This document shows, in pieces, positions 1 through 64,000 of a stretch of 64,000 nucleotides of DNA; positions within the stretch are counted from its first letter, which is position 1, and each line of letters starts with the position of its first letter. Made by a program: the position numbers and the translations under genes. Origin of the DNA: Spirochaetota bacterium (GTDB taxonomy: Bacteria > Spirochaetota > UBA4802 > UB4802). The notes under the pieces were generated by a model. That model had not been told where the DNA came from. It was given only the letters and a program-made list of their open reading frames with translations, and made no database searches. The stretch covers positions 2,249 through 66,248 of the forward strand of contig JBFLZD010000013.1 of assembly GCA_040756435.1 (NCBI GenBank), written 5' to 3'.

Positions 1-1
1 G

Positions 2-261
2 TATGATAGTGATGGATATAAATACGAATTATGGTATCTAAGAAATGTTAATAAAAAAGAAGTGGACTTTTTGCTTACTGTTAACACGAAACCATGGATA
101 ACTGTTGAAACTAAATTATCAGATACATCAGTATCAAATAACCTGCTCTAGTATAAAGAAAGAATAGCTATCCCATACTGTTATCAGGTTGTGAAAAAAC
201 CATGTATTGATATCATCACTCACTCTGACATCCGTATTGTCTCTGCTGACAGATTTTTATA
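2..261 (+). pseudogene. C-terminal remnant of an AAA+ ATPase-like protein (DUF4143-like tail), interrupted by an in-frame TAG at 149-151
   Basis: Frame-2 translation from the window edge gives ...KEVDFLLTVNTKPWITVETKLSDTSVSNNLL*. The same frame continues after the TAG as ...IPYCYQVVKKPCIDIITHSDIRIVSADRFL* to a TAA at 259-261. The motifs resemble the C-terminus of COG1373/DUF4143 ATPases, recalled from memory. TAG acts as a normal stop elsewhere in the window (phoU ends in TAG). Confidence 0.25.
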
Positions 262-440
262 ATATCTGGTATAATAACGCTGACAAACTCTATTACCACT
301 TTAGAAGTAATGCAATTTTTTCAATACTGGCATATACATAAAAACTAACCAAATTATTATTGACATGCTGCAATTTTGTTTTTACTATACATATAACTAT
401 TACATATATTCTTTCCTGCTGGAATGAAGTATAAAACATT

Positions 441-638
441 GTGCTCTATATGAATCACTCAATACAACCACATATCATAAAGAAACATATAAAAGATTGC
501 AAGCCCACCGACAATTATAATTGGTGGATTACCAAAACCCCAGAAGAACGCATCAGTGCTGTTGAAATACTACGCAGGCAAATGTATGGAAATACATCAA
601 GATTACAGAGAATTATTAGAATTATTAAACGCACATAA
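441..638 (+). CDS. small hypothetical protein (65 aa)
   Basis: ORF ending ...TPEERISAVEILRRQMYGNTSRLQRII. It overlaps the nucleotidyltransferase start by about 50 nt and no family was recognised. It could be a partner gene or spurious. Confidence 0.2.
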   Translation: MLYMNHSIQPHIIKKHIKDCKPTDNYNWWITKTPEERISAVEILRRQMYGNTSRLQRIIRIIKRT

Positions 639-1053
639 CGTTAAATATGTTATAGTGGGAGCATATGCTCTGGCATTTCATGGACTTCCCAGATATACAG
701 GTGATTTAGATATATTAATTGGTTGCGATGTGAATAATGCAGAAAAAGTAGTGAAAGTATTACAAGATTTTGGCTTTTCATCACTTACTATAACAAAAGA
801 AGATCTTATGGAACCTGATACGGTAATACAATTAGGATATCCACCGTTAAGAATTGATTTAATCACCTCTCTTACTGGTGTTAGCTGGGATGAAGTCTAT
901 AATAATGCAGTTACAGGGAATTATGGTGATGTAAAAGTATTCTTTATAGGAAAACAACAGTTTATTAAAAACAAAAAAGCAACAGGTAGATATCAGGATT
1001 TGGCTGATTTAGAGGCAATTGGATATAAAAACGGGGATGCAGATATCACATAA
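586..1053 (+). CDS. nucleotidyltransferase family protein (minimal NTase fold, DUF6036-like)
   Basis: MEIHQDYRELLELLNAHNVKYVIVGAYALAFHGLPRYTGDLDILIG matches the G-x-GS/xA...DxD nucleotidyltransferase pattern. The ORF track starts at a GTG at 556; the ATG at 586 is preferred. Confidence 0.6.
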   Translation: MEIHQDYRELLELLNAHNVKYVIVGAYALAFHGLPRYTGDLDILIGCDVNNAEKVVKVLQDFGFSSLTITKEDLMEPDTVIQLGYPPLRIDLITSLTGVSWDEVYNNAVTGNYGDVKVFFIGKQQFIKNKKATGRYQDLADLEAIGYKNGDADIT

Positions 1054-1076
1054 CTATCGCACCCCCGTTAGTATCA

Positions 1077-2774
1077 TTACTCATTCATTTGATATGCATC
1101 AACCAGTGAATACACATATTTTTCAAGTACTCGGTTATACCTGTCATGGTCAACCACAGGCTTCTGAATCATCTTTAAGCAAAGCTCCTGCTGCTTGGCA
1201 GTGCTGCTTGTCTTGGAATAAATCTGTAATGCAAACTTTGAAAAATCCCTGATCATGAAATCAAAAACCTGATCAATCATATCATCTTCAACATTGTAGA
1301 TCTTCTTATTTTCTAAAATAAGCTGACCATATGCCACCAGTGTAAAGAGCTCACCAATTGACAATAAAAAGTCAATGTCCTCAGCCTGTTTCTGGTCAGG
1401 TGTTGCACCCATCATGAAATCCTTGAATGCGTTGATCTGCTTTTTGAAGATCTCAACGTTGGGCAGGTTCACGCTGTTATACGCAATGTTGTAATCGTGG
1501 AACTGAATCTTGCCCAATCCTTTTGTTGGACCCTGATTGAAGAGGAAATCGTCGTTGGTAGCATCTAATCTCTGCGGTACTTCAGGGAATTCTTTTGGAT
1601 TAAAGAAGTAATTGAACATGAACTTGATAATCAGCGCCATGTTAACATGAACTGTTCCCTCTAATTTTGGCAATGCCCTGATATCACGAGCAGCCATATG
1701 GAAGTAGGTATCCTTTTCAAAACCTTTTGCAGCTATGATATCCCACAGTAAGTTGATAACCTCTTCACCCTGTGTGGTGACTTTCATCTTAACCATTGGA
1801 TTATACAGCAAATACCGCTTGTCATTTTCATTGGCGCTTCGCATATAGTCAGTTGCACGCAGAGCAAATAATTTCATTGCAACAAGCCGTGTGTATGCAT
1901 CAACAAAGAACTGCTTGATGTGCGGAAATTCGGTAACGTACTTGCCGTACAGGTTACGGTGTGCAGCGTGATTCAACGCTTCATAAAAACAATGTGTTGC
2001 AATGCCAATTGAACCCCAACCTAAATTGAATTTACAGATATTAATAGTATTAAGCGATGCATCCCATGCATCTCTGCCTTTATCAAGGATATCGGCTTCG
2101 GTGATTGGATAATCATGCAGCGCATACTCAGCAACATATGACTGACTGTGAATAACGTTTTTAATACATTCAAATTTTGGATGCTGTGAATCCACCACAA
2201 AGAACACATAGTCACCAGTATCAGCAATTTTACCAAATGTTGACACCAGCGCAGCTTTGTTGGCATTGCCAATGTAGTACTTGTCGCCATTTGCGCGGTA
2301 GGTGCCATCACCATTGGGGTACAGCATCATATCGCTTGAATAGATGTCAGCGCCATGTTCCTTTTCGGACAGGCCAAATGCAAAGATTGCACCCTCTTTC
2401 AAAAGTTTGGCTGCCTTCTGTTTAACTTCCTCATTTTTGCCAATCCATATTGGCCCAAGACCCAATTGCGAAACCTGGAATGTATACCAGTATGCAAGCC
2501 CGTAAAATCCTAAAATTTCAGCAAAGTTGACAATGCGCCAGGTATTCCAGTGGCTGTCCTTATCGCCATACCCTTTTGGTGTAAAGAGTTTAGCAAAAAT
2601 CTGATTTTCCTTCTGAAACTGCAAGAAATCATCGTACCACACACAGTTGTGATCATCATCCAGAACCTTTTTTAATCCTTTGTTTTCAAAAAACTGTATG
2701 GTTTTTTTCATAATGTCTTCCGACTCTTTGTCGGGAAATGTGACATTGTACTTTTTTGGATTTAAAAGAATCAT
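1077..2774 (-). CDS. acyl-CoA dehydrogenase family protein (long form, 565 aa)
   Basis: 565-aa ORF with acyl-CoA dehydrogenase-like motifs (GLSEKEHGADIYSSDMML, followed by typical C-terminal helical segments). Confidence 0.7.
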   Translation of the reverse strand: MILLNPKKYNVTFPDKESEDIMKKTIQFFENKGLKKVLDDDHNCVWYDDFLQFQKENQIFAKLFTPKGYGDKDSHWNTWRIVNFAEILGFYGLAYWYTFQVSQLGLGPIWIGKNEEVKQKAAKLLKEGAIFAFGLSEKEHGADIYSSDMMLYPNGDGTYRANGDKYYIGNANKAALVSTFGKIADTGDYVFFVVDSQHPKFECIKNVIHSQSYVAEYALHDYPITEADILDKGRDAWDASLNTINICKFNLGWGSIGIATHCFYEALNHAAHRNLYGKYVTEFPHIKQFFVDAYTRLVAMKLFALRATDYMRSANENDKRYLLYNPMVKMKVTTQGEEVINLLWDIIAAKGFEKDTYFHMAARDIRALPKLEGTVHVNMALIIKFMFNYFFNPKEFPEVPQRLDATNDDFLFNQGPTKGLGKIQFHDYNIAYNSVNLPNVEIFKKQINAFKDFMMGATPDQKQAEDIDFLLSIGELFTLVAYGQLILENKKIYNVEDDMIDQVFDFMIRDFSKFALQIYSKTSSTAKQQELCLKMIQKPVVDHDRYNRVLEKYVYSLVDAYQMNE

Positions 2775-2915
2775 ATCCCACCCCTATTCAAATTATAGTA
2801 ACAAATTTGAGTATATCATACACATACTGATTTGTAAAGAAAAAATTACAGTGTTATGTATTTTTTTAATCAACATATTTATTTTTTTGGGCGTGCACCC
2901 GCGGTAACTATCGCC

Positions 2916-3980
2916 TTATAACAACCCCACCCTGTCTTTAATTTTCCCGCTTTCCACCAATTCTGCAAATTCATCGGCCATCGCTTGTCCCACCTCAATT
3001 GCTTTTTCCCAGAATGATAGCCTTTCAGCGTCATTGCCTGCAAATGTATAAAAATCATGTCGGTCAGGGATCTTTTTATATGGCAGCAAATCAATGGCTT
3101 CTTTTGAAGGTGAAATGATGCACACATCATTAAGGCTGTGTTGCGGCTTTCGGTATGTAAGTGCCTTGTCAAACCACCCGGGCACCACACACTCAGAATA
3201 ATGTGGATACAGCGCAATACCGCCATTAAGCGCAAGTGGCAGGTCCATCTGATAATCCACAAGCCCACCATCACGGAGTATTGTAACAGTGCCGTTATGG
3301 AAATATGGCACCCCTTTCATAACCAGCGGAATGGCACCTGAAGCCATGATGGCCTTTTTTACATTTGACGTATCAAGTGGAATATACTGCGTGCTGAAAT
3401 TATTCCATTGTATGAATGACGGGAATGCTCTGCTATCATAAAACACATAGCGGTCAAAATGTAATGCTAAAAGCTTTCTATTAATAGCATTGGAAAGCGC
3501 AGCTGTTGCAAGCCCTGTCATGAGTGGAAGCTTATGTTCACTTATAAGCAGATGTTTTGATCGCGCCGTTATGATGCACAGGCGTATGGTAGGATGTTGT
3601 ATGATTTCTATTACTCTGCTATCGGACAGGTAGGTTTCCATAATGGCAATTGTTTCGGCAGTTATCTCTTCCCTATCAGGATTGAGCGAATACTTCTGGG
3701 CCATGTAGCGCTCTTTAAATGTATCCAGTGCTTTTAGTCCATCCTTTTGCGCAAGTGCTGCAAAGCGCCATGTTGCAATGGATGAGCCAATTAAATGAAC
3801 AGGCGTTTTTCTTTTTTGCAAAAAATGTGAATATACAAGTTTATCAAGCCCATATAGAATAAGCCACTTGGGACCACCAGCAGCACCAAGTACACACTGA
3901 ATTCTTTCTTTTTTCAGGCCTTCGTCTTTAATGATACGGTAGGCCCGTTTCCCTGCTTGAATTGTACACAAACGTTTCAT
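2916..3980 (-). CDS. patatin-like phospholipase family protein (putative)
   Basis: GAAGGPKW (oxyanion-hole-like GGxxG), IGSSIA (GxSxA variant of the nucleophile elbow) and ILRDGGLVDY (the DGG aspartate of the catalytic dyad). Confidence 0.5.
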   Translation of the reverse strand: MKRLCTIQAGKRAYRIIKDEGLKKERIQCVLGAAGGPKWLILYGLDKLVYSHFLQKRKTPVHLIGSSIATWRFAALAQKDGLKALDTFKERYMAQKYSLNPDREEITAETIAIMETYLSDSRVIEIIQHPTIRLCIITARSKHLLISEHKLPLMTGLATAALSNAINRKLLALHFDRYVFYDSRAFPSFIQWNNFSTQYIPLDTSNVKKAIMASGAIPLVMKGVPYFHNGTVTILRDGGLVDYQMDLPLALNGGIALYPHYSECVVPGWFDKALTYRKPQHSLNDVCIISPSKEAIDLLPYKKIPDRHDFYTFAGNDAERLSFWEKAIEVGQAMADEFAELVESGKIKDRVGLL

Positions 3981-4155
3981 AGTAGCCTCATCGTATTACA
4001 GTTACTCAAATAACAGTGTTATGGTATATTGATAATTGCAAGGATTTTTTTATTTGATGGTATTGGCATTTTTGGTTATAGATTTGGAATGGCAGCATTC
4101 GTTTTAGAAAAACAAGGTTATCAAAAAGTTAAACAGATGATGTATACGTTTCTCT

Positions 4156-4196
4156 CTGGCACCTCCTTTTGTTGCCCATACAAAAGAAAGTGCCAG
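4156..4196 (-). terminator. nested inverted repeat (CTGGCAC..CTTTTGT..ACAAAAG..GTGCCAG) 13 nt downstream of the pstS-1 stop
   Basis: 7-bp outer and 7-bp inner perfect inverted repeats. There is no clear U tract, so an intrinsic-terminator role is uncertain. Confidence 0.3.
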
Positions 4197-4209
4197 CAAA
4201 CGGATATAG

Positions 4210-5034
4210 TTATTTAATAGGAATAAAACCTGCCTCTTTAACTATCGCCTGTCCTTCTAAAGAAAGCATAAAGTCTATAAATTCTTGAGCGGCAGGCTTT
4301 ATTTTGACTTCATTGACATACATATAGAGTTTGCGTGCTATGGGGTATTTTCCGCTTTTCCCATTTTCTATGGTTGGCTCTACATTATTCACATATAGCG
4401 GCTTGACTCTATCATTAAGGTAGCCATATCCCACATATCCAATTGCCTTTGGATTTTGTGAAACCGTCTGCAAAATTGCCCCATTTGAAGCCTGCAGCAA
4501 TGCATCTTTACGCACGTCAGCATGTTTCATTACTTTGGATTCCCACACCTCAAAGGTTCCAGAGCTTGAATCACGGGATATAACCACAATGGTTTCATCA
4601 TTGCCACCAACATCCTTCCAGTTTTTTACCGACCCTTCATAAATTGCTTTAAGCTGATGCAAGGTAAGGTTGGACACCGGATTTGAAGGATGCACAATAG
4701 GCACTATCATATCAAATGCAATAGCAACTTCTTTGATGATTTCACCCTTACGCTTTGCAAGCGCTAACTCTTCTGCATGCATTTCGCGTGAAGAGTTTGC
4801 AATATCACAGCTACCATCAATGAGCGACTTTATGCCATCACCAGAGCCAGTGCCTGAAAGGGTTATCACAATTTTATTCTTTTCATAAAATGCTTCGGCA
4901 GCTTTTTGAGTAACGGGTAACACGGTGGTTGAACCTTTAACCACTACTTTTTCCTTAGCTTCTTTTGAACACGATACAATAAATACTGTTACAATAAATA
5001 GTATGCATAGCGTTATGTAGCTTTGTATTTTCAT
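4210..5034 (-). CDS. pstS: phosphate ABC transporter substrate-binding protein PstS (lipoprotein), copy 1
   Basis: Lipoprotein signal (FIVSC) and the PstS family motifs KGSTTVLPV...LSGTGSGDGIKSLIDGSCDIANSSREM. Confidence 0.85.
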   Translation of the reverse strand: MKIQSYITLCILFIVTVFIVSCSKEAKEKVVVKGSTTVLPVTQKAAEAFYEKNKIVITLSGTGSGDGIKSLIDGSCDIANSSREMHAEELALAKRKGEIIKEVAIAFDMIVPIVHPSNPVSNLTLHQLKAIYEGSVKNWKDVGGNDETIVVISRDSSSGTFEVWESKVMKHADVRKDALLQASNGAILQTVSQNPKAIGYVGYGYLNDRVKPLYVNNVEPTIENGKSGKYPIARKLYMYVNEVKIKPAAQEFIDFMLSLEGQAIVKEAGFIPIK

Positions 5035-5197
5035 CCTTAAAACCTCCTTAAAAATATAATATAATTAATTTTAACTCATCATTATCAATATGTTCAACAC
5101 TTTTTTGCAAAAATCAAGTTACCTCTGCTGTGTAATAAATATTTGTTGGAATAATAATAGCCAAACCCCCAGCGAGGGTGACATTATTATATGACTT

Positions 5198-5240
5198 AAA
5201 AAATAAAAAATGCCGCCCCATGCTTTCTTTTGAGACGGCC
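5198..5240 (-). terminator. possible intrinsic terminator after pstS copy 2
   Basis: On the minus strand a weak GCCG...CGGC stem is followed by ATTTTTTATTTTTT. The stem is weak. Confidence 0.3.
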
Positions 5241-5264
5241 CATTCAATGAGTGTTATCTTCACA

Positions 5265-6092
5265 TCAATCAGTTAGTGGTATAAAACCTGCTGCTTTTAC
5301 AATCTGTTGTCCTTCTTTTGAAAGGATAAAATCAATAAATGCCTGCGCTTCAGGTTTTATTTTTACCTCATTGACATACATGTACAACTTTCGTGCTATT
5401 GGGTACGCACCCGATTTCCCGTTAGGTATAGTTGGTTCTACTCCATTTACAGTAAGTGCTTTTACTTTGTCATCTAAGTATCCGTATCCAACATATCCAA
5501 TTGCACGTTTATTCTTTGATACAACGGATATAATTGCACCATTGGAAGCCTGCAATAACGCATCCTTGCGCACTTCAGATTTCTTCATAACCTTTGATTC
5601 CCACACTTCAAACGTTCCTGAACTTGAATCACGGGATATTACAACTATCCTTTCATTGTTGCCACCCACCTGGCTCCAGTTAGTTATAGCGCCTTCATAG
5701 ATGGCTTTAAGCTGAGCCATTGACAAATTTTTTACAGGATTTGATTGATGAACAATAGGAACTATCATATCATACGCAATAGCAACTTCTTTAATCTTTT
5801 CACCTTTGGATTTTGCCATATCCCATTCTTCCTTCTTCATTTCCCGTGAAGAATTTGCTATATCACAGCTACCATCTATAAGCGACTTTATACCATCACC
5901 AGAACCTGTACCTGAAAGACTTATCACAATCTTTGTTTTTTCATAGAAAGCTTCCAGTGCTTTCTGGGCAATGGGTAATACGGTAGTTGAGCCTTTAATG
6001 ACTACCTTTCCCCCTTTTGTTTGTGAAAAACCAATTGATAATGAGCTTACTATCGCTAGTACCATGAAAATTAAAAAACTCTTGACCTTCAT
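5265..6092 (-). CDS. pstS: phosphate ABC transporter substrate-binding protein PstS, copy 2 (tandem paralog)
   Basis: About 65% amino-acid identity to copy 1 over the full length (KGSTTVLPIAQKALEAFYEK...SGTGSGDGIKSLIDGSCDIANSSREM), with a signal peptide. Confidence 0.85.
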   Translation of the reverse strand: MKVKSFLIFMVLAIVSSLSIGFSQTKGGKVVIKGSTTVLPIAQKALEAFYEKTKIVISLSGTGSGDGIKSLIDGSCDIANSSREMKKEEWDMAKSKGEKIKEVAIAYDMIVPIVHQSNPVKNLSMAQLKAIYEGAITNWSQVGGNNERIVVISRDSSSGTFEVWESKVMKKSEVRKDALLQASNGAIISVVSKNKRAIGYVGYGYLDDKVKALTVNGVEPTIPNGKSGAYPIARKLYMYVNEVKIKPEAQAFIDFILSKEGQQIVKAAGFIPLTD

Positions 6093-6170
6093 TATGGCCT
6101 CCTGTTATAATTTTAGTAACTTTTGGTTAAAACGCTATATGCATTTTTACACCATACTACGTACACCGTT

Positions 6171-6192
6171 ATTATAAAATTTTTATAAAGAT
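6171..6192 (-). promoter_or_regulatory. Pho-box-like phased direct repeats (TTATAAA at 11-bp spacing) in the pstS-2/pstB divergent region
   Basis: attataaaatt/tttataaagat read in the pstS direction give ATCTTTATAAA AATTTTATAAT. This matches the repeats upstream of pstC. Confidence 0.4.
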
Positions 6193-6299
6193 TAGATTAA
6201 TTTTCTATTTGATTTGAACTGAATTATTCTTTTCATCATAAACAGCAATGAGTCCTGTGGGGCAAAAAGCACTGCTATAGTACTAAAACTTTACATTTT

Positions 6300-6330
6300 C
6301 TTTACAATAGCATTATAAATCCTTAACATT
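6300..6330 (+). promoter_or_regulatory. Pho-box-like phased repeats upstream of pstB (CTTTACAAT / CATTATAAA / CTTAACATT at 11-bp phase)
   Basis: Three 9-mers start at 6300, 6311 and 6322, lie 65-95 bp upstream of the pstB ATG, and resemble the CTTTATAAT consensus seen at pstC. Confidence 0.35.
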
Positions 6331-6396
6331 TCAGTGGTTTGATAATTACAAGCAATAATGGAAATAACCAAACAGGTAAACAAATAACGGTGATAT

Positions 6397-7161
6397 ATGT
6401 CCGAAAGCACAGTAAAAGTTAAAGCCCAGAATCTTTCTTTTTTCTATGGGAATAATCAGGCATTATTCGATATCAATTTAACCGTACAGGCAAACACAGT
6501 TATGGCATTGATTGGCCCTTCTGGATGTGGTAAATCAACATTTCTTCGCTGCATCAACAGAATGAATGACATTATACCCTATACAAAAATTGAAGGCCAG
6601 TTAACCATAGATGGCGAATCCATATACCATACTAAATACGATGTCACACAACTTCGTAGACGCGTTGGTATGGTTTTTCAAAAATCAAACCCATTTCCAA
6701 AATCAATTTTTGACAATATAGCGTATGGTTTAAAAATAAATGGTATAAAAGATAGATATACCATTGAGCGTATCGTGGAAGACTCTCTGAAACGCACGGC
6801 ACTGTGGGATGAAGTTAAAGATAGGCTGCATACTTCGGCCATGAGCCTGTCAGGTGGGCAGCAGCAGCGCCTGTGCATTGCTCGAACTATTGCAGTGCAA
6901 CCCGAGATTATTTTAATGGATGAGCCAGCTTCAGCCCTTGACCCCATATCAACGCAAAAAATTGAAGAGCTTATTCAGGATTTGAAGAAGCAGTACACCA
7001 TTATTATTGTAACCCACAACATGCAGCAGGCAGCGCGCGTGAGCGATTATACCGCTTTCTTTTACATGGGAAAACTTATTGAAGTCAATAAAACCGAAAT
7101 CATGTTTACAAAACCAGAAAAACAGATGACTGAAAATTATATAACGGGAAAATTTGGATAA
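6397..7161 (+). CDS. pstB: phosphate ABC transporter ATP-binding protein PstB
   Basis: Walker [36 protein letters not shown], with the characteristic PstB length and start. Confidence 0.95.
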
Positions 7162-7180
7162 TCACTGAAAGGAGATAACA

Positions 7181-7834
7181 ATGCCAACCCATTTAGAACA
7201 GGAACTCAATGACTTACTGCGCAAAATACTTGAGATGGCAGACATTGCTATAGAAGCTGTTGCTGATGCTGTACAGTCACTAAAAACTATAGATGTGAAG
7301 TTAGCAGAAAAAGTGATACAAAAAGATTCAGTACTTGACCAATTGGAGATAGTTATTGATGAAGAATGTGGCAGGATTTTAGTAACCAAACAACCAGCAG
7401 CAGGTGATCTCAGGCTTATACTGGCAATCTTAAAATCAAACACTGACTTAGAGCGTATTGGTGATTTAGCAACCAACATTGCAAAAGAAACAATACGGCT
7501 TGAAGGAAAATCACTTTTAAAACCACTTATCGATATTCCCCGCATGACAGAAATTTGCATCAAGATGATAAAGTTAGCATTTCAGGCAATTACTGAAAAA
7601 AACATAGACTATGCAAAACAGTGTATAGCAACTGATAAAGAAGTGGATGAGCTCAATATGCAGATAAACCGTGAGCTATTTAGCTTTATGGTAGAAAATC
7701 CAGCAACCATTTCACCTGCATTTGGCCTTATCATGGTAGCAAAAGCATTGGAACGCATTGGCGATCATGCAACGAACATCGCTGAACGAGCCATATACTA
7801 CATAGAAGGTGAAGACATTCGTCATCAGGAGTAG
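7181..7834 (+). CDS. phoU: phosphate signalling complex protein PhoU
   Basis: Two PhoU repeats (...ERIGDLATNIAKE... and ...ERIGDHATNIAERAIY). Confidence 0.9.
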   Translation: MPTHLEQELNDLLRKILEMADIAIEAVADAVQSLKTIDVKLAEKVIQKDSVLDQLEIVIDEECGRILVTKQPAAGDLRLILAILKSNTDLERIGDLATNIAKETIRLEGKSLLKPLIDIPRMTEICIKMIKLAFQAITEKNIDYAKQCIATDKEVDELNMQINRELFSFMVENPATISPAFGLIMVAKALERIGDHATNIAERAIYYIEGEDIRHQE

Positions 7835-7837
7835 TAC

Positions 7838-8518
7838 ATGCCAAAAATATATGTAGTTGACGACGAAAAGGACATTCGTGAAATACTGAAAGTCAATCTT
7901 CAAAAAAATGGCTATGATGTTAGTACATTTGCTTCAGCTGAAGAGGTCCTTAAACAATTAACTATCGCCAAACCTGATCTTTTAATACTTGATATTATGA
8001 TGAGTGGCATGGATGGATTGGATTTGTGCAAACACATCAGGGCATCCAATACACTAAAAGATATACCCATTTTATTTCTTTCAGCAAAATCAGCAGAACT
8101 TGACAAAGTGCTGGGACTTGAGTTAGGGGCTGATGATTACCTAACAAAGCCATTCAGTATTCATGAACTCATTGCCCGTGTTAAAGCAATACTGCGGCGT
8201 GTCCAGGGGAAGGAAGAAGTGCCTAAAGAAGTTTTAACCTATAAAGGCATTGTACTGCATCCTGAAAAATTTTCAGTAACTATCGACAAAAACCCCATAG
8301 ACCTTACAAAGACTGAATTCCTTATCCTTAAACTTTTTATGCAATATCCTGGTAAAATTTTTTCCCGTGACAACATCATCGACAGCATCCGCGGCGACAA
8401 TGTCTATGTCATTGACAGAACCGTTGATGTGCATATTATGAATCTTAGAAAAAAATTAGGACATTACAAGGATGCAATTAAAACCTATTCTGGCGTTGGG
8501 TATGGATTAAAAGGGTAA
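7838..8518 (+). CDS. phoB: OmpR-family response regulator (PhoB/PhoP-like)
   Basis: Receiver domain (VVDDE...LLILDIMMSGMDGLDL...LSAKS) plus a winged-helix output domain. It sits in the operon after phoU and before the histidine kinase. Confidence 0.8.
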   Translation: MPKIYVVDDEKDIREILKVNLQKNGYDVSTFASAEEVLKQLTIAKPDLLILDIMMSGMDGLDLCKHIRASNTLKDIPILFLSAKSAELDKVLGLELGADDYLTKPFSIHELIARVKAILRRVQGKEEVPKEVLTYKGIVLHPEKFSVTIDKNPIDLTKTEFLILKLFMQYPGKIFSRDNIIDSIRGDNVYVIDRTVDVHIMNLRKKLGHYKDAIKTYSGVGYGLKG

Positions 8519-8522
8519 GTTA

Positions 8523-10256
8523 ATGTTTAAAAGTCTTAAAACAAAATTAATTGTTGTATACTCTGTAGCACTGGTATGCTTTATTTTTTTTCTTCTCATT
8601 TACAGTAGTAGCCATATACACAAAGAATTTACTGTATTCTTAAAAACTGAATTGCAGCAAAGTATTGATTACATTAATACTTACTGCCAGTCATTTCACA
8701 AACCCATTAACAAACAATTTTTTTCTTATGAGATAGTAACCGCTTTAAAAAATCTATCCTATAAAAGTTCCCTGCGCATAACCATTATTAACAATGATGG
8801 CACCGTACTTTTTGACACCGACGCCAACCCTGAATCAATGGAAAACCATCTGTATCGCCCCGAGATACTGGAAGCAAGAAAGAAAGGTACTGGTATGGCA
8901 AGTAGATTCAGTAATACAGTTGGTGCCGATATGTTATACGTTGCTTCATATTATAATTACTTCTATATTCGCACTGCAAAATCAATGTCTACTATCAATG
9001 CACTTATAGAGTCAATTACCAGAAATATCATCATTGCTGGAATCATCATCCTAATTATCAGCATTACCGTAACAGCAATTTTTGCTACTGCTTTCACACG
9101 ACCTATAAAAGAATCATTACACTTTATTAATACATTTTTTAACGGCAACCTACATGCGCGCATACTCAATTATAAAGATGATGAAATGGGCTACTTACAA
9201 AGAGCAATGAACACGCTTGCCGACAATATTCAGCAGCGTATTATAGAACTTACCAATGAAAAAAATAAACTCTTCATGATTATAGAAAACATCCATGACC
9301 CAATTGCGCTTATCGATGAAAATAAAAAAATTGTTATTTATAACAAAGCATTTGCAAACTGTTTTGAATATCCTGAAAGTTTAACAGATAAATACTACTT
9401 CACTGTTATCCGACATAGTGAGCTTAATGCCAAAATATATGTAGCATTTTCACAAAAGCAAAAAATATCGTTTGAAGAAACAATAGATGGTAAATATTTT
9501 CAAATTTTTATCTACCCCTTTGCTGAACCCGCCACAGGTATCCTGCTACTCATGCACGATGTAACCGAGCAAAAGCGCATTCAGCAACTCAAGTCAGATC
9601 TTGTGGGGAATTTATCGCATGAATTAAAAACGCCAATCAGCATCATCCGTGGATACTTAGAAACCATTAAAGACAACATTTGCGATCAAAAAACAGCAGA
9701 GCAATTCATTGAAAATGCACTCATAAATGTTGAACGCCAAAATGCAATTATCAACGACATGCTCAAACTCAACCAATTGGAGACTTCATCTTTCATTACC
9801 AATGAATCCATTGACCTTAAAAAAATCATTACACAGTGTGTAGAGTTGCTATCACCAAAAATTCAAAAAAAGAATCTGGCGATAGTAATAGATATACAGT
9901 CATTGCCACAAAGCATTACTGGCAATGCATTCCTGGCTGAAGAAATTTTTTTCAATCTAATAGATAATGCCATTAACTATAATAATCAAGGTGGATCAAT
10001 AACTATCACCGCACATAAAGAATCAAAATTACTGTCAATAAGTATTGCCGATACTGGCGTGGGCATCCCACCCGATGAAATACCAAGGATTTTTGAACGT
10101 TTTTACCGTGTTGACAAAAGCCGCTCACGCGAGACTGGTGGTACCGGTTTAGGATTATCCATTGTAAAACATGCAGCGCTTATTTTAGGATGGACAGTGG
10201 AAGCTACATCATCATCCAGCGGTTCAACATTCACAATTATTATACCATCAGCGTAA
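8523..10256 (+). CDS. phoR: sensor histidine kinase (PhoR-like)
   Basis: N-terminal transmembrane region, PAS-like region, HisKA H-box LSHELKTPISIIRGYLE, and HATPase_c N/G boxes (IDNAINY, GGTGLGLSIVKH). Confidence 0.75.
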   Translation: MFKSLKTKLIVVYSVALVCFIFFLLIYSSSHIHKEFTVFLKTELQQSIDYINTYCQSFHKPINKQFFSYEIVTALKNLSYKSSLRITIINNDGTVLFDTDANPESMENHLYRPEILEARKKGTGMASRFSNTVGADMLYVASYYNYFYIRTAKSMSTINALIESITRNIIIAGIIILIISITVTAIFATAFTRPIKESLHFINTFFNGNLHARILNYKDDEMGYLQRAMNTLADNIQQRIIELTNEKNKLFMIIENIHDPIALIDENKKIVIYNKAFANCFEYPESLTDKYYFTVIRHSELNAKIYVAFSQKQKISFEETIDGKYFQIFIYPFAEPATGILLLMHDVTEQKRIQQLKSDLVGNLSHELKTPISIIRGYLETIKDNICDQKTAEQFIENALINVERQNAIINDMLKLNQLETSSFITNESIDLKKIITQCVELLSPKIQKKNLAIVIDIQSLPQSITGNAFLAEEIFFNLIDNAINYNNQGGSITITAHKESKLLSISIADTGVGIPPDEIPRIFERFYRVDKSRSRETGGTGLGLSIVKHAALILGWTVEATSSSSGSTFTIIIPSA

Positions 10257-10259
10257 TCA

Positions 10260-10544
10260 TTAATTACGCTTTTTAACTTCTATCAATCTTCCATTCACAT
10301 ATTTGTGAAGGACACTGGATATCATTGTTTGGTAAGGTATCCCTTCCTCCATAGCAATCTTTTGCAAAGATTCAAGGTCATTCTGTGAAATGCGTATATT
10401 AATTCTCCTGTCTTTTTTCATTGAAGCTTTTGCATAGTTTATGTGTTTCTTTTTTTCTTTTTTAATGCCACTGACTTCCTTCCATTCACCTTTTTCATAT
10501 GATGTAAGGATATCTTGTTCATATTTGTTCAATTTTTTGGTCAT
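10260..10544 (-). CDS. brnA: BrnA-like antitoxin (ribbon-helix-helix)
   Basis: 94-aa ORF with ...RINIRISQNDLESLQKIAMEEGIPYQTMISSVLHKYVNGRL, typical of BrnA/COG3514. It overlaps the upstream toxin ORF by 4 nt. Confidence 0.65.
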   Translation of the reverse strand: MTKKLNKYEQDILTSYEKGEWKEVSGIKKEKKKHINYAKASMKKDRRINIRISQNDLESLQKIAMEEGIPYQTMISSVLHKYVNGRLIEVKKRN

Positions 10545-10819
10545 CTTCTACCTCCTAAATAAAGCTTTGTTGCCTTTCTGCTTGGGATAATAGTTTTAAG
10601 GAAAATTTCCTTTTCAGTTTCAATAAAAGGGACTAAATAAACATAACTATTAAACTCAATAACATATATTTTCTGATCTGGATATTTGTCAGGATTTTTG
10701 TGTTCAACGATTGATAATAATTTACCATTTTGTATACAATGTATTATATCCTCAAAACAAATACCACGCTCATTTTTCAAAAGTTTATTCTTTTCCTCAT
10801 TCCAGTTAAAAGTTTTCAT
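10541..10819 (-). CDS. brnT: BrnT-like toxin (DUF497)
   Basis: MKTFNWNEEKNKLLKNERGICFEDI matches the BrnT N-terminal consensus (FEWDxxKxxxNxxKHGISFEEA). 92 aa, directly upstream of brnA. Confidence 0.7.
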   Translation of the reverse strand: MKTFNWNEEKNKLLKNERGICFEDIIHCIQNGKLLSIVEHKNPDKYPDQKIYVIEFNSYVYLVPFIETEKEIFLKTIIPSRKATKLYLGGRR

Positions 10820-10827
10820 TAATAATG

Positions 10828-10856
10828 AATTTATGACAATGTGTGCCTTATGTCAA
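10828..10856 (-). promoter_or_regulatory. candidate sigma70-like promoter for brnTA with overlapping TGACA-N12-TGTCA inverted repeat
   Basis: On the minus strand: TTGACA (rc of 10851-10856), a 17-nt spacer, then TAAATT (rc of 10828-10833). The inverted repeat could be a BrnA autorepression operator. The -10 lies very close to the annotated ATG, so the transcript would be leaderless or the assignment is imperfect. Confidence 0.3.
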
Positions 10857-10942
10857 CATATATTTATAAAAAAATTAATGTGGATGCTTGCTGATGTCGT
10901 TTTCTGTATCATTTTCTTTGTCAGGAGTGCGTTAAGCTACTT

Positions 10943-11809
10943 TTATTGTTTAAATTTTTTCCTGTATTTATACCGCAAAACCATGCCGGCAAAATTCAAT
11001 CCCAGTACCAGTGCAATAAGCACAATGGCCGTACCATATTGGATATGGCGCGTTGCCTCAATATGAGTGCCTGCTGTTGCAAGCACATAGATATGATAAG
11101 GAAGTGCCATAACCTCGCTAAACAGTGAATCAGGGATATGCGGTGTATAAAATGTGGCACAGGTGAACATTATTGGAGCTGTTTCCCCTGCTGCTCTTCC
11201 CAGTGATAGCATAACACCAGTCAATATGCCCGGCAATGCAGTAGGCAGAACTATCTTATAAATGGTTTGCCATTTTGTTGCACCAAGTGAAAGTGATGCT
11301 TCACGATACGAAGTAGGGACTGTAAGAAGCGCTTCTTCGGTTGAGCGTATGACCAGCGGGAGATTAAGTATACCTAATGTAAGTGAACCTGCAATGATAG
11401 ATGAACCAAAATCCAAGAATATAACAAACACACTTAAGCCAAAAAGTCCAAACACTACCGAAGGGACTCCAGCAAGATTATTGATACCCAGACGAATAAA
11501 TTGCAGCACCTTACTATTTTCCACATACTCGGTTAAATAGATTGCCGTCATTACCCCAATGGGCACTGATATGACCGATGAACCAATCATAAGATACAGT
11601 GTGCCAAGAATTGCAGGGAATATCCCCCCTTCACGCATTTCGTTTTTGGGAAATGCAGTTAAAAATTCCAGGCTCAATGCGCGGTAACCCTGTAAAAATA
11701 TATATCCTAACACAAACAATAAAAATGCAATGATGGTATATGACAATGCAGTGATGATAATAAAAGAGGTTTTTTCAATTGCTTTTGCTTTTACCTGTAA
11801 TGATGCCAT
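10943..11809 (-). CDS. pstA: phosphate ABC transporter permease PstA
   Basis: 288-aa polytopic membrane protein with an ABC permease EAA-like region (ASLSLGATKWQTIYKIVLPTALPGI), downstream of pstC. Confidence 0.9.
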   Translation of the reverse strand: MASLQVKAKAIEKTSFIIITALSYTIIAFLLFVLGYIFLQGYRALSLEFLTAFPKNEMREGGIFPAILGTLYLMIGSSVISVPIGVMTAIYLTEYVENSKVLQFIRLGINNLAGVPSVVFGLFGLSVFVIFLDFGSSIIAGSLTLGILNLPLVIRSTEEALLTVPTSYREASLSLGATKWQTIYKIVLPTALPGILTGVMLSLGRAAGETAPIMFTCATFYTPHIPDSLFSEVMALPYHIYVLATAGTHIEATRHIQYGTAIVLIALVLGLNFAGMVLRYKYRKKFKQ

Positions 11810-11818
11810 AGTTTCCTT

Positions 11819-12787
11819 TTAATGATACTTAAATTTATATTTCATTGACAGATAGTTAGCAATAACATTAAAAAGCATGGTCAGTAGGAATAGAATGATG
11901 CCTATGGCAAATAGTGCATAATAATGGTCACTGCGGTATGATGCTTCGGCCATCTCGGCTGCAATGTTGGCTGTCAGTGGCCTCACAGGATCAAACAGCG
12001 ATGTAGGAAATGTTGTTGCACCACCAGCAACCATCAGCACCACCATGGTTTCGCCAAGGACGCGCGCAACCCCTAAAATGATAGCCGTCCATATACCAGA
12101 AAGGGCTGCCGGCATGGTAATGTGGACAATCGTCTGCCAGCGGTTTGCTCCCAGTGCATACGATGCTTCTTTCAGCGATACCGGCACCGAAGACAATGCA
12201 TCTTCGGATATGCTGGCAATGGTTGGTATTGCCATAAAAGCTAACATGATTGATGCATTGAAAAGGTTGAGGCCAGTGTCTATATCAAAGTGGTCTTGTA
12301 AAAATGGTGCAACGACTACCATGCCAAAAAATCCAATAATAACCGATGGGATGGATGCAATAAGCTCAATTGCCGGTTTTACAATTTCACGCACAAACGC
12401 TGGGGCTAATTCGGACAGATAAATTGCAATTCCCAAACTGAATGGTACAGCAATAATTGTTCCAATAAACGTAACAGATAAAGAGGCTACTATAAGTGGC
12501 AGCGTCCCAAATTTAGGCGGCTGTGATGTTGGATACCAACTTGTTCCAAAAAGGAAGTCTTTTACACTGACAACCTTGAAAACCGGTAAGCCTTCTTTAA
12601 AAAGAAAAATCATTATTAAAAATAAAAATGAAACTGAAAGAAAGCCAACAACAGCAAAAATATACTTTACCATCCTGTCGCTTACGTTGTGAATATTAAG
12701 TGCAGATTGTAATGTTTGTTTTAGCATAAAATACAGTAATACTCTTATTATGGTTTGTCTTTCATGAAAACTATCTACCCTAAACAA
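11819..12787 (-). CDS. pstC: phosphate ABC transporter permease PstC
   Basis: 322-aa polytopic membrane protein (ASYALGANRWQTIVHITMPAALSGI), first gene of the minus-strand pstCA pair. Confidence 0.9.
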   Translation of the reverse strand: MFRVDSFHERQTIIRVLLYFMLKQTLQSALNIHNVSDRMVKYIFAVVGFLSVSFLFLIMIFLFKEGLPVFKVVSVKDFLFGTSWYPTSQPPKFGTLPLIVASLSVTFIGTIIAVPFSLGIAIYLSELAPAFVREIVKPAIELIASIPSVIIGFFGMVVVAPFLQDHFDIDTGLNLFNASIMLAFMAIPTIASISEDALSSVPVSLKEASYALGANRWQTIVHITMPAALSGIWTAIILGVARVLGETMVVLMVAGGATTFPTSLFDPVRPLTANIAAEMAEASYRSDHYYALFAIGIILFLLTMLFNVIANYLSMKYKFKYH

Positions 12788-12846
12788 CTTGTTTTCACAT
12801 GTACACTACACAAATAACAAATATACCTTATAATACATAGTTCATA

Positions 12847-12890
12847 ATTATAAAGAAATTATAAAGCTACTATAAAGATATTGTAAAATC
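12847..12890 (-). promoter_or_regulatory. Pho-box-like array: four tandem 11-bp direct repeats (ATTATAAAGAA / ATTATAAAGCT / ACTATAAAGAT / ATTGTAAAATC)
   Basis: Perfect 11-bp phasing, 60-105 bp upstream of the pstC start. Read in the gene direction the repeat is nnCTTTATAAT. 11-bp phased direct repeats are the architecture of PhoB/PhoP binding sites. Confidence 0.45.
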
Positions 12891-12927
12891 ATTAATAATT
12901 CCTTAAAAAATTTCATAATGAATACTA

Positions 12928-12966
12928 GTGTACACCCCCGCCGCCTTCGGCGGCGGGGGTGTACAC
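12928..12966. terminator. very stable GC-rich hairpin (18-bp stem GTGTACACCCCCGCCGCC / GGCGGCGGGGGTGTACAC) between the kdgK 3' end and the pstC promoter
   Basis: Perfect inverted repeat with a 3-5 nt loop, followed on the plus strand by TATTTTATAATTT. It could terminate kdgK (minus), insulate the pst promoter, or be a solitary palindromic element. Confidence 0.4.
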
Positions 12967-13057
12967 TATTTTATAATTTGTTCAAATTTCCACATTTAGG
13001 AATAATTAATGTTGTAAAATAAAAAATATAAAGATATGTATCCTGTTATTTACACTA

Positions 13058-14083
13058 TTATCTGATTAATTGCCAGCTTTTATTTTCTAAAACTGTGACA
13101 ATATCAGTTTCGTTAATAATAAAACTATCTCCATCTATGGTATGCGCTAAGGCTCCTGCTGCCAGTGCAAAATCCACACAGTAATCTAAGGAATTACTTT
13201 TCATAAAAGAATATATGAAAGCTGCAGCCATCGCATCTCCTGCACCCACACGGTCAACAACATGCATCACTTTTCTAACTTTTAATTCTGTAGCAGTGTG
13301 TCGTGATGATGCTAAAGCTCCTATATCAGTTTCAGATGCGTTTGTGGTAAATCTATGGGTAATCAGTATAAGTTTTAGGTTTGGATACTGTGTAAAAAGA
13401 TAGTCGATGATATCATTATAGCTTGTGATATTTTCCTTCAATAAAAGTTTTTTGATATGGTCTTCATTTCCAATCAATACATCTACTTTTTTGACAAACT
13501 CATGCATTACTGCTTGAGCATGGTTTATATCTTTCCATAACGTTGAACGATAGTTAACATCACATGATACAATGCCATTATTTTGTTTTACCGCATAACA
13601 GGCTTTTACCGTTTCTTCATAGAGAATGTGCGATAGTGAAAGTGTTATTCCCGTAGTATGGAACCATCCGCAACTATGTAACACATGATCCCAGTTAATA
13701 GAGTCTTTTTGCAATGATGCAAAAGCACTGTGAGCTCTATCATAGATTAATCGTGGTGGTCGCAAACCAACACCTTTTTCAAAAAAGTACAGACCCAATC
13801 GTGAATCGTTTTTAAACATCACATAATCCATATTAATGCCAAAACCCCTGAAATACCGCAATGCAGCTTTTCCTAATTCATTATCAGGCAATACCGTCAT
13901 CAATTGTGTCTTTATACCCAGTTGCGATAGTAACACTGCGCAGTTAGCTTCAGCACCACCAAAATATGAATGAAATATATTTGTATGCATTAATTGCTGA
14001 GTATCAGGTGGTGATAAACGCAAAAGTACCTCACCCCAACCGGTAAAATATTTTGAATTATCGAATAAAATGGTATTATCCAT
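13058..14083 (-). CDS. kdgK: 2-dehydro-3-deoxygluconokinase (PfkB-family sugar kinase)
   Basis: PfkB motifs GGAEANCAV (N-terminal) and DRVGAGDAMAAAF (C-terminal). The N-terminal LRLSPP is typical of KdgK. uxuA is nearby. Confidence 0.7.
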   Translation of the reverse strand: MDNTILFDNSKYFTGWGEVLLRLSPPDTQQLMHTNIFHSYFGGAEANCAVLLSQLGIKTQLMTVLPDNELGKAALRYFRGFGINMDYVMFKNDSRLGLYFFEKGVGLRPPRLIYDRAHSAFASLQKDSINWDHVLHSCGWFHTTGITLSLSHILYEETVKACYAVKQNNGIVSCDVNYRSTLWKDINHAQAVMHEFVKKVDVLIGNEDHIKKLLLKENITSYNDIIDYLFTQYPNLKLILITHRFTTNASETDIGALASSRHTATELKVRKVMHVVDRVGAGDAMAAAFIYSFMKSNSLDYCVDFALAAGALAHTIDGDSFIINETDIVTVLENKSWQLIR

Positions 14084-14086
14084 AGT

Positions 14087-15415
14087 TTACATTGAAAAAT
14101 TAACTTTCATTATCACAGCAAAGATAAATAGTCCAATAAAAAATGTGAAAAAAAGTGCTGAGATAATAGCAGTTATGGTTAATGTTTTACCAGGCCTGTA
14201 TATATTTGGTAGATGTCTATGGCAAATATATATTCCTAAACCAATAACAAGTGGAAGAAAAACTGTATCAATGATTGCAGAAATCTGCAATAAGATTACC
14301 GGTGCAGGAAAAACAACCGCAAACAGTGCGGTAAATATAACATAAATAAAAACAAATAATCGATAATAGCGTAATTTCACATCACCATCTTTCTTGCGCT
14401 GGTACCACACTGAATTGGAAGCAACCCGGCATAATCCATCAATATTTGCAAGCAATGTGCTAAACAGTGTCCCAAATATTCCAACAAGGAAAACTATCTC
14501 ACCTGCTTTGCCAAAGCTCTCCCCTGCAATGTGTGATATCTGCAAACCCAATTGCTCTCCTTTAGGAACTATTCCTTTGGGATACAATATGACCGCTCCT
14601 GCAACCAGAAATAGTACTGTTAAAAGCGCAGTAATAATAGTATTTACGGTCAAATCTATTTGATTAATTTTTATCCATTTTTTAATCCTGTTTTTATCCT
14701 CATCGGTATCTATTGATCTATCAGCCTTTCCTCTTTTACTACCTTCTATCCATAGCGAATACCACACAACGCCAATTGCTCCTGCACCTGTCCACCCCAA
14801 AAGTGGAACAAGTTCACGTAATGTATGGAATGGAGCCCGTGGTATAAGGCCATATGCCATTGCAGCTGGATCCGGTGCTGTCTCTATCAACGCATACACC
14901 AGAAACACTATCATAATAAAAACCAGCACTCTGGATATCTTTTCCAGTGTATGATAGCTTCCTAAATAGAGTATGATTCCAACAGTTACTATCGAACATA
15001 CCGTTGCTATTTCCATAGAAATTGCTGGCATCAGCCCATACATACAGCTTCCAACTGATAATGCTATTCCTGCCATCCCCGAAACACTGGCAATAAATAC
15101 TATCCAGAAAAGAGTAATAACCCAACCTGTTTTTAATTTAAAAAGTTTGCAATCTATCTCAACCTGCGCAAAAGCAATTAAGACATTTTCACCGGTTGCA
15201 ATAGTGTAACGCCCTACCAGTTCAAAGATGGCATATTTCATAATAAGCGAAACAATTGGCGCCCACAAAAGCAAATACCCAAACAGCGCGCCAGAGCGGG
15301 TAGCAAACACAAGCTCTGACACCCCAATGGCACTTGCCGACCACACAAGCCCGGGACCAAGGACCTTTATAAGATTAAAACCGGAAGGCGGCTTTTCTAT
15401 CATACTTTCCTCCAA
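14087..15415 (-). CDS. NRAMP-fold (LeuT-fold) family transporter lacking the canonical metal-binding motifs
   Basis: TM1 region LGPGLVWSASAIGVSE...GALFGYLLLW...SLIMKY...ELVGRYTIATGENL follows the MntH/NRAMP consensus, but DPGN is replaced by SASAIGVSE. The TM6 MPH motif is also absent (GWTGAGAIGVVWYSLW). 442 aa, about 11 TM helices. Confidence 0.55.
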   Translation of the reverse strand: MEESMIEKPPSGFNLIKVLGPGLVWSASAIGVSELVFATRSGALFGYLLLWAPIVSLIMKYAIFELVGRYTIATGENVLIAFAQVEIDCKLFKLKTGWVITLFWIVFIASVSGMAGIALSVGSCMYGLMPAISMEIATVCSIVTVGIILYLGSYHTLEKISRVLVFIMIVFLVYALIETAPDPAAMAYGLIPRAPFHTLRELVPLLGWTGAGAIGVVWYSLWIEGSKRGKADRSIDTDEDKNRIKKWIKINQIDLTVNTIITALLTVLFLVAGAVILYPKGIVPKGEQLGLQISHIAGESFGKAGEIVFLVGIFGTLFSTLLANIDGLCRVASNSVWYQRKKDGDVKLRYYRLFVFIYVIFTALFAVVFPAPVILLQISAIIDTVFLPLVIGLGIYICHRHLPNIYRPGKTLTITAIISALFFTFFIGLFIFAVIMKVNFSM

Positions 15416-15448
15416 TTCAAGATAAATGAAATCATTTGACCCACATCG

Positions 15449-16156
15449 TTACAAATGCAAAACATATTCAGTGCCGTGGGGCAAAATGATCTTTTTGGCT
15501 TTTATATTCCAGTTTTGCAACTGTTCTAAAGAAAGATATTTCCCCTTTATATGATAATGTATGGGTATTACTATTTCAGGTTTCACTTTTTCAACAAAGT
15601 GTGATGCCGCCTCTAAATCCATACCATCCTTGCCTACCAGTGGATAGGTGGAGCAAGCTACCTGTATCATGGCGATAGAGACTTTGTAAGGGGTCAGAGC
15701 CTTATGTAAAAGCTCATTATACCGTGTATCGCCCGAGAAATACAGCGTAATATCCCCTTTTTGCAATATAAACCCTATTGCATCCTTTGCAAATGGATGA
15801 AATGCAGGCACTGCAATTACCCTGACACCACGGCAATCACTATGCTCTCCCGGGGTCAGAGCATGAATTTTTTTCACACCTTTCTTTTGTGCCCGTTTGA
15901 CTGCATTGATTGATCCAATAACCTCACAATCTCTTTCCTTTGCTAATCTTATTGCTCTGTCACACCAGTGATCAATATGATTATGTGAAACCAGCATATA
16001 ATGAATGGGTTCAATTTTTTCTGGATCCACAGGTAAGGGAACGGCTCGCAAGAATTCAAATGATCCCCACCAGGGATCGGTCATAAATACTATTCCATCT
16101 ATATGTATACCAACCGTTGCCTGTCCAATTAATGTGAATTTAATTTCCATAGACAC
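15449..16156 (-). CDS. MBL-fold metallo-hydrolase
   Basis: The HNHIDHW (HxHxDH) zinc-binding motif and overall beta-lactamase-fold pattern. Confidence 0.7.
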   Translation of the reverse strand: MSMEIKFTLIGQATVGIHIDGIVFMTDPWWGSFEFLRAVPLPVDPEKIEPIHYMLVSHNHIDHWCDRAIRLAKERDCEVIGSINAVKRAQKKGVKKIHALTPGEHSDCRGVRVIAVPAFHPFAKDAIGFILQKGDITLYFSGDTRYNELLHKALTPYKVSIAMIQVACSTYPLVGKDGMDLEAASHFVEKVKPEIVIPIHYHIKGKYLSLEQLQNWNIKAKKIILPHGTEYVLHL

Positions 16157-16315
16157 ACCTCATTGTGGCACAATTTTAAGGTACGATAAATCCTTTCATA
16201 TAATCGCTTGGGCTTTAAAGCAGTTTCAGCTTCATCTATAGAAAATCTATGAGTTACTATTTTGTGCAATGGTATTGCCTGTTTCATAGCCAATTCCATT
16301 ATTTTTAAAGCAACG

Positions 16316-17299
16316 TCAAATGATTGTGGCGGACATGACCATTGTTTTTACAAACCACTCATACGTATCAATGGCGCTTTCAATATCGTTTTTAGTGGGA
16401 TACCATCCCAATACTTGCTTTGCCCTGGTATTATCAAATACATAATCGCGCAGTGCTATCTCAAGGTGCTGAGGTTCAAGTGGTGATACACCAAAAAACG
16501 AAAGAATGCGTACAATACTACGTGCAACTGGCGCAGGCACTGAAAGGATCTTCTCCTTTTTTCCTGCATGGGCAAACAATGCCTTTACCATCTGGCGAAT
16601 GGTTGGGACATTATCGCTTGCAATATTTGCAACAAGCAGCCCTTTTGTTATTTTCTGTAGCGAAAGCACAATGGCTTTAGCAACATCCCGCACATCTACC
16701 ATCTGCAATCGTGTTTTTCCTCCACCGGGGAGTATAACCGGTTTACCTTCTTTTACTGCCTTCATCTGCTCAACCAGGAAAGGTTCATTTTGTCCAGGAC
16801 CATTAATTGTTGGTGGCCGTAAAATAGCAACACCATGCCCTTTCTCAGCCAATTGAATACACATTCGCTCACCTTCAACTTTATGTTCACCATACGGGCA
16901 CACGGGACGCAGCGGCACGTCCTCAGGACAGGGAACCGGTACAGCAATGCCATAAACTTCAACCGATGAGATAAATACTAATTGCCGTATTGTATGCCTT
17001 TTACATGCTTCAATGATATTTTTAGTGCCTGTTACGTTTATTGCATACATTCTATCTTCATCTTTTACAAACTGTGCAAGTGCAGCCGCACAGTGAACTA
17101 TTGCATCTGCTTTGCTACATGCCTTCATGACACATTCAGCATCAACAATATCGCCTTTTATAAACCTAAAGTTACGTTCCCCCGCTTTTGGTGCTTCTTT
17201 TATATCAATGCCAATGATAGCATAGTTTTCACGCAACAACGCATCTACAACATGCTGTCCCAAATATCCTGAACATCCTGTAACAACGACTGTTTTCAT
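16316..17299 (-). CDS. NAD-dependent epimerase/dehydratase (SDR family)
   Basis: Rossmann motif VVVTGCSGYLGQHVV with a YxxxK-type catalytic region. The start was moved to the internal ATG (MKTVVVTG), which has an AAGGG ribosome-binding site and avoids overlap with the upstream gene. Confidence 0.7.
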   Translation of the reverse strand: MKTVVVTGCSGYLGQHVVDALLRENYAIIGIDIKEAPKAGERNFRFIKGDIVDAECVMKACSKADAIVHCAAALAQFVKDEDRMYAINVTGTKNIIEACKRHTIRQLVFISSVEVYGIAVPVPCPEDVPLRPVCPYGEHKVEGERMCIQLAEKGHGVAILRPPTINGPGQNEPFLVEQMKAVKEGKPVILPGGGKTRLQMVDVRDVAKAIVLSLQKITKGLLVANIASDNVPTIRQMVKALFAHAGKKEKILSVPAPVARSIVRILSFFGVSPLEPQHLEIALRDYVFDNTRAKQVLGWYPTKNDIESAIDTYEWFVKTMVMSATII

Positions 17300-17315
17300 A
17301 GCAATAACCCTTTTT

Positions 17316-18020
17316 CTACAGCTTCCCATACTTACGGTATACATCTAACAAAGATTTCCCCTGTCGTATTTCCTGGCGTGAACGACGTTCGGCCTGAACA
17401 ACCTCCTCAGCTTTTTCAACTACCTCTTTCAAATCTACATCCTTAATGGGAATAACCACCACACCATCGCAGTCGGCAAAGATGATATCACCCGGATTTA
17501 CGCGCACACCCCCACACCATATAGGTGCACCCATACCAACCAAATCTACCCTGCCTATTGAATCAGTAGGGATGTTGCCGCGTGCCCATACAGGAAATTC
17601 AATTTCAAGTATCCGATTAATATCACGAATGGGGCCATCCACCACAGCACCCTTCACACCACCAAAGTATTTACAGGTTGTTGACATAAGCTCACCCCAT
17701 GCCCCTGCACCATAAAATTCATTAGCATTAACCGCCACAACCTGTCCCTTTTGCATGGTGCCAAATAGGTCCTCCAGTACTTTTGCAACAAATTCTGGAT
17801 CATACTCCTTTAACCGTGTGCTTTTGCGCGTTTTTGCTTCTTCCATGGTAAACGCAGGCCCTGCAACAGCAGCTTTTGGCATAATTGGTGTAAAGCCTGC
17901 ACACAGTGCCTGATGCATAAATCCCATTTCATCAAGCGTGTCGCATACTGCCGGTGTGTAGGTTTTTTCCAAACGCTCACACAGCATTATTATTTCATCA
18001 TAAGAATATACTGGTGTCAT
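17316..18020 (-). CDS. RraA-family protein (RraA/4-hydroxy-4-methyl-2-oxoglutarate aldolase-like)
   Basis: VCDTLDEMG...GAVVDGPIRD...GDIIFADCDGVVVIP parallels the E. coli RraA motifs (DGGGSVRRA, GDHLYADNTGIILS). Confidence 0.65.
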   Translation of the reverse strand: MTPVYSYDEIIMLCERLEKTYTPAVCDTLDEMGFMHQALCAGFTPIMPKAAVAGPAFTMEEAKTRKSTRLKEYDPEFVAKVLEDLFGTMQKGQVVAVNANEFYGAGAWGELMSTTCKYFGGVKGAVVDGPIRDINRILEIEFPVWARGNIPTDSIGRVDLVGMGAPIWCGGVRVNPGDIIFADCDGVVVIPIKDVDLKEVVEKAEEVVQAERRSRQEIRQGKSLLDVYRKYGKL

Positions 18021-18033
18021 ATATTACCTCCAT

Positions 18034-20907
18034 TTACAATAATTCTAATGTTATAAACAATAGCTCATAGGGATTCATAGTTGTTTCTATGGCATTATTT
18101 TTCATTGCCACAGGTTTGATTTTTTTGCCCGAAACATCTGAACAATACGCTCTTTGTATTTTTCTTTTTGTAGTAATGGTGCATATAGCTTTTTGTTTTT
18201 TTCCCAATATCTCATACATGCCAATGACTATCTTGTTTTGCGAAATGGGCTGATTGTAGAGTATAGCTATATGTGCATTGTTTGTTTGTATAAATGGTGG
18301 TTGAACAAAATCTGATTCATCAAAACTAAACCTGTATGCAGTTGCTATCGCTTCATTGTGTGTCTGTGCAGTAAAACTTGTAAAAGTGCTTTTAAAGGCG
18401 ATAGTACCTGGCAAATCTCTCCCCAGTCCCAATTTACCCCACAATGTCCATCCAATGCAGCAGTGATAAAATCCTGCCATATCATCTTTGACAGGAACTA
18501 TCGCTTTACTATCCTGTGACACAAAAACTGCATACTGCAAACCTTCTTTATGTAAAACAAACGAGTCAAAATATACCGATGATGGCAATCCATGCATCCA
18601 CTGAAACGGATACAGCGTATCGTTTATGCTTCTAAACGGGGCTATGTTTTTTGCAGCAAGGATAAGATTGCCGCCAGTATCCACCCCTCCCCAACGCAAC
18701 ACGGTACAAGCAGAATCATACAACATTTCCCGTGAGTTTACAGGATAGGCAAAGTAATGCTCGGCAATCTGCGGTGCGCTACCTGCAAAACGCTGGATGA
18801 AATCAATACGCTTTTCACTTCCAGGGATGATAATTTCCTGAGTAACCGATAGCGATGGAGTAAAAAGCTGATAGAAAAAATATGCTATTTTTAACAGCAC
18901 CGGTGGTAACTTTACCTCAAAGGCGTTGTGTAAAAACTCTGATAGTAGCTCCATTCCCTTATAGTATGAATGCTCTGACCCTTCTATAACTATGCGATAA
19001 TCATTCCCATTGGTAAACAGGCTGGTAGTTACCTTTTTAAAGCCTGCAATTGTTTCAAAGTAATTGCGCCTGGCAGCATTTTCCCCACGAACGCCAATAA
19101 CATACTGATTGAATCCGTACGTATGATTTTTATTAACCCACTCCTTCTGTAATTGTTTATCATGTATACTGGTGATACATCCTTTGCCCGTATCAAAAGC
19201 TATTCTGTAAAATTGATTTTCTATAATGATTGGTTTTTCTGCATCATAGGATATCTTTGTCCACTGTTTGTCTTCTTTATTTGCCTGCAAAAGTTTAAAA
19301 TCTTTGATTATATTCATTGGGGTATATACCCACTGATTGCGTGTATTCATCCAGTCGTTAACATCCTGTTTTGTGTAATGGGTTTTCCCAAATGGAACAG
19401 GGCGTGGATTATGATCATTGTTGAGTATAATTGCCATATACCCTTCAAGATTTTTAGCTATGTATGTTTCTATATTATCCGTGTGATTATTTAAAACTGC
19501 ATCACTATACGTTTTCCCTAAAGAGAAGATTGCAGTATCATACCGTGAATTAATCGATAAACGCTGTGGATCTACCTGTATAAAATCCAGGTAAATCTGC
19601 TCGCCCCAAAATGGTGGCATTTCCCCTTTTAGTACTGGGATATTGTTTGCATACCTTTGCTCAATGTAATCAAAGAACTCTTGCGGGGTTGCAATGATAA
19701 TCTCCGGATTAACAAATCTGGTGTTCCATGTTTTAGCTATTTCTGAAGGGACTTTGTTTTGCGGCTGATTATCACCACCTTCTGCAGGATAATACGGCAA
19801 CAAGTACGCATCATAGGGATACTCCCAGTGTTTATGGTTATAATCATAGTAGCGCTGTATTTCTTCTGTAGGATAGCCCTTTTCAAGTTGGGCTAAATGA
19901 TATGCAATACTATTCTCCATGCTGATAAATTCTTCATCTTTGAAAGGTAAGGACAGACGCATATTCAAATCAAAATTTTCGCCATACCCATTTAAACAGG
20001 CAGTATGCCACACCATCACCTTTGCACTACCATCAGGTGACACAAGATAAAATAGTGGCGGAACCCTATATCGTGAATCGTTAGGTCCAACCAAACAATA
20101 GGGGATATTATTTGCCTGTAACACCTTTGTAATCTTTGAAAAATCCATAACATCATGAATACATGCGGTTTTTACATTTATTGAATATTGCTGTGCAATG
20201 CGCAGGGTATGATGCAATGATGCAAAAAGCGCATACGGACTCATGAATCTATTCTGGTGAGATATAACAAATGCCCCCAATTCAAAATCCTTTTTTTGTA
20301 AGGCAGCTACAAGTTTTGACTTTTCCTGTTTAGATATTGCTGAACTATTCAGAAATTCTATAACAGGCCAGCTAACCTCAGTAAAAAGCTTGAAACGCGC
20401 ACGTGCTGGATAGTGTTTGGTTTGTTCAAGCAGCAAAAGCTCTTTCTGTAAATTTGAAATATTTTGTGCACGCACATTTTTTTGCGATTGCGTAAATCCT
20501 ATATCAACATGGGTAAATGGAACACAATAGATTTTCCACATCTTTACTGGTGGAATAGTCAGCGTTTTTTTGATTATAATTGTGTTTTTGTTTTTTATGG
20601 TAACATCTAAACGGGAAGGTTGTGTAATAGTTTTTCTGTAACAATCGATAGTTGATTCTTTAACTTTGTTTGTAACATTCTTTTTTGTAACAACGCCATC
20701 AATTGATGCTATGATCTGGCCTTCAAATTCCTGATCAGCCTGTATCATTATTCTCTGGCAATATAACCCTTTATGCGTATATACTAACGGGGTTGGATAT
20801 ATGGTGACAGTAAGCGTGGTTGCTATCGCATAGCTAAAAGAAAGTAACACAAACATTGCAGTGCATACTATGTTCCCATACACGGCAAACCTCCCTACAA
20901 CTATCAT
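18034..20907 (-). CDS. glycoside hydrolase family 38-like protein (alpha-mannosidase-like), N-terminally membrane-anchored
   Basis: 957 aa. The N-terminal catalytic region YCVPFTHVDIGFT resembles the GH38 HxHxDxGW motif, and the length and architecture are consistent. The family assignment is from memory, not alignment. Confidence 0.45.
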   Translation of the reverse strand: MIVVGRFAVYGNIVCTAMFVLLSFSYAIATTLTVTIYPTPLVYTHKGLYCQRIMIQADQEFEGQIIASIDGVVTKKNVTNKVKESTIDCYRKTITQPSRLDVTIKNKNTIIIKKTLTIPPVKMWKIYCVPFTHVDIGFTQSQKNVRAQNISNLQKELLLLEQTKHYPARARFKLFTEVSWPVIEFLNSSAISKQEKSKLVAALQKKDFELGAFVISHQNRFMSPYALFASLHHTLRIAQQYSINVKTACIHDVMDFSKITKVLQANNIPYCLVGPNDSRYRVPPLFYLVSPDGSAKVMVWHTACLNGYGENFDLNMRLSLPFKDEEFISMENSIAYHLAQLEKGYPTEEIQRYYDYNHKHWEYPYDAYLLPYYPAEGGDNQPQNKVPSEIAKTWNTRFVNPEIIIATPQEFFDYIEQRYANNIPVLKGEMPPFWGEQIYLDFIQVDPQRLSINSRYDTAIFSLGKTYSDAVLNNHTDNIETYIAKNLEGYMAIILNNDHNPRPVPFGKTHYTKQDVNDWMNTRNQWVYTPMNIIKDFKLLQANKEDKQWTKISYDAEKPIIIENQFYRIAFDTGKGCITSIHDKQLQKEWVNKNHTYGFNQYVIGVRGENAARRNYFETIAGFKKVTTSLFTNGNDYRIVIEGSEHSYYKGMELLSEFLHNAFEVKLPPVLLKIAYFFYQLFTPSLSVTQEIIIPGSEKRIDFIQRFAGSAPQIAEHYFAYPVNSREMLYDSACTVLRWGGVDTGGNLILAAKNIAPFRSINDTLYPFQWMHGLPSSVYFDSFVLHKEGLQYAVFVSQDSKAIVPVKDDMAGFYHCCIGWTLWGKLGLGRDLPGTIAFKSTFTSFTAQTHNEAIATAYRFSFDESDFVQPPFIQTNNAHIAILYNQPISQNKIVIGMYEILGKKQKAICTITTKRKIQRAYCSDVSGKKIKPVAMKNNAIETTMNPYELLFITLELL

Positions 20908-21605
20908 ATAACATCTAATTTTTTATACCACTGTAAAACAACCTGTATATGTTGTTCCATAGTTTTATACGCTTTCGATTCATCCCCCTGTTTTATTGCC
21001 TTAAAGATTTTTTCATGCGATTCATACTCCCATTGCAAAAAGTCTTTGTTATGTTCAGCATTTTCGCGCCTTCCCACCAAAAATGAAAGAATAGCTTCAA
21101 GAAAGCGAACGCACACAATGTTCTGTGAGGCCTTTGCAATCTGTAAATGGAATTGACCTGCACAGTGATCCACATCTTCATTTCTTTCTATACTCTGCTT
21201 TGTCTTTAACAGCGTTTCTTCAATTGACGCAATATCCTGGGCATTTCTTCTTTTTGCTGCCAATTCTGCAATATGCGGCTCAATCAAAAGGCGCGCTTCA
21301 AAAAAATTGGCCATGCTTTCAGCATCAATGAGTGGAACAAAAATATGAGGCCCAATGATATCTTCTTTGGCGATAGTTCTTACAAATGTTCCTTCACCTG
21401 GTTTTACCTCTAAAATCCCCATTAGGGCTAACGATTGTATGGCCTCGCGTAAGGTTGACCGCCCCACGCCTAATTTCTGCATCAATTCACGTTCAGGTGG
21501 CAATTTGCTTCCTGGCGGTATAGTGGCATTTTTAATATTAGCCAGAAGTACATCGACTATTGAGCGAGTAAGTTTATTGCGTTTAATAGGTTGTATAGTA
21601 TCCAT
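20904..21605 (-). CDS. GntR-family transcriptional regulator (FadR/FCD subfamily)
   Basis: Winged-HTH LPPERELMQKLGVGRSTLREAIQSLALMGILEV plus a C-terminal FCD-like helical domain. The start was trimmed to the internal ATG (MDTIQPIK) to avoid a 38-nt overlap with uxuA. Confidence 0.8.
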   Translation of the reverse strand: MDTIQPIKRNKLTRSIVDVLLANIKNATIPPGSKLPPERELMQKLGVGRSTLREAIQSLALMGILEVKPGEGTFVRTIAKEDIIGPHIFVPLIDAESMANFFEARLLIEPHIAELAAKRRNAQDIASIEETLLKTKQSIERNEDVDHCAGQFHLQIAKASQNIVCVRFLEAILSFLVGRRENAEHNKDFLQWEYESHEKIFKAIKQGDESKAYKTMEQHIQVVLQWYKKLDVI

Positions 21606-21612
21606 ATGCAAA

Positions 21613-22611
21613 TCACCGTGTATTTTTTTCACTTTTTTCAACTGCTTCAAGTAACCCTTTCATATATCCTAATGCAAAAAGCCTGCCTATTGATGAATAG
21701 GCCGGATTATCATTACTATCGCCCTCCATTGTAGGTACATGATCAGGACGCATGGCTCCATCAAATCCAACTTCATAGTACGCCTTCATGCATTCATACA
21801 TATCAATCATGCCATCATCATGGAAAGTTTCAGTAAACTTATAGGGTGTTCCCCGTACATTTCTAAAGTGCACAAAAAATATTTTTCGCTGTTTCCCAAA
21901 TCTTCTGATTATTGCTGGAAGATCATCCGTCATTAGAGCAAAATTTCCCTGACATAGCGCAATCCCATTAACCGGGCTTGGATAAATATCCAATAGCTTC
22001 TGGAAATTTTCACAAGAGCGCATAATGCGTGACACACCGCGTATGGGTGATAGAGGGGGATCGTCAGGGTGCAGGGCTAATTTTACTCCAGCTTTTTCAG
22101 CCTCAGGCACTACTGCTTTCAAAAAATACTCCAAATTTTTCCATAATGTTTCTTCGGTAACTATTCCATACTCAGTTGGTGGAGCTTTTTCCATAAATGA
22201 GTGATCATATGAGGTTGCCAGTGCTCCACCACGCACCGGTGTGGTTGTTGATGTTCTGGTCCATCCAAATACAGGCATCCACTCATAACACCAAACAGTA
22301 ATACCAAGTTTGCCCATATTCTGTATAAGCATAATTACATTTTCAATTTCTTCATCCCTTCCCGGTAATCCCAATTTTATTTTTTCCATTGGTGGACGGG
22401 ATTCAATGACTTCCAGTTTAAATCCAGCATCTTCATACGTAGTTTTGATATGCACTAAAGAATTATAACTCCATGGCCAAAAATCTTTAGGCATGCTTTC
22501 CCATCCTGCATACAATTGCATACCACCTACAACATACGTAACACCACACTGTTGTACCATCTTCCATAGCGAAGAAGGACGAGGTGGTAGAAGTTCAGCA
22601 ATTTTAATCAT
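21613..22611 (-). CDS. uxuA: mannonate dehydratase
   Basis: CYEWMPVFGWTRT, LHPDDPP, RPDHVP and GYSSIGRL parallel E. coli UxuA (CYNFMPVLDWTRT, HPDDPP, RPDHG, GYSAIGRL). Confidence 0.8.
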   Translation of the reverse strand: MIKIAELLPPRPSSLWKMVQQCGVTYVVGGMQLYAGWESMPKDFWPWSYNSLVHIKTTYEDAGFKLEVIESRPPMEKIKLGLPGRDEEIENVIMLIQNMGKLGITVWCYEWMPVFGWTRTSTTTPVRGGALATSYDHSFMEKAPPTEYGIVTEETLWKNLEYFLKAVVPEAEKAGVKLALHPDDPPLSPIRGVSRIMRSCENFQKLLDIYPSPVNGIALCQGNFALMTDDLPAIIRRFGKQRKIFFVHFRNVRGTPYKFTETFHDDGMIDMYECMKAYYEVGFDGAMRPDHVPTMEGDSNDNPAYSSIGRLFALGYMKGLLEAVEKSEKNTR

Positions 22612-23229
22612 ATACTAATAACACCTATACCATTTATATCATCATACTAACTAATAAATCTGATAATATGATGGTCTGATGTTATGATATTAGGCTTAAT
22701 TTGTCAACAATTTTTTTAAAAAGATCAATTATGCATTTCTTATTTTTTTATATGCATGATTATTTCATAATATATAATTGGTGTGATAGGTGAAGCGTGA
22801 ACGGAACATCATTTTCTTGTATCTTTCTAACTATCTCACCACCTTGAAAAAATATGTCAGTGAAAAAATGATATAAAAATTAACCGCCTTTGTTCTTTTA
22901 AGTGATTTAACAAGTAGCGATTTTTGCCTTTTTTATAGAAAAAAGTGATTTTAACTCGTACTGCATATTAATCCTGATATTAATCCTGGAATGAATACCT
23001 TCTGGACATACGTGATAGTGAAGTAGTGAACGCACTTCCTCATGGTTTTCGGCATATAGAAGATTTTCAAAAAGTTAGCGCATATACTGGTAGGGTTCAT
23101 GAACGTAAACTTTTGACGTCTCCATAATGCGTACAACACACTACTGGTATGTGCACCATCGTGTTAATTAATCTTTCCTTTCAGAAGGGCTAATCTTTTG
23201 GAGATAGTACACTGTGAGATGGCATATTC

Positions 23230-23488
23230 GACATAGGATTGCTTTGCTCGTAATGACTTTTTGGCTAATCCCGTCATTGCGAGGAACGCAGGCGACGAAG
23301 AAATCTGGCTTTTCGTAGCACCGGGATTGCTTCACTTCGACAAGTGGTTGCTGAGCTCGTCGAAGCACTCAGGACAGGCACTTCGTTCGCAATGACATTA
23401 TGGCAACAATGGACCGCCACGGGGCTTACGCCCCTCGCGGTGACGACGTCATACGTCATTGCGAGGCACGCAGTGCCGTGGCAATCTC
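23230..23488. repeat. palindromic repeat cluster A (REP-like family 1): degenerate copy, a 124-bp unit (23273-23396), a GC palindrome (23411-23445) and a 34-bp short unit (23455-23488)
   Basis: Units begin GTCATTGCGAGG...GAAGCAATC and end GATTGCTTC...CTCGCAATGAC, so the termini are inverted repeats, with an internal second inverted repeat. The same family occurs at four other loci in the window. Confidence 0.85.
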
Positions 23489-23523
23489 ATCACCCTTCAC
23501 CCATCACTCATCACCTATCACCC
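23489..23523. repeat. tandem heptamer repeat (ATCACCC/TTCACCC/ATCACTC/ATCACCT/ATCACCC; minus strand reads GGGTGAT x5)
   Basis: Five phased 7-mers immediately 3' of the AAA-ATPase_like gene stop and abutting repeat cluster A. Confidence 0.6.
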
Positions 23524-25062
23524 TTCCCGCTTCCACTCAAATCCAACCAAATCCTTCTGCTCTTTGCTAAACTCTATCCCAATAAGATATATATCTTCAA
23601 ATTTTCCCCTGTATTTTTCTGCATACTTCTTCTCTTCAAGCTGTGCCAATGCTTTACCTTCTGGCTCCAGTTCCACTACCTTAAATTCCAAAATATAACA
23701 TCTTCCCTCATACAGTATCGTTAAATCTATCCTCCCCTTGCTGGTGTAATCTTCGGCCACCATCTCAAAACCTGCACCTGACAAAAAACTATACACCACA
23801 CTTGCATAATACCCTTCATACCCTGCTATCTCATTGCTTCTGTACCACTCATACGGTATGCTTGCAAAAAGCGACTTCAAAACTACTTTAAAAGTTTCAA
23901 CGTTATCTTCTTTTAAACCTTTAATAAGACTTGCTACAAACCTTGTTGCCTCAAACCCCTTCTGCGTTAGATAACTTATACTATAATTATTTAAAGCTAT
24001 CTTCACTTCCTTATTGGGATATGTTAAATAATACAGATATCCGTTAGGAATAGGCTCATATCCTTTAATAGTAAGATACCCCGTCTGGAAAAGCAGATTC
24101 TCTGGCTCTATGGCATCAACATCAAAGCTACCAATAAGATTTTCTGATGCCACCAGTTCTGCTAAGTTTGGCATGTAAAATCTTTTCTGTACCAAAAGCT
24201 TAATTAAAAAATTTGGTGTACCTGTCTCAAACCAATAGGGATGAAATTTTCTTTTTTGTAAATATAACAATATATCAAACGGATTGTAAACACTCTCACC
24301 AAGCCATGCATAGCCATTATACCAGCACTTAATTGCTTCCAAATCTTCGCCCTTTAATTCTTCTACAAATACATTTTCTAACTCCTCTTGTGTGTATCCA
24401 CATAGGGTTGAGTACCTTTCATCAATCGTTATATCATTGAGCTGATTTAACCCTGAAAACAATGAAACCTTTGAAAATTTAGATACTCCCGTTAAAAATA
24501 CAAATTTCAAATACACATCCAGGGGTTTTAGCACGCTATAAAAGTTCTTTAAAACTTCTCGTATACTTGTAGCTTCTTCTTTGTCTTCAATCCTATCTAA
24601 TATTGGTTTATCATACTCGTCTATAAGAACTACTACTTTTTCTTTGTATTTCTCATAGCTTTTCCTTATCATCTCTTCAAAACAAAAATCATATTGGGTC
24701 TTTTTGCTACACACCACATCAAGTTCAGATTGAGCTTGTTCAAGCTTTTCTATTATGTGTTTCTTTAAATGATCTGCGTTCTCAATACTTCTTCCACCAA
24801 AATCTATATATATAACCGGATATTTAACATCCCAGTCCCAATTCTTCTCTAAGTATAGCCCTTTGAATAAATCCCTTTTTCCTAAAAACGCCTGCCGTAA
24901 TGTATCCAGAAACAAGGATTTCCCAAAACGCCTGGGGCGTGATAAAAAGTAATATGTTCCTTCACTGGCAAGCTGTGCCACAAAAGGAGTTTTATCTACA
25001 TAATAATATTCACCGGTTCTTATCTTTTCAAAACTTTGTATTCCTATGGGTAATTTTTTCAC
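23518..25062 (-). CDS. AAA-ATPase_like domain protein with a C-terminal PD-(D/E)xK nuclease-like domain (PDDEXK_9-type)
   Basis: The N-terminus MKKLPIGIQSFEKIRTGEYYYVDKTPFVAQL...FLSRPRRFGKSLFLDTL is the signature start of the AAA-ATPase_like family. Total length 514 aa. Confidence 0.75.
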   Translation of the reverse strand: MKKLPIGIQSFEKIRTGEYYYVDKTPFVAQLASEGTYYFLSRPRRFGKSLFLDTLRQAFLGKRDLFKGLYLEKNWDWDVKYPVIYIDFGGRSIENADHLKKHIIEKLEQAQSELDVVCSKKTQYDFCFEEMIRKSYEKYKEKVVVLIDEYDKPILDRIEDKEEATSIREVLKNFYSVLKPLDVYLKFVFLTGVSKFSKVSLFSGLNQLNDITIDERYSTLCGYTQEELENVFVEELKGEDLEAIKCWYNGYAWLGESVYNPFDILLYLQKRKFHPYWFETGTPNFLIKLLVQKRFYMPNLAELVASENLIGSFDVDAIEPENLLFQTGYLTIKGYEPIPNGYLYYLTYPNKEVKIALNNYSISYLTQKGFEATRFVASLIKGLKEDNVETFKVVLKSLFASIPYEWYRSNEIAGYEGYYASVVYSFLSGAGFEMVAEDYTSKGRIDLTILYEGRCYILEFKVVELEPEGKALAQLEEKKYAEKYRGKFEDIYLIGIEFSKEQKDLVGFEWKREG

Positions 25063-25149
25063 AGGTACTCCTTTTATTTATTAAATCACTGTAACGAATA
25101 ATATATTTTTAAGTCATAGATTTTACAATTAATTTTTTCATTCATTGAT

Positions 25150-25655
25150 TTATAGTAATGCAACCCCGTCATTGCGAGGAGCGCCAGCGACGAAGCAATC
25201 TCGCCTTTCATCATACTGAGATTGCTTCGCTTCGCTCGCAATGACACTACAGCTACACCGTCATTGCGAAGCACGCAATGCCGAAGCAATCTCTCCTTTC
25301 GTGGCACCGGGATTGCTCCACTTCGACAAGTGGTTGCTGAGCTCGTCGAAGCATTCAGTGCAAGCACTTCGTTCGCAATGACATAACGCACTAGCGTCAT
25401 AGCGAGGAACGAAGTGCCGAAGCAATCTGGCCGTTTATTACCTAAAGATTGCGTTGCTCCACTCGTAAAGACACTATGGGAACAAGAGACCGCCACGGGG
25501 CTTTCGCCCCTCGCGGTGACAGCAAATCCGTCATTGCGAGGAGCGATAGCGACGAAGCAATCTCTCCTTTCGTGGCACCGGGATTGCTTCGCTTCGACAA
25601 GTGGTTGCTGAGCTCGTCGAAGCACTCAGTACAAGCGCTATGCTCGCAATCACAT
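25150..25655. repeat. palindromic repeat cluster B (family 1): 78-bp unit (25178-25255), 123-bp unit (25270-25392), composite short unit plus GC palindrome (25406-25530), 114-bp unit (25540-25653)
   Basis: Same termini as cluster A. The ORFs called across it (25086..25625 and others) translate the repeat and are judged spurious. Confidence 0.85.
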
Positions 25656-25917
25656 TATAGCATTCACAAAATTGCTTTGTACCACTCAATTATCCTCTCT
25701 CCTTAAAAAGAAATGTCAACGAAAAATATGGTAAAAATTGAGTACCTGGCTGATTCAAGAATACAGTACAGCACAAAATAAAAAAAATATTTTTCTTTGA
25801 CACTTTCTTTTGTTGCAGCTTAGACTAAAGAACGCTTTAGATACAATAATTAATTTAATTGACGCTTATATGTATCATACTTAGAATAATACATTGAAAA
25901 TTACCAAAAGACAATGA

Positions 25918-28077
25918 TTGCTAACAACTATGCAAACCGTAAAACACCATCATTTTGTTACATTACCCGGAGCACCACTGCCGTTAGGAGTACACTTAGA
26001 CAGGCATGGGGCACGGTTTGCACTTTTCAGCCGCCATGCTACTGCTGTTTCCATACTCCTTTTTGCTTCATCCGAAACTGAGGAATATATTGAAATTGAA
26101 CTTGATCCAAAGCTCAATAAAACCGGCGATATATGGCACATCTGGATTGCAGGAATACGGGAAGGACAGCTATATGGATATAAGGTTGATGGGCCTTACA
26201 ATCCACTGGAAGGCCACCGCTTTAACAAAAACAAGCTCATATTAGACCCTTACGCAAAAGCTATAAGTGGTAACCATATATGGGATTTCAGTAAAGCATG
26301 TGGATATAGTAAGGGACACCCTGATGAAGACCTTTCTTTTTCCACAGACAAGAACTATAAGGAGTCGCCAAAATGCATTGTGGTTGATACAGAATTTGAC
26401 TGGTATGATCGCCCCATTCAGACTCCCATGGAAGATACTATTATTTATGAGCTGCATGTGAAAGGGTTCACCTTCCATCCTTCGTCCCGGGTTACCCATA
26501 GAGGAACATATAAAGGGCTTTCTGAAAAAATCCCCTACCTAAAGCAATTAGGTATAACTGCTGTAGAGCTTATGCCCATTCAGGAATTTGATGAATTTGA
26601 AAATATTAATATTAACCCATTGACCGGTGAGCGGCTAAAAAACTACTGGGGTTACAGCACTATAGCCTTTTTTGCACCCAAATCAACTTATTCTGCAAGT
26701 GGCACCATGGGGCAGCAGATTAATGAATTTAAAGAAATGATCCGTGATTTTCACGAAGCGGGTATTGAAGTGTTTCTTGATGTTGTTTTTAATCATACTG
26801 CCGAAGGTGACCATTTGGGACCAACAATAAATTTTAAAGGCCTGGACAACTCCATTTATTATATGCTGAAAGAAAATAAGCGTTTTTACCAGAACTTTTC
26901 AGGATGCGGTAATACGGTTAACTGTAACCATCCGCTGGTGCGTGACTTCATACTTGATTGCCTGCGCTACTGGGTTGTGGACATGCATGTTGATGGATTC
27001 AGGTTTGACCTGGCATCAATATTAGGGCGCGATCAGGATGGCAATATCTTGCAAAACCCACCGTTGATAGAAAAAATATCTGAAGATCCCATACTGCGTA
27101 ATACAAAGATAATTGCAGAAGCCTGGGATGCAGGCGGAGCATACTTGATTGGCCATTTTCCGGGAAGATGGGCCGAATGGAATGGAAAATTCCGTGATGA
27201 TGTGCGCCGCTTTTGGCGGGGTGATAATGATACTGTTTTCAACTTTATGCAGCGCATTATTGGCAGTCCCGATATCTACCAGCGCACAAACAGAAGCCCA
27301 TTGCATAGTATCAACTTTATCACCTGCCATGACGGATTCACCATGCTTGATTTAGTTTCGTTTAACGAAAAACATAACATAGCCAATGGTGAAAACAATC
27401 AGGATGGCGAAAATAATAACTTAAGTTGCAATTATGGTGTTGAAGGGTTAGATGCCCCACCGGACATTATAAAAATTCGCAGGCAACAGATAAAGAATTT
27501 CTTTACCACGCTGCTGCTATCACAGGGTGTGCCCATGATACTTGCTGGCGATGAGATGGGCCGAACACAACAGGGCAACAACAACGCATACTGCCAGGAC
27601 AATGAGATTTCCTGGGTTAATTGGGACAGATTACAGCAATTTGATGATATCAGACGGTTTGTAGAGCATTTGATTCAATTTCGTAAAATGCATCCGGTAC
27701 TCAGGCAAAAGCGCTTTTTATCAGGTACTATCGAACAAGGGTTTACACATCCTGATTGCGTGTGGCACGGCGTTAACTGCCATAATCCTGACGTAAGTTA
27801 CTACAGTCATTCCATTGCCTTGCATCTTAATGGGGCGTATGCAAATCTTTCATCAGGTCTACCTGACAATGACATATATATCATATACAATGCATCTGAA
27901 TATGATCTTTTGTTTTCATTGCCAAAACCATTTAACGGCAGCCACTGGGTACGCGTGGTTGACACCTCATTGCAATCACCGGATGACATTACGGTACAGG
28001 GTGCACCTCTTCCATCTCAGGAAACAATTTTTAGCAAAAAAAGGTCGGCTATTGTTTTGATTTCGGCCATGTCATGA
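25918..28077 (+). CDS. glgX: glycogen debranching enzyme GlgX (GH13 isoamylase-type)
   Basis: N-terminal CBM48-like LPLGVHLDRHGARFALFSRHATAV and GH13 catalytic regions (GFRFDLASIL, EAWDAGG). The start may be the TTG at 25918 or the ATG at 25930. Confidence 0.8.
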   Translation: MLTTMQTVKHHHFVTLPGAPLPLGVHLDRHGARFALFSRHATAVSILLFASSETEEYIEIELDPKLNKTGDIWHIWIAGIREGQLYGYKVDGPYNPLEGHRFNKNKLILDPYAKAISGNHIWDFSKACGYSKGHPDEDLSFSTDKNYKESPKCIVVDTEFDWYDRPIQTPMEDTIIYELHVKGFTFHPSSRVTHRGTYKGLSEKIPYLKQLGITAVELMPIQEFDEFENININPLTGERLKNYWGYSTIAFFAPKSTYSASGTMGQQINEFKEMIRDFHEAGIEVFLDVVFNHTAEGDHLGPTINFKGLDNSIYYMLKENKRFYQNFSGCGNTVNCNHPLVRDFILDCLRYWVVDMHVDGFRFDLASILGRDQDGNILQNPPLIEKISEDPILRNTKIIAEAWDAGGAYLIGHFPGRWAEWNGKFRDDVRRFWRGDNDTVFNFMQRIIGSPDIYQRTNRSPLHSINFITCHDGFTMLDLVSFNEKHNIANGENNQDGENNNLSCNYGVEGLDAPPDIIKIRRQQIKNFFTTLLLSQGVPMILAGDEMGRTQQGNNNAYCQDNEISWVNWDRLQQFDDIRRFVEHLIQFRKMHPVLRQKRFLSGTIEQGFTHPDCVWHGVNCHNPDVSYYSHSIALHLNGAYANLSSGLPDNDIYIIYNASEYDLLFSLPKPFNGSHWVRVVDTSLQSPDDITVQGAPLPSQETIFSKKRSAIVLISAMS

Positions 28078-28259
28078 CGATAGTATAGTAAAGAGTGTTT
28101 ACCGGTAACTATCGCATATACTATTTTTTAAATATTATTGCATTGCAGGCATTTATTGTGTATTTTAATATAAAGGGGCGATAGTAACCGGAAATATGAC
28201 TTTTGGTAGAGAAGACAGGATAAAAATAGTGCCATATGCAGGATAACAGTGTATAACGC

Positions 28260-29930
28260 ATGATACCATTACTCATTACATCGCTGATTATTGTCATCGT
28301 CATATTGCTGTGGGCAATAACAGGCAATGACACAAAGCCTGACACAACACAGCCGGCTCCACCTGAAAAAATGTACCGCCGTCGTGCAAGCGATTTAGAA
28401 ATAGAAGAACAATACCCCGATGCAAGCAAGCCAAAACGAAGAGCAACAGATATCCCTCTGGAAAAAACCTTCATTGATGAAGATTTCAAATTGCCGTATT
28501 CAGCTGAAGAGATAATTCCGCCTTACTCACGCTTTAGAATATACATGCGGATATTAATGAATGCTGAAGTGTATGCCAAAAAGGGCGATTTTACCACTGC
28601 TATTTCGTTATACGAAGGAGTAAACGAACGAATCCTTGATGCAGAAACTAACACAAAAATAGAAGCTAATATTGATTACCTCAAAAAATACAAACAAAAA
28701 CAGGAGATACAACAACGGCAAAAAGAAGCTGAAACCAGAAGCAAGCCAAATGAAATAAAAATTTCACTGGATAGCCCAATAAAGTTGCCCGATAAAATTC
28801 AGATTGGATTTACCCCTCAAAACTTTGATGTTGATAAAATTGTAGACGAAATAACCCGAAAAATTCAGGAAAAACAGAAGTTAGAAAATCTTGAAGATGA
28901 ACGCATCAATACATACAGGGATGAAATCAGCAAATTAACTTCTCACCTTGAGGAGCTTAAGAAAGAAGTAGCCAGTTCATTGAAAGGCATCTCTGATAAA
29001 GAAGAATCATCTGAAATTCAGAAGTTGCAAAGTCAATTGAATGACCTCACCGACAGGATGTTCAAGCTATACGAAGAAAAAGAGAAAACACGGGCTGAAC
29101 TGGAAAATTTAAAAGCAGTTCATTCCAAACTTTTAGAAGGGGGCAAAGAGCCTTCGGTTTCTACTGTTAAATATGAAGGAAAATTACCCATTCAACTTGA
29201 TCCTGAACCTATATTAAAAATATTAGAAAAACTACCTGAAATTACAGCGCCAAAACCCAAACCGGTTGACAAGGACAAGATTACGGGTGATCTTGCAAAA
29301 GATATCCTTAAAAAATTATATGGCAACAGGGACAAACCGGATGAAACAAAGCAGACATCTGAAATAGTTGAAAAAACAGAAAGGCAAAAAGAGGAAGAGG
29401 ACTGGGAACTTATCAGTGATATTGTAAAAGATGAGAAAAAAAGTGAATTGGATGAAGTCAGTGATGAGGATATATTCCAGAAGATACTGGAAGAAGATAA
29501 ACGTAAAAAACAGGACGAAATTGAAATATTAGGCGATTACAAAAAATCCGAAGAAGTTGAATATGATACTGATGACCCGGAAACACGACGTAAACTGGAA
29601 GAAGACCGTAAATTCTACGAAAAATTTTTACAGCACGACAGGCGCAAGAAAAAAGAACTGCCCATATTAAAAGTAACCTATGACTTTAAGAAGCTTCCTG
29701 ATGAATTTAGCCTATCCAGGGAAAAGAATATCCTGGAATATGCATTTTACAAATACCGCCCACTTTTACAGAAAGCCGATGACCTTATAAAGAAGCGAAA
29801 AGTACGCGATGCCCTCAATTACTACAGGGTAGTCATGCAACAGAATATACCTCCTGAATTCAAGACCATGATACGAAAAAATATCAATGACCTGAATGAG
29901 TATTTAGAGAAATATCTTACCTCAGATTAA
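28260..29930 (+). CDS. hypothetical membrane-anchored coiled-coil protein (K/E-rich, 556 aa)
   Basis: N-terminal TM helix, a long low-complexity K/E coiled-coil region and a C-terminal helical (TPR-like) region. No family was recognised. Confidence 0.5.
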   Translation: MIPLLITSLIIVIVILLWAITGNDTKPDTTQPAPPEKMYRRRASDLEIEEQYPDASKPKRRATDIPLEKTFIDEDFKLPYSAEEIIPPYSRFRIYMRILMNAEVYAKKGDFTTAISLYEGVNERILDAETNTKIEANIDYLKKYKQKQEIQQRQKEAETRSKPNEIKISLDSPIKLPDKIQIGFTPQNFDVDKIVDEITRKIQEKQKLENLEDERINTYRDEISKLTSHLEELKKEVASSLKGISDKEESSEIQKLQSQLNDLTDRMFKLYEEKEKTRAELENLKAVHSKLLEGGKEPSVSTVKYEGKLPIQLDPEPILKILEKLPEITAPKPKPVDKDKITGDLAKDILKKLYGNRDKPDETKQTSEIVEKTERQKEEEDWELISDIVKDEKKSELDEVSDEDIFQKILEEDKRKKQDEIEILGDYKKSEEVEYDTDDPETRRKLEEDRKFYEKFLQHDRRKKKELPILKVTYDFKKLPDEFSLSREKNILEYAFYKYRPLLQKADDLIKKRKVRDALNYYRVVMQQNIPPEFKTMIRKNINDLNEYLEKYLTSD

Positions 29931-30100
29931 ATGATTAATGGCGTAAATGGACGTATAAAATCTTCGTATGGCCATCCATTATCATTCGTATCGTAATGTG
30001 CCTGAGTGCAAATTCATTTTTTGGGTATTATAAACTTTTCTTTTTTTTATTGACTTTCTACATGTATTATATGTATTTTTATTATGTAAAGGTTATTGCA

Positions 30101-30448
30101 ATGATTCAACCAGTTAAACATAACCCATCAATACCTGTTATTATGCAACATAGGGGAAGGGTTGGTACTCTGGAAAATCAAAATGATGTCCTTGCTCCTA
30201 TGAAGCGCTTTAAAAAAGAGCTTCCTGTACCTCCTATTGGAGAGCAGCCTGACCTGTCACTAAGAAAAGTGAGAATACGGCAGAAGGAATTTTATTCACA
30301 CCGTGGTCAGGTGTATGAAAAATTGCAGAATACCAGCGCAGCTATAGCTTCATATCAAAAAGCATCCTATTATGAGCCATCGGATTCAAATCTTTACGGC
30401 CAGATCAAGCGGTTAAAGATACAGAGCCTGACCAACCTTAAAGCATAG
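30101..30448 (+). CDS. hypothetical protein (about 115 aa, TPR-like C-terminus)
   Basis: Start trimmed to the internal ATG preceded by AAAGG. The first 35 codons of the ORF-track version are poly-F/Y low-complexity. Confidence 0.35.
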   Translation: MIQPVKHNPSIPVIMQHRGRVGTLENQNDVLAPMKRFKKELPVPPIGEQPDLSLRKVRIRQKEFYSHRGQVYEKLQNTSAAIASYQKASYYEPSDSNLYGQIKRLKIQSLTNLKA

Positions 30449-30521
30449 CATTCTCCACCTTAAAAATTCTTGATATTATAATCCATAATACCGATTTTTA
30501 ATATATAGCAATTGCTGAAAA

Positions 30522-30640
30522 CTTATGGGCACCTTTCAAAACTGCTTTCTTCTGATTATTCATATATTTAGAAAGCAGTTTTATCCTATAGACTGTGCCC
30601 ACAAGGGAACATCCTAAAAAACAGTTTTTTGAAGTTCCCT
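30522..30640. repeat. palindromic element family 2, intact copy (nested inverted repeats GGGCAC..AAAACTGCTTTCT..AGAAAGCAGTTTT..GTGCCC, then GGGAAC..AAAAAACAGTTTTTT..GTTCCC)
   Basis: 13-bp perfect inner inverted repeat with 6-bp outer arms, and a second adjacent 6-bp/7-bp nested palindrome. A diverged inverted copy lies at 50690-50813. Confidence 0.7.
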
Positions 30641-30717
30641 TATTTTTTTGTTTACTTTTATTATGAATATACTATTCTTGAAGCACAGATAGTAATTTGA
30701 TAGGGTAACGGCAACCT

Positions 30718-31935
30718 ATGGTGCAGGAACAGTTTAAAGTTGTAAATTATCTGGCTAATTCTTTCATAGTCGTTGAAGGCAAGCGCAACGCCGATAATTT
30801 TTATATTATCCGGCAGGGTAAAGTTAAGCTTGTCAAGGAAAACCCTATTGCCCAGGAAACCAATCCTCTATTAGGACCAGGGGATTTCTTTGGTGTTATC
30901 CCCTGCATGAGCGGGCATGCCCATATTGAAAGTGCCGTTGCTTTGACCGATGTATCGCTCATTTCAGTACAGCGCGACCAGTTTGGCATACTCATCCAGA
31001 AAAACCCTGCGGTTGCCATGAAGATTATCCGCTTTTTTTCCCGTAAACTCAGGGAATTTGACCAGGCTATTACACGACTGACGTTTGCCAATGCTGTTGA
31101 AGAGGACCCCGAACACCTATTTAAGATTGGCGAGTATTACCTTAAAAAGAAAAACCTGCCCCATGCTGCATACGCATTACAGCGCTATATTCAGCATTGT
31201 CCAACCGGCACAAACCGGGATAAGGCAATAGCTCATCTGAAATCAATCAATGCCCCGCTCAAGGTTCCTGAAAATCCTCAGAAAAACAGTCTCACCCGAT
31301 TATATAAAGATAACCAGATGATATTCTGTGAAAACGAACCGGGAGATGAACTCTACATTATTCAGGGCGGCAAGGTAAAGATTACCAAAATTGTTGATGA
31401 AGAGGTGTTGCTTGCAGTGCTAAAGCCTGGCGATATCTTTGGTGAAATGGCATTGCTGGAAAACAGGCCACGAAGCGCTTCAGCTATTACTTTTGGCGAT
31501 ACCACACTTATGGCTATCAACCGGCAAAATTTTGAAACAATGGTTCAAACACAACCGCAGCTTGCAACCAGGCTTATACAGCTTTTAAGTGAACGTATCT
31601 GGACAGCCTACCGGCAGCTTGAAAATTTGATGATTCGTGATCCGTTGGGAAGAATGTATGATACATTGCTAATACAGGTAGAAAAACAGAAAGTACGTAT
31701 AGCCCCCAAAGAAAGCTTTACTTTTGATTTTGGAGTTAAAGAGCTTCTCAATATGGTGGGAATCCCACAGGATAAGGGCGACCACTTAGTAGTGGAATTG
31801 CTTGAAGACAAAAATATTACACTTGACGAAGGCAAGCTCATCTGCACTAACTTAGAAGAGCTTGAAAAGACTGTAAACTTTTATAAGAAAAAATCAGCTT
31901 TAGAACGCAAACGTGAAGCCAGCAAGAGTAGTTAA
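30718..31935 (+). CDS. tandem cyclic-nucleotide-binding (CNB) domain protein with a central TPR-like linker
   Basis: Two CNB domains (FIVVEGKRNADNFYIIRQGKVKL...GDFFG and LYIIQGGKVKITK...GDIFGEMALLENRPRSASA). No DNA-binding HTH was recognised. Confidence 0.75.
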   Translation: MVQEQFKVVNYLANSFIVVEGKRNADNFYIIRQGKVKLVKENPIAQETNPLLGPGDFFGVIPCMSGHAHIESAVALTDVSLISVQRDQFGILIQKNPAVAMKIIRFFSRKLREFDQAITRLTFANAVEEDPEHLFKIGEYYLKKKNLPHAAYALQRYIQHCPTGTNRDKAIAHLKSINAPLKVPENPQKNSLTRLYKDNQMIFCENEPGDELYIIQGGKVKITKIVDEEVLLAVLKPGDIFGEMALLENRPRSASAITFGDTTLMAINRQNFETMVQTQPQLATRLIQLLSERIWTAYRQLENLMIRDPLGRMYDTLLIQVEKQKVRIAPKESFTFDFGVKELLNMVGIPQDKGDHLVVELLEDKNITLDEGKLICTNLEELEKTVNFYKKKSALERKREASKSS

Positions 31936-34009
31936 ATATAGTGTTATAGTACTTTTCATTGTACTTTTGCTGATTGCTGCTTTTGCAGCAGCATTTGTCT
32001 ATTTTTTCCCTAAAGAAACATTGAAGTCAATTATTGTACAAACACTGGGGAATTCCTTAAATAGGCCAGTTACTATAGGAACTATCGACTATAGTATCAG
32101 AGGTATCCAGATAACTGACCTGTACATATACGACACTGATAAAGAGAAGCCGTATATTGCACACTCAAAGGATGCAGCCATCAGGTTTCAGCTTATCCCC
32201 TTATTAAACAAACAATTCATCATTAACTATATTTCACTTGATAATGCCATAATTCATATACTGTACTACACAGAAAATAAACTAACAACGTCAAATCTTG
32301 AAAAATTGCTCAAAGAATTATTATCCAAAGAAAAATCATCCATAACTACTCAAATCAAATCACTATCACTTAATAACACAACCGTTATTCTTGAAAACCC
32401 ACCTCAAAAGCTTAAACCCTTAGAAGGGAAATACAATATTGATACACATGTGGAACTGAAAGATGATATCCTGGCATTGAAAAACCTTTCAATAATACTT
32501 CCACAAAACAGAGGGAAAATTTCCGGTGATTGTTCCATAACTATTACCAGTAATTATGCAATTCATGGTGATTTTAACCTGCGTGATTGCGATCTACTAT
32601 GGGTTTACAACTGGGGAAAAGATCTGGCCAATATACTGCCTTACCGGGTGTTTTCAGGTACTATCGACAACCTGATGATAACAAAGAATGCTGTTTTAGG
32701 GACTGTAACCGGCAGTTGCAAACTCAGCAATAACGCACTGCTTTTTTTAGGCAATGCATTTGCCAATGTTAATCTCAATAAAGGCACTGTAACAGTAACC
32801 AATGCAAAAGGAAAAATTGAAAATTCAACGTTTGTACTGAACCAGTTACTGTTTACGTTCCACGGAGAAATTAAGAATATTAAAGTAAGTGATGCATCAA
32901 TTAATATAAAAGAGATAGCTCCATTATTAGGTAAAATTGATATACGTGACGTTGCCGGTGAACTGAAGGGAAATTTTGAATATAAAGACAATAGTATTGA
33001 TGCTGATGTAACGCTATCAAACCTTACTATTGGACAAAAAGGTACTATCCTGTCATTACAGGAAACAAGTCTTCTGATAAAAAATAATCAATTTAAAAAA
33101 GATGGCATACAGGCAATCGTATACTCAGTACCCTGCGTTTTATCGGTTGCAACTGTAGACTCATCATTTGAAAAATTTATTGTAAACATTGAAGCTGATG
33201 CTGTTGACCTCAACAAAATCATTACCCAACAGCCTGAAAAACCTGAACAGCCACAAAAGCTAGAAAGAGAAATACATATACCGTATGAACTATCAGGAAA
33301 ATGTATTATTCAAAAAATGTACAAAGATAATCTGGTTATTGAAAAAATAAACTGCACCTATACCATGTCAAAAAATATAATTGCACTGCCCACATTTTCA
33401 GCTAAGGTATTTGGAGGAGATGTTACTGGCAGAAGCGTCATCACCCTTTCACAGGAAAACCCTCAAATCACCCTGGTGGCAAAATTTACCAATGCACGAC
33501 TGCAGAATATAAGCTCATACCTTCAGGAATATGAAAACAGGCTCTTTGGTAATATATCAGGACAATTACAGGTAACTATCGTGCCTAAAGATCCTGTTAT
33601 TGATAGAATAACCGGCAAAGTTGAAGTGTCAGTAGAAAATGGCAAACTGGCCAACACTGGATTACAGAATGGACTGAGTATATGGCTTAGCGATTTAAAA
33701 TACAAACTGGCCAATTTAGAGTTTCAGAAAATATACGGGAATTTTAATCTCAATGGCCCTATTATTACCATCAATTCTTTTATCTTTAATGCACCTGAGA
33801 TACGGTTAAAATTAAATGGTCAGTACAACCGCCATGAAGAAAGTGATGTAGCTATTTCACTGGAATTCAGTTCAAACTTTATCCAGGACCTGCCCAACCC
33901 TGCCCTGCTGCAACTTGCAAAATACAAAAAGGGCCGGTGGTATATTATTCCATTCAGGGCACAGGGCAAAGATATCTTTGAAGGCAAAAATATAAAGCAG
34001 GTACAATAA
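31913..34009 (+). CDS. AsmA/TamB-like envelope protein (putative), N-terminal signal anchor
   Basis: 698 aa with an N-terminal TM helix and a long beta-rich body; the N-terminal region resembles the AsmA family. GTG start, overlapping the CNB gene by 23 nt. Confidence 0.35.
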   Translation: MKPARVVKYSVIVLFIVLLLIAAFAAAFVYFFPKETLKSIIVQTLGNSLNRPVTIGTIDYSIRGIQITDLYIYDTDKEKPYIAHSKDAAIRFQLIPLLNKQFIINYISLDNAIIHILYYTENKLTTSNLEKLLKELLSKEKSSITTQIKSLSLNNTTVILENPPQKLKPLEGKYNIDTHVELKDDILALKNLSIILPQNRGKISGDCSITITSNYAIHGDFNLRDCDLLWVYNWGKDLANILPYRVFSGTIDNLMITKNAVLGTVTGSCKLSNNALLFLGNAFANVNLNKGTVTVTNAKGKIENSTFVLNQLLFTFHGEIKNIKVSDASINIKEIAPLLGKIDIRDVAGELKGNFEYKDNSIDADVTLSNLTIGQKGTILSLQETSLLIKNNQFKKDGIQAIVYSVPCVLSVATVDSSFEKFIVNIEADAVDLNKIITQQPEKPEQPQKLEREIHIPYELSGKCIIQKMYKDNLVIEKINCTYTMSKNIIALPTFSAKVFGGDVTGRSVITLSQENPQITLVAKFTNARLQNISSYLQEYENRLFGNISGQLQVTIVPKDPVIDRITGKVEVSVENGKLANTGLQNGLSIWLSDLKYKLANLEFQKIYGNFNLNGPIITINSFIFNAPEIRLKLNGQYNRHEESDVAISLEFSSNFIQDLPNPALLQLAKYKKGRWYIIPFRAQGKDIFEGKNIKQVQ

Positions 34010-34010
34010 C

Positions 34011-34529
34011 TTATTTTGTCAATTCGGCCTTAACCTTGGCCATCAGGCCACCTTTTGCAATGATATCCTGCATAAATGGTGGAAAAGGTTTTGCCCTGTA
34101 TTCCTTATTTTTTGTAATGTTTTTAATAATACCTGAATCAAAATCAATCTCTATCTCATCTCCCTGTGCAATATCACGCGCTGCTTCCTCTGACTCAATG
34201 ATGGGAAGGCCAATGTTTATGCTGTTTCGGTAAAATATGCGGGCAAAAGACTGCGCAATAACACATGAAATTTTTGCTGCTTTTATGGCTATGGGAGCAT
34301 GTTCCCGTGATGAGCCGCATCCAAAATTTTTACCGGCAACAATGATATCACCGGCCTTTGCCTTTTTCATAAAATCAGGGTCAGCATCTTCCATGCAGTG
34401 CGCTGCCAACTCATCAGGATCTGATGTGTTAAGATAGCGTGCCGGTATAATTTCATCGGTATTTATATCATTACCAAATTTCCAAACTTTTCCATGTGCT
34501 TTCATGCTGTACCTCGTGAATAATTTCAA
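34011..34529 (-). CDS. leuD: 3-isopropylmalate dehydratase / homoaconitase small subunit (LeuD-type, short form)
   Basis: 172 aa with the aconitase swivel domain pattern ([27 protein letters not shown]), immediately downstream of the large subunit. Confidence 0.8.
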
Positions 34530-34545
34530 TTAGCGATAGTTCATG

Positions 34546-35805
34546 TTATCGCAATTCATCCGGATGAGCAATCCTTCCCAGAATAGCAGATGCTGCTGCC
34601 ACCGCAGGGCTTGCTAAATACACTTCACTTTTTGGATGACCCATACGGCCAACAAAGTTTCGGTTTGTAGTGGCAACACAGCGCTCACCTTCGGCCAGTA
34701 TCCCCATGTGACCACCTAAACATGGCCCGCATGTTGGAGCAGATACTGCCGCTTCAGCTTCAATGAATATATCTATAAGCCCCTCTTCCAGCGCTTTTCT
34801 ATATACTTCCTGTGTTGCAGGTATTATGAGCAATCTGACATCTTTATGCACTTTGCGGCCCTTTAATATCTTTGCTGCTACCCGCAGATCCTCAATTCTA
34901 CCGTTGGTGCAGGAGCCAATAACGACCTGATCAATGGGGATGCCGGCTTCACGGGCAGGTTTAGCATTTTCAGGCAGGTGTGGAAAAGCTACCGTTGGTT
35001 CAATTTTTGAAGCATCATATTCTTTAACCGCAGCATAGCGTGCATCATCATCGCTGTAGTACAGTGTATAGGGAAGACCTGTGCGGCTTTTAATATACTC
35101 AACGGTCTTGCCATCGGGGGCAAAGATACCATTTTTTGCACCAGCCTCAATGGCCATATTGGCCATGGTCATTCTCCCTTCCATGGATAATTCAGCAATA
35201 GTTTCGCCGGTAAATTCCATTGATTGATATAATGCACCGTCAACACCAATGCTTCCTATAATATGTAAAATGATATCCTTGGCCGATACATACGGTTGCA
35301 GTTTGCCATACACTACAAATTTAATTGATTCCGGCACCTTAAACCATGTTTTGCCAGTGGCCATTGCTGCCGCCATATCAGTGGAACCAACACCGGTAGA
35401 AAATGCACCAAATGCCCCATATGTACAGGTGTGTGAATCAGCACCAATGATACACATACCCGGGCGCACCAAACCCAATTCCGGAAGCAGAGCATGTTCA
35501 ACACCAACCCTGCCCACATCATAAAAGTGAACAATAGTATATTTCCGAGCAAACTCTCTTAATATCTTAACCTGCTGGGCAGATTTTATATCCTTGTTGG
35601 GAGTAAAATGATCCGGTATAAGCGCTATTTTTTCATTATCAAAAACTTTTGATACACCTAAATCTTCAAATTCTTTAATAGCAATAGGGGCGGTAATATC
35701 ATTACCCAGTACTAAATCCACTTTAGCTTCAATTAATTCACCTGGTTCTACACGTTCCTTCCCGGCATGTGCAGCTAAAATCTTTTCAGTAATTGTCATG
35801 CCCAT
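34546..35805 (-). CDS. leuC: 3-isopropylmalate dehydratase / homoaconitase large subunit (LeuC-type)
   Basis: Aconitase-family motifs and cysteine ligands ([30 protein letters not shown]), 419 aa. Confidence 0.85.
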
Positions 35806-35949
35806 ACTATTATTCCTCTACATAGATATTTACATTAACATGCGGTTACAATAGTAAAAATGTATCATTCTTTTATATATTTTCATTTTTTTTATGGAAG
35901 TTTTGGCGATAGTTACTGAATATACAACGGGTACGCCTTAAAACAAACC

Positions 35950-36232
35950 GTGGGCTCGCAGTGACGTGAGTGCAATGTCATTGCGAGCATAGTGCTTGCA
36001 CTGAGTGCTTCGACGAGCTCAGCAACCACTTGTCGAAGTGAAGCAATCTTTATGATTGAAGGCGAGATTGCCACGGCACTGCGTGCCTCGCAATGACGGA
36101 TTTGCTGTCACCGCGAGGGGCGTAAGCCCCGTGGCGGTCTCTTGTTCCCATAGTGTCTTTACGAGTGGATCAACGCAATCTTTAGGTAATAAACGGCGAG
36201 ATTGCTTCAGCACTTCGTTCCTCGCAATGACA
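35950..36232. repeat. palindromic repeat cluster C (family 1, inverted relative to A/B): 121-bp unit (35977-36097), GC palindrome, degenerate short unit (36198-36231)
   Basis: Positions 36064-36231 are the reverse complement of the cluster B composite (25406-25550) at roughly 95% identity. Confidence 0.85.
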
Positions 36233-36282
36233 CGGTTGCAAAGTAATTGCAATGAGGTGTCTTTTGGGATACCCTCAGAAAG

Positions 36283-37479
36283 TTATATATTTTCAATAAG
36301 AACTGCACCGCCCATTCCACCACCAACACATAGTGTGGCAATTCCCCATTTTACATTGCGCTTTTTCATCTCATAGATGAGCGATACAATGATGCGGGCG
36401 CCGGTGCATCCCACAGGATGACCCAACGCAATCCCTGAACCATTGACATTGACCTTACTGCGGTCAAGCATTAGGCCCTTTTCACACGCTAAATATTGTG
36501 CAGCAAAGGCTTCATTGAGTTCTATAAGGTCTATATCATCTAATTTTTTCCCTGTTTTTTTAAGCAATTTCTGAACTGCCGGCACAGGCCCATATCCCAT
36601 AAGATGAGGCTCAACACCGGCAAATGCATTCCCGGCAATCCTTGCCAATGGCTTTAAGCCAAGTTCATTTGCACGCTTTGCTGTAGTCAGTACTAATGCT
36701 GCTGCACCATCATTAATCCCTGATGCATTACCAGCAGTAACCGTTCCATTCTTTTTAAATGCAGGCTTAAGCGTTGCCAGATTTTCCAGTGTAATATCAC
36801 GGCGGACATGTTCATCTTTCTCAAACATTTTTAGTTCGCCTTTCTTCTGCGGTATGGGAACAGGAACTATCTCATCATTAAACCTGCCAGAATCAATGGC
36901 TGCAGCCGCCTTTTTATGGCTTTCATAAGCCACCTGATCCTGTTCTTCCCGTGAAATAGAATATTTTTCTGCTAAATTTTCTGCAGTTTGCCCCATAATA
37001 AATGGCTCACCCAAAAGGCCACTACCAGAATGCAGCAATTCCCACATGGCATCAGTAAGCTCAGAGTGAGTAAGCCGCAAACCCCATCGCGCTTTCCACA
37101 ATACATATGGTGCATTTGACATTGACTCAACACCACCAGCAAGCACAAAGTCCGAGTCACCTGCAATGAGCTGCTGGCTTCCAAATACCACCGCCGTCAT
37201 TCCTGAGGCACACTGCCGCTGTACCGATGTTGCAGGCACTTCCACCGGGATACCTGCTTTGAGTGCTGCAGTGCGAGCAACATTTGCCTCATCGGATCCC
37301 ATTAAACAGTTTCCAAAAATTACATCCGACAGAGCGCTTCCTTCAACATGTGCACGCCGCAAAGCTTCTTTCATTACCAGTGCAGCTAATTCATACGCTT
37401 TAACATCTTTTAATGATTGTCCAAAACTGCCAATAGGCGTTCTACACGCGGAAACTATGACAACATCATTATCAGCCAT
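36283..37479 (-). CDS. acetyl-CoA C-acetyltransferase (thiolase)
   Basis: Thiolase signatures ([36 protein letters not shown]). Confidence 0.9.
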
Positions 37480-37495
37480 TCTTCATCCTCCATTG

Positions 37496-37515
37496 TATAG
37501 TATAGTATAGTATAG
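37496..37515. repeat. pentanucleotide microsatellite (TATAG)x4 immediately upstream of the thiolase RBS
   Basis: tatagtatagtatagtatag. On the gene strand this is CTATA x4, which creates overlapping TATACT -10-like hexamers. Confidence 0.7.
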
Positions 37516-37713
37516 TAAAATAAGACCATGCACAACAACCACTACAGGCTTGAAGCGGTTATATAATAAGTAGTAAAAACGTATACCTTTCCTGCTTCCC
37601 AATGAGGTGGGATTGCATACAGTATTGCTACTGTATTACAAATATATTTCTAAAATGGTAGGGTTATTTTGCAAGTCTTTAATTATCTATCTATCATTTT
37701 TTGGATACCAGTA

Positions 37714-38064
37714 TCACGTTACCGGCAAAAATTTATTTTCAAACTCTTCTTTTGTATTAATAGAAAAAAACTTATCCAGGCGTGAGGTCTTGAATATAGT
37801 TATAACCGATGGAGCAACATTAAAAAGTGCTAAGGTAATCTTTCTATTTGTTGCACTGTTCATAAATTTTACCAGTGTCCCCAATGCTGATGAATCAATA
37901 AACTTTAGTTCCTTGCAATTGAAGCCTATGACTCTTGGTTTTTTTGCTAAGGCTTCATTCCAGGCATTTTCAACATTTCGTATGACATCAATATCAAATT
38001 CGCCTTCAAGGTCAATGACTACAACATCTCCTAACTGGTTAATAGAAACATTAAGCATGGCCAA
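37714..38064 (-). CDS. STAS-domain protein (anti-sigma-factor antagonist-like)
   Basis: 116-aa SpoIIAA-like pattern (VVIDLEGEFD...FIDSSALGTLV). Confidence 0.7.
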   Translation of the reverse strand: MAMLNVSINQLGDVVVIDLEGEFDIDVIRNVENAWNEALAKKPRVIGFNCKELKFIDSSALGTLVKFMNSATNRKITLALFNVAPSVITIFKTSRLDKFFSINTKEEFENKFLPVT

Positions 38065-38237
38065 TCACCTCATCTAAGCTGTATATGCTTTTTAGCACCA
38101 TGTGAATTGTACATTATGAAAATTTCAATCGCAAGCATATTTTTTAACTGTGGACAAAAAAATAATTTACAAAACAACAAAGCGTATTATACATTTGCAG
38201 TTACGTTTGTCATTTTTATATATACAAGGATTATACT

Positions 38238-38603
38238 ATGAGGTTCGCACTACTGTTAAAAGCATTGGCATTAATGTTACACATTGCATCTAAGCGCAAT
38301 GAAGACTTCAAACGTTATATTGGCACAGTCAGTGTCAAAATAGCCATTAAAACAAAAAATAATAAAGGACGGACCTTTATCTTTAACAATGGCTCTGTCT
38401 CTTCAACACATTCGCTCAAACACTATGACGCAGCCCTTGTCTTTTCTGATGCTAAAGTTGGTTTTAACGTATTGAAAGAAGGCACACAGGAAGCATCGTT
38501 TTATGCAGCAGCAACAGGCAACCTGTATGTTGAGGGGATGGCTTTTTTCATTCAGTGGTTCAATGACGCAGTAACTATCGCCATGAATAAAAACAAAAAA
38601 TAA
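38238..38603 (+). CDS. SCP2 sterol-carrier-like domain protein (putative)
   Basis: The C-terminal half DAALVFSDAKVGFNVLKEGTQEASFYAAATGNLYVEGMAFFIQW follows the SCP2 consensus (AD..L..SD..F..L..G......AFM.GKLK.EGDM). Confidence 0.45.
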   Translation: MRFALLLKALALMLHIASKRNEDFKRYIGTVSVKIAIKTKNNKGRTFIFNNGSVSSTHSLKHYDAALVFSDAKVGFNVLKEGTQEASFYAAATGNLYVEGMAFFIQWFNDAVTIAMNKNKK

Positions 38604-38615
38604 ACAGGAGGAATT

Positions 38616-40271
38616 ATGTCAATAAACGGTGGGCACTTAATTGGCAAATATTTAGCCAAGCGAGGTATACAGTTTGCGTTTGGCATTTCAGGTGGGCATA
38701 TTGAAGCGCTTCTTGATGGTTTGCAGCACTATGGTATACGATCAATTGATGTGCGGCATGAACAAGCTGCGGTGATGATGGCGCATGCTGTAGCAGTGTA
38801 TACCGGCACACCCGGCGTGTGCTTTTTAACCGCAGGTCCAGGCTTTACCAACGGCATCACCGGTATTGCCAATGCATGTTTGGACAATGCACCGGTTGTG
38901 GTGTTATGCGGTCGCCATTCTCTTCGTGATGACCACAAAGGTGCATTACAGGAAATGAATCAGGTTGATGTGGTAAAGCCTTTGGTGAAATGGTGTGCCA
39001 CCTGCTATGATACAAAACGCATCCCTGAATATCTGGATATGGCATTCAGGCATGCCACGTGTGGAAGGCCAGGACCGGTGTTTTTAGAGCTACCCCCGGA
39101 TGTGCTTGGGAAATCCGTTGATGACTTTGATTTTACACCCAGCGTTGATGCATTCAAAGCTGTACCCGATTCATCTACCGTATATAAAGCTGCTGAAATT
39201 ATCAACAGTGCCAAAAAGCCACTTTTTATAGGTGGTTCAGGTATTGGTTACAGCAACTGTACCCTGGAACTGCAGGCTTTTATTGAAAAAACAGGAATAC
39301 CGTTTATACTCCTGAATAATGGTCGCGGCGTTTTGCCTGATAACCATCCGCTGTCAATCTGGAATATTGGCAATGTTGGCCTTATGATGACAATGTCACA
39401 GGCTGATGTCATTGTTGCAGCAGGTATCAGGTTTAACTGGCTCTTTCAGTCAGGCGCTGTTATTCCGCCAACCACAAAAGTGGTGCGCATTGATATTGAA
39501 CCCACTGAAATCAATCGCAACCGTGTTGCAGATGCTGGCCTTCTTGGTGATTCTGGAGCAGCACTCAAAGCGTTATTGCCATTGGTTGAAAAGAAAGATC
39601 ATTCAGAGTGGATTGATATGGCAACAAAAGCTGGATATGCATTTATTGATAGCGAAATTAAACTACGCCAAAATCCCTCTGACCCCATCCACCCCATACG
39701 ACTGGTTGCCAGGGCTCAGGAAGTCTTTGGCACCGATGCACTGTACGTTGTTGATGGCGGTGATACTACATACTTTGGTTTGGTTGGCTTTCAGTCCCGG
39801 CACAAAGCTGGTGTGCTATCGCAATCGGCAGGACTACTGGGATGTCTTGGTGCCGGCATCCCGTTTGCTATTGCCGCAAAACTTGTGCACCCTGATAAAC
39901 AGGTAGTGGTACTCAATGGCGATGGCTCATTTGGATTTAACGGTTTTGAATTTGACACTGCGGTGCGCCACAATATCCCAATTGTGTGCATAGTGAACAA
40001 TGATTGCGCCTGGGGAATGATCAAACACAGCCAGGAACTTTCAATTGGGAAAGAACGAGTAACCTGTGCTGAACTTGGCATCCGACGTTATGAAAAGGTT
40101 GTTGAAGGCATGGGTGGACATGGTGAATTTGTTGAAAAGGATGAGGCGATAGTACCTGCACTTATTCGTGCAATGGAAAGCGGCAAGCCTGCGTGTGTTA
40201 ATGTTCTTACTGATCCAACAGTAACAAGCCCGGCAACACCGCTATTTTATCAGTCATTAAAATTTGATTAA
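38616..40271 (+). CDS. thiamine-pyrophosphate-dependent enzyme (acetolactate synthase-like family)
   Basis: N-terminal TPP pyrimidine-binding region (GISGGHI...RHEQAAVMMAHA) and C-terminal GDG...NN TPP-binding motif (VVLNGDGSFGFNGFEF...IVNND). Confidence 0.8.
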   Translation: MSINGGHLIGKYLAKRGIQFAFGISGGHIEALLDGLQHYGIRSIDVRHEQAAVMMAHAVAVYTGTPGVCFLTAGPGFTNGITGIANACLDNAPVVVLCGRHSLRDDHKGALQEMNQVDVVKPLVKWCATCYDTKRIPEYLDMAFRHATCGRPGPVFLELPPDVLGKSVDDFDFTPSVDAFKAVPDSSTVYKAAEIINSAKKPLFIGGSGIGYSNCTLELQAFIEKTGIPFILLNNGRGVLPDNHPLSIWNIGNVGLMMTMSQADVIVAAGIRFNWLFQSGAVIPPTTKVVRIDIEPTEINRNRVADAGLLGDSGAALKALLPLVEKKDHSEWIDMATKAGYAFIDSEIKLRQNPSDPIHPIRLVARAQEVFGTDALYVVDGGDTTYFGLVGFQSRHKAGVLSQSAGLLGCLGAGIPFAIAAKLVHPDKQVVVLNGDGSFGFNGFEFDTAVRHNIPIVCIVNNDCAWGMIKHSQELSIGKERVTCAELGIRRYEKVVEGMGGHGEFVEKDEAIVPALIRAMESGKPACVNVLTDPTVTSPATPLFYQSLKFD

Positions 40272-40280
40272 TAATTCTGT

Positions 40281-40670
40281 ATGATAATCAGGGATATTTC
40301 ATATAAACTTAATGTTATTTTTAAACACAATAATGTTGTGTTTGCATATCTATTTGGTTCAATAGCCAAAAATGAAATATCGCCATCAAGTGATATTGAT
40401 ATTGCTGTGTATTTAAAAAATAGTAATTCTGAGAAGCTATTTAATACACTGCTTTCAATCCATCTTGATACCTGCAGAGCTTTGAAAACAAATAACGTTG
40501 ACATTGTCATCCTTAATACAAATTACAACCTAATGCTAATAGATGAAATAATACGAAATGGGATACTACTTTATGATGCCGATCCCCAATTTCGTGAAGA
40601 ATTTGAATGTAAAATGATTCATTCAGCAATTGATTTCAAAACCCAACGTTATTTCACAATTAAAGTATAA
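40281..40670 (+). CDS. mntA: minimal nucleotidyltransferase (MNT) antitoxin, MntA-like
   Basis: GS...DID motif (AYLFGSIAKNEISPSSDIDIAVYL), 129 aa, immediately upstream of the HEPN gene. Confidence 0.75.
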   Translation: MIIRDISYKLNVIFKHNNVVFAYLFGSIAKNEISPSSDIDIAVYLKNSNSEKLFNTLLSIHLDTCRALKTNNVDIVILNTNYNLMLIDEIIRNGILLYDADPQFREEFECKMIHSAIDFKTQRYFTIKV

Positions 40671-41092
40671 TGGAAAGAATAGTATACAAAATTGGCAAAA
40701 TTAGGGAATATCTATCAATTGTATATTCTATAAAAGACGATTGTCATAATCGTTTTACTATCGATCCTATTTACAGGGGAGCAATGCTCCATTACCTCTA
40801 TCTTTTATCAGACTCTTGTATAACTTTAGCAGAGCTTGTGATTAAATATAAAAAATTACGAATTCCTCAAACATATTATGAAGCTATAGACATACTTGGG
40901 GAAAACAATATCATAAATCCTGTATTTGCGTATTCTTTTGCCAAAATTGCAGGTTTTAGAAATTATTTAGCCCATGATTATGAACAGATAAGTCCAATTA
41001 TAATCTGCAATGAAATTTTAAACAAACTTCAAGATATTGAAAACTATCTGTCACAAATTGAAAAATCGTTAGGCATTGATTTCTATAACTAA
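40670..41092 (+). CDS. hepT: HEPN-domain toxin, HepT-like (DUF86)
   Basis: Rx4-6HxY motif RNYLAHDY, 140 aa. Its start codon overlaps the MNT stop (TAATG). Confidence 0.75.
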   Translation: MERIVYKIGKIREYLSIVYSIKDDCHNRFTIDPIYRGAMLHYLYLLSDSCITLAELVIKYKKLRIPQTYYEAIDILGENNIINPVFAYSFAKIAGFRNYLAHDYEQISPIIICNEILNKLQDIENYLSQIEKSLGIDFYN

Positions 41093-41124
41093 GCAAAAAA
41101 ATGTTTATAGTATAAGGAAAAAAT

Positions 41125-42327
41125 ATGAAAGCACTGCAATTTAACGTGACCGTACCACAATGGATAGCACTGAAAGCGTTAGGAGCCTTTTCAAAATCCG
41201 TGTTTTACAAAAGCCCAATTGGCACACTGAAATTAGTCGACATCCCAAAGCCAGAGCCTATCGATAAAAACTGGGCAATAGTAAAAACAACATATTGTGG
41301 ATTTTGTGGAAGCGACTATAACCTGATACAGCTTCACGATTCGCCCATGGCTTCCCCGTTTACATCGTTTCCCTGTGTTATTGGACATGAGGTATGCGGC
41401 ACCATTGAAGAGCCAGGCAACACCGGCTTTAAAAAGGGACAGCGTGTTGTTATAAACCCTATGCTTTCATGTGCTGTGCGACAATTACCGCTATGCCCTT
41501 CATGTAAAAATGGGCGACCTGCTAACTGTGAAAATTTTGCCAATGGTAGCTTTGCACCGGGTATGTTTACTGGTATTTGCAAGGATGTCAATGGCGGCTT
41601 TGCTCAGTACCTGCCAGCACACAGCTCACAGCTTTTTGCAATTCCCGGTACCATAAGCACCAAGGCAGCAGTACTAACTGAGCCATTAAGTGTGGCATTA
41701 CAGGCAATCTACGATAACATGCCACAAAATTATGATAAAGTGTGCATTATTGGCTGCGGTGTCATTGGGCTTATGCTTGTTCGCGCTCTACGTGCATTAA
41801 ACTGCAGGGCAACAATAGCAGTCATTGAACCATCCCAATTTCACCGGCAAAAAGCTCTAAGCTGGGGTGCTGATGCTGTTTTACAGGGTGATTTATTAGA
41901 GGCAGCTACATTTACCAATGGAAAAGTATATACTCCTATGTTTGGGCCAAAGATACTGCAGGGTGGATTTGATAGGGTATTTGACACAGTTGGTTCATCA
42001 AAAACATTTTCACTTGCAATGAATATTGCACGAGCTGGTGGTCACATTAGCCTGGTTGGCATAACCAGCAAGCTTTCATATGATCCAACTCCACTATGGC
42101 TTAAGCTATTAACCGTTAAAGGTGTGTATGGCTATGGTTTTATACGGGAAGGCAGAAAGCAAAAGCATATTTTTGAAAAAGCGTTAGAAATTATGAAGAA
42201 GATGCCCGATATTGAGTCAATGGTGACGCACACTTTCTCTATTGAGCAGTATAAAGAAATGATTGAGGTTAATGCCAATAAAGGAATACACAGGGCAATA
42301 AAAACTGTGGTGGAGTTTAAGAAGTGA
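41125..42327 (+). CDS. zinc-dependent medium-chain alcohol dehydrogenase (MDR) family protein
   Basis: Catalytic zinc motif GHEVCGTIEEPG, structural-zinc cysteine cluster (CAVRQLPLCPSCKNGRPANC) and Rossmann GCGVIG. Confidence 0.8.
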   Translation: MKALQFNVTVPQWIALKALGAFSKSVFYKSPIGTLKLVDIPKPEPIDKNWAIVKTTYCGFCGSDYNLIQLHDSPMASPFTSFPCVIGHEVCGTIEEPGNTGFKKGQRVVINPMLSCAVRQLPLCPSCKNGRPANCENFANGSFAPGMFTGICKDVNGGFAQYLPAHSSQLFAIPGTISTKAAVLTEPLSVALQAIYDNMPQNYDKVCIIGCGVIGLMLVRALRALNCRATIAVIEPSQFHRQKALSWGADAVLQGDLLEAATFTNGKVYTPMFGPKILQGGFDRVFDTVGSSKTFSLAMNIARAGGHISLVGITSKLSYDPTPLWLKLLTVKGVYGYGFIREGRKQKHIFEKALEIMKKMPDIESMVTHTFSIEQYKEMIEVNANKGIHRAIKTVVEFKK

Positions 42328-42341
42328 ACGTTTTTTTACTA

Positions 42342-42872
42342 TTAGGCATAATAATCGTCCTTTTCCCAGTTTATGGGATTATTGATGATGTATTTGGATA
42401 TTCTATAGAATGATTCATCATCGCGGATGATATGTTCATAATAATTGCGTTGCCATACAGGAATTCCGGGTGTGTTACGAATTATATTTATTTGTTTTGC
42501 GGTATTCATTTTTAAACGTCCAATTATTTTTGGTAACAACATTTTACGGCGTTGTAATTGTAGGGGCGATTCATGAATCGCCCCTACAGGGGTATTATCC
42601 GTCGTAACAATTGATATTATCCCATGAAAATGATTTGGCATTACCACAAATTCGTGTAATTCAATGTTATTATAATGATTGGGCAAATCATACCAACATT
42701 GTTCAACAATTTTCCCGTAATCATTTAATATCATTTTACCATCTGAAATATTTCCAAATAAAAATTCACGGTTATGCGTGCATATTGTCACAAAATATGC
42801 ACCGATCTGTGAATAATCATAACCCTTTAACCGAATAGAACGACGATTGTGGATTTTTCGATTATCTTTCAT
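42342..42872 (-). CDS. REP-associated tyrosine transposase (RAYT; IS200/IS605-like Y1 HUH transposase, COG1943)
   Basis: HUH motif VVMPNHFHGII and the C-terminal Tyr region WQRNYYEHIIRDDESF...SKYIINNP. It is a single gene with no IS-like terminal structures recognised. Confidence 0.8.
   Translation of the reverse strand: MKDNRKIHNRRSIRLKGYDYSQIGAYFVTICTHNREFLFGNISDGKMILNDYGKIVEQCWYDLPNHYNNIELHEFVVMPNHFHGIISIVTTDNTPVGAIHESPLQLQRRKMLLPKIIGRLKMNTAKQINIIRNTPGIPVWQRNYYEHIIRDDESFYRISKYIINNPINWEKDDYYA
42560..42587. repeat. perfect 12-bp-stem hairpin GTAGGGGCGATTC-ATGA-ATCGCCCCTAC inside the RAYT coding sequence
   Basis: It encodes VGAIHESPL between the HUH and Tyr motifs. It has GTAG/CTAC termini like classical REP heads. 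Confidence 0.7.
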
Positions 42873-42899
42873 ATTTTATCCTCATTCACCCCCAATCCC

Positions 42900-43163
42900 C
42901 TACATCATTACACAGTAGCAATCAACCATCACCTCATAGGCAGCAAATGAATGCTTAACAATCCATTCATTCTTTGCCATTACAAGCAATGTATCTATTG
43001 TATCAAGAACATCAAGAGCATAAAATGGCTCTTCATCTGGCAAAGAACGAAGTACGTGCATAATGTCATCCATACGTTCGCTGTCGTATAGTATCTTCCC
43101 CTTGCTATCAAACAATACCGGATAATACCGGTTTTTGCATTTAAACAGCACATACAGCGCCAT
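42900..43163 (-). CDS. hypothetical protein (87 aa)
   Basis: ORF only; no family recognised; located just upstream of the RAYT on the same strand. Confidence 0.3.
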   Translation of the reverse strand: MALYVLFKCKNRYYPVLFDSKGKILYDSERMDDIMHVLRSLPDEEPFYALDVLDTIDTLLVMAKNEWIVKHSFAAYEVMVDCYCVMM

Positions 43164-43479
43164 TGTATCTTTAAGGCCTGATTGCTTTATGCTGCGTATT
43201 CCACAGGGCAGGGAAATTATTTTTTTTCTTTCTGATTCATCACAATGCGTACTATCGGCAATATAGAGCTTGGCGTGCTGATAAAGAAATCACGGTGAAA
43301 GCGTGGTACCATTCCCCATTATTAATACAAATAAAAAAATGCTTTACTTTTTACTACTACACGTATACAATTATAACGAAATCGATTAAATTGTGGTTTT
43401 TTAAAGCGGGCAAAACCCATTTACTAAAGCTTTAGTTGGTGTTACGGTAAGGACAATTTATTTTACGGAGGAAGCCAGT

Positions 43480-44454
43480 ATGAAAAAGTTTTTGATAGCA
43501 CTTGTCATAATCATTGTTGCACTGATTGCTATTGATGCTTATCAATCGCACATTACGTATACATATACACCTAAAAAGCTTCCTGCAACATTTGACGAAT
43601 ATTACCAGTTGAAGCTTAAAGAAAGCAAAGAAAAAGGTACTCGCCCTCACAATGAAGAAAAGCTTCTACAATTTGCACCTAAAACAAAAATAGCAATGCT
43701 CTATATTCACGGCTATGGCGCTTCGCGTGGTGAGGGTGAATTTGTCATAGATACTATCGCCAAAAAATTAAAATACAATACATATTACCTTAGATTGCCT
43801 GGCCATGGAACAAACATGGATGATCATAAAAATACGGAATATTATCAGCTTTTAGACACTGCAATTGAAGCTGCACAGATGACTAAACTTTTGGGTGACA
43901 AATTAGTGATCATTGGAACAAGCATGGGTGGAACTATAGCAACCTATATTGCAGCAGAGCATCCTGATATACCTGATGCGGTTATACTGGTTTCACCGTT
44001 TTACCGTTTTGCCAATCCCATGGGGAATGCCTTATTCTTCAGGCCTTTTTTCAAAACCGTGTTACTGTTTACCACATACCGTGAGCGTCATGACCCTTAT
44101 GATGATCCCAATGACAACTGGACCATGTACTGGTATGCAAAAAACTACTGGGCATCCCTGCATTCATTGCTGGATCTGGGTGAATTTATTGCCAATGATT
44201 CTTTTTACAAAAAAGTTTCATGCCCGGTACTGTTGCTTTATTATTATAAAGATGAAAAGCACAAAGATGGATCTGCAGAAGTTAGTGCCATGCTGAAAGC
44301 TTATGATACATTCAATAACGGTAAGCCCAATCCTTTAAGCCGCAAAGTGGTCATTGAAAATGGCGATCATGTTCTTCTTTCAAAGTATGTGAAATCAGAT
44401 TGGGGTAAAGCAGAAAAAGCTATTACTGCATTTTTAAACAATGTAGCTCAATAA
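43480..44454 (+). CDS. secreted alpha/beta-hydrolase (esterase/lipase-like)
   Basis: Signal peptide, nucleophile elbow GTSMGG, and the upstream HGYGAS oxyanion region. A GGAGG ribosome-binding site lies 7 nt upstream. Confidence 0.7.
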   Translation: MKKFLIALVIIIVALIAIDAYQSHITYTYTPKKLPATFDEYYQLKLKESKEKGTRPHNEEKLLQFAPKTKIAMLYIHGYGASRGEGEFVIDTIAKKLKYNTYYLRLPGHGTNMDDHKNTEYYQLLDTAIEAAQMTKLLGDKLVIIGTSMGGTIATYIAAEHPDIPDAVILVSPFYRFANPMGNALFFRPFFKTVLLFTTYRERHDPYDDPNDNWTMYWYAKNYWASLHSLLDLGEFIANDSFYKKVSCPVLLLYYYKDEKHKDGSAEVSAMLKAYDTFNNGKPNPLSRKVVIENGDHVLLSKYVKSDWGKAEKAITAFLNNVAQ

Positions 44455-44510
44455 ATACGTTTGGCAATAATTGATCTAAAAATTTTTTAAAATATAATCT
44501 CTAACTTTAT

Positions 44511-44554
44511 GCCATGATAGTAAACCAAACATATATACTATCATGGCTTTTTTA
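44511..44554 (+). terminator. rho-independent terminator after the alpha/beta-hydrolase gene
   Basis: Perfect 12-bp stem GCCATGATAGTA / TACTATCATGGC with a 13-nt loop, followed by TTTTTTAT. Confidence 0.6.
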
Positions 44555-44804
44555 TAAAGTCATGAATTACTTCTATTTTTATGAATGTATGAATTGCAAC
44601 TGTTTACAGTACCTCCACACTTTTGCATCATCTTTCAATCTTTATTACATAAAAGTTACAAGTATATTTCTACTATGTTAAATATCCTTATACAGGTCTT
44701 AATCAAAACATGCAATCATTGACATAATTCTATTTTAATAAAATAAAAAAAACGCACATAAAAGTGCGTTGTAAAAAATTTAATAATTTTAAAAGGAGTT
44801 CATT

Positions 44805-45629
44805 ATGAGTACAATTAAAAGAATGTTCCTGCTCTTTATGTTTGGTGTAACAAGTATCTTTTTTGTTACCGATAAAAGTTACTCTGAGGAAAAAAACTTT
44901 TATATTCCTGTTGGTCTTACCTATGATAGTATCTACTGGTGGAGGGGCATTGAATTAAATGGCAAGGGGGCTGGAGTGCTGTGGCCAAAGATTGGGATTG
45001 AAGTTAGTGGCATCACAGCCTACGTTACTGCCGGTATTAATCAGGATTATATAATGGCAACAGAAAAAGGCGATAGGCAGCTTGCAAAATCGTACCATGA
45101 ATTTGACTATGGTATAGAATATGCCTATAACAAAGATTCCCTGAGCAGTACCGTTGGTATAAAATACACACATTACCCCTTTTATGACAGCTCAGGTGCA
45201 ACCGTTGACCCTTCATTTATTGAAGGCTATATCATAGCAAGTTACACTGCATTTATTGTGCCTACTATTGAAGTTTACTATGATTACTATGTTGAAGAAA
45301 CAGCCGATAAAACACCCGTCAACCAGGACATTTATGCAAAACTTACCCTTTTTAAGGATTTAGTAAATGCAGATAATTTTGTATGCAAAACCGGTGTATG
45401 GGCGGCGTATTATAATAATGCATACCTTGACAGAAAAGGCTTCAGTGATGCAGGGATAACTGTATCTACATCATATGTATATGAAAATGTGACATTCTTT
45501 TCTGCATTGAATTATGCACGAACACTTTCAAAAGACTTTTATATTTTGTACGATAGTGATGGCAATGGAAAAAGCAGTGAATTAAAAAATCACCTGTGGG
45601 CTGATTTTGGGGTAAGTAGCAGGTTGTAA
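44805..45629 (+). CDS. hypothetical secreted protein with beta-barrel-like alternating pattern (possible outer-membrane protein)
   Basis: Signal peptide (MFLLFMFGVTSIFFVT), abundant aromatic/alternating residues and an AAAAGGAG ribosome-binding site. No family recognised. Confidence 0.45.
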   Translation: MSTIKRMFLLFMFGVTSIFFVTDKSYSEEKNFYIPVGLTYDSIYWWRGIELNGKGAGVLWPKIGIEVSGITAYVTAGINQDYIMATEKGDRQLAKSYHEFDYGIEYAYNKDSLSSTVGIKYTHYPFYDSSGATVDPSFIEGYIIASYTAFIVPTIEVYYDYYVEETADKTPVNQDIYAKLTLFKDLVNADNFVCKTGVWAAYYNNAYLDRKGFSDAGITVSTSYVYENVTFFSALNYARTLSKDFYILYDSDGNGKSSELKNHLWADFGVSSRL

Positions 45630-45695
45630 AAAAATTTCTTGACGGTGAATCAAATTTGAATAGTGTGCCTTTTATCAATACAGTTAGGGTGTTTT

Positions 45696-46331
45696 ATGGA
45701 TAACTATCTCAAAGTATCAACATTTAAACGCTTACTGTTTAATGTAAAAACTCGCTTATACTGGGAACTATCGTATAAGAAAAAGTTTGCCTCCATTGCA
45801 GGTAATCCCATTGTATGGGGTTTATGGAATATTGATGTGTATGGGCCAAATATTCATTTGGGCAAAAACGTGGTGTTTTTAGCTGCAAACGGCAGTAAAA
45901 CTGCATTAACAACAGTGCGACTTGCGGGTCATGAAGGGCGTATTGATATAGGCAATAATGTGCTTGTTATGAATGGGGTGCGCATTAGCAGCGCATCCCA
46001 TATCATCATTGGCGATGACTGTATGTTAGCTAACTTTTGCTACCTTACTGATGCTGATTGGCATGATATCCATGATCGCACTAACCCTGTTGGCAAGACT
46101 GCACCTATTATCCTTGAAAAAGGTGTATGGATTGGCGATTCAGCTATTATCTGCAAGGGCGTGCATATTGGTGAAAATTCAGTTGTGGGAGCTGGTGCCG
46201 TGGTAACCAAAGATGTACCTCCCAATGTGGTTGTTGCAGGCAATCCTGCACGAATTGTAAAGGAAATTGATCCTGATAGGGTTGTAACTCATAGCAGCCT
46301 TTATCATAAGGTGGGAGCGCCTCGTCTATGA
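45696..46331 (+). CDS. hexapeptide-repeat (LbH) O-acetyltransferase, WbbJ/maltose-acetyltransferase-like
   Basis: Left-handed beta-helix hexapeptide repeats (IGNNVLVMNGVRISSA...IGDSAIICKGVHIGENSVVGAGAVV). Its stop overlaps the GT4 gene start (ATGA). Confidence 0.75.
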   Translation: MDNYLKVSTFKRLLFNVKTRLYWELSYKKKFASIAGNPIVWGLWNIDVYGPNIHLGKNVVFLAANGSKTALTTVRLAGHEGRIDIGNNVLVMNGVRISSASHIIIGDDCMLANFCYLTDADWHDIHDRTNPVGKTAPIILEKGVWIGDSAIICKGVHIGENSVVGAGAVVTKDVPPNVVVAGNPARIVKEIDPDRVVTHSSLYHKVGAPRL

Positions 46332-47563
46332 GGATATGCCTTTTGTGTTACCGTGCCAACCCTTTTTGCGGTGGTCAGGGTATATATCTTAAATATGTTG
46401 CCGAAGCCTTAGCACGGCAGGGCCATGAGGTACACGCCATCGTTGGCCCTCCTTATCCCCACCATATGAAAAATGTCACCCTTCATTATATTGAAAACAA
46501 TCAATATTATATTAAAAAAGGCTTTGAATTCATTACGCATGACAGGCCGTTTGATATTTTTCATCCCGTTAATGCGTATGAATATATTCACTCACGGTTG
46601 GGTGCTTTTCCTGAAATAAGCGGTTTCAGTTATCGCGCATTTTTTATGATGCGAAAGCTCCATGAAAAGCTCCATTTTGATATCATCCATGATAATCAGT
46701 GTATTGGCTATGGGTTGCTTTTCATGAAAGCCTTAGGTATTCCCGTTATGGCCACTATCCACCATCCATTAACTATTGATTTAGAAAATGTGCTGGAACG
46801 TGCTTCATCATTTAAAAACAGAATCAAAGGAGTAATGTTTTACCCCATCCTCATGCAGCAAATTGTATCAAAACGATTGGACCATATAATCACTGTCTCA
46901 GAAGATTCTAAACATAGAATAACAAAAGATTTTGGTGTTCCACCACACAAACAGTCAGTAGTATATAATGGCCTTGACACTTCCATTTTCAGGAAGCTGC
47001 CATATATAAAGAAAAAAAACAATAAGCTCTTATTTGTGGGTAACGTTGAAGATGGCAAGAAAGGTTTTGTGTATCTTTTAAAGGCTCTGACCCTCATCAA
47101 ATCTAACGCTACTCTTACTGTTATTGATGGCGGCGCTCCACATCGCCACATCACCCATAAGCTTGTTGATACATTGGGCGTGCGTAACAAAGTAGAATTT
47201 GTTGGCGCCGCATCAACTGATGAATTGGTACATCATTATAATGAAGCCGCTATTGCCATTGTTCCTTCAGTATATGAAGGATTTGGCTTCCCCGCAGCTG
47301 AAGCCATGGCATGCGGCACGCCGGTAATTGCCAGCGATGGTGGTGCACTGCGTGAGGTGGTTGGTGATGCAGGCATTGTTGTCCCTTCACGGGATGAGGT
47401 TGCATTAGCTGATGCTATCGATAATTTGTTACAGAGCAAAAAGCTATTACAGGAACTATCGCATAAAGGGATTGAACGTGTACAAACTCACTTTAACTGG
47501 GACAATGCTGCTTTACAGATGGCAGCTATTTATAAAAAGGTTATTGCCAGTTACTATCGGTAA
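46328..47563 (+). CDS. glycosyltransferase family 4 (GT-B, retaining)
   Basis: C-terminal EX7E region EGFGFPAAEAMACGTPVIAS and GT4 architecture, 411 aa. Confidence 0.85.
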   Translation: MRICLLCYRANPFCGGQGIYLKYVAEALARQGHEVHAIVGPPYPHHMKNVTLHYIENNQYYIKKGFEFITHDRPFDIFHPVNAYEYIHSRLGAFPEISGFSYRAFFMMRKLHEKLHFDIIHDNQCIGYGLLFMKALGIPVMATIHHPLTIDLENVLERASSFKNRIKGVMFYPILMQQIVSKRLDHIITVSEDSKHRITKDFGVPPHKQSVVYNGLDTSIFRKLPYIKKKNNKLLFVGNVEDGKKGFVYLLKALTLIKSNATLTVIDGGAPHRHITHKLVDTLGVRNKVEFVGAASTDELVHHYNEAAIAIVPSVYEGFGFPAAEAMACGTPVIASDGGALREVVGDAGIVVPSRDEVALADAIDNLLQSKKLLQELSHKGIERVQTHFNWDNAALQMAAIYKKVIASYYR

Positions 47564-48345
47564 TCTGTTATTTTTGTATTTTTTGGAAGCTTCAGCTCAG
47601 CTACAGTATCAGGCACAGCTTCGTTTATCAAATACTGCTGCATGGTTACCTCAAACGTTGTTTTGCCATTAACATCAACAAACCGTAATGCCTTACAGGT
47701 AAAAATGTTATTGTCTATCTTTGGTTTAAAAAAATATATCTCGTAGCGGGCATTGTTCCCTTTTTGTACAAATAAAATTTTACCTGGCACATTGTCTTTC
47801 ATGGATATGGTCTGATGCATTGTATCATTTTCCAGTAATATAAATTGCTCGTTACCATCCTCAATAGCCTTTACACTATAATAATTTTTCAAAAGCGGTA
47901 TCTTGCCAATCAACAAATTGTCTATTAGTTCAACATCAATATTCAATGGAAGAAAAGAATATACAGGGAATTTATTATAGTCAAATACTAATAGATTGTT
48001 TGCAATGGGCTGATAAATATACAGTGTATCGTTGTCACGCACCACCACACTGAGCTGCGATCCAAACACCGAATCCACAATTGACATCCGTGCCTTCCTT
48101 GCATCCACATTATACTGTAACTTTACCGAGGATTTAAAACCTTCTTTTGCAATATTCTCTATTCGCATCGATGCAGTTACTGTATGAGGCAATGTTGCAT
48201 TTAATTTTATTATTTCTTCCAGGAGCGGTGTTGGGCTTGTTTCCTTTTTTTCGGTTTCTTTTACTGGTGCAGAAGTACAGCTATAAAAAAAAGCCAGCGT
48301 TAGTATTACAGCAATGCGCAGCATGTTTTTACTTATTCCAATCAT
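47554..48345 (-). CDS. hypothetical lipoprotein
   Basis: Start moved to the internal ATG (MIGISKNMLRIAVILTLAFFYSC, lipobox FYSC) to avoid overlapping the upstream TPR gene. Beta-rich body (LolA-like or DUF) not confidently assigned. Confidence 0.45.
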   Translation of the reverse strand: MIGISKNMLRIAVILTLAFFYSCTSAPVKETEKKETSPTPLLEEIIKLNATLPHTVTASMRIENIAKEGFKSSVKLQYNVDARKARMSIVDSVFGSQLSVVVRDNDTLYIYQPIANNLLVFDYNKFPVYSFLPLNIDVELIDNLLIGKIPLLKNYYSVKAIEDGNEQFILLENDTMHQTISMKDNVPGKILFVQKGNNARYEIYFFKPKIDNNIFTCKALRFVDVNGKTTFEVTMQQYLINEAVPDTVAELKLPKNTKITDYR

Positions 48346-48352
48346 AATACAA

Positions 48353-50209
48353 TTACTTCCCCTTTTGAGTATTAATCTTTTTTTGCACTTCAGGTTTTGG
48401 GTCAAGTTTGTAAGCTTTGTTCCAGTACTCCAGAGCTTTATCCGGTAATTGCAGGGCATTATAAGCATCACCAATGTGTTCATACACAACAGCATCAGGA
48501 TACCCTTCAAGTTCTAATTCTTGTGCTGCTTCTAATAGCAAAGGCAATGCATCATGATATTTTCCCATTTTATAATATACCCACCCTAATGAATCTAAAT
48601 ATGCTCCATTTGTGGGTTCACTTTCTAGTGCCATGTTTATAAGAGTCAACGATTCATCTAAATGAATGTTGTTATCAGCATATAAATATCCTAAATAATT
48701 ACATATTCTGGCGCTCTTTTGTTCATTGTTACAGGCTTCCTGTAATATAGCGATAGTATCCTGCACCCGTTTCTGCTTATCAAGAGTGGATGCCAGGTAA
48801 AAATAATAGGTTTCCAACTTTTTTTTATCAATTGCTTTTCGGAGCATATCTTCTGCATCAGCATAATTATTTTTTTGCAGATATACCAAACCTTTAAAAA
48901 AATACGTATCGGGATTTTCTTTATCCTGATATTGTGCAGCATTCATGTATTCAAAAGCCTTTGTATAATCTTTCAAAAGGGCGTATAGATAGCCAATTCT
49001 TAGCAAAACCTCATTGTCTTTTTTCATAGAATAGGCAATAGTATAGTAATAGATGGCTCTGCTCAGTTGATTGGTATCTTCATATAGTTGTCCCAAATAC
49101 AGATATGCTTCATGTATGGATGGGTCATTAGCCAAAGCCATAGTGAACATTATTGTTGCAGCATCATAATCTTTTTTTTGATACAGCATAACACCTGCGG
49201 TGTAAAAGTTTGCTGCAGCAGTAGCAGCATCATTTTTTCTCATTGCAATCCTGGCCAGTGCAATATATGGCATATCAAGGGACGCGTTCATCCTATTCAT
49301 CTTTAGTGCCAACTCCCGGGCTGCATCATCATTGTGCAACAGTTCATTATACATCATCCGTGCAAGCTGCCCTTCCGAGCTTCTGTGATTAATAGCTTTT
49401 CGTAATACAGGCAAGGCTTTCATATCTTCATAGATATAGTATATTCTGCCTGCATGCAATATTGCTTTCAAGTCGTTAGGATATCGTTCAAGATATTGCA
49501 TGATATAGCTTATTGCCTGTTTTATATCACCTTTTTCCAGATTCAAAAGTCCCAATATATATAACATGGAATAATTTTCCGGATTTTCGTTGTACGCTTT
49601 TAAAAAATAGTGATACGCTTTTTTAAATTCGCCAAAACTATAATATATGTGCCCTAAATAATAATACGATTGTTCTTTATAGTAGGATTCAATTGATTCA
49701 AATTCACTCTGTTCTATAACTTTTAAAAAATGATGCCGCGCTTTACCATTCTGTTTTAACTGCGAATAATAGACAGTTGCTACATTAAAACGCACCCGGT
49801 ATAATTCAGGTCTTTTTTGCAACAACTTTTCCAGTACCAGAACACCCTCGTCAACCTGGTTCAGGTTCATATATACAGAATATTGCAACACATACGGCTT
49901 ATCCCAGTTTTCATTTACTGCAATTGATTTATTGGCATAATCTATCGCTTTAGCATAATCATACTGATAATAATAACATTCTGCAATCTGATAGTAAATG
50001 GCATCTAACTGGTTACCTTCTTTGCTTGCCTCTTCAAGGAGTTTAATTGCCTCAGGATAATTCTTTTTATTTTTTAATAGTAATGCCTTGCTGTACAATT
50101 CAAACGATGTTTCTTTATATGCAGGCCTGGCATTAGTTTCAGTCTTTGTATCTGGTAAAGAACTGCATGACAGTGTAATAATCATCAAAAGCAGCAAGAA
50201 TTTTTTCAT
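48353..50209 (-). CDS. tetratricopeptide-repeat lipoprotein (618 aa)
   Basis: Lipoprotein signal MKKFLLLLMIITLSCSS followed by more than 12 TPR-like repeats. Confidence 0.75.
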   Translation of the reverse strand: MKKFLLLLMIITLSCSSLPDTKTETNARPAYKETSFELYSKALLLKNKKNYPEAIKLLEEASKEGNQLDAIYYQIAECYYYQYDYAKAIDYANKSIAVNENWDKPYVLQYSVYMNLNQVDEGVLVLEKLLQKRPELYRVRFNVATVYYSQLKQNGKARHHFLKVIEQSEFESIESYYKEQSYYYLGHIYYSFGEFKKAYHYFLKAYNENPENYSMLYILGLLNLEKGDIKQAISYIMQYLERYPNDLKAILHAGRIYYIYEDMKALPVLRKAINHRSSEGQLARMMYNELLHNDDAARELALKMNRMNASLDMPYIALARIAMRKNDAATAAANFYTAGVMLYQKKDYDAATIMFTMALANDPSIHEAYLYLGQLYEDTNQLSRAIYYYTIAYSMKKDNEVLLRIGYLYALLKDYTKAFEYMNAAQYQDKENPDTYFFKGLVYLQKNNYADAEDMLRKAIDKKKLETYYFYLASTLDKQKRVQDTIAILQEACNNEQKSARICNYLGYLYADNNIHLDESLTLINMALESEPTNGAYLDSLGWVYYKMGKYHDALPLLLEAAQELELEGYPDAVVYEHIGDAYNALQLPDKALEYWNKAYKLDPKPEVQKKINTQKGK

Positions 50210-50365
50210 GGCGATAGTTCCTTTAAATCATCTGTGGTATTGTTTTAACAAAACTTTCCCGGTACAAAATGGATGGCATATACCTTCCAAATAAGACTAC
50301 TATACGTATAGTACAATAGTGAGAGTGTCCCAAAAGACACCTCATTGCAACTACTATGCACCCTC

Positions 50366-50625
50366 GTCATTGCGAGTGCCGCAGGCACGTGGCAATCTCA
50401 TCTTCTGCAGCATGGTGATTGCTTCACTTCGACAAGCTCAGTGCAAGCACTTCGTTTGCAATGACACATCAGCCTATCCCGTCATTGCGAATGCCGCAGG
50501 CACGTGGCAATCTCATCTTCTGCAGCATGGTGATTGCTTCACTTCGACAAGCTCAGTGCAAGCACTTCGTTTGCAATGACATTGCACTCACGTCATTGCA
50601 AGCCCCACGGTTTGTTTTAAGACGG
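50366..50625. repeat. palindromic repeat cluster D (family 1): two near-identical tandem 100-bp units (50366-50465, 50481-50580) plus a partial unit
   Basis: GTCATTGCGA(G/A)TGCCGCAGGCACGTGGCAATCTC...GATTGCTTCACTTCGACAAGCTCAGTGCAAGCACTTCGTTTGCAATGAC, repeated twice. Confidence 0.85.
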
Positions 50626-50689
50626 CCCCGATGTATTACAATATATACTTTTTACAGTAACTGTCAAATATAAAACATTGCAACTATAA

Positions 50690-50813
50690 GAGAACTTCTA
50701 AAAATTGTCTTTTTTTGAATGTTCCTTTGTGGACATAATTTATAGGATTAAACTGATTTCTATTATATAAATATAATTTCGGATGAAACCAGTTTTTTAA
50801 AGGTGCCCATAAG
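50690..50813. repeat. palindromic element family 2, diverged inverted copy
   Basis: The reverse complement aligns along about 120 bp with 30522-30640 (CTTATGGGCACCTTT(C/A)AAAAACTG...CCTATA...CCACAA(A/G)GGAACAT...GAAGTTC). Confidence 0.6.
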
Positions 50814-50975
50814 AATGCAACAATTTTGTAACAAAACGAAAAGGATTGATACAAAAATACTTTGCAAATGCACATAAATTTTGTATATTATACACTGCAT
50901 GTGTGTACTTAATAGTACTGGTTCATGAAAGTAAGGAATATACAGGTACATTAAAAATTTTTCAGGAGGTAACAA

Positions 50976-51674
50976 ATGCTTTTTGGGATTGACCCTTTAT
51001 ACTGGATGATGATGGCTCCCGTTCTTTTAATTTCACTATGGGCTTCGTTCAGAGTGAAAAGTGCTTTTAACAAATATTCCCAAATTCCATCACGATCCGG
51101 GCATACCGGAGCTGATGTGGCACGTATAATCTTGCAGCAAAATGGTTTATCACATATCCCGGTTGAAGAAACCACCGGTTTTTTATCCGACCATTATGAC
51201 CCCATTAAGAAAGTAGTCAGGCTTTCACCTGAAGTATATAATAGCAATTCACTTGCTGCAATTGGTGTGGCAGCCCACGAAACAGGCCACGCTATACAGC
51301 ATGCTAAACTGTACAAACCGCTTGTGTTGCGCAATGCTATAGCACCAACCGCATCCATTGGTTCAAATCTTTCATGGATAATCATCTTTGCTGGTTTTGT
51401 CATTGGCTCATTAGGGCTTGTTAAATTGGGAATTTTACTTTTCAGCCTGGTAGTATTCTTTCAGCTGATTACACTCCCTGTAGAATTTAACGCTTCATCA
51501 CGTGCCAAGGAAATACTGCAAGGGTATGGCATCGTAAGTTCAGGTGAGCTTGTAGGTGTAAGCAAAGTACTATCAGCTGCCGCAATGACGTATGTGGCTG
51601 CTGCAGCATCAGCTATAATGACACTGTTGTATTTTCTCATCAGGGCAGGGCTTTTGGGTGGTAGAGATGAATAG
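50976..51674 (+). CDS. putative neutral zinc metallopeptidase (Zn_peptidase_2 / YugP-like membrane protein)
   Basis: HExxH motif AAHETGHAIQH flanked by transmembrane segments; 232 aa; GGAGG ribosome-binding site. Confidence 0.7.
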   Translation: MLFGIDPLYWMMMAPVLLISLWASFRVKSAFNKYSQIPSRSGHTGADVARIILQQNGLSHIPVEETTGFLSDHYDPIKKVVRLSPEVYNSNSLAAIGVAAHETGHAIQHAKLYKPLVLRNAIAPTASIGSNLSWIIIFAGFVIGSLGLVKLGILLFSLVVFFQLITLPVEFNASSRAKEILQGYGIVSSGELVGVSKVLSAAAMTYVAAAASAIMTLLYFLIRAGLLGGRDE

Positions 51675-51685
51675 AAGAGTCAGGA

Positions 51686-51715
51686 TGGGGGGTGTCCAAA
51701 AGGCACCCCCTTTTG
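51686..51715 (+). terminator. rho-independent terminator after the zinc-peptidase gene
   Basis: GGGGGGTGTCC-aaaa-GGCACCCCC followed by TTTTG. Confidence 0.6.
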
Positions 51716-51719
51716 CAAT

Positions 51720-52170
51720 GACTTTTGCCCTCCTGTCATTGCCAGGAACGAAGTGACGAAGCAATCTTGTCTTCTGCTGTATTGAGATTGCTTCACCCCG
51801 ACTTCGTCAGGGTTCGCAATGACCTTCATACTTCATCATTGCGAGGAACGAAGTGATGAAGTAATCCCTCTTTTCATCGTTATAGGATTGCCCCCCTCGA
51901 CAAGCTCAGAACAAGCCTTACGTTCCCCACGACTTTTGCCCTCCTGTCATTGCCAGGAACGAAGTGACGAAGCAATCTTGTCTTCTGCTGTATTGAGATT
52001 GCTTCACCCCGACTTCGTCAGGGTTCGCAATGACCTTCATACTTCGTCATTGCGAGGAGCAAAGCAACGAAGCAATCTCTCCTTCCGTGTCACTGAGATT
52101 GCCTTCCTTCGACAAGCGGTTACTAAGCTTGTCGAAGCACTCAGGACAAGGGCTGCACTTGCAATGATAA
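51720..52170. repeat. palindromic repeat cluster E (family 1 variants): 89-bp units at 51735-51823 and 51946-52034 inside a roughly 211-bp tandem duplication, a degenerate unit (51834-51933), and a 123-bp unit (52045-52167)
   Basis: GTCATTGCCAGGAACGAAGTGACGAAGCAATC...GAGATTGCTTCACCCCGACTTCGTCAGGGTTCGCAATGAC is duplicated with its flanks. The ORF 51819..52193 is repeat-derived. Confidence 0.85.
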
Positions 52171-52326
52171 ATACTGTATGTCATTCTGATTAAAGCGTAT
52201 GTCCTGAATTTATCCAACAGAAAAATCTATTTAAAACAAAAGTTACACCATCATTTAATTTGTTGACATATTTATATAGTTCTGATATATAAAATTAAAA
52301 TCATAACGATTTATTTAAGGAATACA

Positions 52327-54462
52327 ATGAAGGTTTCCAGCTTTGTACAGGTGCTATCAATTATCATTTTATGCTGGTGGACTCCTGGTTGCGACACCGG
52401 TGATCCTGTTATAGATTTGCACTCTGACTGGAAATTATATTTGGGAGACAATTTCTCCATTGCTGAACCTGAATTTGATGATTCCGGGATGCAACCAATA
52501 AACCTTCCCGGGAAACTATCGCCAAAAAAATCAAAACAGTATTTATGGCTAAGAAAATCAATTGTTATACCGGATTCATTTAAAAAGTATGATAGTGCAT
52601 TTGTTTTGGGGAAAGTGTGGGATGTTGAACAAACATATTTTAATGGGTATAAAATTGGGTCAGCAGGGAGTGAATATCCTAACTTTCACTCAGAATGGAA
52701 CAGCTTCAGGTATTATTTAATTCCTTCACATACTATTAAATATAACCAGACGAATATCATTGCCATACGAGTATTCAGCAATCAGAATGCTGAATATAAT
52801 GGTGTGCCTCTAATTACTACACTTACTAACGCCAAAGTAATAAATTTTTATCGTTCGTTACTGGCAGAATATATACCTCTTGCAACCAGCTTTCTTACAT
52901 TAATTCTAGGCATTATTGCTCTATATTTTTATGTTAAAAATAAAGACATCCTCACACTTTATTTTGCCATTGTTTCTCTCTTGTGGTGTATTAGTGCAAT
53001 GCATTTTTATTTGCCACATTACTGGATTATGGACTTCAATACACAGGATAAAATATATTATGCTCTAACTGCAATTATTGCGATAGTTGTATATTTCTTT
53101 TTTGAAAATGTAACCAACAGCTTTAACAGGACACTCAGAATTGTTATTACAATTGCAGCCGTATGTATGATATTCTTAAGCCTTTCAGCTACTGAACATG
53201 ATCCAGTAACAGGCTGGCGATTTCAGGTTATTGGATCATTTGGGCTTATTGTTCAGATACTGTGGGGAGCACTTATTATAAAGGGTATACGAAATAATAA
53301 AAAAGAAGCAAAAACACTTTTAATCCCTTATCTTTTTATGATGCTATGTGTAGCACATGATTCCCTTGCGGTATCGGGTATTTTATACACAAATTTCTTC
53401 TGGATTAATTTAGGGTATCCCGCATTAATTTTAGGCATAGGTGCAATTCTGTCACAACGCTCTGCCATACTGGCACAGGAACTTCTCCACTCAAAACAAT
53501 ATATTGAAAAGAAGAATGCAGATCTGCTACAGATAGTACAAAAAATCAATCAGTCAATTGGGGAATTACAGCATGTTGCAAAGGAAGTTGAAAGTTCTGC
53601 CAGCATTTTGCACAATAGCATGCATGATCAGACCACCAGCATTGAGCAAACATCAGCAGCATTAGAAGAATTTTCATCCACAGTAGATATCATTGCATCT
53701 AATTCACAGCATCAGGATACAATTCTTAATAAAAATAAAGACCTGTTAATGGAATTAATTAAAGGTATTGACCATATTACCGATGCAGCCAAAACAGCAG
53801 TTAAGCTGAGCTATAAAAGTCAGGGACAAACAGCGGTAACAAAAGAACACCTTTCTGAAGCACTGAGAGGAATAGAAAAAATAAAAGATTATTCGGACAC
53901 CATATTAACAATAACAGAAACAATTAATGATATAGCTGAAAAAACCAATCTGTTATCACTCAACGCTTCAATTGAAGCTGCACGGGCAGGTGAATATGGA
54001 CGCGGTTTTGCTGTTGTAGCTGATGAAATTGGGAAATTAGCAGATAGATCCTTAGAACAATCAAAAAATATTCAGTCAATTTTATCTGAGATAGTAAGTG
54101 ATATTGAAAATCAGACAATCCTTATGGGCACCGTTGTGTACTCAAATGAAGATGTTGAACGATCTGTTTATATGGTTAATCATGCCATAGACACAATCCT
54201 TGATTTTTGCATATCACAGGAGCAATTAACAAAAAGCATCGAAGAAAATATGGCACTTGTACTGCAAGGCTCTTCTCAAATTACTATCGCTACGCAGGAA
54301 GAAAAAGTAACTATTGGTGAGATTAGTTCAACAATACAGCAACTTGTTACTATAACAAATGCTGTATACGAAAATACTGAAATGTTAACAAAGACTCTGG
54401 CAAAAATTCTGTCACAAATAGATATGCTGCAATCCATTGTTCAAACAAAAAACACTTTTTAA
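52327..54462 (+). CDS. methyl-accepting chemotaxis protein with an N-terminal 7TMR-DISM sensor (extracellular DISMED2-like domain plus 7 TM helices)
   Basis: Signal sequence, periplasmic domain, seven hydrophobic helices, then the MCP signalling domain [33 protein letters not shown]. Confidence 0.8.
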
Positions 54463-54479
54463 GAAAGGATTATATTACT

Positions 54480-55991
54480 ATGAACTATCGCTCTCATAAA
54501 ATAACAATATTATTATTCTTTATACTGTTGGTTGCAATTTTTCTTTCACTTAGTATTTTTTTTAAAGCGTTTTATCCTTTTCATGTATCCTGCATACCAT
54601 CAAAATCTACTGAGCATGAATTTTTACAATACTTTGACCAGCGCATAAAAGTTTTAATGACAAAATATAACATTCCAGGTGTAAATATTGCTCTCATCAG
54701 ACAAGGAAAACTATTGTGGGTAAATGCATATGGCTTTGCCAACAAAGAAAAAGCAATACCCATGAAACTGGAAACAACCTGCCGCGTTGAGTCAATTTCA
54801 AAATCAGTAACAGCGTGGGGTATTTTAAAACTGATTGAGCGGGGAGCTATTTCTCTTGATGATCGGGTTATAAAACATTTGAAAACATGGAAATTCCCAC
54901 CATCTGCATTTAATCCTGAAACCATAACAATACGGCAGTTATTAAGCCACAGTGCAGGATTGCCCCTGGGTACAATCGGAGTCAGCTATGCTCCTGATGT
55001 CGTAATACCAACCTTACGAGAAAGTCTTTACAAGGATGCCGTCATGATGACATCTCCTGGCTCAACATTTTCTTACTCAAATACAGGATTTAATCTGCTT
55101 GAATTGCTGATTGAAGAGGTAACAAACCAACCTTTTGCCGTATATATGCAGCAAGAAATTTTGCAGCCCTTAGGCATGAAGCACTCAAGCTATCAATGGA
55201 GGGATAGTTTTCAACCATTTCCTAACGGATATACCCTTGATGGTAAACCCGTCCCTGCTTATGCATATCCTGAAAAAGGTGCAGGTGGCTTATTTTCAAC
55301 AATTGAAGATATTACGCGGTTTGTTACTGCAGGTATGACTAAATTCAATGACACCAGCACAAAAGTACTTTCTCACCAATCTATACAGACATTATACAAC
55401 CCCACGGTAAAGATACCTGGCCTGTATGGTTTTGCTTTCCCATGGTATGGTTTTGGACATTTTATTGAATTTTCAAAAAATAATATGATAGCAGTATCAC
55501 ACGGAGGACAGGGTACAGGATGGATGACACACTTCCATTCAATACCCCAAACTGGTGATGGTATTGTAATTTTAACCAATAGCCAACGCAGCTGGCCTTT
55601 TTTTGCATATATTCTGAATGATTGGGCACGGTGGATTGGATTTGATTCTATAGGAATGAGTAAGATTATCTTTGCAGAATATACATTATGGATTGTATTA
55701 TATCTGATATTCATGATACTACTGATATATGTATATCGTCTGTTAAAAGGATTAGTGTTACATACTCGTTCATTCATGTTCATTCAGAAAAGATATTCGC
55801 CTGGGCAGATACTAAAGCTTTGTATTGCCTGTGGCATATTTGGTATACTATTATGGTCTATTAATCAAGATTATCTTTTTATCACATCTGTATTTCCTGA
55901 AGCTTCAGTATGGGCAGGGTATTGTCTTGCTTTTTGTGGCTTTGTGCTGCTTATGTATTTTTTTATGCCTGAAAAAAGTATAAGCAGCTAA
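54480..55991 (+). CDS. beta-lactamase-related serine hydrolase with a C-terminal polytopic membrane region
   Basis: SxxK (SISKSV), YxN (YSNTG) and HGG motifs; N-terminal signal anchor; about 4 C-terminal TM helices. Confidence 0.75.
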   Translation: MNYRSHKITILLFFILLVAIFLSLSIFFKAFYPFHVSCIPSKSTEHEFLQYFDQRIKVLMTKYNIPGVNIALIRQGKLLWVNAYGFANKEKAIPMKLETTCRVESISKSVTAWGILKLIERGAISLDDRVIKHLKTWKFPPSAFNPETITIRQLLSHSAGLPLGTIGVSYAPDVVIPTLRESLYKDAVMMTSPGSTFSYSNTGFNLLELLIEEVTNQPFAVYMQQEILQPLGMKHSSYQWRDSFQPFPNGYTLDGKPVPAYAYPEKGAGGLFSTIEDITRFVTAGMTKFNDTSTKVLSHQSIQTLYNPTVKIPGLYGFAFPWYGFGHFIEFSKNNMIAVSHGGQGTGWMTHFHSIPQTGDGIVILTNSQRSWPFFAYILNDWARWIGFDSIGMSKIIFAEYTLWIVLYLIFMILLIYVYRLLKGLVLHTRSFMFIQKRYSPGQILKLCIACGIFGILLWSINQDYLFITSVFPEASVWAGYCLAFCGFVLLMYFFMPEKSISS

Positions 55992-56039
55992 AAAATATTT
56001 TCTTAATATGTTGACAAACGTGCTACAATTTTTTGAAGT

Positions 56040-56140
56040 ATTCTACACTATACTGTAATTACGTTACTGGGGATGGGGTCCCCCGTTAAACGCCTTCCGG
56101 CTGATGGCTCCTACTGCATGGCAGTAGGTTTTTTATTTTT
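56040..56140 (+). promoter_or_regulatory. candidate structured 5' leader / transcription attenuator upstream of the cation:proton antiporter gene
   Basis: GC-rich paired elements (GGGGATGGGGTCCCCCG...) that end in an intrinsic terminator hairpin CCTACTGC-atg-GCAGTAGG plus TTTTTTATTTTT (56110-56140), 42 nt before the antiporter ATG. A possible promoter (TTCTTA-N18-TACAAT) lies around 56005-56035. Confidence 0.4.
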
Positions 56141-56181
56141 ACCTGCGCCAAAATTCTTAACTATATTTTATGGAGGTTTTT

Positions 56182-57393
56182 ATGCTGACTATGTTTGTAG
56201 TAGCATCGGTGTGGCTTGGACTGGCAGTTATTTCCACAATTCTTGCAAACAGGCTTAAAATATCAATGGCCCTTATGGAAATTACCGTTGGGGCAATAGC
56301 AGGTTTCATCTTTGCTAAATATTTTAATCCTGATTTTATGCAGGCTAATTCTGACTGGATAAAATTTATTGCCGGTACCGGAGCTGTAGTGCTAACCTTT
56401 TTAGCTGGTGCAGAACTTGATTATCATACCATCCGGGATACATTTAAAGAAGTTACCATTGTTGGCTTTATAGGCTTTCTTTCTCCATTTATTGGGTGCA
56501 CATTGATTGCATATTACATTCTTGGCTGGAGCTTCCAGTCCAGCTTACTTGCCGGTGTGGCACTGTCCACTACATCCATGGCTGTCGTGTACGCAGTTAT
56601 GATTGAATACGGATTTAATAAAACAAAATATGGCAAGGGAATACTGGGAGCATGTTTTATAAATGATCTGGGAACAGTCATTGCACTTGGAATCATATTT
56701 GCCCCATTTACCTACAAAACAATTATTTTTATAATAGTGGCGATAGTAACCTTTATTGCCATGCCGGTAATAACTTCACGGCTTACAAAAGTCTATGGCC
56801 ACCGTACCGTAGCAATAAGAACCAAGTGGATATTATTTATATTGTTTGCATTAGGATCGTTAGCTCTATGGTCGGGCAGTGAAGCTGTACTGCCTGCATA
56901 TATACTGGGGATGGTACTTGCTTCAAGTGTTGCTAAGGATGAATTTTTTATGCGCCGTTTAAGGACACTTACAATAGGATTTTTAACACCAATTTATTTT
57001 TTACGTGCTGGATTTTTAGTGAATCTTCCTGTAATTTTTCTTGCCCCATTACCGTTTATAATACTTTTTAGCGGCAAAGTTATCACAAAAATCTTTGGGT
57101 TATATCCTGTCATTGGTATATTCAAAGAAAGCACTAAAGAGCGATGGTACTATACACTTCTTATGTCAACAGGACTGACATTTGGATCAATCTCAGCATT
57201 GTTTGGTTTAACTCATAATATTATTGACCAGAACCAGTATTCATTTTTAATTGCCGCTGTTATTGCCAGTGCTGTTGTTCCCACTCTTATTGCCAATACA
57301 TACTTTTTACCTGAACATCTACTTGAAGTTCCAATGGCAGATGAGGAAATACCCCAATTAGATGGATTAAACGGTTCAACTAATAATAAATGA
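56182..57393 (+). CDS. cation:proton antiporter (CPA/Na+-H+ exchanger family)
   Basis: About 12 TM helices with Na_H_Exchanger-like composition. Start set at the second ATG, 5 nt after GGAGG; the ORF track starts at 56170. Confidence 0.7.
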   Translation: MLTMFVVASVWLGLAVISTILANRLKISMALMEITVGAIAGFIFAKYFNPDFMQANSDWIKFIAGTGAVVLTFLAGAELDYHTIRDTFKEVTIVGFIGFLSPFIGCTLIAYYILGWSFQSSLLAGVALSTTSMAVVYAVMIEYGFNKTKYGKGILGACFINDLGTVIALGIIFAPFTYKTIIFIIVAIVTFIAMPVITSRLTKVYGHRTVAIRTKWILFILFALGSLALWSGSEAVLPAYILGMVLASSVAKDEFFMRRLRTLTIGFLTPIYFLRAGFLVNLPVIFLAPLPFIILFSGKVITKIFGLYPVIGIFKESTKERWYYTLLMSTGLTFGSISALFGLTHNIIDQNQYSFLIAAVIASAVVPTLIANTYFLPEHLLEVPMADEEIPQLDGLNGSTNNK

Positions 57394-57452
57394 TACTATA
57401 CTATACCATACTGCGTAATGCGGTGTGGTATAGTGGTACAATAAAAATTCTT

Positions 57453-57481
57453 TTGACTTTTATGTATGTACACTGTATACT
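57453..57481 (+). promoter_or_regulatory. sigma70-like promoter (TTGACT-N17-TATACT) for the C69 peptidase gene
   Basis: Near-consensus hexamers with 17-nt spacing, about 70 nt upstream of the ATG; RBS AAAGGGGA. Confidence 0.45.
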
Positions 57482-57550
57482 GTGAGTTGTAATTTTAAAA
57501 CCAAGAGCAACAGAGCATATACTCATACTAAAAAATGAAAGGGGATTGTT

Positions 57551-58882
57551 ATGTGTGATACCATTGTTGCCACCAGCAAAGCTACTGCCGACGGCAGTGT
57601 AATCTTAGCAAAAAATAGTGACAGGGAAGCTAACGAAGCACAGCTATTAAAATATATAGCCAGACGAAACTGGGGTAGCGAAACAGCTGTCCAATGCACC
57701 TACATATCCATACCGCAGGTAAAAAGCACCCATGAAATATTAATTTCAACACCATTCTGGATGTGGGGTTGTGAAATGGGAGCAAATGAACATGGCCTTG
57801 CTATTGGCAATGAGGCGGTATTTACCAAAGAACCCTATGAAAAAACAGGACTTTTAGGTATGGATATTATGCGGTTAGCTTTAGAACGCTGTAAAACTGC
57901 GTATGATGCACTCATGCTATCCACCGAACTTATAGAACGCTATGGTCAGGGTGGCAATGCGGGAATGGAACATACATTATATTACCACAACTCATTTATA
58001 TTTGCTGACACTAACGAAGCGTATATCCTTGAAACCGCTAATAAACAATGGGTTGCAGTAAAAGTTGATGGTATACGCAGTATTTCTAATGGATTGACCA
58101 TAGAAGAAGAATACCATTATTCTTCAAAAAATATTGAGGATTATGCCCGCAAAAAAGGATACCTGAAAAAAGGAAAAACCTTTAACTTTAAAGAATGCTT
58201 TTCTGATTGGTTTTATACATATTTTTCAAAATGCGCTTCACGGCAATCACGGACAACAAGTTGTGCCATGCGCCATTCCGGTTCCATCACACCACACAGT
58301 ATGTTTGCATTTTTGCGTGATCACGGCAGCGACCAAGAATATCTTTCTCCCGATAAAACTGATATGGGAACGGTGTGTATGCATGCGTCACTTCTTCCCA
58401 CACGTCCAAGCCAATCGGTTGCTGCATTTGTTGCACATCTGCGCAAAGACACTCCTGTATTCTGGGCAACCGGATCATCAGGGACCTGTACAAGTGTCTT
58501 TATGCCATTTTATCTTGTTGGAAAAGAAATAGATTATTTTCCCGCAAATGAAACAAGTACATACTCACCTGACGTATACTGGTGGTTGCATGAAAAAATA
58601 CACCGTCAGGCCATTTTCAAATGGGATTATTTCCAGAGGACTATCGCCCCCGCTATTAATACACTTGAAGATGAATTTATTAAAAAAGAAAATGAACTGC
58701 ACAAAAAGAAGAATACCAGTAGCCAGAAGTATTTTGATTTTTCAAAACAATGTGTGGAAAAGGTCATTGAACTCCATGATCGCTGGGATAAGGAACTAAA
58801 AGCAGCTCCACCATCCCCAACCAGGCTTTCATTTAAGCTATTCTGGAATGGTCAGTCAAAAAAAGCCATGATACCCCTGTAA
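57551..58882 (+). CDS. Ntn-hydrolase peptidase, C69-family dipeptidase-like
   Basis: Nucleophile Cys at position 2 (MCDTIVATSKATADGSVILAKNSDR), as in C69 dipeptidases (MCTTI...ARNED). 443 aa. Confidence 0.6.
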   Translation: MCDTIVATSKATADGSVILAKNSDREANEAQLLKYIARRNWGSETAVQCTYISIPQVKSTHEILISTPFWMWGCEMGANEHGLAIGNEAVFTKEPYEKTGLLGMDIMRLALERCKTAYDALMLSTELIERYGQGGNAGMEHTLYYHNSFIFADTNEAYILETANKQWVAVKVDGIRSISNGLTIEEEYHYSSKNIEDYARKKGYLKKGKTFNFKECFSDWFYTYFSKCASRQSRTTSCAMRHSGSITPHSMFAFLRDHGSDQEYLSPDKTDMGTVCMHASLLPTRPSQSVAAFVAHLRKDTPVFWATGSSGTCTSVFMPFYLVGKEIDYFPANETSTYSPDVYWWLHEKIHRQAIFKWDYFQRTIAPAINTLEDEFIKKENELHKKKNTSSQKYFDFSKQCVEKVIELHDRWDKELKAAPPSPTRLSFKLFWNGQSKKAMIPL

Positions 58883-59548
58883 TTACAACATGGGGAATAT
58901 ATATTTTTCTATTAGCTCAAAGTTCTTTTTAACGTTGCTTTTCCCAACCACTATATCCATGTGCCCGGGCAACAAATATTCAATATCAAGCTCTTTCATG
59001 CGCTCAATACTTTCTTTCAGCAATGCGCTGCTGCCGCCAGGAAAATCTGTTCGGCCTACACTTTCCTTAAATATAAGGTCACCACATACAAGCACCTTTT
59101 TTGATTCCCAGTATAAACAAACTGATCCTGGTGAATGACCTGGCGTTTTATACACATGCAAAACCTCATTGCCAATCTTCCACGGGCCTTCTTCAAGCTC
59201 AATGTCAAATGTAAACTGCGGGAATTTCATGCCAAACATGGCAAAAAACTGTGGACCAATTTCATTTAAAAAAGCTATCTCCTCTTTATGCATGGCCACC
59301 TTGGTCCCTTTACCCATAAACTGCTGACAGCCTTCAAAATGGTCTGGATGCGAATGGGTTGCCACAACATAAGCTATTGTGTCAGTATCAATGCCATCCT
59401 TTTTCATATCAGCAAAGCGCATATCAACATACTTGGCAAGCCCTGGATCTATAAACATGTTGAAAGGCTGGCCTAAATAAAAAGTGTTGCAGTTGTTTTC
59501 AAAAACTCCTCGCCATATATATGCATACACACCATCACATACTTTCAT
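58883..59548 (-). CDS. MBL-fold metallo-hydrolase (glyoxalase II-like)
   Basis: THSHPDHFEG (HxHxDH) and the downstream H/D ligands GHSPGS...CGD. Confidence 0.7.
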   Translation of the reverse strand: MKVCDGVYAYIWRGVFENNCNTFYLGQPFNMFIDPGLAKYVDMRFADMKKDGIDTDTIAYVVATHSHPDHFEGCQQFMGKGTKVAMHKEEIAFLNEIGPQFFAMFGMKFPQFTFDIELEEGPWKIGNEVLHVYKTPGHSPGSVCLYWESKKVLVCGDLIFKESVGRTDFPGGSSALLKESIERMKELDIEYLLPGHMDIVVGKSNVKKNFELIEKYIFPML

Positions 59549-59551
59549 ACA

Positions 59552-61624
59552 TTACTCCTGAATCTGAGAAAAATCTATAAGTGTGGTAAACAGTGTCAGG
59601 ATATAATGTAACATCCCCAACCTGTTGTCACGAACCGCAGTGTTAGTGTCCATCACCATAACGTTATCAAAATACGTATCAATAATCTCCTTGCCTTCAA
59701 TAAGTAAAAGGAATAACTCAGTGTATTTATTCTGTGTAATATATTCTTTAATGATTTTTTCTTTACTGTGGAAAAAACTATATAAACGTTTCTCCTCATC
59801 AATAACCAGCGCATCCGGATTAAATGAAAATGCATACCCCGGATTCTTTTTAACAAATGCATTAACGATATTGTTCATACGTTTGAATGCAATCAAAAGA
59901 TCGCCAAAACGCTTATCCTTACGGAATTCATGAATGCTACGGGCTCTGAGAAACAACTCATAGTAATCATAACAGCCAACAGCCAAACATGCATTAACCT
60001 CATCAAAGGCAAATTGTTTTTCATATAAAAATGTCTTGGCCCTGCCATTAATAAACTCAAGTATTGGCTCAACAAGCTTGTCACCATTACTATACAGCGT
60101 TGCAACTTCATTACACACGTTTGCTAAATCCAGATGTATTGTTCGTTCAACAAGCATATCCACAATTGCAGCAGCCTGCCTGCGCAGTGCATAGGGGTCG
60201 GCAGAACCTTTAGGGATATTCCCAACAGAAAACGAACCAAAAATATTATCAATTTTTTCAGCCAGCGATACAACAATACTCACAATATGCTCCGGAAGCA
60301 CATCCCCCTGAAAACGAGGCCTGTATTGAAAATCAATAGCCTGTGCCACTTCTTCATCCTCGCCATCAAGCAGCGCATATATTTTGCCAATCTGCCCCTG
60401 CAGGGATGTAAACTCAAACACAAGGGCAGTGGTAAGGTCGGTTTTTGATAGCATCACGGCCCGTTGTATCTTTTGTGTGGTTTGTGTATTTAGCGATAGT
60501 TCATTGCAAATGGCTTTTGCTATTGTCTGCATCCTTTCAACTTTATCGTAGATGGAACCTAACTCTTTATGAAACAGGATGCTTTTAAGCATGTCCACTC
60601 TGCCTGCAAGCGGGATTTTGCGGTCCTCTTCAAAGAAGAAACGCGCATCCGTAAACCGTGCTCTGATTACACGCTGATTCCCCTTTACGATATGCTCTGT
60701 TGGTGGATTATTTGAAATAACTAAAAATTTTGGAAGTAAATTCCCTTTACTATCGCGCACAGCAAAATATTTTTGATGCTCCTTCATTTCAGTTATAAGG
60801 ACTATATCAGGTATAGATAAGAATGCCTCATCAAAACTGCATACCACTACATACGGTCTTTCTGTCAAAAAGGTAACTGTAGCAAGCAATTCATCATCCT
60901 CAACAAGCACGCCACCCAACTGTTTTGCTGCGTTTTGCAATTGTTCATGAATTATTTTTTTTCGCTTATTATGATCTACTATGACCCCATTATTTTCCAG
61001 CGTGGGAATATAATCTTCACATCGTGATAAAGGAATCATACGGTTATGCTGTATATAATGACCTCGCACTTTGTTGTCAAAATCAATGCCATCAATAGAA
61101 TACGGAACCACTGCATCATTAAAAAGTACACATATATAATTAACTGGTCGCGGGAATGATACACGTTTCACATTCCATCGCATCCGCTTTGGGAAATTTA
61201 GCTCATTAATAATCTTTTCAATTAAAACAGGAATAATTGTTGTTGCAGGTTTTGCTTCAACTTTGCGCTTTGCATAGATATAATCACCTTTGCCGGTCTT
61301 TTGGATGTATGTATCCTCCCGCTTAATTTTATTTCCTTCAAGAAAACCGGTTAATGCTTTGGTTGGGTTGCCCCTGTCATCATAGGCGGCTTTCACCGAA
61401 GGGCCTTTGAGTTCCTCATAATCTTCAGACTGACTATCAGCCATGTCATATACCAGTATTGCAATACGGCGTGGTGTTGCATATACCGTACACTTTTCAA
61501 ACGCAATACGATACGCCTGTAAACCTTCGGTTACAATTTTTTCTACCTGCTCAATAGCAGATGGGATATACCCTGCTGGAATTTCTTCAGTTCCAATTTC
61601 GCATACAAAATTAAGCTTTGACAT
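59552..61624 (-). CDS. glyS: glycine--tRNA ligase beta subunit
   Basis: N-terminus MSKLNFVCEIGTEEIPAGYIPSAIEQ and the conserved body (690 aa). No glyQ adjacent. Confidence 0.9.
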   Translation of the reverse strand: MSKLNFVCEIGTEEIPAGYIPSAIEQVEKIVTEGLQAYRIAFEKCTVYATPRRIAILVYDMADSQSEDYEELKGPSVKAAYDDRGNPTKALTGFLEGNKIKREDTYIQKTGKGDYIYAKRKVEAKPATTIIPVLIEKIINELNFPKRMRWNVKRVSFPRPVNYICVLFNDAVVPYSIDGIDFDNKVRGHYIQHNRMIPLSRCEDYIPTLENNGVIVDHNKRKKIIHEQLQNAAKQLGGVLVEDDELLATVTFLTERPYVVVCSFDEAFLSIPDIVLITEMKEHQKYFAVRDSKGNLLPKFLVISNNPPTEHIVKGNQRVIRARFTDARFFFEEDRKIPLAGRVDMLKSILFHKELGSIYDKVERMQTIAKAICNELSLNTQTTQKIQRAVMLSKTDLTTALVFEFTSLQGQIGKIYALLDGEDEEVAQAIDFQYRPRFQGDVLPEHIVSIVVSLAEKIDNIFGSFSVGNIPKGSADPYALRRQAAAIVDMLVERTIHLDLANVCNEVATLYSNGDKLVEPILEFINGRAKTFLYEKQFAFDEVNACLAVGCYDYYELFLRARSIHEFRKDKRFGDLLIAFKRMNNIVNAFVKKNPGYAFSFNPDALVIDEEKRLYSFFHSKEKIIKEYITQNKYTELFLLLIEGKEIIDTYFDNVMVMDTNTAVRDNRLGMLHYILTLFTTLIDFSQIQE

Positions 61625-61662
61625 ACACGTATCCTGTTTGTGAATTATTGTTTGTTATCTAC

Positions 61663-62670
61663 TCAATGTTTCTTTTTCAATTCGGCATACGGATTAATAT
61701 GCTGCCCTTTGCGGATGATCTCAAAATGAAGATGTGGTCCTGTTGAGTTGCCAGTGTTACCACTTTTTGCAATAATCTGTCCCTGCTTAACATACTGCCC
61801 TTCACGAACAGTTATTTTTGAAAGATGCCCATATAAGGTTTTATCGCCCCCTGGATGAGTAACCACTACCACCTTGCCATAACCACCAAGCCACCCGGCA
61901 TAGCTTACACGGCCATATTTGCTTGCTCGCACCCACTCATAATTGGCACGCACATCAATTCCCTGATGAAACTGGCTTTCACCATAGAAGGGATCCTTTC
62001 GCCACCCATAGCCGCTTGTAATATTCTTTGTGTGCACAGGCCATAAAAATCCTTTAAAAATATCCAATGGTTTTGCATCAGGAATGAAAATATCCTGCCC
62101 TATATTTATAAAATCAGGATTTACAATGTTGTTTTCTTCAACAATCCTGTTGATTGCCACATTATATTTTTTTGACAAAACGGGTAATGTTTGACCACGC
62201 TGTACACTCACCAGCAGGCCATCTTTATTGGGTATCTTCAACACCTGCCCCACATGTACCAGGTCATACGATTCCAGCCTGTTACACCCACAAATGGTAT
62301 CCATGGATACACCGTACATCTGTGCAATCTCACTTAATGTTTCACCCAATTTGACTGTATGCTGAATAATCTTTAGTGCTTTTTTCTTTTCAGGTTCTTC
62401 AAAGTCTTTGCTTGCAATAGCTTTCTTCTTTAATTCATCATACCATGCAGCCTCAGAATCAAAAACATGGTGCGAGCGGGCATACCCGGTAAACAGGATA
62501 ACCCCTAACATAATAGTTCCGCATACATAAGCAGCGCTTTTAATTTTTTTGAATGGTATGCTTTTAATAATAGTATTTTTTTTGCCTCTGAATATAATAA
62601 TTATCTCAGCTGACAAAATAGTAATACTGAGACTTCCAAATGAATAGCTATGTAATTGCCAGTGTTTCAT
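61663..62670 (-). CDS. M23-family metallopeptidase with two LysM domains and an N-terminal TM anchor
   Basis: Two LysM motifs (GETLSEIAQMYGVSMDTICGCN...; GQTLPVLSKKYNVAINRIVEEN...) and M23 HxxxD / HxH motifs (HQGIDVRA, HLHFEI). Confidence 0.85.
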   Translation of the reverse strand: MKHWQLHSYSFGSLSITILSAEIIIIFRGKKNTIIKSIPFKKIKSAAYVCGTIMLGVILFTGYARSHHVFDSEAAWYDELKKKAIASKDFEEPEKKKALKIIQHTVKLGETLSEIAQMYGVSMDTICGCNRLESYDLVHVGQVLKIPNKDGLLVSVQRGQTLPVLSKKYNVAINRIVEENNIVNPDFINIGQDIFIPDAKPLDIFKGFLWPVHTKNITSGYGWRKDPFYGESQFHQGIDVRANYEWVRASKYGRVSYAGWLGGYGKVVVVTHPGGDKTLYGHLSKITVREGQYVKQGQIIAKSGNTGNSTGPHLHFEIIRKGQHINPYAELKKKH

Positions 62671-62701
62671 AGTGTAATTATCGGTATTTGTGTTTCATGA
62701 A

Positions 62702-63130
62702 TCATCTTTCCTGGCCCTTTTTCCCAAATATGCCCGTTTGTGCTTGTGGTGAGCCTGCATACGATTCTTCTATAAGCTTTTTAACATCTTTCTTTTGACC
62801 GCCAGTAATGGTAACCATACCATGTGCCACCACACCGCGCTGTACTGTAAGAATAGGCGTTTCAATATCACCCAGCACTTTTGCAGTTTCTAAAAGTTTA
62901 ACTTCTTCATCGGCAATAATATTGCCTATTACAGTTCCAGCCACCACAACATTCTTGGCATGAATATTAGTTTTTACTTTTCCGGTTTCACCAACTACCA
63001 GTTCTTCATCGGTTTTTATTTCACCTTCAAATTTACCGTCAATTCGCAGTGACCCACTGATATAAAACTTTCCTTCAAAGACAGAACCTTCGCCAATGGT
63101 GCTGTTTATACTATCACTTTTACCTGCCAT
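62702..63130 (-). CDS. bactofilin (CcmA-like polymer-forming cytoskeletal protein)
   Basis: DUF583 beta-helical repeats (IGEGSVFEGKFYISGSLRIDGKFEGEI...VVAGTVIGNIIADEEVKLLETAKVLGDIET). Confidence 0.8.
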   Translation of the reverse strand: MAGKSDSINSTIGEGSVFEGKFYISGSLRIDGKFEGEIKTDEELVVGETGKVKTNIHAKNVVVAGTVIGNIIADEEVKLLETAKVLGDIETPILTVQRGVVAHGMVTITGGQKKDVKKLIEESYAGSPQAQTGIFGKKGQER

Positions 63131-63665
63131 ACTGTTAACACCCCACGATTATAAATTTCATCACCGTTACAATTTACACTTACTCTCAGATTTTTGCAAT
63201 TTTATTTCAACCATTTTTTATTGTAAATCAATTAATCCCATAGTTATTTTTATTATTGCATATTTTTAGTAATCTCATATCTTGTGCGATAGTTACTGTA
63301 AAAAATATCATTGGTCGCAATTATGACCTATAAATTGAATAAAGATATGTGCACTTACAAATTTCCTGAATTGCAAAAGTCCATTGTAAAGACATTGATT
63401 CATGATTGTAAAAATTGGGTAGATTCAGGATCAAGTCCAGAGTGACTTTTATGGTCAAGAATGACATTTGGGGGTCTTGCTTACGTTTGTGATGCTGGAT
63501 TACATTTATAATCAGGAATGGCATTTGAAGTACACAATGACGATTGTGATACTTTGTGAGGCTTATAATACAAAATGATATCCATGATAATGTTATCATC
63601 AAATTTTTTATTACAGATGACATTGTACTTAATAGAGAATATATCAATAGTTCATTATACCTGAT

Positions 63666-64000
63666 ATGAATACAAATACCATCACACTATGTGTCAATGA
63701 GATATTCTACTCTCTTCAGGGAGAAACTACCCGCACAGGGTTCCCATCGCTTTTCATACGGCTTGCAGGATGCAATCTTAACTGCAGGTGGTGCGATACT
63801 GTCTATGCAAAAACTGGTTTACCGATAACTATCGCCCATATTTTGCAAACAATAGAGAAATATCCCACTCCAAACCACATCACCATTACCGGTGGAGAAC
63901 CGTTAATTCAGGAACATACAGTGACACTTCTTGATATTCTTTGTAGAAAAAACTATCCTTTGCAGCTGGAAACCAACGGTAGCATTTCAATTGAACACGT
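63666..64000 (+). CDS. queE: 7-carboxy-7-deazaguanine synthase QueE (radical SAM), 5' partial; continues beyond the window
   Basis: MNTNTITLCVNEIFYSLQGETTRTGFPSLFIRLAGCNLNCRWCDT parallels E. coli QueE (INEMFQTLQGEG...IFIRLQGCPVGCAWCDT). Not in the ORF track because the frame is open at the window end. Confidence 0.8.
   Translation, partial: MNTNTITLCVNEIFYSLQGETTRTGFPSLFIRLAGCNLNCRWCDTVYAKTGLPITIAHILQTIEKYPTPNHITITGGEPLIQEHTVTLLDILCRKNYPLQLETNGSISIEH

Follow-up and report, generated by a model that had tools for sequence, protein, structure and literature searches.

The octamer ACTATCGC/GCGATAGT occurs in 32 exact copies (17 on the plus and 15 on the minus strand) in the 64-kb stretch of DNA analyzed here (the window), which belongs to an uncultured Leptospirales lineage of Leptospira-like spirochaetes. 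This over-representation, at 20-100 times expectation, is real; the word is confined to a single clade, and its sites are kept above background in both coding and non-coding DNA. As judged from these sequence features, the best reading, which we put forward tentatively, is that ACTATCGC may be a novel genomic word of Spirochaetota linked to uptake or transformation.

Abundance and placement of the word

Exact counting bears out the original prediction, which had reported at least 39 copies of the 7-mer ACTATCG/CGATAGT, about 30 copies of the 8-mer split 15/15 and 17 copies of the 9-mer AACTATCGC: besides the 32 octamers, the window contains 46 (27+19) copies of the 7-mer and, on both strands, 18 (11+7) of the 9-mer (Table 1). 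The expectations from base composition given there (8, 1.5 and 0.5) are matched by calculated values of 8.6, 1.76 and 0.54, and the observed densities are 0.5 per kb for the 8-mer (about one per 2 kb, both strands) and 0.72 per kb for the 7-mer. Copies do lie within the range 2905-63840 first assigned to the motif, but this is not its full extent, as an extra copy starts at 1053.

By over-representation, ACTATCGC ranks first among all 8-mers of the window. Across 100 dinucleotide-preserving shuffles the 8-mer count averaged 0.8 and never exceeded 3, against 32 observed, and a Markov model of order 3 predicts 1.76. The excess over a higher-order Markov background, a preset check on the claim, persists once training excludes the motif: with the motif and its 1-mismatch sites hidden before fitting, models of orders 1-5 predict 0.29-0.87 copies (p < 1e-38). 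The unmasked order-5 expectation of 15.0 (p = 9e-5) is too high, since the 6-mers of the motif itself enter the model, and the maximal-order expectation of 31.5 is uninformative because the motif itself inflates the model. With zero, one and two mismatches, observed-to-expected ratios are 20, 1.2-1.4 and about 1.0 for the 8-mer, and about 78-97, 7 and 1.35 for the 10-mer AACTATCGCC; the full consensus of 10-12 nt (GTAACTATCGCC) is about 80-500-fold over-represented. Variants with a single mismatch at an inner position (2-6) are somewhat fewer than expected (45 observed, 62 expected), with no strong depletion of any one 1-mismatch variant. Copies in the window are spaced no more evenly than at random (CV 0.81, p = 0.14).

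While 75% of copies lie inside ORFs, 8 of the 32 (25%) are intergenic in a window that is 11-13% non-coding. Coding copies use five frames on both strands, T-I-A being the commonest; the predicted T-I-A, x-L-S and N-Y-R frames are all found, together with antisense A-I-V and D-S. Since copies occupy different frames as well as non-coding DNA, a peptide effect does not account for them, in agreement with the earlier argument for selection on the DNA word. The word distorts the encoded proteome, making T-I-A (22 occurrences, 6.5 expected) and A-I-V (17 occurrences, 7.8 expected) 2-3 times too frequent: 9 of the 22 T-I-A are encoded by ACTATCGCN and 7 of the 17 A-I-V by GCGATAGTN, against 1.0 (from codon usage) and 0.56 expected, respectively. 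According to Findlay and Redfield, tripeptides encoded by uptake sequences are made about twice as frequent by them (PMC2817400).

The flanks had been described as consistent; the preference is real but weak (0.2-0.4 bit at each position) and shows best outside coding DNA (GTA-ACTATCGC-C), the word extending to about ttnnCnGTA-ACTATCGC-Ca where it is unconstrained. Mean flank identity between copies is 0.31 (maximum 0.52), compared with 0.26 for random positions. Plus and minus copies are interleaved along the window, where GC skew is negative in 13 of 16 bins, which suggests that the window lies within one replichore.

The predicted hairpin after glgX (28078/28108) does consist of an inverted pair, the only one within 35 nt in the window, with a 7-bp stem, but it is weak (-12.3 kcal/mol, z = -1.4; equalled by 19 of 200 shuffles), is not scored as a terminator in a consensus scan, and is not conserved. 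The copies at 28108 and 28178 are invariant in all nine aligned genomes, at DNA identities as low as about 75%, in a spacer that diverges with indels; unlike them, the hairpin and its T-run vary among relatives.

Table 1. Copies of the 8-mer ACTATCGC and variants of its 7-mer core in the window
Feature	Position	Strand	Context
8-mer	1053..1060	+	at stop of ORF 556-1053, between convergent genes
8-mer	2907..2914	+	intergenic (gcggtaACTATCGCc)
8-mer	4241..4248	+	antisense in PstS-like gene 4210-5034(-), A-I-V
8-mer	6049..6056	+	antisense in PstS-like gene 5265-6092(-), A-I-V
8-mer	7961..7968	+	sense in response-regulator gene 7838-8518, T-I-A
8-mer	9879..9886	-	antisense in histidine-kinase gene 8523-10256, A-I-V
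8-mer	13630..13637	-	sense in PfkB kinase gene 13058-14083(-), x-L-S
8-mer	13924..13931	-	sense in PfkB kinase gene 13058-14083(-), x-L-S
8-mer	18398..18405	-	sense in 957-aa ORF 18034-20907(-), T-I-A; kept in L081, L082, L084
8-mer	18497..18504	+	antisense in 957-aa ORF 18034-20907(-), A-I-V; kept in L081, L082, L084
8-mer	21370..21377	-	sense in GntR/FCD regulator gene 20904-21650(-), T-I-A
8-mer	21715..21722	+	antisense in UxuA gene 21613-22611(-), G-D-S
8-mer	28108..28115	+	intergenic after glgX (GGTAACTATCGC)
8-mer	28178..28185	-	intergenic; inverted partner of 28108, ~62 nt apart
8-mer	34533..34540	-	16-nt gap between aconitase-family small and large subunit genes
8-mer	35906..35913	-	intergenic (ttcagtaACTATCGCca)
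8-mer	38574..38581	+	sense in ORF 38238-38603, T-I-A
8-mer	40146..40153	-	antisense in ThDP-enzyme (acetolactate-synthase-like) gene 38616-40271, A-I-V
8-mer	43753..43760	+	sense in alpha/beta-hydrolase gene 43480-44454, T-I-A
8-mer	47455..47462	+	sense in glycosyltransferase gene 46328-47563, E-L-S
8-mer	48750..48757	-	sense in TPR-protein gene 48353-50209(-), T-I-A
8-mer	50211..50218	-	directly upstream of TPR-protein start codon; kept in L059, L064, L002
8-mer	52515..52522	+	sense in chemoreceptor gene 52327-54462, K-L-S
8-mer	53080..53087	-	antisense in chemoreceptor gene 52327-54462, A-I-V
8-mer	54283..54290	+	sense in chemoreceptor gene 52327-54462, T-I-A
8-mer	54484..54491	+	sense in beta-lactamase-family gene 54480-55991, N-Y-R
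8-mer	56740..56747	-	antisense in Na+/H+ exchanger-family gene 56170-57393, A-I-V
8-mer	58640..58647	+	sense in peptidase C69 gene 57551-58882, T-I-A
8-mer	60493..60500	-	sense in glyS 59552-61624(-), E-L-S; relatives have GCTATCGC
8-mer	60749..60756	+	antisense in glyS 59552-61624(-), R-D-S
8-mer	63286..63293	-	intergenic (acagtaACTATCGCa); kept in L059, L064, L002, L004
8-mer	63828..63835	+	sense in ORF 63666-63998, T-I-A; kept in all relatives but L003 (ACTATCAC)
ACTATCGa	8279..8285	+	
ACTATCGt	13548..13554	-	
ACTATCGa	14988..14994	+	
ACTATCGa	20646..20652	-	
ACTATCGa	27727..27733	+	in glgX
ACTATCGt	28078..28084	-	directly 3' of glgX stop codon; left hairpin arm; degraded in L086, L087
ACTATCGa	32081..32087	+	
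ACTATCGa	32660..32666	+	
ACTATCGt	33575..33581	+	
ACTATCGa	40757..40763	+	in HepT-like gene
ACTATCGg	43251..43257	+	intergenic
ACTATCGt	45551..45557	-	
ACTATCGt	45767..45773	+	
ACTATCGg	47553..47559	+	

Distribution and maintenance in related genomes

Twelve further contigs of close relatives, covering two separate chromosomal regions, carry about 2-5 copies per 10 kb, the enrichment that had been proposed as a check: 4.5-4.9 in L059, L064, L002 and L004, and 1.8-4.4 in eight independent metagenome contigs (L080-L087). Distant relatives (<=63% GlgX identity) have 6 copies in 865 kb (0.07 per 10 kb), Leptospirales loci of similar GC content have 1 copy in ~150 kb, and in the neighbouring lineages L003, L005 and L061 the word is weaker or decayed.

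Motif 8-mers remain unchanged much more often than aligned 8-mers in general; for example, all are identical from L002 to L004 (8 of 8, against 0.22 for all aligned 8-mers; p = 6e-6), from L059 to the window (9 of 9, against 0.43) and from L084 to the window (4 of 4, against 0.24). Orthologous positions differ by point substitutions only. The copy at 21370 is missing in all four relatives aligned (GAGATAGC in L081, L082 and L084; GCTATAGT in L083), and that at 58640 is present in L005 and four closer relatives, with one mismatch in L064 and L003. The copy at 54283 was gained in the window's lineage only (orthologues ACAAGCGC, GCCAGCGC, GCAAGTGC and ACTAACGC); it and two new L004 sites involve 2-4 substitutions each, both transitions and transversions, at motif positions 1-6. 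L003 (79% DNA identity) constitutes a natural control in which the word decays at the neutral rate: sites are retained there only at the background rate, 3 of 10 aligned shared positions being intact, 6 having one mismatch and 1 having three.

Candidate forces behind the word

A DNA-uptake-type signal, the first candidate of the original prediction, appears to fit the added evidence best because of the clade restriction, the conserved sites, the steep mismatch profile and the inflated tripeptides, although we hold this view with less than even confidence. Copies would build up at ordinary chromosomal positions by point substitutions and would then be held intact by a sequence-specific force, most likely the one behind the DUS of Neisseriaceae and the USS of Pasteurellaceae. 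A natural-transformation system would have a DNA receptor, at the surface or in the periplasm, that prefers word-bearing DNA; conspecific fragments with the word would be taken up and recombined more often than word-less ones, and this biased uptake would act as a molecular drive, making and maintaining copies at any position where the protein can accommodate them. Three suppositions that we infer from the analysis, and regard as plausible if somewhat less than an even bet, are that biased uptake or transformation is the force at work, that such a receptor exists and that the host is competent. The 64-kb window contains no competence, pilin or DNA-receptor gene. We know of no report of natural competence in Leptospirales, and nothing relevant was found in the literature on Leptospira and uptake sequences. 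ComEC-domain proteins are common in Spirochaetes (PMC6299819). In line with the earlier statement that no described element has this sequence, a full-text literature search returned no paper tying ACTATCGC to over-representation.

Conservation and directional gains would be equally expected from direct selection on another DNA-level function. The word could be the recognition site of some other genome-wide system, each copy being directly selected without any role in uptake, which we consider somewhat less likely than the uptake reading; an orphan methyltransferase with its reader (cf. HIP1/DmtA), a nucleoid-structuring protein or a 'self'-DNA marker for a nuclease or helicase are candidates for such a system. 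The above-background conservation is the very argument used for selection on HIP1 (PMC5861425), copies are mostly coding, as with HIP1, and lack terminator association, and the decay in L003 is what losing such a protein would bring about. However, the non-uptake signals of like density that we considered are polar (Chi, KOPS), the palindromic, methylation-linked HIP1 is now tied to transformation, and the word is non-palindromic, non-polar and without GATC. Nucleoid and segregation sites such as parS, matS and those of Noc and SlmA are orders of magnitude rarer, the window contains no methyltransferase gene, and direct selection on each of ~1,000 or more sites would have to be strong enough to distort the proteome 2-3 fold, a distortion that drive explains more easily. 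Sequence-biased repair or mutation (a very-short-patch-type or methyl-directed ratchet), turning near-matches into a functionless by-product, is improbable. Such a ratchet was reportedly proposed by Elhai for HIP1; the mild inner-position depletion looks as if variants had been converted, and a single enzyme, gained or lost, would account for clade restriction and decay in L003. Yet new sites arise through transitions and transversions at positions 1-6, whereas very-short-patch repair acts on T:G mismatches at one position only; Dcm/Vsr in E. coli shifts word frequencies less than 2-fold, against 20-100-fold here, and none of the variants taken singly shows strong depletion.

A recombination hotspot of the Chi type or an FtsK-orienting sequence of the KOPS type would also be an over-represented 8-mer with copies dispersed over the chromosome, and a likeness of HIP1 to Chi has been noted, but such a polar signal is disfavoured as very unlikely because the orientations are mixed within what appears to be one replichore: were 75% of copies co-oriented, the probability of at most 17 of 32 would be ~0.006 (binomial estimate by hand). 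No known Chi or KOPS comes near this excess, and a truly polar word looks different, as does AGCTTAAG in L051 (9+/1-). Least probable of all, and only barely conceivable, is a remnant of a longer repeat or mobile element (REP, MITE, insertion-sequence end) or the effect of a repeatedly used peptide or of codon bias. The window does contain REP-like repeats as a separate family, and T-I-A is the commonest coding frame, but no motif copy lies within the REP-like blocks, and the unrelated flanks and substitution-only differences among orthologues leave no longer repeated element as the source, the other preset check. The five frames, both strands and non-coding DNA, and a codon usage that predicts one of the 22 T-I-A codings and not nine, complete the refutation of a longer element, peptide or codon bias.

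Comparison with known genomic words

USS/DUS number 1,471, 765 and 1,892 per genome (PMC2817400), and the density of the word lies within their range, as calculated from these counts and approximate genome sizes. Their mismatch fall-off, reported by Bakkali (PMC1939737), is non-linear and of the same shape, but their 1-mismatch excess is 3-6 times, compared with only 1.2-1.4 times here. The word resembles USS, with its cores AAGTGCGGT / ACAAGCGGT and weak AT-rich flanks, in having a short non-palindromic core with weakly informative flanks in an AT-rich genome at about 0.3-0.8 per kb, equal orientations, most copies in ORFs in few tolerated frames, encoded tripeptides increased about 2-fold or more (PMC2817400), a steep mismatch fall (PMC1939737), origin by point mutation and restriction to a family or genus. 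It differs in its unrelated sequence and phylum, in fewer terminator-forming inverted pairs and in an uptake role that is putative. DUS (AT-GCCGTCTGAA and dialects), bound by the minor pilin ComP, likewise has a clade-specific consensus of 10-12 nt, weaker or decayed in neighbouring lineages, and conserved intergenic copies, but in N. meningitidis only ~35% lie in ORFs (PMC2817400). About half of DUS/USS are in predicted terminators, many as close inverted pairs (10.1101/2025.10.24.684340), whereas the word has no terminator association and a single weak, unconserved hairpin pair. At the level of sequence, every DUS/USS hallmark is present except the terminator link.

Chi (RecBCD/AddAB) and KOPS (FtsK) are also dispersed, over-represented chromosomal 5-8-mers, but their orientation follows replication and their enrichment is far lower, unlike that of the non-polar word. 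The cyanobacterial HIP1 (GCGATCGC; 0 copies in the window) is, like the word, an octamer with about one copy per gene, mostly coding, more conserved than neutrality predicts both inside ORFs and between them, and of long obscure function (PMC5861425). It differs as a perfect palindrome with the methylation targets GATC and CGATCG, the word being asymmetric. Recent work connects HIP1 with natural transformation (10.1101/2024.09.10.611283; 10.64898/2026.06.24.733823), and all the known non-polar hyper-abundant words that we identified (DUS, USS and, of late, HIP1) now have ties to that process. The GCGAT common to HIP1 and the word is probably a coincidence.

Abundance and coding context of the word

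Exact counting over the 64-kb window (G+C 38.4%) yielded 46 copies of the core ACTATCG/CGATAGT (27+/19-), 32 copies of the 8-mer ACTATCGC/GCGATAGT (17+/15-) and, on both strands, 18 copies of the 9-mer AACTATCGC, matching almost to the digit the at least 39, about 30 and 17 copies of the original prediction, and its report of the word on both strands. ACTATCGC ranks first for over-representation among the 8-mers of the window; it reaches a mean of 0.8 and a maximum of 3 copies in dinucleotide-preserving shuffles, and 1.76 copies are expected under a third-order Markov model. Models trained on unmasked sequence expect 15 copies at order 5 and 31.5 at maximal order, but constitute an unfair test because they learn the motif’s own 6- and 7-mers; even so, p = 9e-5 at order 5. 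When the motif and its one-mismatch sites are masked before training, models of orders 1-5 expect 0.29-0.87 copies, so that the excess amounts to 20-100 fold and withstands the proposed check against Markov orders 3-5. The finding is real, highly significant and evolutionarily maintained.

The density of ACTATCGC is 0.5 per kb in the window (0.5-0.7 per kb is the range for the word), with a mean interval of 2,025 bp. The 64-kb scale gives no indication of even or periodic spacing (CV 0.81 vs 0.98 under random placement, p = 0.14). Copies in the two orientations are interleaved, GC skew is negative in 13/16 bins, suggesting that the window belongs to a single replichore, and the word is non-polar at this scale. 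The window is ordinary housekeeping chromosome, encoding, among others, pstS/pstCA/pstB-phoU-phoB/phoR, glgX, aconitase-family subunits, a thiolase, a chemoreceptor, glyS and a bactofilin.

No single longer repeated element underlies the copies: over the 48 bases that flank each of the 32 sites, mean identity is 31% (maximum 52%), vs 26% (maximum 46%) at random positions. A separate family of interspersed hairpin repeats, GTCATTGCGAGG...GAAGCAATCTC..., does occur in the window, at approximately 23.3, 25.1-25.6, 36.0-36.3, 50.4-50.6 and 51.7-52.1 kb, and no motif copy lies inside its blocks. A REP/MITE unit, which would be longer, dyad-symmetric and mainly intergenic, was rejected given the unrelated flanks, the 75% of copies in ORFs and the different sequence of the real REP-like family. 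Its units, of about 100-115 nt and interspersed or in tandem, follow the layout cGTCATTGCGAgg...cGAAGCAATCTc...GAGATTGCTTC...CTTCGACAAG...GCAATGAC, one of them folding at -33.6 kcal/mol; the window has 27 copies of GTCATTGC/GCAATGAC, and the loci of four relatives (L002, L004, L064, L015) have 4-6 each.

Coding copies of the 8-mer comprise 15 in sense orientation, as T-I-A in frame 0 (nine), x-L-S in frame 2 (five) and N-Y-R in frame 1 (one), and nine in antisense, as A-I-V (seven) and D-S (two); together with eight non-coding copies, these bear out the several reading frames (T-I-A, E-L-S, N-Y-R) and intergenic occurrences first reported. T-I-A appears 22 times in window proteins vs 6.5 expected from amino-acid composition (3.4 times), and ACT-ATC-GCN encodes 9 of the 22 where codon usage predicts 1.0; A-I-V appears 17 times vs 7.8 expected (2.2 times), seven of them encoded by GCG-ATA-GTN (0.56 expected). 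The DNA word thus shapes the proteome, not the reverse, in agreement with the original argument for selection on DNA. The proposition that the word originated as a mobile-element remnant or as a peptide or codon effect is accordingly of negligible probability, being refuted by flanks, repeat-block overlap, frames, orthologous substitutions and tripeptide codons.

Non-coding DNA makes up 11-13% of the window but contains eight of the 32 copies (25%), an approximately 2-fold enrichment. Non-coding sites pooled across the clade (n=10) share the consensus ttnnCnGTA-ACTATCGC-(C/A), with A at -1 in 9/10, G at -3 in 7/10 and T at -2 in 7/10; this longer consensus implies that the unconstrained word approximates GTAACTATCGCC, bordered by T-rich DNA upstream and A-rich DNA downstream. 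The consistent flanks originally described are therefore present, more clearly at non-coding sites, but weak, at only 0.2-0.4 bit per position outside the core. Single-mismatch variants fall short of expectation at the inner positions 2-6 (CTATC), with 45 observed vs 62 expected, while those at positions 1, 7 and 8, where alternatives are tolerated, are enriched 2.3 times. Observed/expected ratios for ACTATCGC are about 20, 1.2-1.4 and about 1.0 at 0, 1 and 2 mismatches, and for the 10-mer AACTATCGCC about 78-97, 7, 1.35 and 0.95 at 0-3 mismatches. Rfam and tRNA scans returned no match overlapping the motif.

The inverted pair predicted to form a hairpin after glgX exists and is the only close one in the window, but the hairpin is weak and not conserved. 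A terminator role was rejected: the stem is weak, a consensus scan did not flag it, and conservation is lacking for both the left arm and the T-run.

Coordinates of word sites and other features of the window and of one distant relative
Feature	Position (strand)	Observation
Close inverted pair	28078/28108	hairpin -12.3 kcal/mol, z = -1.4
Other inverted pair	28108/28178	62 nt between copies
Invariant GGTAACTATCGC, spacer 3' of glgX	28104-28115	nine genomes aligned
Invariant GCGATAGT, same spacer	28178-28185	nine genomes aligned
Gained site, window	54283	ACTATCGC vs orthologues ACAAGCGC, GCCAGCGC, GCAAGTGC, ACTAACGC
Gained site, L004		ACTATCGC vs ATCATTGC, ATTATTGC, ATCATCGC, GTTATTGC, ACCATTGC
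Another gained site, L004		ACTATCGC vs GCTGCTGC, ACTGCTGC
Hairpin repeats	23260-23470, 25150-25620, 35960-36260, 50355-50600, 51720-52140	
ORFs overlapping hairpin-repeat arrays	25086-25625, 36019-36252, 50319-50579, 51819-52193	probably spurious
AAA-ATPase_like + PDDEXK_9 nuclease domain gene	23518-25062 (-)	REP-like arrays on both sides; within 21.7-28.1 kb, one of the two longest 8-mer-free stretches; segment may be recently acquired
Long ORF, 957 aa	18034-20907 (-)	no Pfam/NCBIfam match; word three times (two 8-mers, one 7-mer)
Long ORF, 556 aa	28260-29930 (+)	no Pfam/NCBIfam match
Nucleotidyltransferase (Polbeta/NTP_transf_2) + HepT-like RNase gene pair	40281-41092 (+)	resembles an MNT-HEPN-type toxin-antitoxin module; word present just as a 7-mer variant
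Fluoride riboswitch (Rfam RF01734)	56060-56120 (+)	53.6 bits, E = 4.9e-12; directly upstream of next entry
Na+/H+ exchanger-family gene	56170-57393	
AGCTTAAG in L051 (uncultured Leptospirales, CAZBFP010000002.1)	72-17625	10 times in 22 kb vs 0.9 expected; 9+/1-, dispersed

Phylogenetic spread and turnover of sites

Relatives identified through GlyS-beta are all uncultured Leptospirales/Spirochaetota metagenome-assembled genomes (L059, JARYLT01; L064, JBBFLA01; L002, DYLU01; L004, CALEUQ01; L003, CAZDWJ01; L005, DCUV01). The four nearest motif-rich genomes (L059, L064, L002 and L004; GlyS identity 87-94%, DNA identity 82-89%) have the word at 4.5-4.9 copies per 10 kb, as the top 8-mer in each. 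The CTATCG core is only about 2-fold in excess in L003 (79% DNA identity) and L005 (74%), and the glyS-region loci of relatives at <=62% GlyS identity display no excess of the word. Scanning metagenomes for a second, independent region (glgX) added eight further contigs of the clade (L080-L087), whose densities are 1.8-4.4 copies per 10 kb, and 71 distant loci with 6 copies in 865 kb. The enrichment in close relatives that the original prediction proposed to check is hence present in 12 contigs at a similar density (1.8-4.9 copies per 10 kb), reproducing the result over 13 independent contigs, and its occurrence in assemblies from many unrelated studies indicates a genus-level trait, not an assembly artefact.

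An order-wide set of lineage-specific words was considered and rejected, the high-ranking 8-mers inspected in other Leptospirales loci being mostly tandem repeats within one low-complexity gene. Tandem repeats of 21-63 nt with many CAGGG and GACC words lie in the first ~1 kb of seven distant loci (L036, L048-L052 and L066), some 9-10 kb upstream of glyS; they generate spurious top 8-mers and probably encode a low-complexity repeat protein. The clearest exception is the dispersed AGCTTAAG of L051, a strongly polar word and a candidate Chi- or KOPS-like signal of another lineage.

Mapping of orthologous positions indicates that most sites are common to the motif-rich genomes, and that genomes without a given site differ by substitutions alone, never by insertion; some lineage-specific gains took several substitutions of different kinds. 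Compared with the background of all aligned 8-mers, motif 8-mers are much more often unchanged from one genome to another: 9/9 from L059 to the window (background 0.43), 8/8 from L002 to L004 (0.22; p = 6e-6), 6/7 from L064 to L004 (0.23) and, in the glgX region, 4/4 for L084 (0.24) and 2/2 for L086 and L087 (0.13-0.14). In the non-coding spacer 3' of glgX, the region outside the two invariant word sites presents indels and a mean column identity of 65% over nine genomes. L003 (CAZDWJ010000008.1) retains window sites at background rate (2/11 vs 0.17); at 10 aligned shared positions, three sites are intact, six have one mismatch and one has three, the altered forms being ACTGTCGC, ACTATCGA (twice), ACTATCAC, GCTATCGC (twice) and ACGATAGC. 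This pattern looks like neutral decay after loss of the maintaining force, which would make L003 a natural loss-of-maintenance control that could point to the responsible gene through comparative genomics.

Candidate mechanisms

Judged by its sequence features, the word belongs to the class of hyper-abundant, non-mobile genomic words formed by the DNA uptake sequence of Neisseriaceae (DUS), the uptake signal sequence of Pasteurellaceae (USS) and the cyanobacterial palindromic octamer HIP1 (GCGATCGC), here in a new phylum and not as an established DUS/USS. Published uptake sequences supply comparators for density, ORF share and encoded tripeptides, inflated ~2-fold (PMC2817400), for mismatch profile and molecular drive (PMC1939737) and for frame bias (10.1101/2025.10.24.684340), and the combined features, as read from the DNA, are their signature: a non-palindromic 8-12-nt core with weak flanks at 0.5-0.7 per kb, equal orientations without replication polarity, origin in place by point mutation, a steep non-linear fall of observed/expected with mismatches, few tolerated coding frames with inflated tripeptides, and maintenance above neutral expectation. 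The 0.5 per kb of the word falls within the ~0.3-1 per kb of DUS/USS (a genome total of hundreds to thousands, far above expectation) and, like them, it is common to a genus or family and missing or altered in neighbouring lineages. The word is enriched about 2-fold in intergenic DNA; unlike DUS/USS, which have about half of their copies in terminators and frequently in closely spaced inverted pairs (10.1101/2025.10.24.684340), it forms one close pair, and its 1-mismatch excess is smaller.

We tentatively favor a mechanism in which a putative DNA receptor of a transformation system would prefer word-bearing DNA, and biased uptake, with homologous recombination as the next step, would make the word highly frequent; uptake bias, receptor and competence are what we infer from the sequence-level consequences observed. 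The 64-kb window contains no competence, pilin, restriction-modification or methyltransferase gene, with ComEC, ComEA, DprA and a type IV pilus with DNA-binding minor pilin all absent from it; ComEC-domain proteins are widespread in Spirochaetes generally (PMC6299819). That the word represents an independent origin of an uptake or transformation specificity signal in Spirochaetota is a still more tentative proposition. If true, it would be the first such signal outside Proteobacteria, the recently proposed cyanobacterial role of HIP1 aside; an uncultured, environmentally widespread Leptospirales lineage would be naturally competent, favoring DNA of its own kind through GTAACTATCGCC, and L003 would be a natural loss-of-function relative able to pinpoint the receptor gene.

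To our knowledge, sequence-specific uptake has been established in two proteobacterial families only in more than 40 years; how and why uptake words evolve is still debated, and genetic tools for the Leptospira order are poor. If this is a third or fourth independent case, from a distant phylum, it would establish the repeated evolution of such signals, in a young system where gain, upkeep and decay are all visible among species 75-90% identical. Phylogenetic profiling that sets the motif-rich genomes against the decaying relative offers a clear route to the responsible protein. Natural competence in the Leptospira order would also be hinted at for the first time; with another function, the word would still be a strongly maintained genome-wide signal without a known reader. 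Full-text literature searches retrieved no report of the word as an over-represented, functional or uptake-linked element, consistent with the original statement that no such element is described; the 8-mer is present in 889 papers, of which the top-ranked look incidental, with primer or oligonucleotide sequences. A search combining Leptospira with uptake sequences retrieved nothing relevant linking them.

The conservation data fit direct selection as well as drive, and could thus reflect some other DNA-level reader, such as a HIP1-like methyltransferase-linked system, a nucleoid protein or a self-marker. We consider this somewhat less likely than uptake, since the word shows no palindromic symmetry or polarity and is much denser than known architectural sites, and HIP1 itself is now being linked to natural transformation (10.1101/2024.09.10.611283; 10.64898/2026.06.24.733823). 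Creation of the word by a repair or mutation ratchet is improbable, because sites were gained through both kinds of substitution, transitions as well as transversions, at many positions, and none of the variants stands out as specifically depleted; a very-short-patch-type signature was likewise rejected, no single transition variant being strongly depleted. Far less probable still is a Chi (RecBCD/AddAB) or KOPS (FtsK) signal, given the lack of co-orientation across the 64-kb window (17+/15-), in contrast with the strand bias of AGCTTAAG in L051.

Like HIP1, the word is hyper-abundant, and its conservation, inside ORFs as well as between them, exceeds neutral expectation; unlike HIP1, a palindrome in which the methyltransferase targets GATC and CGATCG are embedded, ACTATCGC differs from its reverse complement and lacks GATC. 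Neither CGATCG nor GCGATCGC occurs in the window, but the HIP1/CGATCG link was dropped because the expectation for CGATCG in 150 kb of DNA pooled from the clade is just 2.4-4 copies, so that its absence is not significant. In that pool (the window with L059, L064, L002 and L004), GGGCCC, TCTAGA, CCTAGG, CTCGAG and CGATCG have 0 copies, each with only 0.2-3 expected under a maximal-order model; CTAG is strongly avoided (24 observed vs 158 expected), and GATC occurs at about 0.54 of expectation.

Follow-up and report, generated by a model that had tools for sequence, protein, structure and literature searches.

Intergenic palindrome arrays in a Spirochaetota genome as probable gene-less relatives of the Ssn repeat/nuclease system

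Imperfect palindromes are heaped in five clusters within a 64,000-nucleotide stretch of a Spirochaetota genome (the window), which raises the question of the repeat family to which they belong and of the enzyme that might act on them. We consider it probable, at about three chances in four, that these clusters are arrays of gene-less Ssn-related motifs (SRMs), the motifs associated with the Ssn family of tiny single-strand-specific GIY-YIG nucleases (Chenal 2025, PMC11893778). Judged from their sequence, the repeats appear to be a new class within this recently recognised repeat/nuclease system, and the proper reference frame for the arrays is the Ssn/SRM system together with the 'CGTC-tagged REP' superfamily (PMC3733652).

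Layout of the five arrays

The terminal sequence GTCATTGCGAG had 24 matches in the window at up to one mismatch, compared to 0.75 ± 0.80 in shuffles, none of which contained 24. All matches fell within 23247-23465, 25168-25653, 35955-36231, 50366-50602 and 51735-52056 (clusters A to E; Table 1), in agreement with a previous sequence-only reading of this DNA that had described a repeat family in five intergenic clusters. A looser parse yielded approximately 13 head-to-head dimers, three variant half-modules, one single module and 3-4 remnants, consistent with the 'at least 15 units' of that reading, and the inverted repeats that it reported, terminal as well as inner (GAAGCAATC/GATTGCTTC), were both present. 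The neighbours of the five intergenic clusters are ordinary housekeeping genes; clusters A, C, and E are located downstream of genes, while two clusters lie within divergent promoter regions. A conserved promoter-like site was observed at 50667-50640 on the minus strand, and given that cluster D is placed between this site and a TPR gene, its transcription is probable.

The basic unit of the arrays is a half-module of 26-75 nt. Half-modules join head-to-head to form palindromes of 77-124 bp, heaped in mosaic arrays, and the pairing is mostly between a 32-nt L form and an inverted shorter S form or longer form. Fresh tandem copies had been recognised in clusters D and E; the period of 211 bp in cluster E stands (89% identity), but that in cluster D is 115 bp (1.9 copies, 99% identity) rather than 100 bp. 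Similarly, clusters B and C do share a composite in inverted orientation (25396-25656 versus 36231-35975), but it extends over ∼265 bp instead of 145 bp, with a mean column identity of 93% across a 274-column alignment where ∼95% had been given.

We rejected a CRISPR array, as the sequence-only reading also had: the dimers that make up these arrays are palindromic, occur in both orientations, and are separated by junctions of 10-25 nt. An integron attC array was rejected based on the termini (GTCATTGCGAG / CTCGCAATGAC) and the lack of ORFs between units. ORFs predicted across the arrays are artefacts, as had been stated; the same module-derived peptides (SLRG.., RHCE..SNL, VIAR.., RFARND) recur in other bacteria, where they spuriously extend unrelated predicted proteins at the N- or C-terminus. 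Many GIY-YIG cluster representatives are likewise predicted proteins with module-translated extensions.

Table 1. Repeat units of clusters A to E in window coordinates; dimers have no single strand (.).
Feature	Positions	Strand	Basis or remarks
Remnant short half-module (GGATTGCTTTGCTCGTAATGAC), cluster A	23236..23257	-	Sequence; head match at 23247-23257
Dimer A1: L-type half-module (23273-23305, +), 19-20 nt loop, long half-module (~23326-23396, -)	23273..23396	.	Inner arm of long half-module expanded; ssDNA fold z -2.15
Variant half-module GTCACCGCGAGGGGCGTAAGCCCCGTGGCGGTC, outer stem ACCGC/GCGGT ('GC palindrome' of the earlier reading)	23412..23444	-	Sequence, parse
Single L-type half-module GTCATTGCGAGGCACGCAGTGCCGTGGCAATC	23455..23486	+	Inner stem wholly Watson-Crick; ssDNA fold ....(((((..(((((...)))))...)))))....
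Dimer B1 (78 bp): L-type (25168-25200, +), 19-nt loop, S-type (25220-25245, -)	25168..25245	.	Canonical L/S heterodimer; ssDNA fold -25.4 kcal/mol, z -5.9
Dimer B2 (123 bp): L-type (+) / long half-module (-)	25260..25382	.	Fold z -3.47
Dimer B3 (77 bp): L-type (+) / degenerate S-type (GTCTTTACGAGTGGAGCAACGCAATC, -)	25396..25472	.	Parse, alignment; start of B/C composite
Variant (ACCGC) half-module, cluster B	25488..25520	-	Parse
Dimer B4 (124 bp): L-type (+) / long half-module (-)	25530..25653	.	Parse, B/C alignment
Remnant head GTCACTGCGAG, edge of cluster C	35955..35965	-	Head match
Dimer C1 (121 bp): long half-module (+) / L-type (36066-36097, -)	35977..36097	.	Inverted copy of B4
Variant (ACCGC) half-module, cluster C	36107..36139	+	Sequence, parse
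Dimer C2 (77 bp): degenerate S-type (+) / L-type (36200-36231, -)	36155..36231	.	Inverted copy of B3
Dimer D1 (100 bp): L-type (+) / 49-nt half-module (-)	50366..50465	.	Sequence, parse
Dimer D2: tandem copy of D1, 99% identical, period 115 bp	50481..50580	.	Tandem-repeat analysis
Remnant head GTCATTGCAAG, edge of cluster D	50592..50602	+	Head match
Dimer E1 (89 bp): L-type (+) / 38-nt half-module (-)	51735..51823	.	Fold z -3.5
Dimer E2: L-type (ATCATTGCGAG.., +), right arm degenerate	51835..51936	.	Sequence, parse
Dimer E3: copy of E1 inside 211-bp tandem duplication (89% identity)	51946..52034	.	Tandem-repeat analysis
Dimer E4 (123 bp): L-type (+) / 72-nt half-module (-)	52046..52168	.	Fold z -4.26

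Anatomy and folding of the half-module

The half-module has a (C/T)GTC tag at its 5' end, a 5-bp outer stem (ATTGC/GCAAT) followed by a GA-rich internal loop (GA / G-N-R), an inner stem of 2-6 bp, a GNA or GNRA-type terminal loop (GNRA-like in some copies), and a near-invariant C directly 3' of the palindrome. The inner stem is composed of G-C pairs with tandem G·A mismatches or is wholly Watson-Crick, and when expanded can reach tens of nucleotides. Among 46 distinct L-type modules, C3 was invariant and G1, T2, and C32 were at least 90% conserved, and a pyrimidine (C or T) preceded GTC in 234 of 245 modules. The separate 'GC palindrome' of the sequence-only reading did not hold up as an element of its own: GTCACCGCGAGGGGCGWAAGCCCCGTGGCGGTC is a half-module variant with compensatory changes in the outer stem, from ATTGC/GCAAT to ACCGC/GCGGT.

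The half-module hairpin covaries, with 27 double-change cells as opposed to 5.1 ± 1.7 in shuffles (0 of 500 reached 27), and 81.5% of cells were paired, versus 21-58% when the 3' partner was slid by 1-3 columns. Other copies have C-G, G-C or U-A pairs at the tandem G·A positions of the inner stem. Nearest-neighbour folding failed to return the consensus hairpin of the half-module (z +0.48), and we base this fold on covariation and on the known stability of G·A and GNA elements. A GNA triloop together with tandem G·A is a hallmark of stable DNA hairpins, as in d(GCGNAGC) mini-hairpins. The long-hairpin folding previously claimed for whole units was recovered for most of them as single-stranded DNA, with z of -3.5 to -5.9 in four of six and of -2.15 and -1.36 in the other two.

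Distribution in other bacteria and association with GIY-YIG genes

Genomes that contain the module span at least 14 bacterial phyla and range from 36% to 72% GC. An inverted head was located at most 200 nt away in 93 of 132 module matches, while ∼2% would be expected by chance, and exactly two heads were present in 65 of 120 loci, consistent with one head-to-head dimer each. The arrays vary between strains: orthologous sites in related Spirochaetota either had no arrays or had another repeat family.

We searched for GTCATTGCGA at up to one mismatch within 300 nt of the gene in 80 metagenome loci retrieved via GIY-YIG alignment. Inward-facing matches were present in 21 of these loci, and on both sides in 15, given a chance expectation of ∼0.01 per flank; L209, L220, and L206 are clean examples of an L-module, ORF, and S-module in succession. 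In an Oscillospiraceae locus (L021), one module dimer encloses a 98-aa GIY-YIG ORF, and the adjoining gene-less dimer has a loop resembling the 5' leader of the gene copy. The published SRM pattern was matched in 17 further loci with the same GIY-YIG protein clade, which ties the module-flanked clade to the published Ssn system. As a search sequence (HGTCWYN(0-2)YYVSBRHN(0-5)WNVSBRGN(0-2)RNCYNB), this pattern matched the NTS positive control; it had 0 matches in the window and was likewise absent from the L, S, and window consensus sequences. The module-flanked proteins are single-domain proteins of ∼96 aa that match PF01541 and have invariant Y7, Y18, and E66, spaced like Y6, Y17, and E64, the residues that were mutated in SsnA; their genes are probably true Ssn (cd10448) members. 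An HMM search of the window, of ∼6 kb past its end, and of the loci retrieved from related strains found no Ssn-like ORF. A cognate Ssn is presumably encoded elsewhere in the same genome; given the absence of such an ORF from the searched sequence, the arrays could also be relics.

Because an L...S pair elsewhere brackets a ∼96-aa GIY-YIG gene, the window units look like the two ends of an SRM-ssn-SRM element minus the gene. At hot spots between genes, mosaics would then have built up from such gene-less ends through further duplication, inversion, and shuffling. When DNA becomes single-stranded, in replication, in repair or as incoming DNA, one strand per module would fold, and the cognate Ssn nuclease would bind the folded module and nick the single strand a few nucleotides away from the GTC tag, on its 5' side, which would modulate recombination around the arrays and possibly drive motif spread. 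Recognition of a single-stranded DNA hairpin by a cognate Ssn nuclease is a likely mechanism by analogy with the NTS of Neisseria meningitidis, for which mutagenesis showed that the three bases upstream of the palindrome control cleavage and the C just 3' of it controls binding (PMC11893778). From the same analogy, we infer cleavage of the window modules and its biological consequence.

Alternative explanations and known systems

The best-surviving alternative, although improbable, is that the units are strict MITEs, non-autonomous transposons that arose as internally deleted copies of an SRM-ssn-SRM element and that Ssn actively spreads to new sites, with selfish propagation prevailing over host recombination control. 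The gene-less L...S heterodimer does correspond to the ends of gene-carrying elements, the gene-less loop in L021 recalls the leader of a gene copy, fresh duplicates are 99% identical, arrays are strain-specific, assemblies break at modules (L121 and L226 end there, and most GIY-YIG matches are on contigs under 1 kb), and the NTS-ssnA-NTS architecture is IS-like, as its authors remark (PMC11893778). However, no target-site duplications, which the sequence-only reading had suggested seeking, were found at unit boundaries. Given that the related-strain comparison yielded no precise pair of empty and filled sites, mobility is deduced from presence and absence only. Moreover, strand transfer has not been demonstrated for a nicking nuclease on its own, and the duplications are local (tandem or inverted segmental), for which recombination or replication slippage could suffice. 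Support is likewise lacking for a MITE derived from a DDE insertion sequence, as neither target-site duplications nor a DDE partner were found.

Classical REP/BIME sequences carry a GTAG tag, and their RAYT (TnpA-REP) is a Y1 HUH transposase. That the units are REP/REPIN/BIME sequences mobilised in trans by such an enzyme acting on single-stranded hairpins is more doubtful still, even though they are small palindromes in inverted doublets that form long hairpins, lie in mosaic intergenic clusters, and differ in copy content between strains; a RAYT could also sit elsewhere, as the window covers only a portion of the genome. Against this, the tag is (C/T)GTC and not GTAG or GTGG, 20 window ORFs scanned against Pfam for Y1 included no RAYT (nor was an ssn or other transposase gene seen in the window), no neighbour gene family recurred among the 120 loci, the gene inside dimers elsewhere is GIY-YIG, and CGTC-type REPs have no transposase association (Di Nocera et al., PMC3733652). 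The label 'REP/BIME- or MITE-like' given by the sequence-only reading thus describes the units well, as palindromic, intergenic, clustered, mosaic, strain-variable, and freshly duplicated, but the RAYT or MITE family that it implies is unsupported.

Least credible is a structured RNA acting when transcribed, as bidirectional terminators, mRNA 3'-end stabilisers or sRNAs: the hairpins are very stable, some loops are GNRA-like, and clusters A, C, and E follow genes while D is probably transcribed, but there was no Rfam match even at E <= 1, both orientations occur, two clusters are in divergent promoter regions, no T-tracts follow the hairpins, GNA triloops with tandem G·A are typical of stable DNA hairpins, and SsnA binds ssDNA but not RNA (PMC11893778).

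Arrays of gene-less SRMs, the reading we prefer, have traits in common with several known systems. Integron attC sites are also imperfect palindromes, with a variable terminal loop and bulged bases, that are recognised when folded from a single strand, but RYYYAAC/GTTRRRY core sites, cassettes, and integrase are missing here and orientations are mixed. REP/REPIN/BIME sequences share the ∼30-nt modules, the inverted doublets forming long hairpins, and the mosaic clusters, and with RAYT also the probable recognition at the ssDNA level and an enzyme gene that is present once and bordered by its own repeats. Their tag is GTAG/GTGG instead of YGTC, their enzyme is a Y1 HUH transposase, and REP families are normally lineage-specific, whereas the window module is near-identical across phyla.

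CGTC-tagged REPs are closer (Di Nocera 2013, PMC3733652). Their terminal tag is likewise CGTC/TGTC, the stem starts with A-T (positions 1-2), and the 3' tail is short and in many copies CCA-like; head-to-head dimers prevail, heterodimers are common, and the distribution covers several phyla including Spirochaetes, without transposase association. CGTC-1 to -4 differ in having uninterrupted 8-9 bp stems with 4-5 nt loops, compared to 5 bp, an internal loop, and a 2-6 bp inner stem here, and in peptide footprints (VIPAKAGI and VIPGLDPGIH versus VIARSEATKQS and RHCEERSDEAI). Another difference is that clusters of CGTC-tagged REPs were reported to be rare outside Neisseria and Wolbachia.

Unlike the NTS, with its continuous ATTCCCGCG..GCGGGAAT stem, the window class has an ATTGC..GCAAT palindrome interrupted by a GA-rich internal loop, beyond which lies a covarying, length-variable inner stem; the window has no ssn gene. 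With SRM/Ssn, it shares an HGTC tag directly 5' of a hairpin palindrome that begins with AT and is followed by AAT-C-Y-N, directionality of the motif, a cross-phylum distribution, inverted motifs flanking a single-domain GIY-YIG gene of ∼94-98 aa, and gene-less copies that outnumber gene copies and cluster around genes.

The repeat arrays and the fold of their module

The repeat arrays are a real, well-delimited feature of the window. The motif GTCATTGCGAG (≤1 mismatch) has 24 matches in the 64 kb, compared with 0.75 ± 0.80 in 100 dinucleotide-preserving shuffles of the window, none of which reached 24, and all 24 lie inside the five stretches delimited by the sequence-only reading. All five clusters are intergenic, as that reading had also claimed; their neighbours are ordinary housekeeping genes (mannonate dehydratase / AAA-ATPase / isoamylase; thiolase / isopropylmalate dehydratase large subunit; TPR protein / Zn-peptidase / methyl-accepting chemotaxis protein; window proteins in the accession series MEW65261xx). 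The fresh tandem duplications proposed for clusters D and E were recovered, with a period of 211 bp in E (89% identity) but of 115 bp in D (1.9 copies, 99% identity), not 100 bp. Similarly, the inverted composite common to clusters B and C is real but spans ∼265 bp instead of 145 bp (93% mean column identity over a 274-column alignment), while the "GC palindrome" taken for a separate element is a variant of the same module. Rfam returned no family for the repeats (gathering thresholds for the whole window, E ≤ 1 for cluster B), a tRNA scan found none, and literature text queried with the repeat DNA strings gave chance or primer matches only. The arrays also give rise to false ORFs and false protein extensions, and annotation would benefit if they were recognised.

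In a relaxed parse of the clusters, each unit resolves into two half-modules joined head to head, which start with GTCATTGCGA(G), end with (G)AAGCAATC, and have a variable insert in between. Two forms dominated the 245 half-modules collected from the window and from 120 other genomes among the matches listed: a 32-nt L form (GTCATTGCGA-GGAGCGNAGCGACGAA-GCAATC) and a 26-nt S form (GTCATTGCGA-GCGNAGCGAA-GCAATC). Longer inserts form a tail up to ∼80 nt, which includes the 38-, 49-, and 72-nt right arms of the window. The half-module consists of a YGTC tag, an outer stem ATTGC/GCAAT, an internal loop GA / G-N-R, an inner stem of 5 bp capped by a G-N-A loop with any base in the middle, and a C. The inner stem of the consensus has tandem G·A/A·G mismatches, and these positions become Watson-Crick pairs in other copies, including GGCAC-GCA-GTGCC and GTGCC-GCA-GGCAC in the window. 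Across 46 distinct L modules, we counted 27 double-change cells versus 5.1 ± 1.7 in shuffles (0/500 reached 27), and 81.5% of cells were paired, versus 21–58% when the 3' partner was slid by 1–3 columns. The outer stem covaries too (ATTCC/GGAAT, ATCGC/GCGAT and, in the window's "GC palindrome" variant, ACCGC/GCGGT). The long hairpins anticipated for the dimers were predicted for single-stranded DNA in four of six cases (z -3.5 to -5.9), with weaker values in the other two (z -2.15 and -1.36). The ssDNA fold predicted for the window's Watson-Crick L module is exactly the one proposed; nearest-neighbour energies give no hairpin for the consensus G·A module (z +0.48), a limitation that we accept because covariation bears the argument.

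Distribution across bacteria and a candidate GIY-YIG partner gene

Scanning one genome per species with GTCATTGCGAGGAGCG yielded at least 120 stretches. Hosts among the matches listed were Alpha-, Beta-, Gamma-, and Deltaproteobacteria, Chloroflexota, Bacillota (Oscillospiraceae), Bacteroidota, Patescibacteria, Omnitrophota, Armatimonadota, Planctomycetota, Verrucomicrobiota, Nitrospirota, Hydrogenedentota, and Spirochaetota, so that the module occurs in at least 14 phyla, at loci with a GC content of 36% to 72%. A collection of this size would be expected to contain a few hundred chance matches to the bare 16-mer. The matches are not chance: among those listed, GCAATC (≤1 mismatch) follows in 128 of 132, and an inverted head lies within 200 nt in 93 of 132, compared with ∼2% by chance.

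All-versus-all BLAST of ORFs of at least 100 aa across the 120 loci among the matches listed revealed no recurrent neighbour gene (the top family was present in 10 loci), because the gene sought is far rarer than the repeats and shorter than 100 aa. When the same loci were searched for GIY-YIG proteins by tblastn and HMM, the sole match was an Oscillospiraceae locus (L021), in which two facing modules 470 bp apart enclose a 98-aa ORF with the N-terminus MKKYYVYILTNK..LYTGVTSDL... Adjacent to this gene copy is a gene-less dimer with a loop similar to the gene copy's leader. The family matches PF01541 and has at least 8,000 candidates in a 90%-identity database, mostly on contigs <1 kb, and 11,921 clusters at 50% identity (E ≤ 1e-3). 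Many predicted members have N- or C-terminal extensions that are translated flanking module (VIAR.., SLRG..DEAIS, RHCEVRSNL, RFARND, EIAT..ASQ). NCBIfam gave no family for the protein, viral contigs scanned with it gave nothing, and the only PDB match was a weak one to UPF0213 BH0048 (E 0.007), which does not make the protein clearly YhbQ-like.

We then turned to 80 metagenome loci fetched with an alignment of diverse GIY-YIG members. In 21 of these, GTCATTGCGA (≤1 mismatch) lies within 300 nt of the gene in inward orientation, on both sides in 15, given a chance expectation of ∼0.01 per flank; the ATTGCGAG...GCAAT class is thus common among environmental loci of the Ssn type (small ssDNA-specific GIY-YIG nucleases). 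Three loci (L209, L220, L206) follow a compact plan of L module, ∼30 nt, ORF, stop codon, and S module, and their L/S heterodimer is that of the gene-less units. Counting modules of any class (GTC-A-stem...stem'-C), 65 of the 80 loci carry one, with outer stems ATTCC (24), ATTGC (14), ATCCT (11), and others. By tblastn and HMM, no Ssn-like ORF was found in the window, the adjacent 6 kb, or related-strain loci; therefore, an Ssn encoded elsewhere in the genome could serve the arrays in trans, or the arrays may be relics.

Strain turnover and possible roles of the arrays

Orthologous spacers were compared with those of related Spirochaetota MAGs and metagenome contigs whose proteins share at least 90% identity with those of the window. 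The thiolase-leuC spacer measures 477 bp in the window, where it contains cluster C. In some strains it is 225 bp long and has nothing but a terminator-like hairpin, and in others it is 705 bp long and filled with a different GC-rich repeat family. In relatives, the TPR-peptidase spacer is 352 bp without cluster D, and the glgX-uxuA spacer, which in the window holds an accessory AAA-ATPase/PD-(D/E)XK gene and clusters A and B, is empty or contains an unrelated gene. No related-strain locus (∼215 kb in all) had more than one module head. The arrays mark strain-variable intergenic hot spots. Neither a clean empty/filled site pair nor a target-site duplication was found in the orthologous spacers of related strains, because these are too diverged or contain Ns.

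Several further features were observed at these spacers and elsewhere in the window (table). The gene between clusters A and B (AAA-ATPase_like + PDDEXK_9), whose protein cluster has 2 members only and in place of which relatives have an empty spacer or an Ala_racemase_N-domain gene, appears to be an accessory insertion, specific to this strain, at a repeat hot spot. The GC-rich family (e.g., GTGCCTCGATGCACACGCTTCGCGTGCACTCGG..., tandem GGCGTATCGAGA.GTGGTCATCGAGTAGCCTTCAA) was seen in related Spirochaetota (L126:5198-5902, L138:4200-4886) at the same intergenic hot spots as the window's arrays. A short hairpin, GTGTCCCAAAAGACAC (GGGGTGTCCAAAAGGCACCCC at cluster E), then (C)TCATTGCAA, bounds clusters C, D, and E, and CACGGTTTGTTTTAAG(G/A)CG is the opposite boundary common to C and D; therefore, whole arrays may share end sequences. 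Short-read contigs from the same or related samples stop at modules or arrays (L121, ∼41 nt past the thiolase stop; L226:4959), and these repeats systematically break metagenome assemblies.

Features of the window with their positions and strand
Feature	Position	Strand	Remark
Paralogous gene 1	4220-4773		PBP_like_2, phosphate-binding-type
Paralogous gene 2	5278-5831		adjacent to gene 1; 72-76% DNA identity, offset 1058 bp
Cluster A	23230-23488
CATCACC microsatellite	23488-23526		7-nt unit, ∼5 copies; adjoins cluster A at 3' end of AAA-ATPase gene
AAA-ATPase_like + PDDEXK_9 gene	23518-25062	-	bracketed by clusters A and B
Cluster B	25150-25655
L/S heterodimer	25168-25245		example of gene-less unit
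Cluster C	35950-36232
Boundary hairpin	36258-36276		cluster C
Nucleotidyltransferase (NTP_transf_2/Polbeta) + HepT-like pair	40281-41092	+	MNT/HepT-type toxin-antitoxin module; annotation from matching contigs L126, L128
TPR gene	start 50209
Boundary hairpin	50327-50345		cluster D
Cluster D	50366-50625
Promoter-like site	50640-50667	-	strong; TTGACA-16-TATATT (11/12)
Boundary hairpin	51690-51712		cluster E
Cluster E	51720-52170
Fluoride riboswitch RF01734	56060-56120	+	53.6 bits; just upstream of 407-aa ORF
407-aa ORF	56170-57393		annotated Na_H_Exchanger-family protein on matching contig L225

Judged from sequence, the window clusters are arrays of gene-less dimers of Ssn-related motifs (SRMs) of the ATTGCGAG...GCAAT class. 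In the most likely mechanism, the module would fold when the DNA is single-stranded and a cognate Ssn nuclease would recognise, and presumably cleave, the folded module, with recombination near the arrays and possibly the repeats' own spread as consequences. A strict MITE copied by Ssn is compatible with these data, but the related-strain spacers compared gave no junction evidence for it. Dimers of this class might be mobile elements of a non-autonomous kind that the small GIY-YIG Ssn nuclease of an SRM-ssn-SRM parent copies, a proposition that seems to us tentative and rather unlikely. If true, they would represent a kind of prokaryotic transposable or homing element not characterised before, built on an ssDNA-specific GIY-YIG nuclease, and horizontal spread would explain a ∼32-nt motif near-identical in Bradyrhizobium, Patescibacteria, Oscillospiraceae, and Spirochaetota.

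RNA-level roles of the arrays may exist as side effects. The position of cluster D, with a conserved promoter-like site on one side and its gene on the other, speaks for such a role, but the repeats have no Rfam family, orientation bias, or T-tract, and their loop and mismatch design, a G-N-A loop with tandem G·A mismatches, is characteristic of stable DNA hairpins. The -35 region of this promoter-like site is conserved in related strains, and, seen from the TPR gene, the site is on the upstream side of cluster D; therefore, cluster D would sit in the 5' UTR of that gene. The sequence-only reading of REP/BIME- or MITE-like mobile palindromes described the behaviour of the repeats well but not the family it implied, given the tag and the identity of the partner gene. 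Classical REP/BIME elements driven by RAYT are disfavoured, since the tag is wrong, no RAYT was present among the 20 window ORFs scanned, and the partner gene is GIY-YIG. CRISPR, attC, and DDE-MITE readings of the clusters were ruled out on anatomy.

Comparison with CGTC-tagged REPs and the Ssn/SRM system

The "CGTC-tagged REP" superfamily was described in 2013, with no transposase partner or dedicated enzyme reported (Di Nocera, PMC3733652). The studied class shares its tag, its tail, and a stem that starts with A-T, and in both, head-to-head dimers and heterodimers predominate. In contrast, the stems of the four families of that superfamily are 8-9 bp long and uninterrupted, and their peptide footprints differ (PMC3733652); none of the CGTC-1 to -4 footprints in the Di Nocera supplements equals the studied class, which is therefore not one of the four. 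For the studied CGTC-tagged class, these data tie such "orphan" repeats, previously without an enzyme, to the GIY-YIG gene as a candidate partner.

The closest counterpart is the system of Neisseria meningitidis described in 2025, in which SsnA, a 94-aa single-domain GIY-YIG protein (CDD cd10448), binds its repeat NTS (CGTCATTCCCGCGMAVGCGGGAATCYRG) as ssDNA only, cuts a few nucleotides upstream, and is inactive on dsDNA, RNA, and the opposite strand (Chenal 2025, PMC11893778). Three bases 5' of the NTS palindrome govern cleavage and the C just 3' governs binding, and in Neisseria the system restricts the integration of transforming ssDNA (PMC11893778). SRMs were reported near 71% of homologues, on both sides in 42%, and the authors pointed out the IS-like NTS-ssnA-NTS layout and the analogy to RAYT/REP (PMC11893778). 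Our modules have the same frame of YGTC, AT-starting palindrome, and AAT-C, conserved at the same critical positions, and the flanked GIY-YIG proteins have an invariant Tyr, Tyr, and Glu spaced like the residues that were mutated in SsnA. However, the published degenerate SRM pattern does not match the module and has 0 matches in the window, while it matches the NTS positive control; therefore, pattern-based surveys would miss copies of this class. Among the 80 metagenome loci, the published pattern matches 17 and the studied class is present in 21, indicating that one protein clade uses several motif classes. Bridging motifs such as GTCATTCCGAGCGAAGCGAGGAATC occur in metagenome GIY-YIG loci (L166, L204, L222, P0231); their outer stem is NTS-like (ATTCC/GGAAT), and their core is the GA / GCGNAGC of the studied class. 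A continuum between published SRMs and the studied class is suggested by these sequences. The window arrays themselves are ordinary for Ssn/SRM-type systems, and represent a new sequence class of the system, widespread and missed by the published search pattern. Ssn nucleases are the first endonucleases that are site-specific and act on ssDNA only, and every Ssn/SRM pair may offer a new specificity for use as a tool.

Follow-up and report, generated by a model that had tools for sequence, protein, structure and literature searches.

The RAYT gene analysed here is best placed against two described systems, TnpA_REP of E. coli and TnpA_Y1 subclass 2.4. E. coli TnpA_REP (subclass 2.2, Group 2; structure 4ER8, in which it is bound to a REP hairpin) acts on a hairpin with a GTAG foot. 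Any change in GTAG abolishes binding and cleavage, and the enzyme needs a bulged stem, its binding being lost on a perfect palindrome (PMC3479197). The REP stem is contacted by K82, which lies on the DNA-binding helix alpha3 (PMC8266576; PMC3479197), and the residues that bind the GTAG tetranucleotide have been listed (PMC6006769). TnpA_Y1 subclass 2.4 was defined by Quentin, Siguier, Chandler and Fichant in 2018 and corresponds to RAYT Group 4 of Bertels et al. 2017 (PMC6006769). Its motifs are NH[IFV]H for HuH, a WQ pair and YIxNNP for the Y motif (PMC6006769, Table 1). Between beta3 and alphaC, members carry an insertion that varies both in length and in sequence, and their REPs have a 'double foot', 5' GT[AG]G and 3' C[TC]AC (PMC6006769). 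[quoted passage not shown] 2018 view the internal REP as a passive, tolerated in-frame insertion (PMC6006769). Group 4 is common in Cyanobacteria, Chlorobia and Caldilineae, and 16-mers flanking Group 4 genes occur about 14 times per replicon (Bertels et al. 2017). In the cited literature we found biochemical activity for E. coli and Group 3 enzymes only and none for Group 4. A GTAG-tagged REP superfamily that includes intragenic REPs was described by Di Nocera et al. 2013, who also reported CGTC-tagged REPs in Spirochaetes without associated tyrosine transposase genes.

The window, by which we mean the whole 64 kb stretch of DNA that was analysed, contains one intact RAYT gene on the minus strand, as given by its ORF list (Table 1). 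The original prediction had assigned this ORF to the RAYTs from an HUH motif (MPNHFHGII) and a tyrosine motif (WQRNYYEHIIR...SKYIINNP), both of which are present, and the assignment holds: HUH and Tyr align to E. coli TnpA_REP, so that the catalytic residues, whose loss had been named as a possible refutation, are in place. In the translation, NHFH occupies residues 80–83. The best Foldseek match of the AlphaFold model is 4er8_A (E 5.7e-07, TM 0.57/0.60), followed by the ISDra2, IS608 and IS200 transposases. This structural likeness to solved Y1 transposases, together with HUH and Tyr, identifies a HUH/Y1 single-strand transposase fold. Alignment to 4ER8 by phmmer equates W140, Q141, E146, H147 and R150 with W94, Q95, E100, H101 and R104 of E. 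coli TnpA_REP; the set of five GTAG-binding residues known from the E. coli enzyme is thus complete. The NCBIfam model REP_Tyr_transpos (NF047646) matches with 67.9 bits (E 8.5e-19), below its curated equivalog cutoff of 80, and Pfam Y1_Tnp matches weakly, with 22.5 against a cutoff of 23. Both scores likely stay below the cutoffs because the internal loop splits the match. As had been claimed, the gene is single copy, here within the window: tblastn of the protein against the 64 kb finds no second one. Fold and motifs agree, and the window gene is an intact RAYT.

Table 1. Coordinates and arrangement of features in the window and in homologous loci. Positions in loci with an L number refer to that locus; a slash within a sequence marks the centre of a palindrome.
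Feature	Position	Strand	Remarks
RAYT / TnpA_REP gene, 176 aa	42342..42872	-	TnpA_Y1 subclass 2.4 = RAYT Group 4
HUH motif NHFH, H81 and H83	42624..42635	-	aligns with PEHMH of 4ER8
In-frame 'double-foot' REP, perfect 30-nt palindrome	42559..42588	.	T-GTAG-GGGCGATTCA/TGAATCGCCC-CTAC-A, encodes VGAIHESPLQ
Helix alphaC (alpha3), residues 112-132	42477..42539	-	directly 3' of the REP-coded loop
WQRNYYEHIIR, W140/Q141/E146/H147/R150	42423..42455	-	phmmer alignment to 4er8_A
Catalytic Tyr motif YIINNP (within SKYIINNP)	42375..42392	-	Y161 = Y115 of 4ER8
GTAGGGG heptamer	42897..42903	-	25 nt upstream of RAYT start; overlaps stop codon of 87-aa ORF
MNT, Polbeta/NTP_transf_2	40281-40670		family match
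HepT-like HEPN	40670-41092		family match
Zinc ADH-type dehydrogenase	41125-42327		opposite strand to RAYT
87-aa ORF	42900-43163		no family match
Tandem arrays of MITE-like units	23247-23466, 25168-25653, 35954-36231, 50366-50602, 51735-52057		units of ~100-125 nt
REP arrangement, L019			REP either side of RAYT gene, none inside
REP arrangement, L094			REPs upstream, inside and downstream of RAYT
REP arrangement, L023, L092, L111			internal REP only
REP arrangement, L029			GGGGCRATTCATGAATYGCCCC-type REP 260 bp downstream; different REP type inside gene
Internal palindrome, L001			GTAGGGGCAATTCATGAATTGCCCCTAC
Internal palindrome, L124			43-nt perfect, another type, GTAGGGGTGGGTTTTAAACCCACCCCTAC
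Internal palindrome, L002			GTAGGGGCGGGTTTGAAACCCGCCCCTAC
Internal palindrome, L029			GTAGGGGCGTATTGCAATACGCCCCTAC, other frame, RGVLQYAPT
Internal palindrome, L127 (Brevinematia MAG)	10280-10337		58-nt nested, GTTG instead of GTAG feet, GTTGGGGCTTAC-GTTGGGGCAATTCA/TGAATTGCCCCAAC-GTAAGCCCCAAC
Type B enzyme			LPEIVRALKTFSARRIN; REP = GGGGCGGGTTTGAAACCCGCCCC

All four sequence signatures of subclass 2.4 are found in the window gene: NHFH, the WQ pair, YIINNP and a variable beta3-alphaC insertion. Only 10 residues follow YIINNP (Y161–P166), and 15 follow Y161, so that the protein has no conserved C-terminal extension past the core; the final helix of the AlphaFold model spans residues 152–173. 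A REP with the GT[AG]G foot of the subclass is present as the in-frame copy, without a flanking one. We conclude from these sequence characters that the gene is an ordinary member of TnpA_Y1 subclass 2.4, with no difference in kind. It shares with that group the HuH/WQ/YIxNNP motifs, the beta3-alphaC insertion, the lack of a C-terminal extension domain, the in-frame GTAG/CTAC double-foot REP and the patchy distribution across phyla, and it stands out by its host, a Spirochaetota MAG, and by its lone REP copy in 64 kb. With E. coli TnpA_REP it has in common the HUH/Y1 fold, the GTAG-binding residues, the catalytic Tyr and the GTAG foot on the hairpin. In contrast to the window gene, that of E. 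coli has BIMEs on its flanks, REPs with a bulged, imperfect stem and a single foot, and a product with a regulatory C-terminal tail; the window REP is a perfect two-foot palindrome within the gene, and protein identity is about 16%. As in the GTAG-tagged REP superfamily (Di Nocera et al. 2013), a GC-rich palindrome bears GTAG at its foot and in-frame insertions into coding regions are tolerated, with the differences that the host gene here is the transposase itself and that the tag stands at both ends.

The in-gene palindrome was overlooked in the original prediction, which had treated the RAYT as an orphan and left open which of two repeat families found elsewhere in the window, if either, it mobilises. 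That framing finds no support, since the gene carries its own in-frame GTAG REP. The full 30-nt palindrome reads TGTAGGGGCGATTCA/TGAATCGCCCCTACA, with GTAG at its start and CTAC at its end; its 22-nt core is GGGGCRATTCATGAATYGCCCC. It is one of just two perfect hairpins with a stem of at least 15 bp in the 64 kb, and as single-stranded DNA it folds with -15.6 kcal/mol (z = -4.9 against shuffles). In the AlphaFold model it falls between the HUH strand (beta3) and the next helix (alphaC), in a disordered loop: residues 81–88 form a strand, 89–111 are disordered and 112–132 form a helix, with pLDDT below 50 at 96–108. One of the three reading frames of the palindrome is open, while the other two contain TAG and TGA. 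The internal REP is tolerated because this single frame is open and the encoded peptide lies in a surface loop. Further copies or half-copies were absent from the 64 kb at up to 3 mismatches, and an Rfam search of the repeats and of the palindrome gave no match. The constant frame VGAIHE[SL]PL might be taken as proof of one ancestral insertion, an argument that we considered and rejected. With two frames closed by stops, no other frame could persist, and REP types free of such stops do occur in two frames, as VGARHAVPL and RGTACRAPT, with RGVLQYAPT in L029.

The gene flanks contain no palindrome of the internal-REP type or of any GTAG type. The classical REPtron arrangement, with REP copies on both sides, is thus not found at the window gene, and no flanking REP lies within 1 kb. 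Flanking REPs are absent because in subclass 2.4 the REP often lies inside the gene, and the lack of an extra copy in 64 kb is unremarkable given the roughly 14 Group 4 16-mers per replicon. The GTAGGGG heptamer upstream of the gene is possibly a decayed upstream REP, a reading without statistical support: this heptamer is found 4 times in the window where 2.8 are expected, which is chance level, and it therefore cannot be called a REP relic. The same upstream position holds an intact REP in the homologues L019, L094 and L125. The neighbours were correctly anticipated as an MNT/HEPN pair, a dehydrogenase and a small ORF (Table 1). PADLOC returned no match for the RAYT or for the 87-aa ORF, and searches against plasmid and phage proteins gave just 5 and 1 distant matches, respectively, and therefore no evidence that the gene rides on a plasmid or phage.

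Toxin-antitoxin or defence genes repeatedly adjoin subclass 2.4 RAYT genes. Besides the MNT/HepT pair of the window (40281-41092), they comprise RelB/YafQ and a DNA methyltransferase in L123 (5202-5731) and type I R-M, SduA_C and TIR_2 genes in L002 (3368-9832). In Thermoflavifilum thermophilum (L001, 9448-11200), two intact tandem RAYTs and a third degenerate copy separate hsdM from hsdS in a type I restriction-modification operon. The RAYT of L124, L125, L002 and L123 is followed by a gene without known function, the start of which overlaps the RAYT stop. Two further elements of the window were recorded. One is a fluoride riboswitch (crcB motif, RF01734) at 56060-56120 on the plus strand, with 53.6 bits against a gathering score of 34. 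The other is an intergenic 43-nt perfect GC-rich hairpin at 12926-12968 (stem 20, loop 3, TAGTGTACACCCCCGCCGCCTTCGGCGGCGGGGGTGTACACTA), which lies between two minus-strand ORFs, lacks a GTAG foot, is followed by a T-rich run and appears terminator-like.

A protein identical to the window RAYT (100%) is present in the database, annotated as 'transposase [Spirochaetota bacterium]'. In the protein search 8,000 candidate relatives were scored, and the full scan contains 29,013 cluster representatives at E <=1e-3. The best 120 homologues are 171–285 aa long, and their length variation lies entirely at the palindrome site. A VGAIHE[LS]P-type peptide is present at this same site in 113 of these 120, and many of them show tandem half-repeats such as HELPLHELPLHESPI or VGAIHVGAIH. 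The closest full-length relative, L123 (70% identity), carries the same palindrome with one mismatch and without a flanking copy, and its RAYT adjoins the RelB/YafQ toxin-antitoxin pair. Other homologues carry palindromes of other sequence inside the gene (Table 1). In addition to its internal palindrome, L127 has a 48-nt perfect relative at 7582-7629, 2.4 kb upstream; left-arm duplications are mirrored on the right arm. A group of near-identical RAYTs, formed by L125 (226-1014) and proteins P0011, P0018, P0021, P0031, P0041 and P0057, differs just in the count of 15-nt half-REP units (IHELP / VGAIH) and in the flanking DNV/SVD microsatellites; the linker therefore behaves as a hypervariable tandem-repeat tract. 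In L002 we observed a classical REPtron (14179-16454), a 155-aa Y1 gene (15951-16418) flanked by copies of GTAGAGCCGCCCAAATTGGGCGGCTCTAC, a double-foot REP, which lies 5 kb from a subclass 2.4 RAYT with a different internal REP.

The distribution of the palindrome was followed by an exact-match scan for GGGGCRATTCATGAATYGCCCC with one genome per species. This 22-nt core occurs at no fewer than 123 sites in at least 120 genome stretches, which belong to about 20 major lineages of bacteria. Among the matches listed, the hosts are Cyanobacteria, Chloroflexota, Desulfobacterota, Nitrospirota, Planctomycetota, Omnitrophota, Acidobacteriota, Bacteroidota, Firmicutes, Spirochaetota, Patescibacteria and others; both the GTAG and the CTAC foot are present at 94 of 123 sites; a RAYT homologue is found in six loci (L019, L023, L029, L092, L094 and L111); and many sites lie far from any RAYT. 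The two Spirochaetota REP loci L066 and L089 have no sequence in common with the window. Extragenic double-foot REPs often form the centre of longer perfect palindromes with copy-specific outer arms (L019 1826-1880, L094 5450-5494, L060, L039, L018 and others). Complementarity beyond the feet occurs at 52 of the 123 sites among the matches listed and reaches up to 22 nt from the 22-nt core, which suggests that the REPs either inserted into hairpins already present or were copied in a way that mirrors the flanking DNA.

Conservation of the in-gene copy is seen at the level of DNA. In five homologue pairs, third-codon positions within the REP match at 7–9 of 8–9 sites, compared to 38–62% elsewhere in the gene. 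Where some homologues have CG...CG, others have CA...TG, a compensatory difference that exchanges Ser for Leu. Judged from this sequence comparison, the conserved entity is the DNA palindrome and not the peptide.

Helix alphaC, which is the probable REP-stem recognition helix of the window RAYT, varies together with the REP. In four close homologues whose REP is of the KP[AT]PT type, identity to the window protein is 71% in the N-terminal part and 80% in the C-terminal part, and only 36% in alphaC; alphaC identity is 79.5% for the 113 same-type homologues. In a set of 136 diverse representatives, the types of the REP-coded peptide and of alphaC show a near one-to-one pairing (24/24, 21/21, 9/9, 8/8, 6/6 and 3/3), as classified with regular expressions that were written after the data were seen, and the association may in part reflect shared ancestry. 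The two tandem paralogues of Thermoflavifilum (L001) agree almost completely at their ends (46/47 and 52/53 residues) and differ in their REP+alphaC cassettes, a pattern that looks like a cassette swap or a homogenisation of the ends. Synonymous-site conservation of the REP, the pairing of REP type and alphaC together with the exchange of this cassette, and the occurrence of an identical core in different phyla were not found stated in the cited RAYT/REP literature.

Based on the intact GTAG-binding residues, the dispersal of the palindrome, its conservation at the DNA level and its pairing with alphaC, the cognate substrate is likely the GTAG REP and not the (C)GTCA repeat families of the window. 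We therefore favour, with good though not full confidence, an intact subclass 2.4 HUH/Y1 nuclease-transferase whose cognate element is its own in-frame GTAG double-foot REP and to which families 1 and 2 are unrelated. By analogy to E. coli TnpA_REP and to the Group 3 biochemistry, the protein would bind the REP hairpin on single-stranded DNA. W140, Q141, E146, H147 and R150 would read the GTAG foot, Y161 and the HUH-bound metal would cleave and rejoin the DNA, and REPs of the internal sequence type could thereby be mobilised or rearranged. That the enzyme is catalytically active, that it recognises its substrate through GTAG and that it now mobilises anything in this genome is what we infer. 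Because the E. coli enzyme does not accept perfect palindromes, the window RAYT would have to recognise its REP in a somewhat different way. Other findings also speak against the favoured explanation. With neither a second REP copy nor a half-copy in the 64 kb, there is no local sign of dispersal; the NF047646 and Y1_Tnp scores remain below their cutoffs; and in L029 the REP type inside the gene differs from that of the REP 260 bp downstream.

The same lack of other REP copies in 64 kb would be expected if the gene were a domesticated or idle remnant, in which the internal REP is a passive, tolerated insert and the enzyme mobilises nothing at present. The REP-coded peptide is disordered and peripheral in the model, the 16-mers flanking Group 4 genes number only about 14 per replicon (Bertels 2017), and the context beside a toxin-antitoxin pair is accessory, all of which agrees with an idle gene. 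We regard this as less likely than the favoured explanation, although it retains considerable weight. The catalytic and GTAG-binding residues are all intact, the REP type co-varies with the recognition helix, and a perfect 30-nt palindrome whose synonymous sites are conserved far above the rest of the gene is unlike a decaying passive insert.

That conservation beyond coding need, the strength of the hairpin (-15.6 kcal/mol, z = -4.9) and the near-universal presence in the subclass of different sequences at the same site could also point to a function in cis. Here the internal palindrome would mainly serve as an RNA or DNA hairpin that controls RAYT expression, for example by stalling translation, by serving as an RNase target or by letting the protein bind and repress its own gene. 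We consider this improbable, because the same palindrome occurs at many sites far from RAYTs and is hence not solely a cis-regulator, and some homologues lack an internal REP and have flanking copies instead (L019).

Whether this RAYT mobilises the repeat families of the window was the question posed in the original prediction, which had correctly described palindromes as abundant elsewhere and missing from the gene flanks. Repeats of the GTCATTGCGAG type (family 1) give 24 matches in the window against 0.75 expected by chance, and the common head of families 1 and 2, GTCAYYGCGAGG, occurs 19 times against 0.2 expected. The GTCATTGCGAG-type repeats cluster at five intergenic sites in tandem arrays of units with the ends (C)GTCATTGCGAGG...CTCGCAATGAC(G), and the GTCACCGCGAGG-headed variant (family 2) is built around a GGGGC-TTAC-GCCCC hairpin. 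This enrichment, 19–24 matches where fewer than one is expected, and the fact that no other candidate transposase for the two families was identified favour a link to the RAYT. Nevertheless, we judge it very unlikely that the enzyme mobilises GTCATTGCGAG-type or GTCACCGCGAGG-type elements. The comparison of 5' tetranucleotides that had been proposed gives 'neither' as the best answer: both begin with (C)GTCAYYGCGAGG, a (C)GTCA head without GTAG, while the RAYT keeps its GTAG-binding residues. The nearest copies are 6.1 kb and 7.5 kb away from the gene, and neither family has a match in any of the 128 loci with RAYT homologues or with the REP of these. The CGTC-AT head fits the CGTC-tagged repeats without tyrosine transposase association (Di Nocera et al. 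2013), although these have stems of 8–9 bp and loops of 4–5 nt, in contrast to units of ~100-125 nt in families 1 and 2. Families 1 and 2 probably represent a repeat system unrelated to this RAYT.

A canonical IS200/IS605 TnpA (subclass 1.1) of an insertion sequence, with which the gene shares its fold (as in the IS608 and ISDra2 transposases), the single-strand HUH/Y1 chemistry and a weak Pfam Y1_Tnp match, can for practical purposes be dismissed, although the original prediction had named it as a possible refutation, since the Y motif is YIINNP (class 2) and not Y---Q (subclass 1.1), no tnpB partner is adjacent, the flanks contain neither IS ends nor subterminal hairpins, and the gene is single copy in the 64 kb where an IS would show multicopy identity.

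For the intact nuclease-transferase that we favour, the finding means that the substrate type of a RAYT can be read from its own coding sequence and that this RAYT is not an orphan. The pairing of REP type with alphaC suggests a simple specificity code. A further idea, which we put forward as speculative and rather unlikely as it stands, is that the REP within the gene serves as a 'master copy' under selection, fused to the alphaC that reads it, and that both are inherited, exchanged (as in the L001 paralogues) and transferred between phyla as a unit. If true, the master copy would explain the identical 22-nt core in about 20 lineages as well as the frozen synonymous sites. Group 4 comprises the least studied REP transposases, and the in-gene REP gives a ready enzyme-substrate pair for biochemistry.

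Follow-up and report, generated by a model that had tools for sequence, protein, structure and literature searches.

We conclude with high confidence that the leader at 56060-56140 is a crcB-motif fluoride riboswitch that most likely acts as a transcriptional ON switch and controls a monocistronic gene for a CPA2-like cation:proton antiporter (56182-57393). Positions are those of the window, which is the whole stretch of DNA that was analysed (64 kb). Computation revealed a complete aptamer, an overlap between this aptamer and an intrinsic terminator, and conservation of the aptamer together with the gene. The RNA itself is a canonical, high-scoring member of Rfam family RF01734, a known class, and brings nothing new about riboswitches. 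The wider result is that one well-delimited antiporter clade is nearly always under predicted fluoride control.

A Fluoride Aptamer Precedes the Antiporter Gene

The leader and the elements of its aptamer are as follows.

54480-55991 (+) to 56170-57393 (+), intergenic region between a beta-lactamase-family gene and the Na_H_Exchanger ORF, holding a GC-rich stretch and a hairpin
56060-56120 (+), fluoride riboswitch aptamer (crcB motif, Rfam RF01734), 53.6 bits against a gathering score of 34
56069-72 with 56081-84 (+), helix P1, GGGG with CCCC, four G-C pairs at the consensus position
56092-94 with 56099-101 (+), second helix, GCC with GGC, loop UUCC, at the consensus position
56075-80 with 56106-111 (+), pseudoknot, GGGGUC with GGCUCC, 6 bp, -6.8 kcal/mol
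56072-76 and 56101-06 (+), conserved segments GAUGG and CUGAUG (CUGAUGG at 56101-07), both intact
56104 with 56112 (+), proposed linchpin pair, A with U, at the long-range A-U position

An Rfam covariance-model scan, which the earlier note on this DNA had proposed as a check, was run on the 64-kb window at the gathering threshold and gave a single match, RF01734 being the sole family to reach its gathering score. The match spans model positions 1-64 of 64 (full length), with an E value of 4.9e-12 for the whole 64-kb window, both strands, and of 3e-14 locally, and it exceeds chance expectation. No second fluoride aptamer was found in the window by this gathering-threshold scan. A permissive scan at E <= 10 was carried out on 55900-56300 (401 nt). 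Neither the Na+ (DUF1646) nor the Li+ (nhaA-I) riboswitch family was among the ten matches listed, and those remaining beside RF01734 were far-sub-threshold chance matches.

The pseudoknot joins the P1 loop to the 3′ tail by the six base pairs that characterise the class. It contains two G-U wobbles (G56077-U56109 and U56079-G56107) at positions where most relatives have A-U or U-A. We take A56104 and U56112 to be the counterparts of the A40-U48 linchpin of Thermotoga petrophila, by our own mapping onto the numbering of the 4ENC sequence; the conserved nucleotides around the Mg2+/F- site of that RNA are A6, U7, G8, U41 and G42. The role of the long-range A-U linchpin pair has been described (PMC11077080). 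The location also agrees with the class, because the downstream gene encodes a Na_H_Exchanger protein, a class associated with fluoride toxicity (PMC11139923).

The GC-rich stretch GGGGATGGGGTCCCCCGTTAAACGCCTTCCGGCTGATGGCTCC was located at 56069-56111, and the G+C content of the cmscan match was 59% in an otherwise AT-rich intergenic region. The earlier note had described a GC-rich, structured leader of ~100 nt that ends in a terminator hairpin before the antiporter gene. The sequence was as described, and the RF01734 match and the terminator scan both bear out the structured leader with its hairpin; the GC-rich character in AT-rich surroundings also held. The size needs revision, the GC-rich structured core being ~50-60 nt.

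The Terminator Platform Overlaps the Aptamer

Two further features lie between the pseudoknot and the start codon.

56110-56140 (+), intrinsic terminator, stem CCUACUGC/GCAGUAGG (56110-17 with 56121-28), loop AUG, called by the terminator scan
56172-56176 (+), Shine-Dalgarno sequence GGAGG, 5 nt before ATG 56182, read from the sequence and invariant in five spirochaete-clade leaders

The hairpin CCTACTGC-ATG-GCAGTAGG (56110-56128) has 8 bp and a folding energy of -11.1 to -11.8 kcal/mol, and the terminator is present in the minimum free energy (MFE) structure of 56060-56140 (-11.8 kcal/mol). The latter value is near the class average, as predicted fluoride-riboswitch terminators average -10.2 kcal/mol, with a mean start position within the aptamer (PMC12667848). 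The T tract TTTTTTATTTTT that follows (56129-56140) reads U6-A-U5 in the RNA and not U8, as had been stated before. The end of the hairpin lies 53 nt and the end of the T tract 41 nt before ATG 56182, so the previous figure of ~42 nt from hairpin to start codon was too short.

The 5′ arm of the terminator (56110-17) reuses C56110 and C56111, the last two pseudoknot bases, together with the conserved UAC tail (56112-14). Therefore, aptamer and terminator are mutually exclusive, as is required of an expression platform in this class. Overlapping, mutually exclusive terminators and pseudoknots have been described for fluoride riboswitches (PMC11077080; PMC12667848), and in the Bacillus cereus and T. 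petrophila switches six pseudoknot nucleotides are exchanged into the terminator base (PMC12667848). Because only two pseudoknot base pairs and the UAC tail are overlapped here, as against six, the detail of switching may differ. The smaller overlap is a matter of degree and falls inside the diversity already known.

The MFE structure of the 146-nt leader (56036-56181) was not more stable than those of shuffled sequences (z -0.91), and in it a downstream hairpin replaced the terminator. This is expected, since neither the pseudoknot nor the order of transcription is represented in the folding model; the whole-leader MFE is therefore uninformative, and sub-region folds were used in its place. 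It was also observed that the second-helix loop CUUCCG (56094-99) is complementary to the Shine-Dalgarno region UGGAGG (56171-76) in this whole-leader structure, a complementarity that is probably due to chance.

Candidate promoter elements were read from the sequence upstream of the aptamer.

56011-56041 (+), candidate promoter region, TTGACA at 56011-16 and extended -10-like TGCTACAAT at 56021-29 (TGnTAnnnT)
56036-41 (+), alternative -10 element AAGTAT, 19-nt spacer from TTGACA

TTGACA is kept in four of the five spirochaete-clade leaders and TGnTAnnnT in all five. The region was not called by a simple sigma-70 scan, and the spacing of TTGACA and TGCTACAAT is unfit for a single sigma-70 promoter; it is offered as a candidate promoter from sequence inspection. 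The proposal that the terminator forms the expression platform of a riboswitch-type element, between a promoter and the gene, is supported by the RF01734 match, the terminator scan, the folds and the conservation in orthologues.

Conservation of the Aptamer Upstream of Homologous Antiporters

Homologous loci were collected from two sources. A genome scan with one genome per species yielded 21 antiporter loci (48-95% identity) from Spirochaetota, Bacteroidota, Nitrospirota (Nitrospirales), Smithella, Fimbriimonadales, Terriglobia and Calescibacterium. A fluoride aptamer was found directly upstream on the same strand in 20/20 of the genome loci scanned with Rfam, and in the 21st (L020) the aptamer was found with our own covariance model. 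A metagenome scan added 80 more loci (55-71% identity), 77 of which had usable upstream sequence, and a solid upstream aptamer was present in 71 of these 77. No upstream aptamer was found in L026, L063, L066, L077 and L090, and L054 was counted as negative because its weak 18.3-bit match to our own model was unconfirmed by Rfam. In L063, the antiporter gene is preceded by a H+-pyrophosphatase gene cut by the contig end, and a riboswitch may lie further upstream there. In total, 92 of the 98 loci that could be assessed (~94%), from many phyla, have a same-strand aptamer upstream. Loss of the leader upstream of orthologues had been named beforehand as the result that would count against a riboswitch, and what was observed is the opposite of loss.

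The pairing pattern was examined in the 21 aptamers. In P1, the pseudoknot and the one counted pair of the second helix, 99.5% of cells were paired, with changes on both sides in five pairs; the observed values were reached by none of 500 shuffles, and slid controls were 41-68% paired. Only the outer pair of the second helix was counted because the MAFFT alignment is out of register there. The pseudoknot was 100% paired in 20 distinct sequences, with both-side changes in two pairs, and the third pair of P1 varied among GC, CG, UA and UG across the 21 loci; covariation was seen in both P1 and the pseudoknot.

The expression platform varies among the loci. In four close spirochaete relatives, orthologous loci of 91-95% identity (L001-L004), aptamer and terminator are nearly invariant while the flanking leader has diverged; the terminator stem is invariant, the sole change (AUG/ACG) being in the loop. 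In L005-L018, which comprise the Bacteroidales, Smithella and most of the other distant relatives, 17-30 nt separate the end of the aptamer from the start codon, and in most of these loci folding paired a (A/G)ACUCCU tail with the AGGAGUU Shine-Dalgarno region. As it is the same 3′ tail that pairs with the Shine-Dalgarno sequence in L005-L018, the aptamer is tied to the gene whatever the platform. Of 86 leaders examined with a crude scan, ~24 had terminator-like hairpins. Within the clade, the spirochaete lineage appears to use a terminator, and Bacteroidales and others to sequester the Shine-Dalgarno sequence; both platform types are already known for the class.

A DUF6062 Cys-rich protein (~215 aa) is encoded between aptamer and antiporter in three loci (L049, 835-1479; L050, 526-1182; L080, 310-975). 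From its position it is apparently co-regulated by fluoride there; no characterisation of DUF6062 was found in the literature searched. Extra fluoride aptamers were also seen beside the antiporter loci, at 6911-6972 (-) in L012 and at 4870-4933 (+) and 2524-2593 (-) in L019, the latter locus having three aptamers within 2.5 kb. The ORFs behind the aptamers at 5084-6820 in L012 and 4936-6990 in L019 carry P-loop GTPase motifs and are dynamin-like by eye, and the L019 ORF at 1196-2473, behind the aptamer at 2524-2593 (-), is enolase-like by eye.

Alternative Readings of the Leader

The leader might exert dual control, in which termination is combined with gating of the translation or stability of the read-through mRNA, either by a second hairpin or by pairing of the second-helix loop CUUCC with the Shine-Dalgarno sequence.

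56119-56150 (+), possible second hairpin, terminator 3′ arm UGGCAGUAGGU (56119-29) with ACCUGCGCCA (56141-50), the U tract forming the loop

This hairpin has a folding energy of -13.1 kcal/mol; when the 28 nt downstream were shuffled, an equally stable fold arose in only 4 of 200 cases. It is conserved in L001-L003, and the two substitutions in L004 preserve the pairing, with 10 bp kept. Moreover, distant relatives do sequester the Shine-Dalgarno sequence, and the whole-leader MFE structure pairs 56094-99 with 56171-76. However, the second hairpin stays clear of the Shine-Dalgarno sequence, the pairing with the loop spans 75 nt in a fold that is not more stable than those of shuffled sequences (z -0.91), and the conservation comes from five closely related sequences only. 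Similar arrangements in some unrelated leaders were no better than chance. Because the second hairpin is transcribed only past the release point, after read-through, it cannot affect termination itself, and the case for a functional role in read-through transcripts is weak. Dual control is thus considered improbable, and the leader is preferably read as a termination switch.

It could also be argued that the hairpin and T tract are the terminator of the beta-lactamase-family gene (54480-55991), that the antiporter is transcribed from a promoter further downstream, for example at 56138-56167, and that the aptamer is an unused relic. The beta-lactamase-family gene is on the same strand and lacks a canonical terminator of its own, and the 56138-56167 site, between the T tract and the start codon, is a promoter-like match, albeit a weak one (9/12). 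Matches of this quality are within chance, the scan giving 6 where 3.0 +/- 1.9 would be expected. In 92/98 loci, with unrelated upstream neighbours, the aptamer sits before the antiporter gene, and in L005-L018 it abuts the Shine-Dalgarno sequence, leaving a promoter no room. In the spirochaete clade the aptamer is under strong purifying selection, and the leader varies most in the stretch that would hold the downstream promoter. The association of aptamer and gene persists through changes of platform, which is a strong argument against the hairpin being a mere terminator of the upstream gene, and we regard this explanation as very improbable compared with a fluoride riboswitch acting on the antiporter.

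Attenuation by a leader peptide has next to no probability: an ATG-initiated ORF of 61 codons (56073-56258) does span the hairpin, but its ATG belongs to the aptamer's invariant GAUGG segment and has no preceding Shine-Dalgarno sequence, it enters the antiporter coding region in another frame, and in orthologues its reading frame is lost through single-base indels, within the J1/2 linker in L002 and within the T tract in L001, L002 and L004, for which reason leader-peptide attenuation was rejected. The suspicion of the earlier note that this ORF is spurious was thus well founded, and its mention of an attenuator as an alternative to a riboswitch found no support.

Equally negligible is the reading of the earlier note that the leader senses Na+ or Li+, as a riboswitch of the DUF1646 or nhaA-I class matched to the cation that the antiporter transports. 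Only the gene context favours it, Li+ riboswitches commonly preceding nhaA-type antiporters (PMC9646797); it is already refuted at the level of sequence and structure, as no such Rfam match was obtained at E <= 10 on the 401 nt, the fluoride model matched end to end with 53.6 bits, and all 20 Rfam-scanned genome loci matched the fluoride model. The kind of element had therefore been recognised correctly from the sequence, and the ligand wrongly, since fluoride is predicted in place of Na+ or Li+. In annotations, the leader is best named a fluoride riboswitch and the antiporter predicted to be fluoride-induced, not salt- or lithium-induced.

Predicted Mechanism

Fluoride binding and fluoride-dependent activation at this leader are predicted by analogy with characterised switches. 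As in B. cereus and T. petrophila, the pseudoknot would form co-transcriptionally. When fluoride is absent, the nascent hairpin (56110-56128) would displace the pseudoknot, and RNA polymerase would be released at the U tract, at about 56136-56140. When fluoride is bound as a Mg2+/F- cluster, the pseudoknot and the long-range A-U pair would be locked, the terminator would not form, and transcription would enter the antiporter gene. The read-through mRNA would then be translated from GGAGG and ATG 56182.

According to a 2024 review (PMC11139923), entry of HF lowers the cytoplasmic pH and depletes the proton-motive force. The review places Na+/H+ antiporters directly behind the fluoride exporters among the genes most often associated with fluoride riboswitches. 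The antiporter may thus help the cell to withstand both effects of HF, as the literature suggests.

The CPA2-like Antiporter

The gene under predicted control has the following coordinates.

56182-57393 (+), CPA2-like cation:proton antiporter, 403 aa, PF00999 (Na_H_Exchanger), E 5.5e-37

The PF00999 match scored 127.9 bits against a cut-off of 26.2 over residues 18-373, covering the transmembrane domain, and the protein is 100% identical to the NCBI entry 'MAG: cation:proton antiporter [Spirochaetota bacterium]'. Translation most likely begins at ATG 56182 and not at ATG 56170, judging from sequence comparison: the in-frame ATG equivalent to 56170 is missing in L002, and GGAGG (56172-76) precedes ATG 56182.

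The nearest solved structures were NapA (E 4e-12) and KefC (3e-8). The D156-D157 pair of NapA aligned with N161-D162 here, so that the Asp-Asp ion-binding motif of TM5 is not present; the N-D pair was invariant in 17 clade members, as were the ALSTTS, WSGSE and MSTGLTFG motifs. The hallmark motifs of the clade are CF(V/I)NDLGT and MSTGLTFG. The NCBIfam CPA2 model TIGR00932 gave 98.4 bits, below its cut-off of 238.3. Because both the Asp-Asp motif and a TIGR00932 score above the cut-off are lacking, the antiporter was filed only as 'CPA2-like'. No equivalog for the clade was found, and no characterisation of a riboswitch-associated CPA2-like antiporter clade was found in the literature searched. 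The clade could be a dedicated fluoride-stress transporter without classical Na+/H+ exchange, having for example K+/H+ or another proton-balancing activity specific to HF influx, although we consider this rather unlikely. The clade offers a clean starting point for testing the actual function of fluoride-associated 'Na+/H+ antiporters'.

No CRCB (CrcB/Fluc) or Voltage_CLC domain was found by Pfam among the ~52 ORFs of at least 110 aa in the 64-kb window, indicating that the antiporter is not part of a visible exporter operon. No terminator was found after the antiporter gene in 57300-57650. The next gene (57551-58882, Peptidase_C69-like) starts 157 nt downstream and has its own promoter-like site (10 of 12). 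Given this 157-nt gap and the separate promoter-like site, the riboswitch probably controls the antiporter alone.

Other Observations in the Window

A long imperfect hairpin, GCTGCTTAT...ATAAGCAGC (55943-55991), spans the last codons of the beta-lactamase-family gene and gave spurious sub-threshold Rfam miRNA matches; it might be a 3′ stabiliser or terminator of that gene. A phosphate-uptake and regulation cluster occupies 4210-12787, with two PstS-like binding proteins, a PstB-like ATPase, PhoU, a response regulator, a PAS histidine kinase and two permease genes. At 40281-41092, a nucleotidyltransferase gene (Polbeta/MNT-like) adjoins one for a HepT-like RNase, which is a type VII toxin-antitoxin signature. 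An ORF of 957 aa at 18034-20907 (-) showed no Pfam match at E <= 1e-5 and sits in a sugar-acid utilisation cluster with UxuA, a GntR/FCD regulator, a RraA-like aldolase and an epimerase.

Comparison with Known Systems

The closest counterparts are the B. cereus crcB and T. petrophila switches. They have the same P1 and second helix and the same 6-bp pseudoknot, which links the P1 loop to the 3′ tail, share the GAUGG and CUGAUG...CUCCUAC segments with the leader described here, and likewise carry a terminator 5′ arm that overlaps the 3′ pseudoknot strand before a fluoride-stress gene. In contrast to these switches, the overlap here takes in two pseudoknot pairs plus the UAC tail instead of all six nucleotides, the pseudoknot has two G-U wobbles, and the controlled gene encodes an antiporter and not crcB. 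These differences are within the reported diversity of the class (PMC12667848).

In Clostridioides difficile, a fluoride riboswitch precedes the CD0656-7 operon, which encodes a CLC protein and a NhaP-type antiporter (PMC11477304). In both cases the fluoride aptamer stands before a gene for a cation:proton antiporter, which is the second most common association of the class. However, the antiporter of C. difficile is of the NhaP type (CPA1) and in an operon with CLC-F, whereas the one described here stands alone and is CPA2-like with an N-D motif.

The Li+ (nhaA-I) and Na+ (DUF1646) riboswitches follow the same logic, with an ion-sensing leader and a terminator before a cation/proton antiporter gene. 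The present leader matches neither in sequence or structure, and its predicted ligand is the anion fluoride and not the transported cation. At the protein level, the antiporter shares the Na_H_Exchanger fold family with NapA of Thermus thermophilus (PDB 4BWZ, 5BZ2, 5BZ3) and with KefC (8BXG), but it has N161-D162 where NapA has the ion-binding D156-D157 and, unlike KefC, it carries no KTN/RCK domain.
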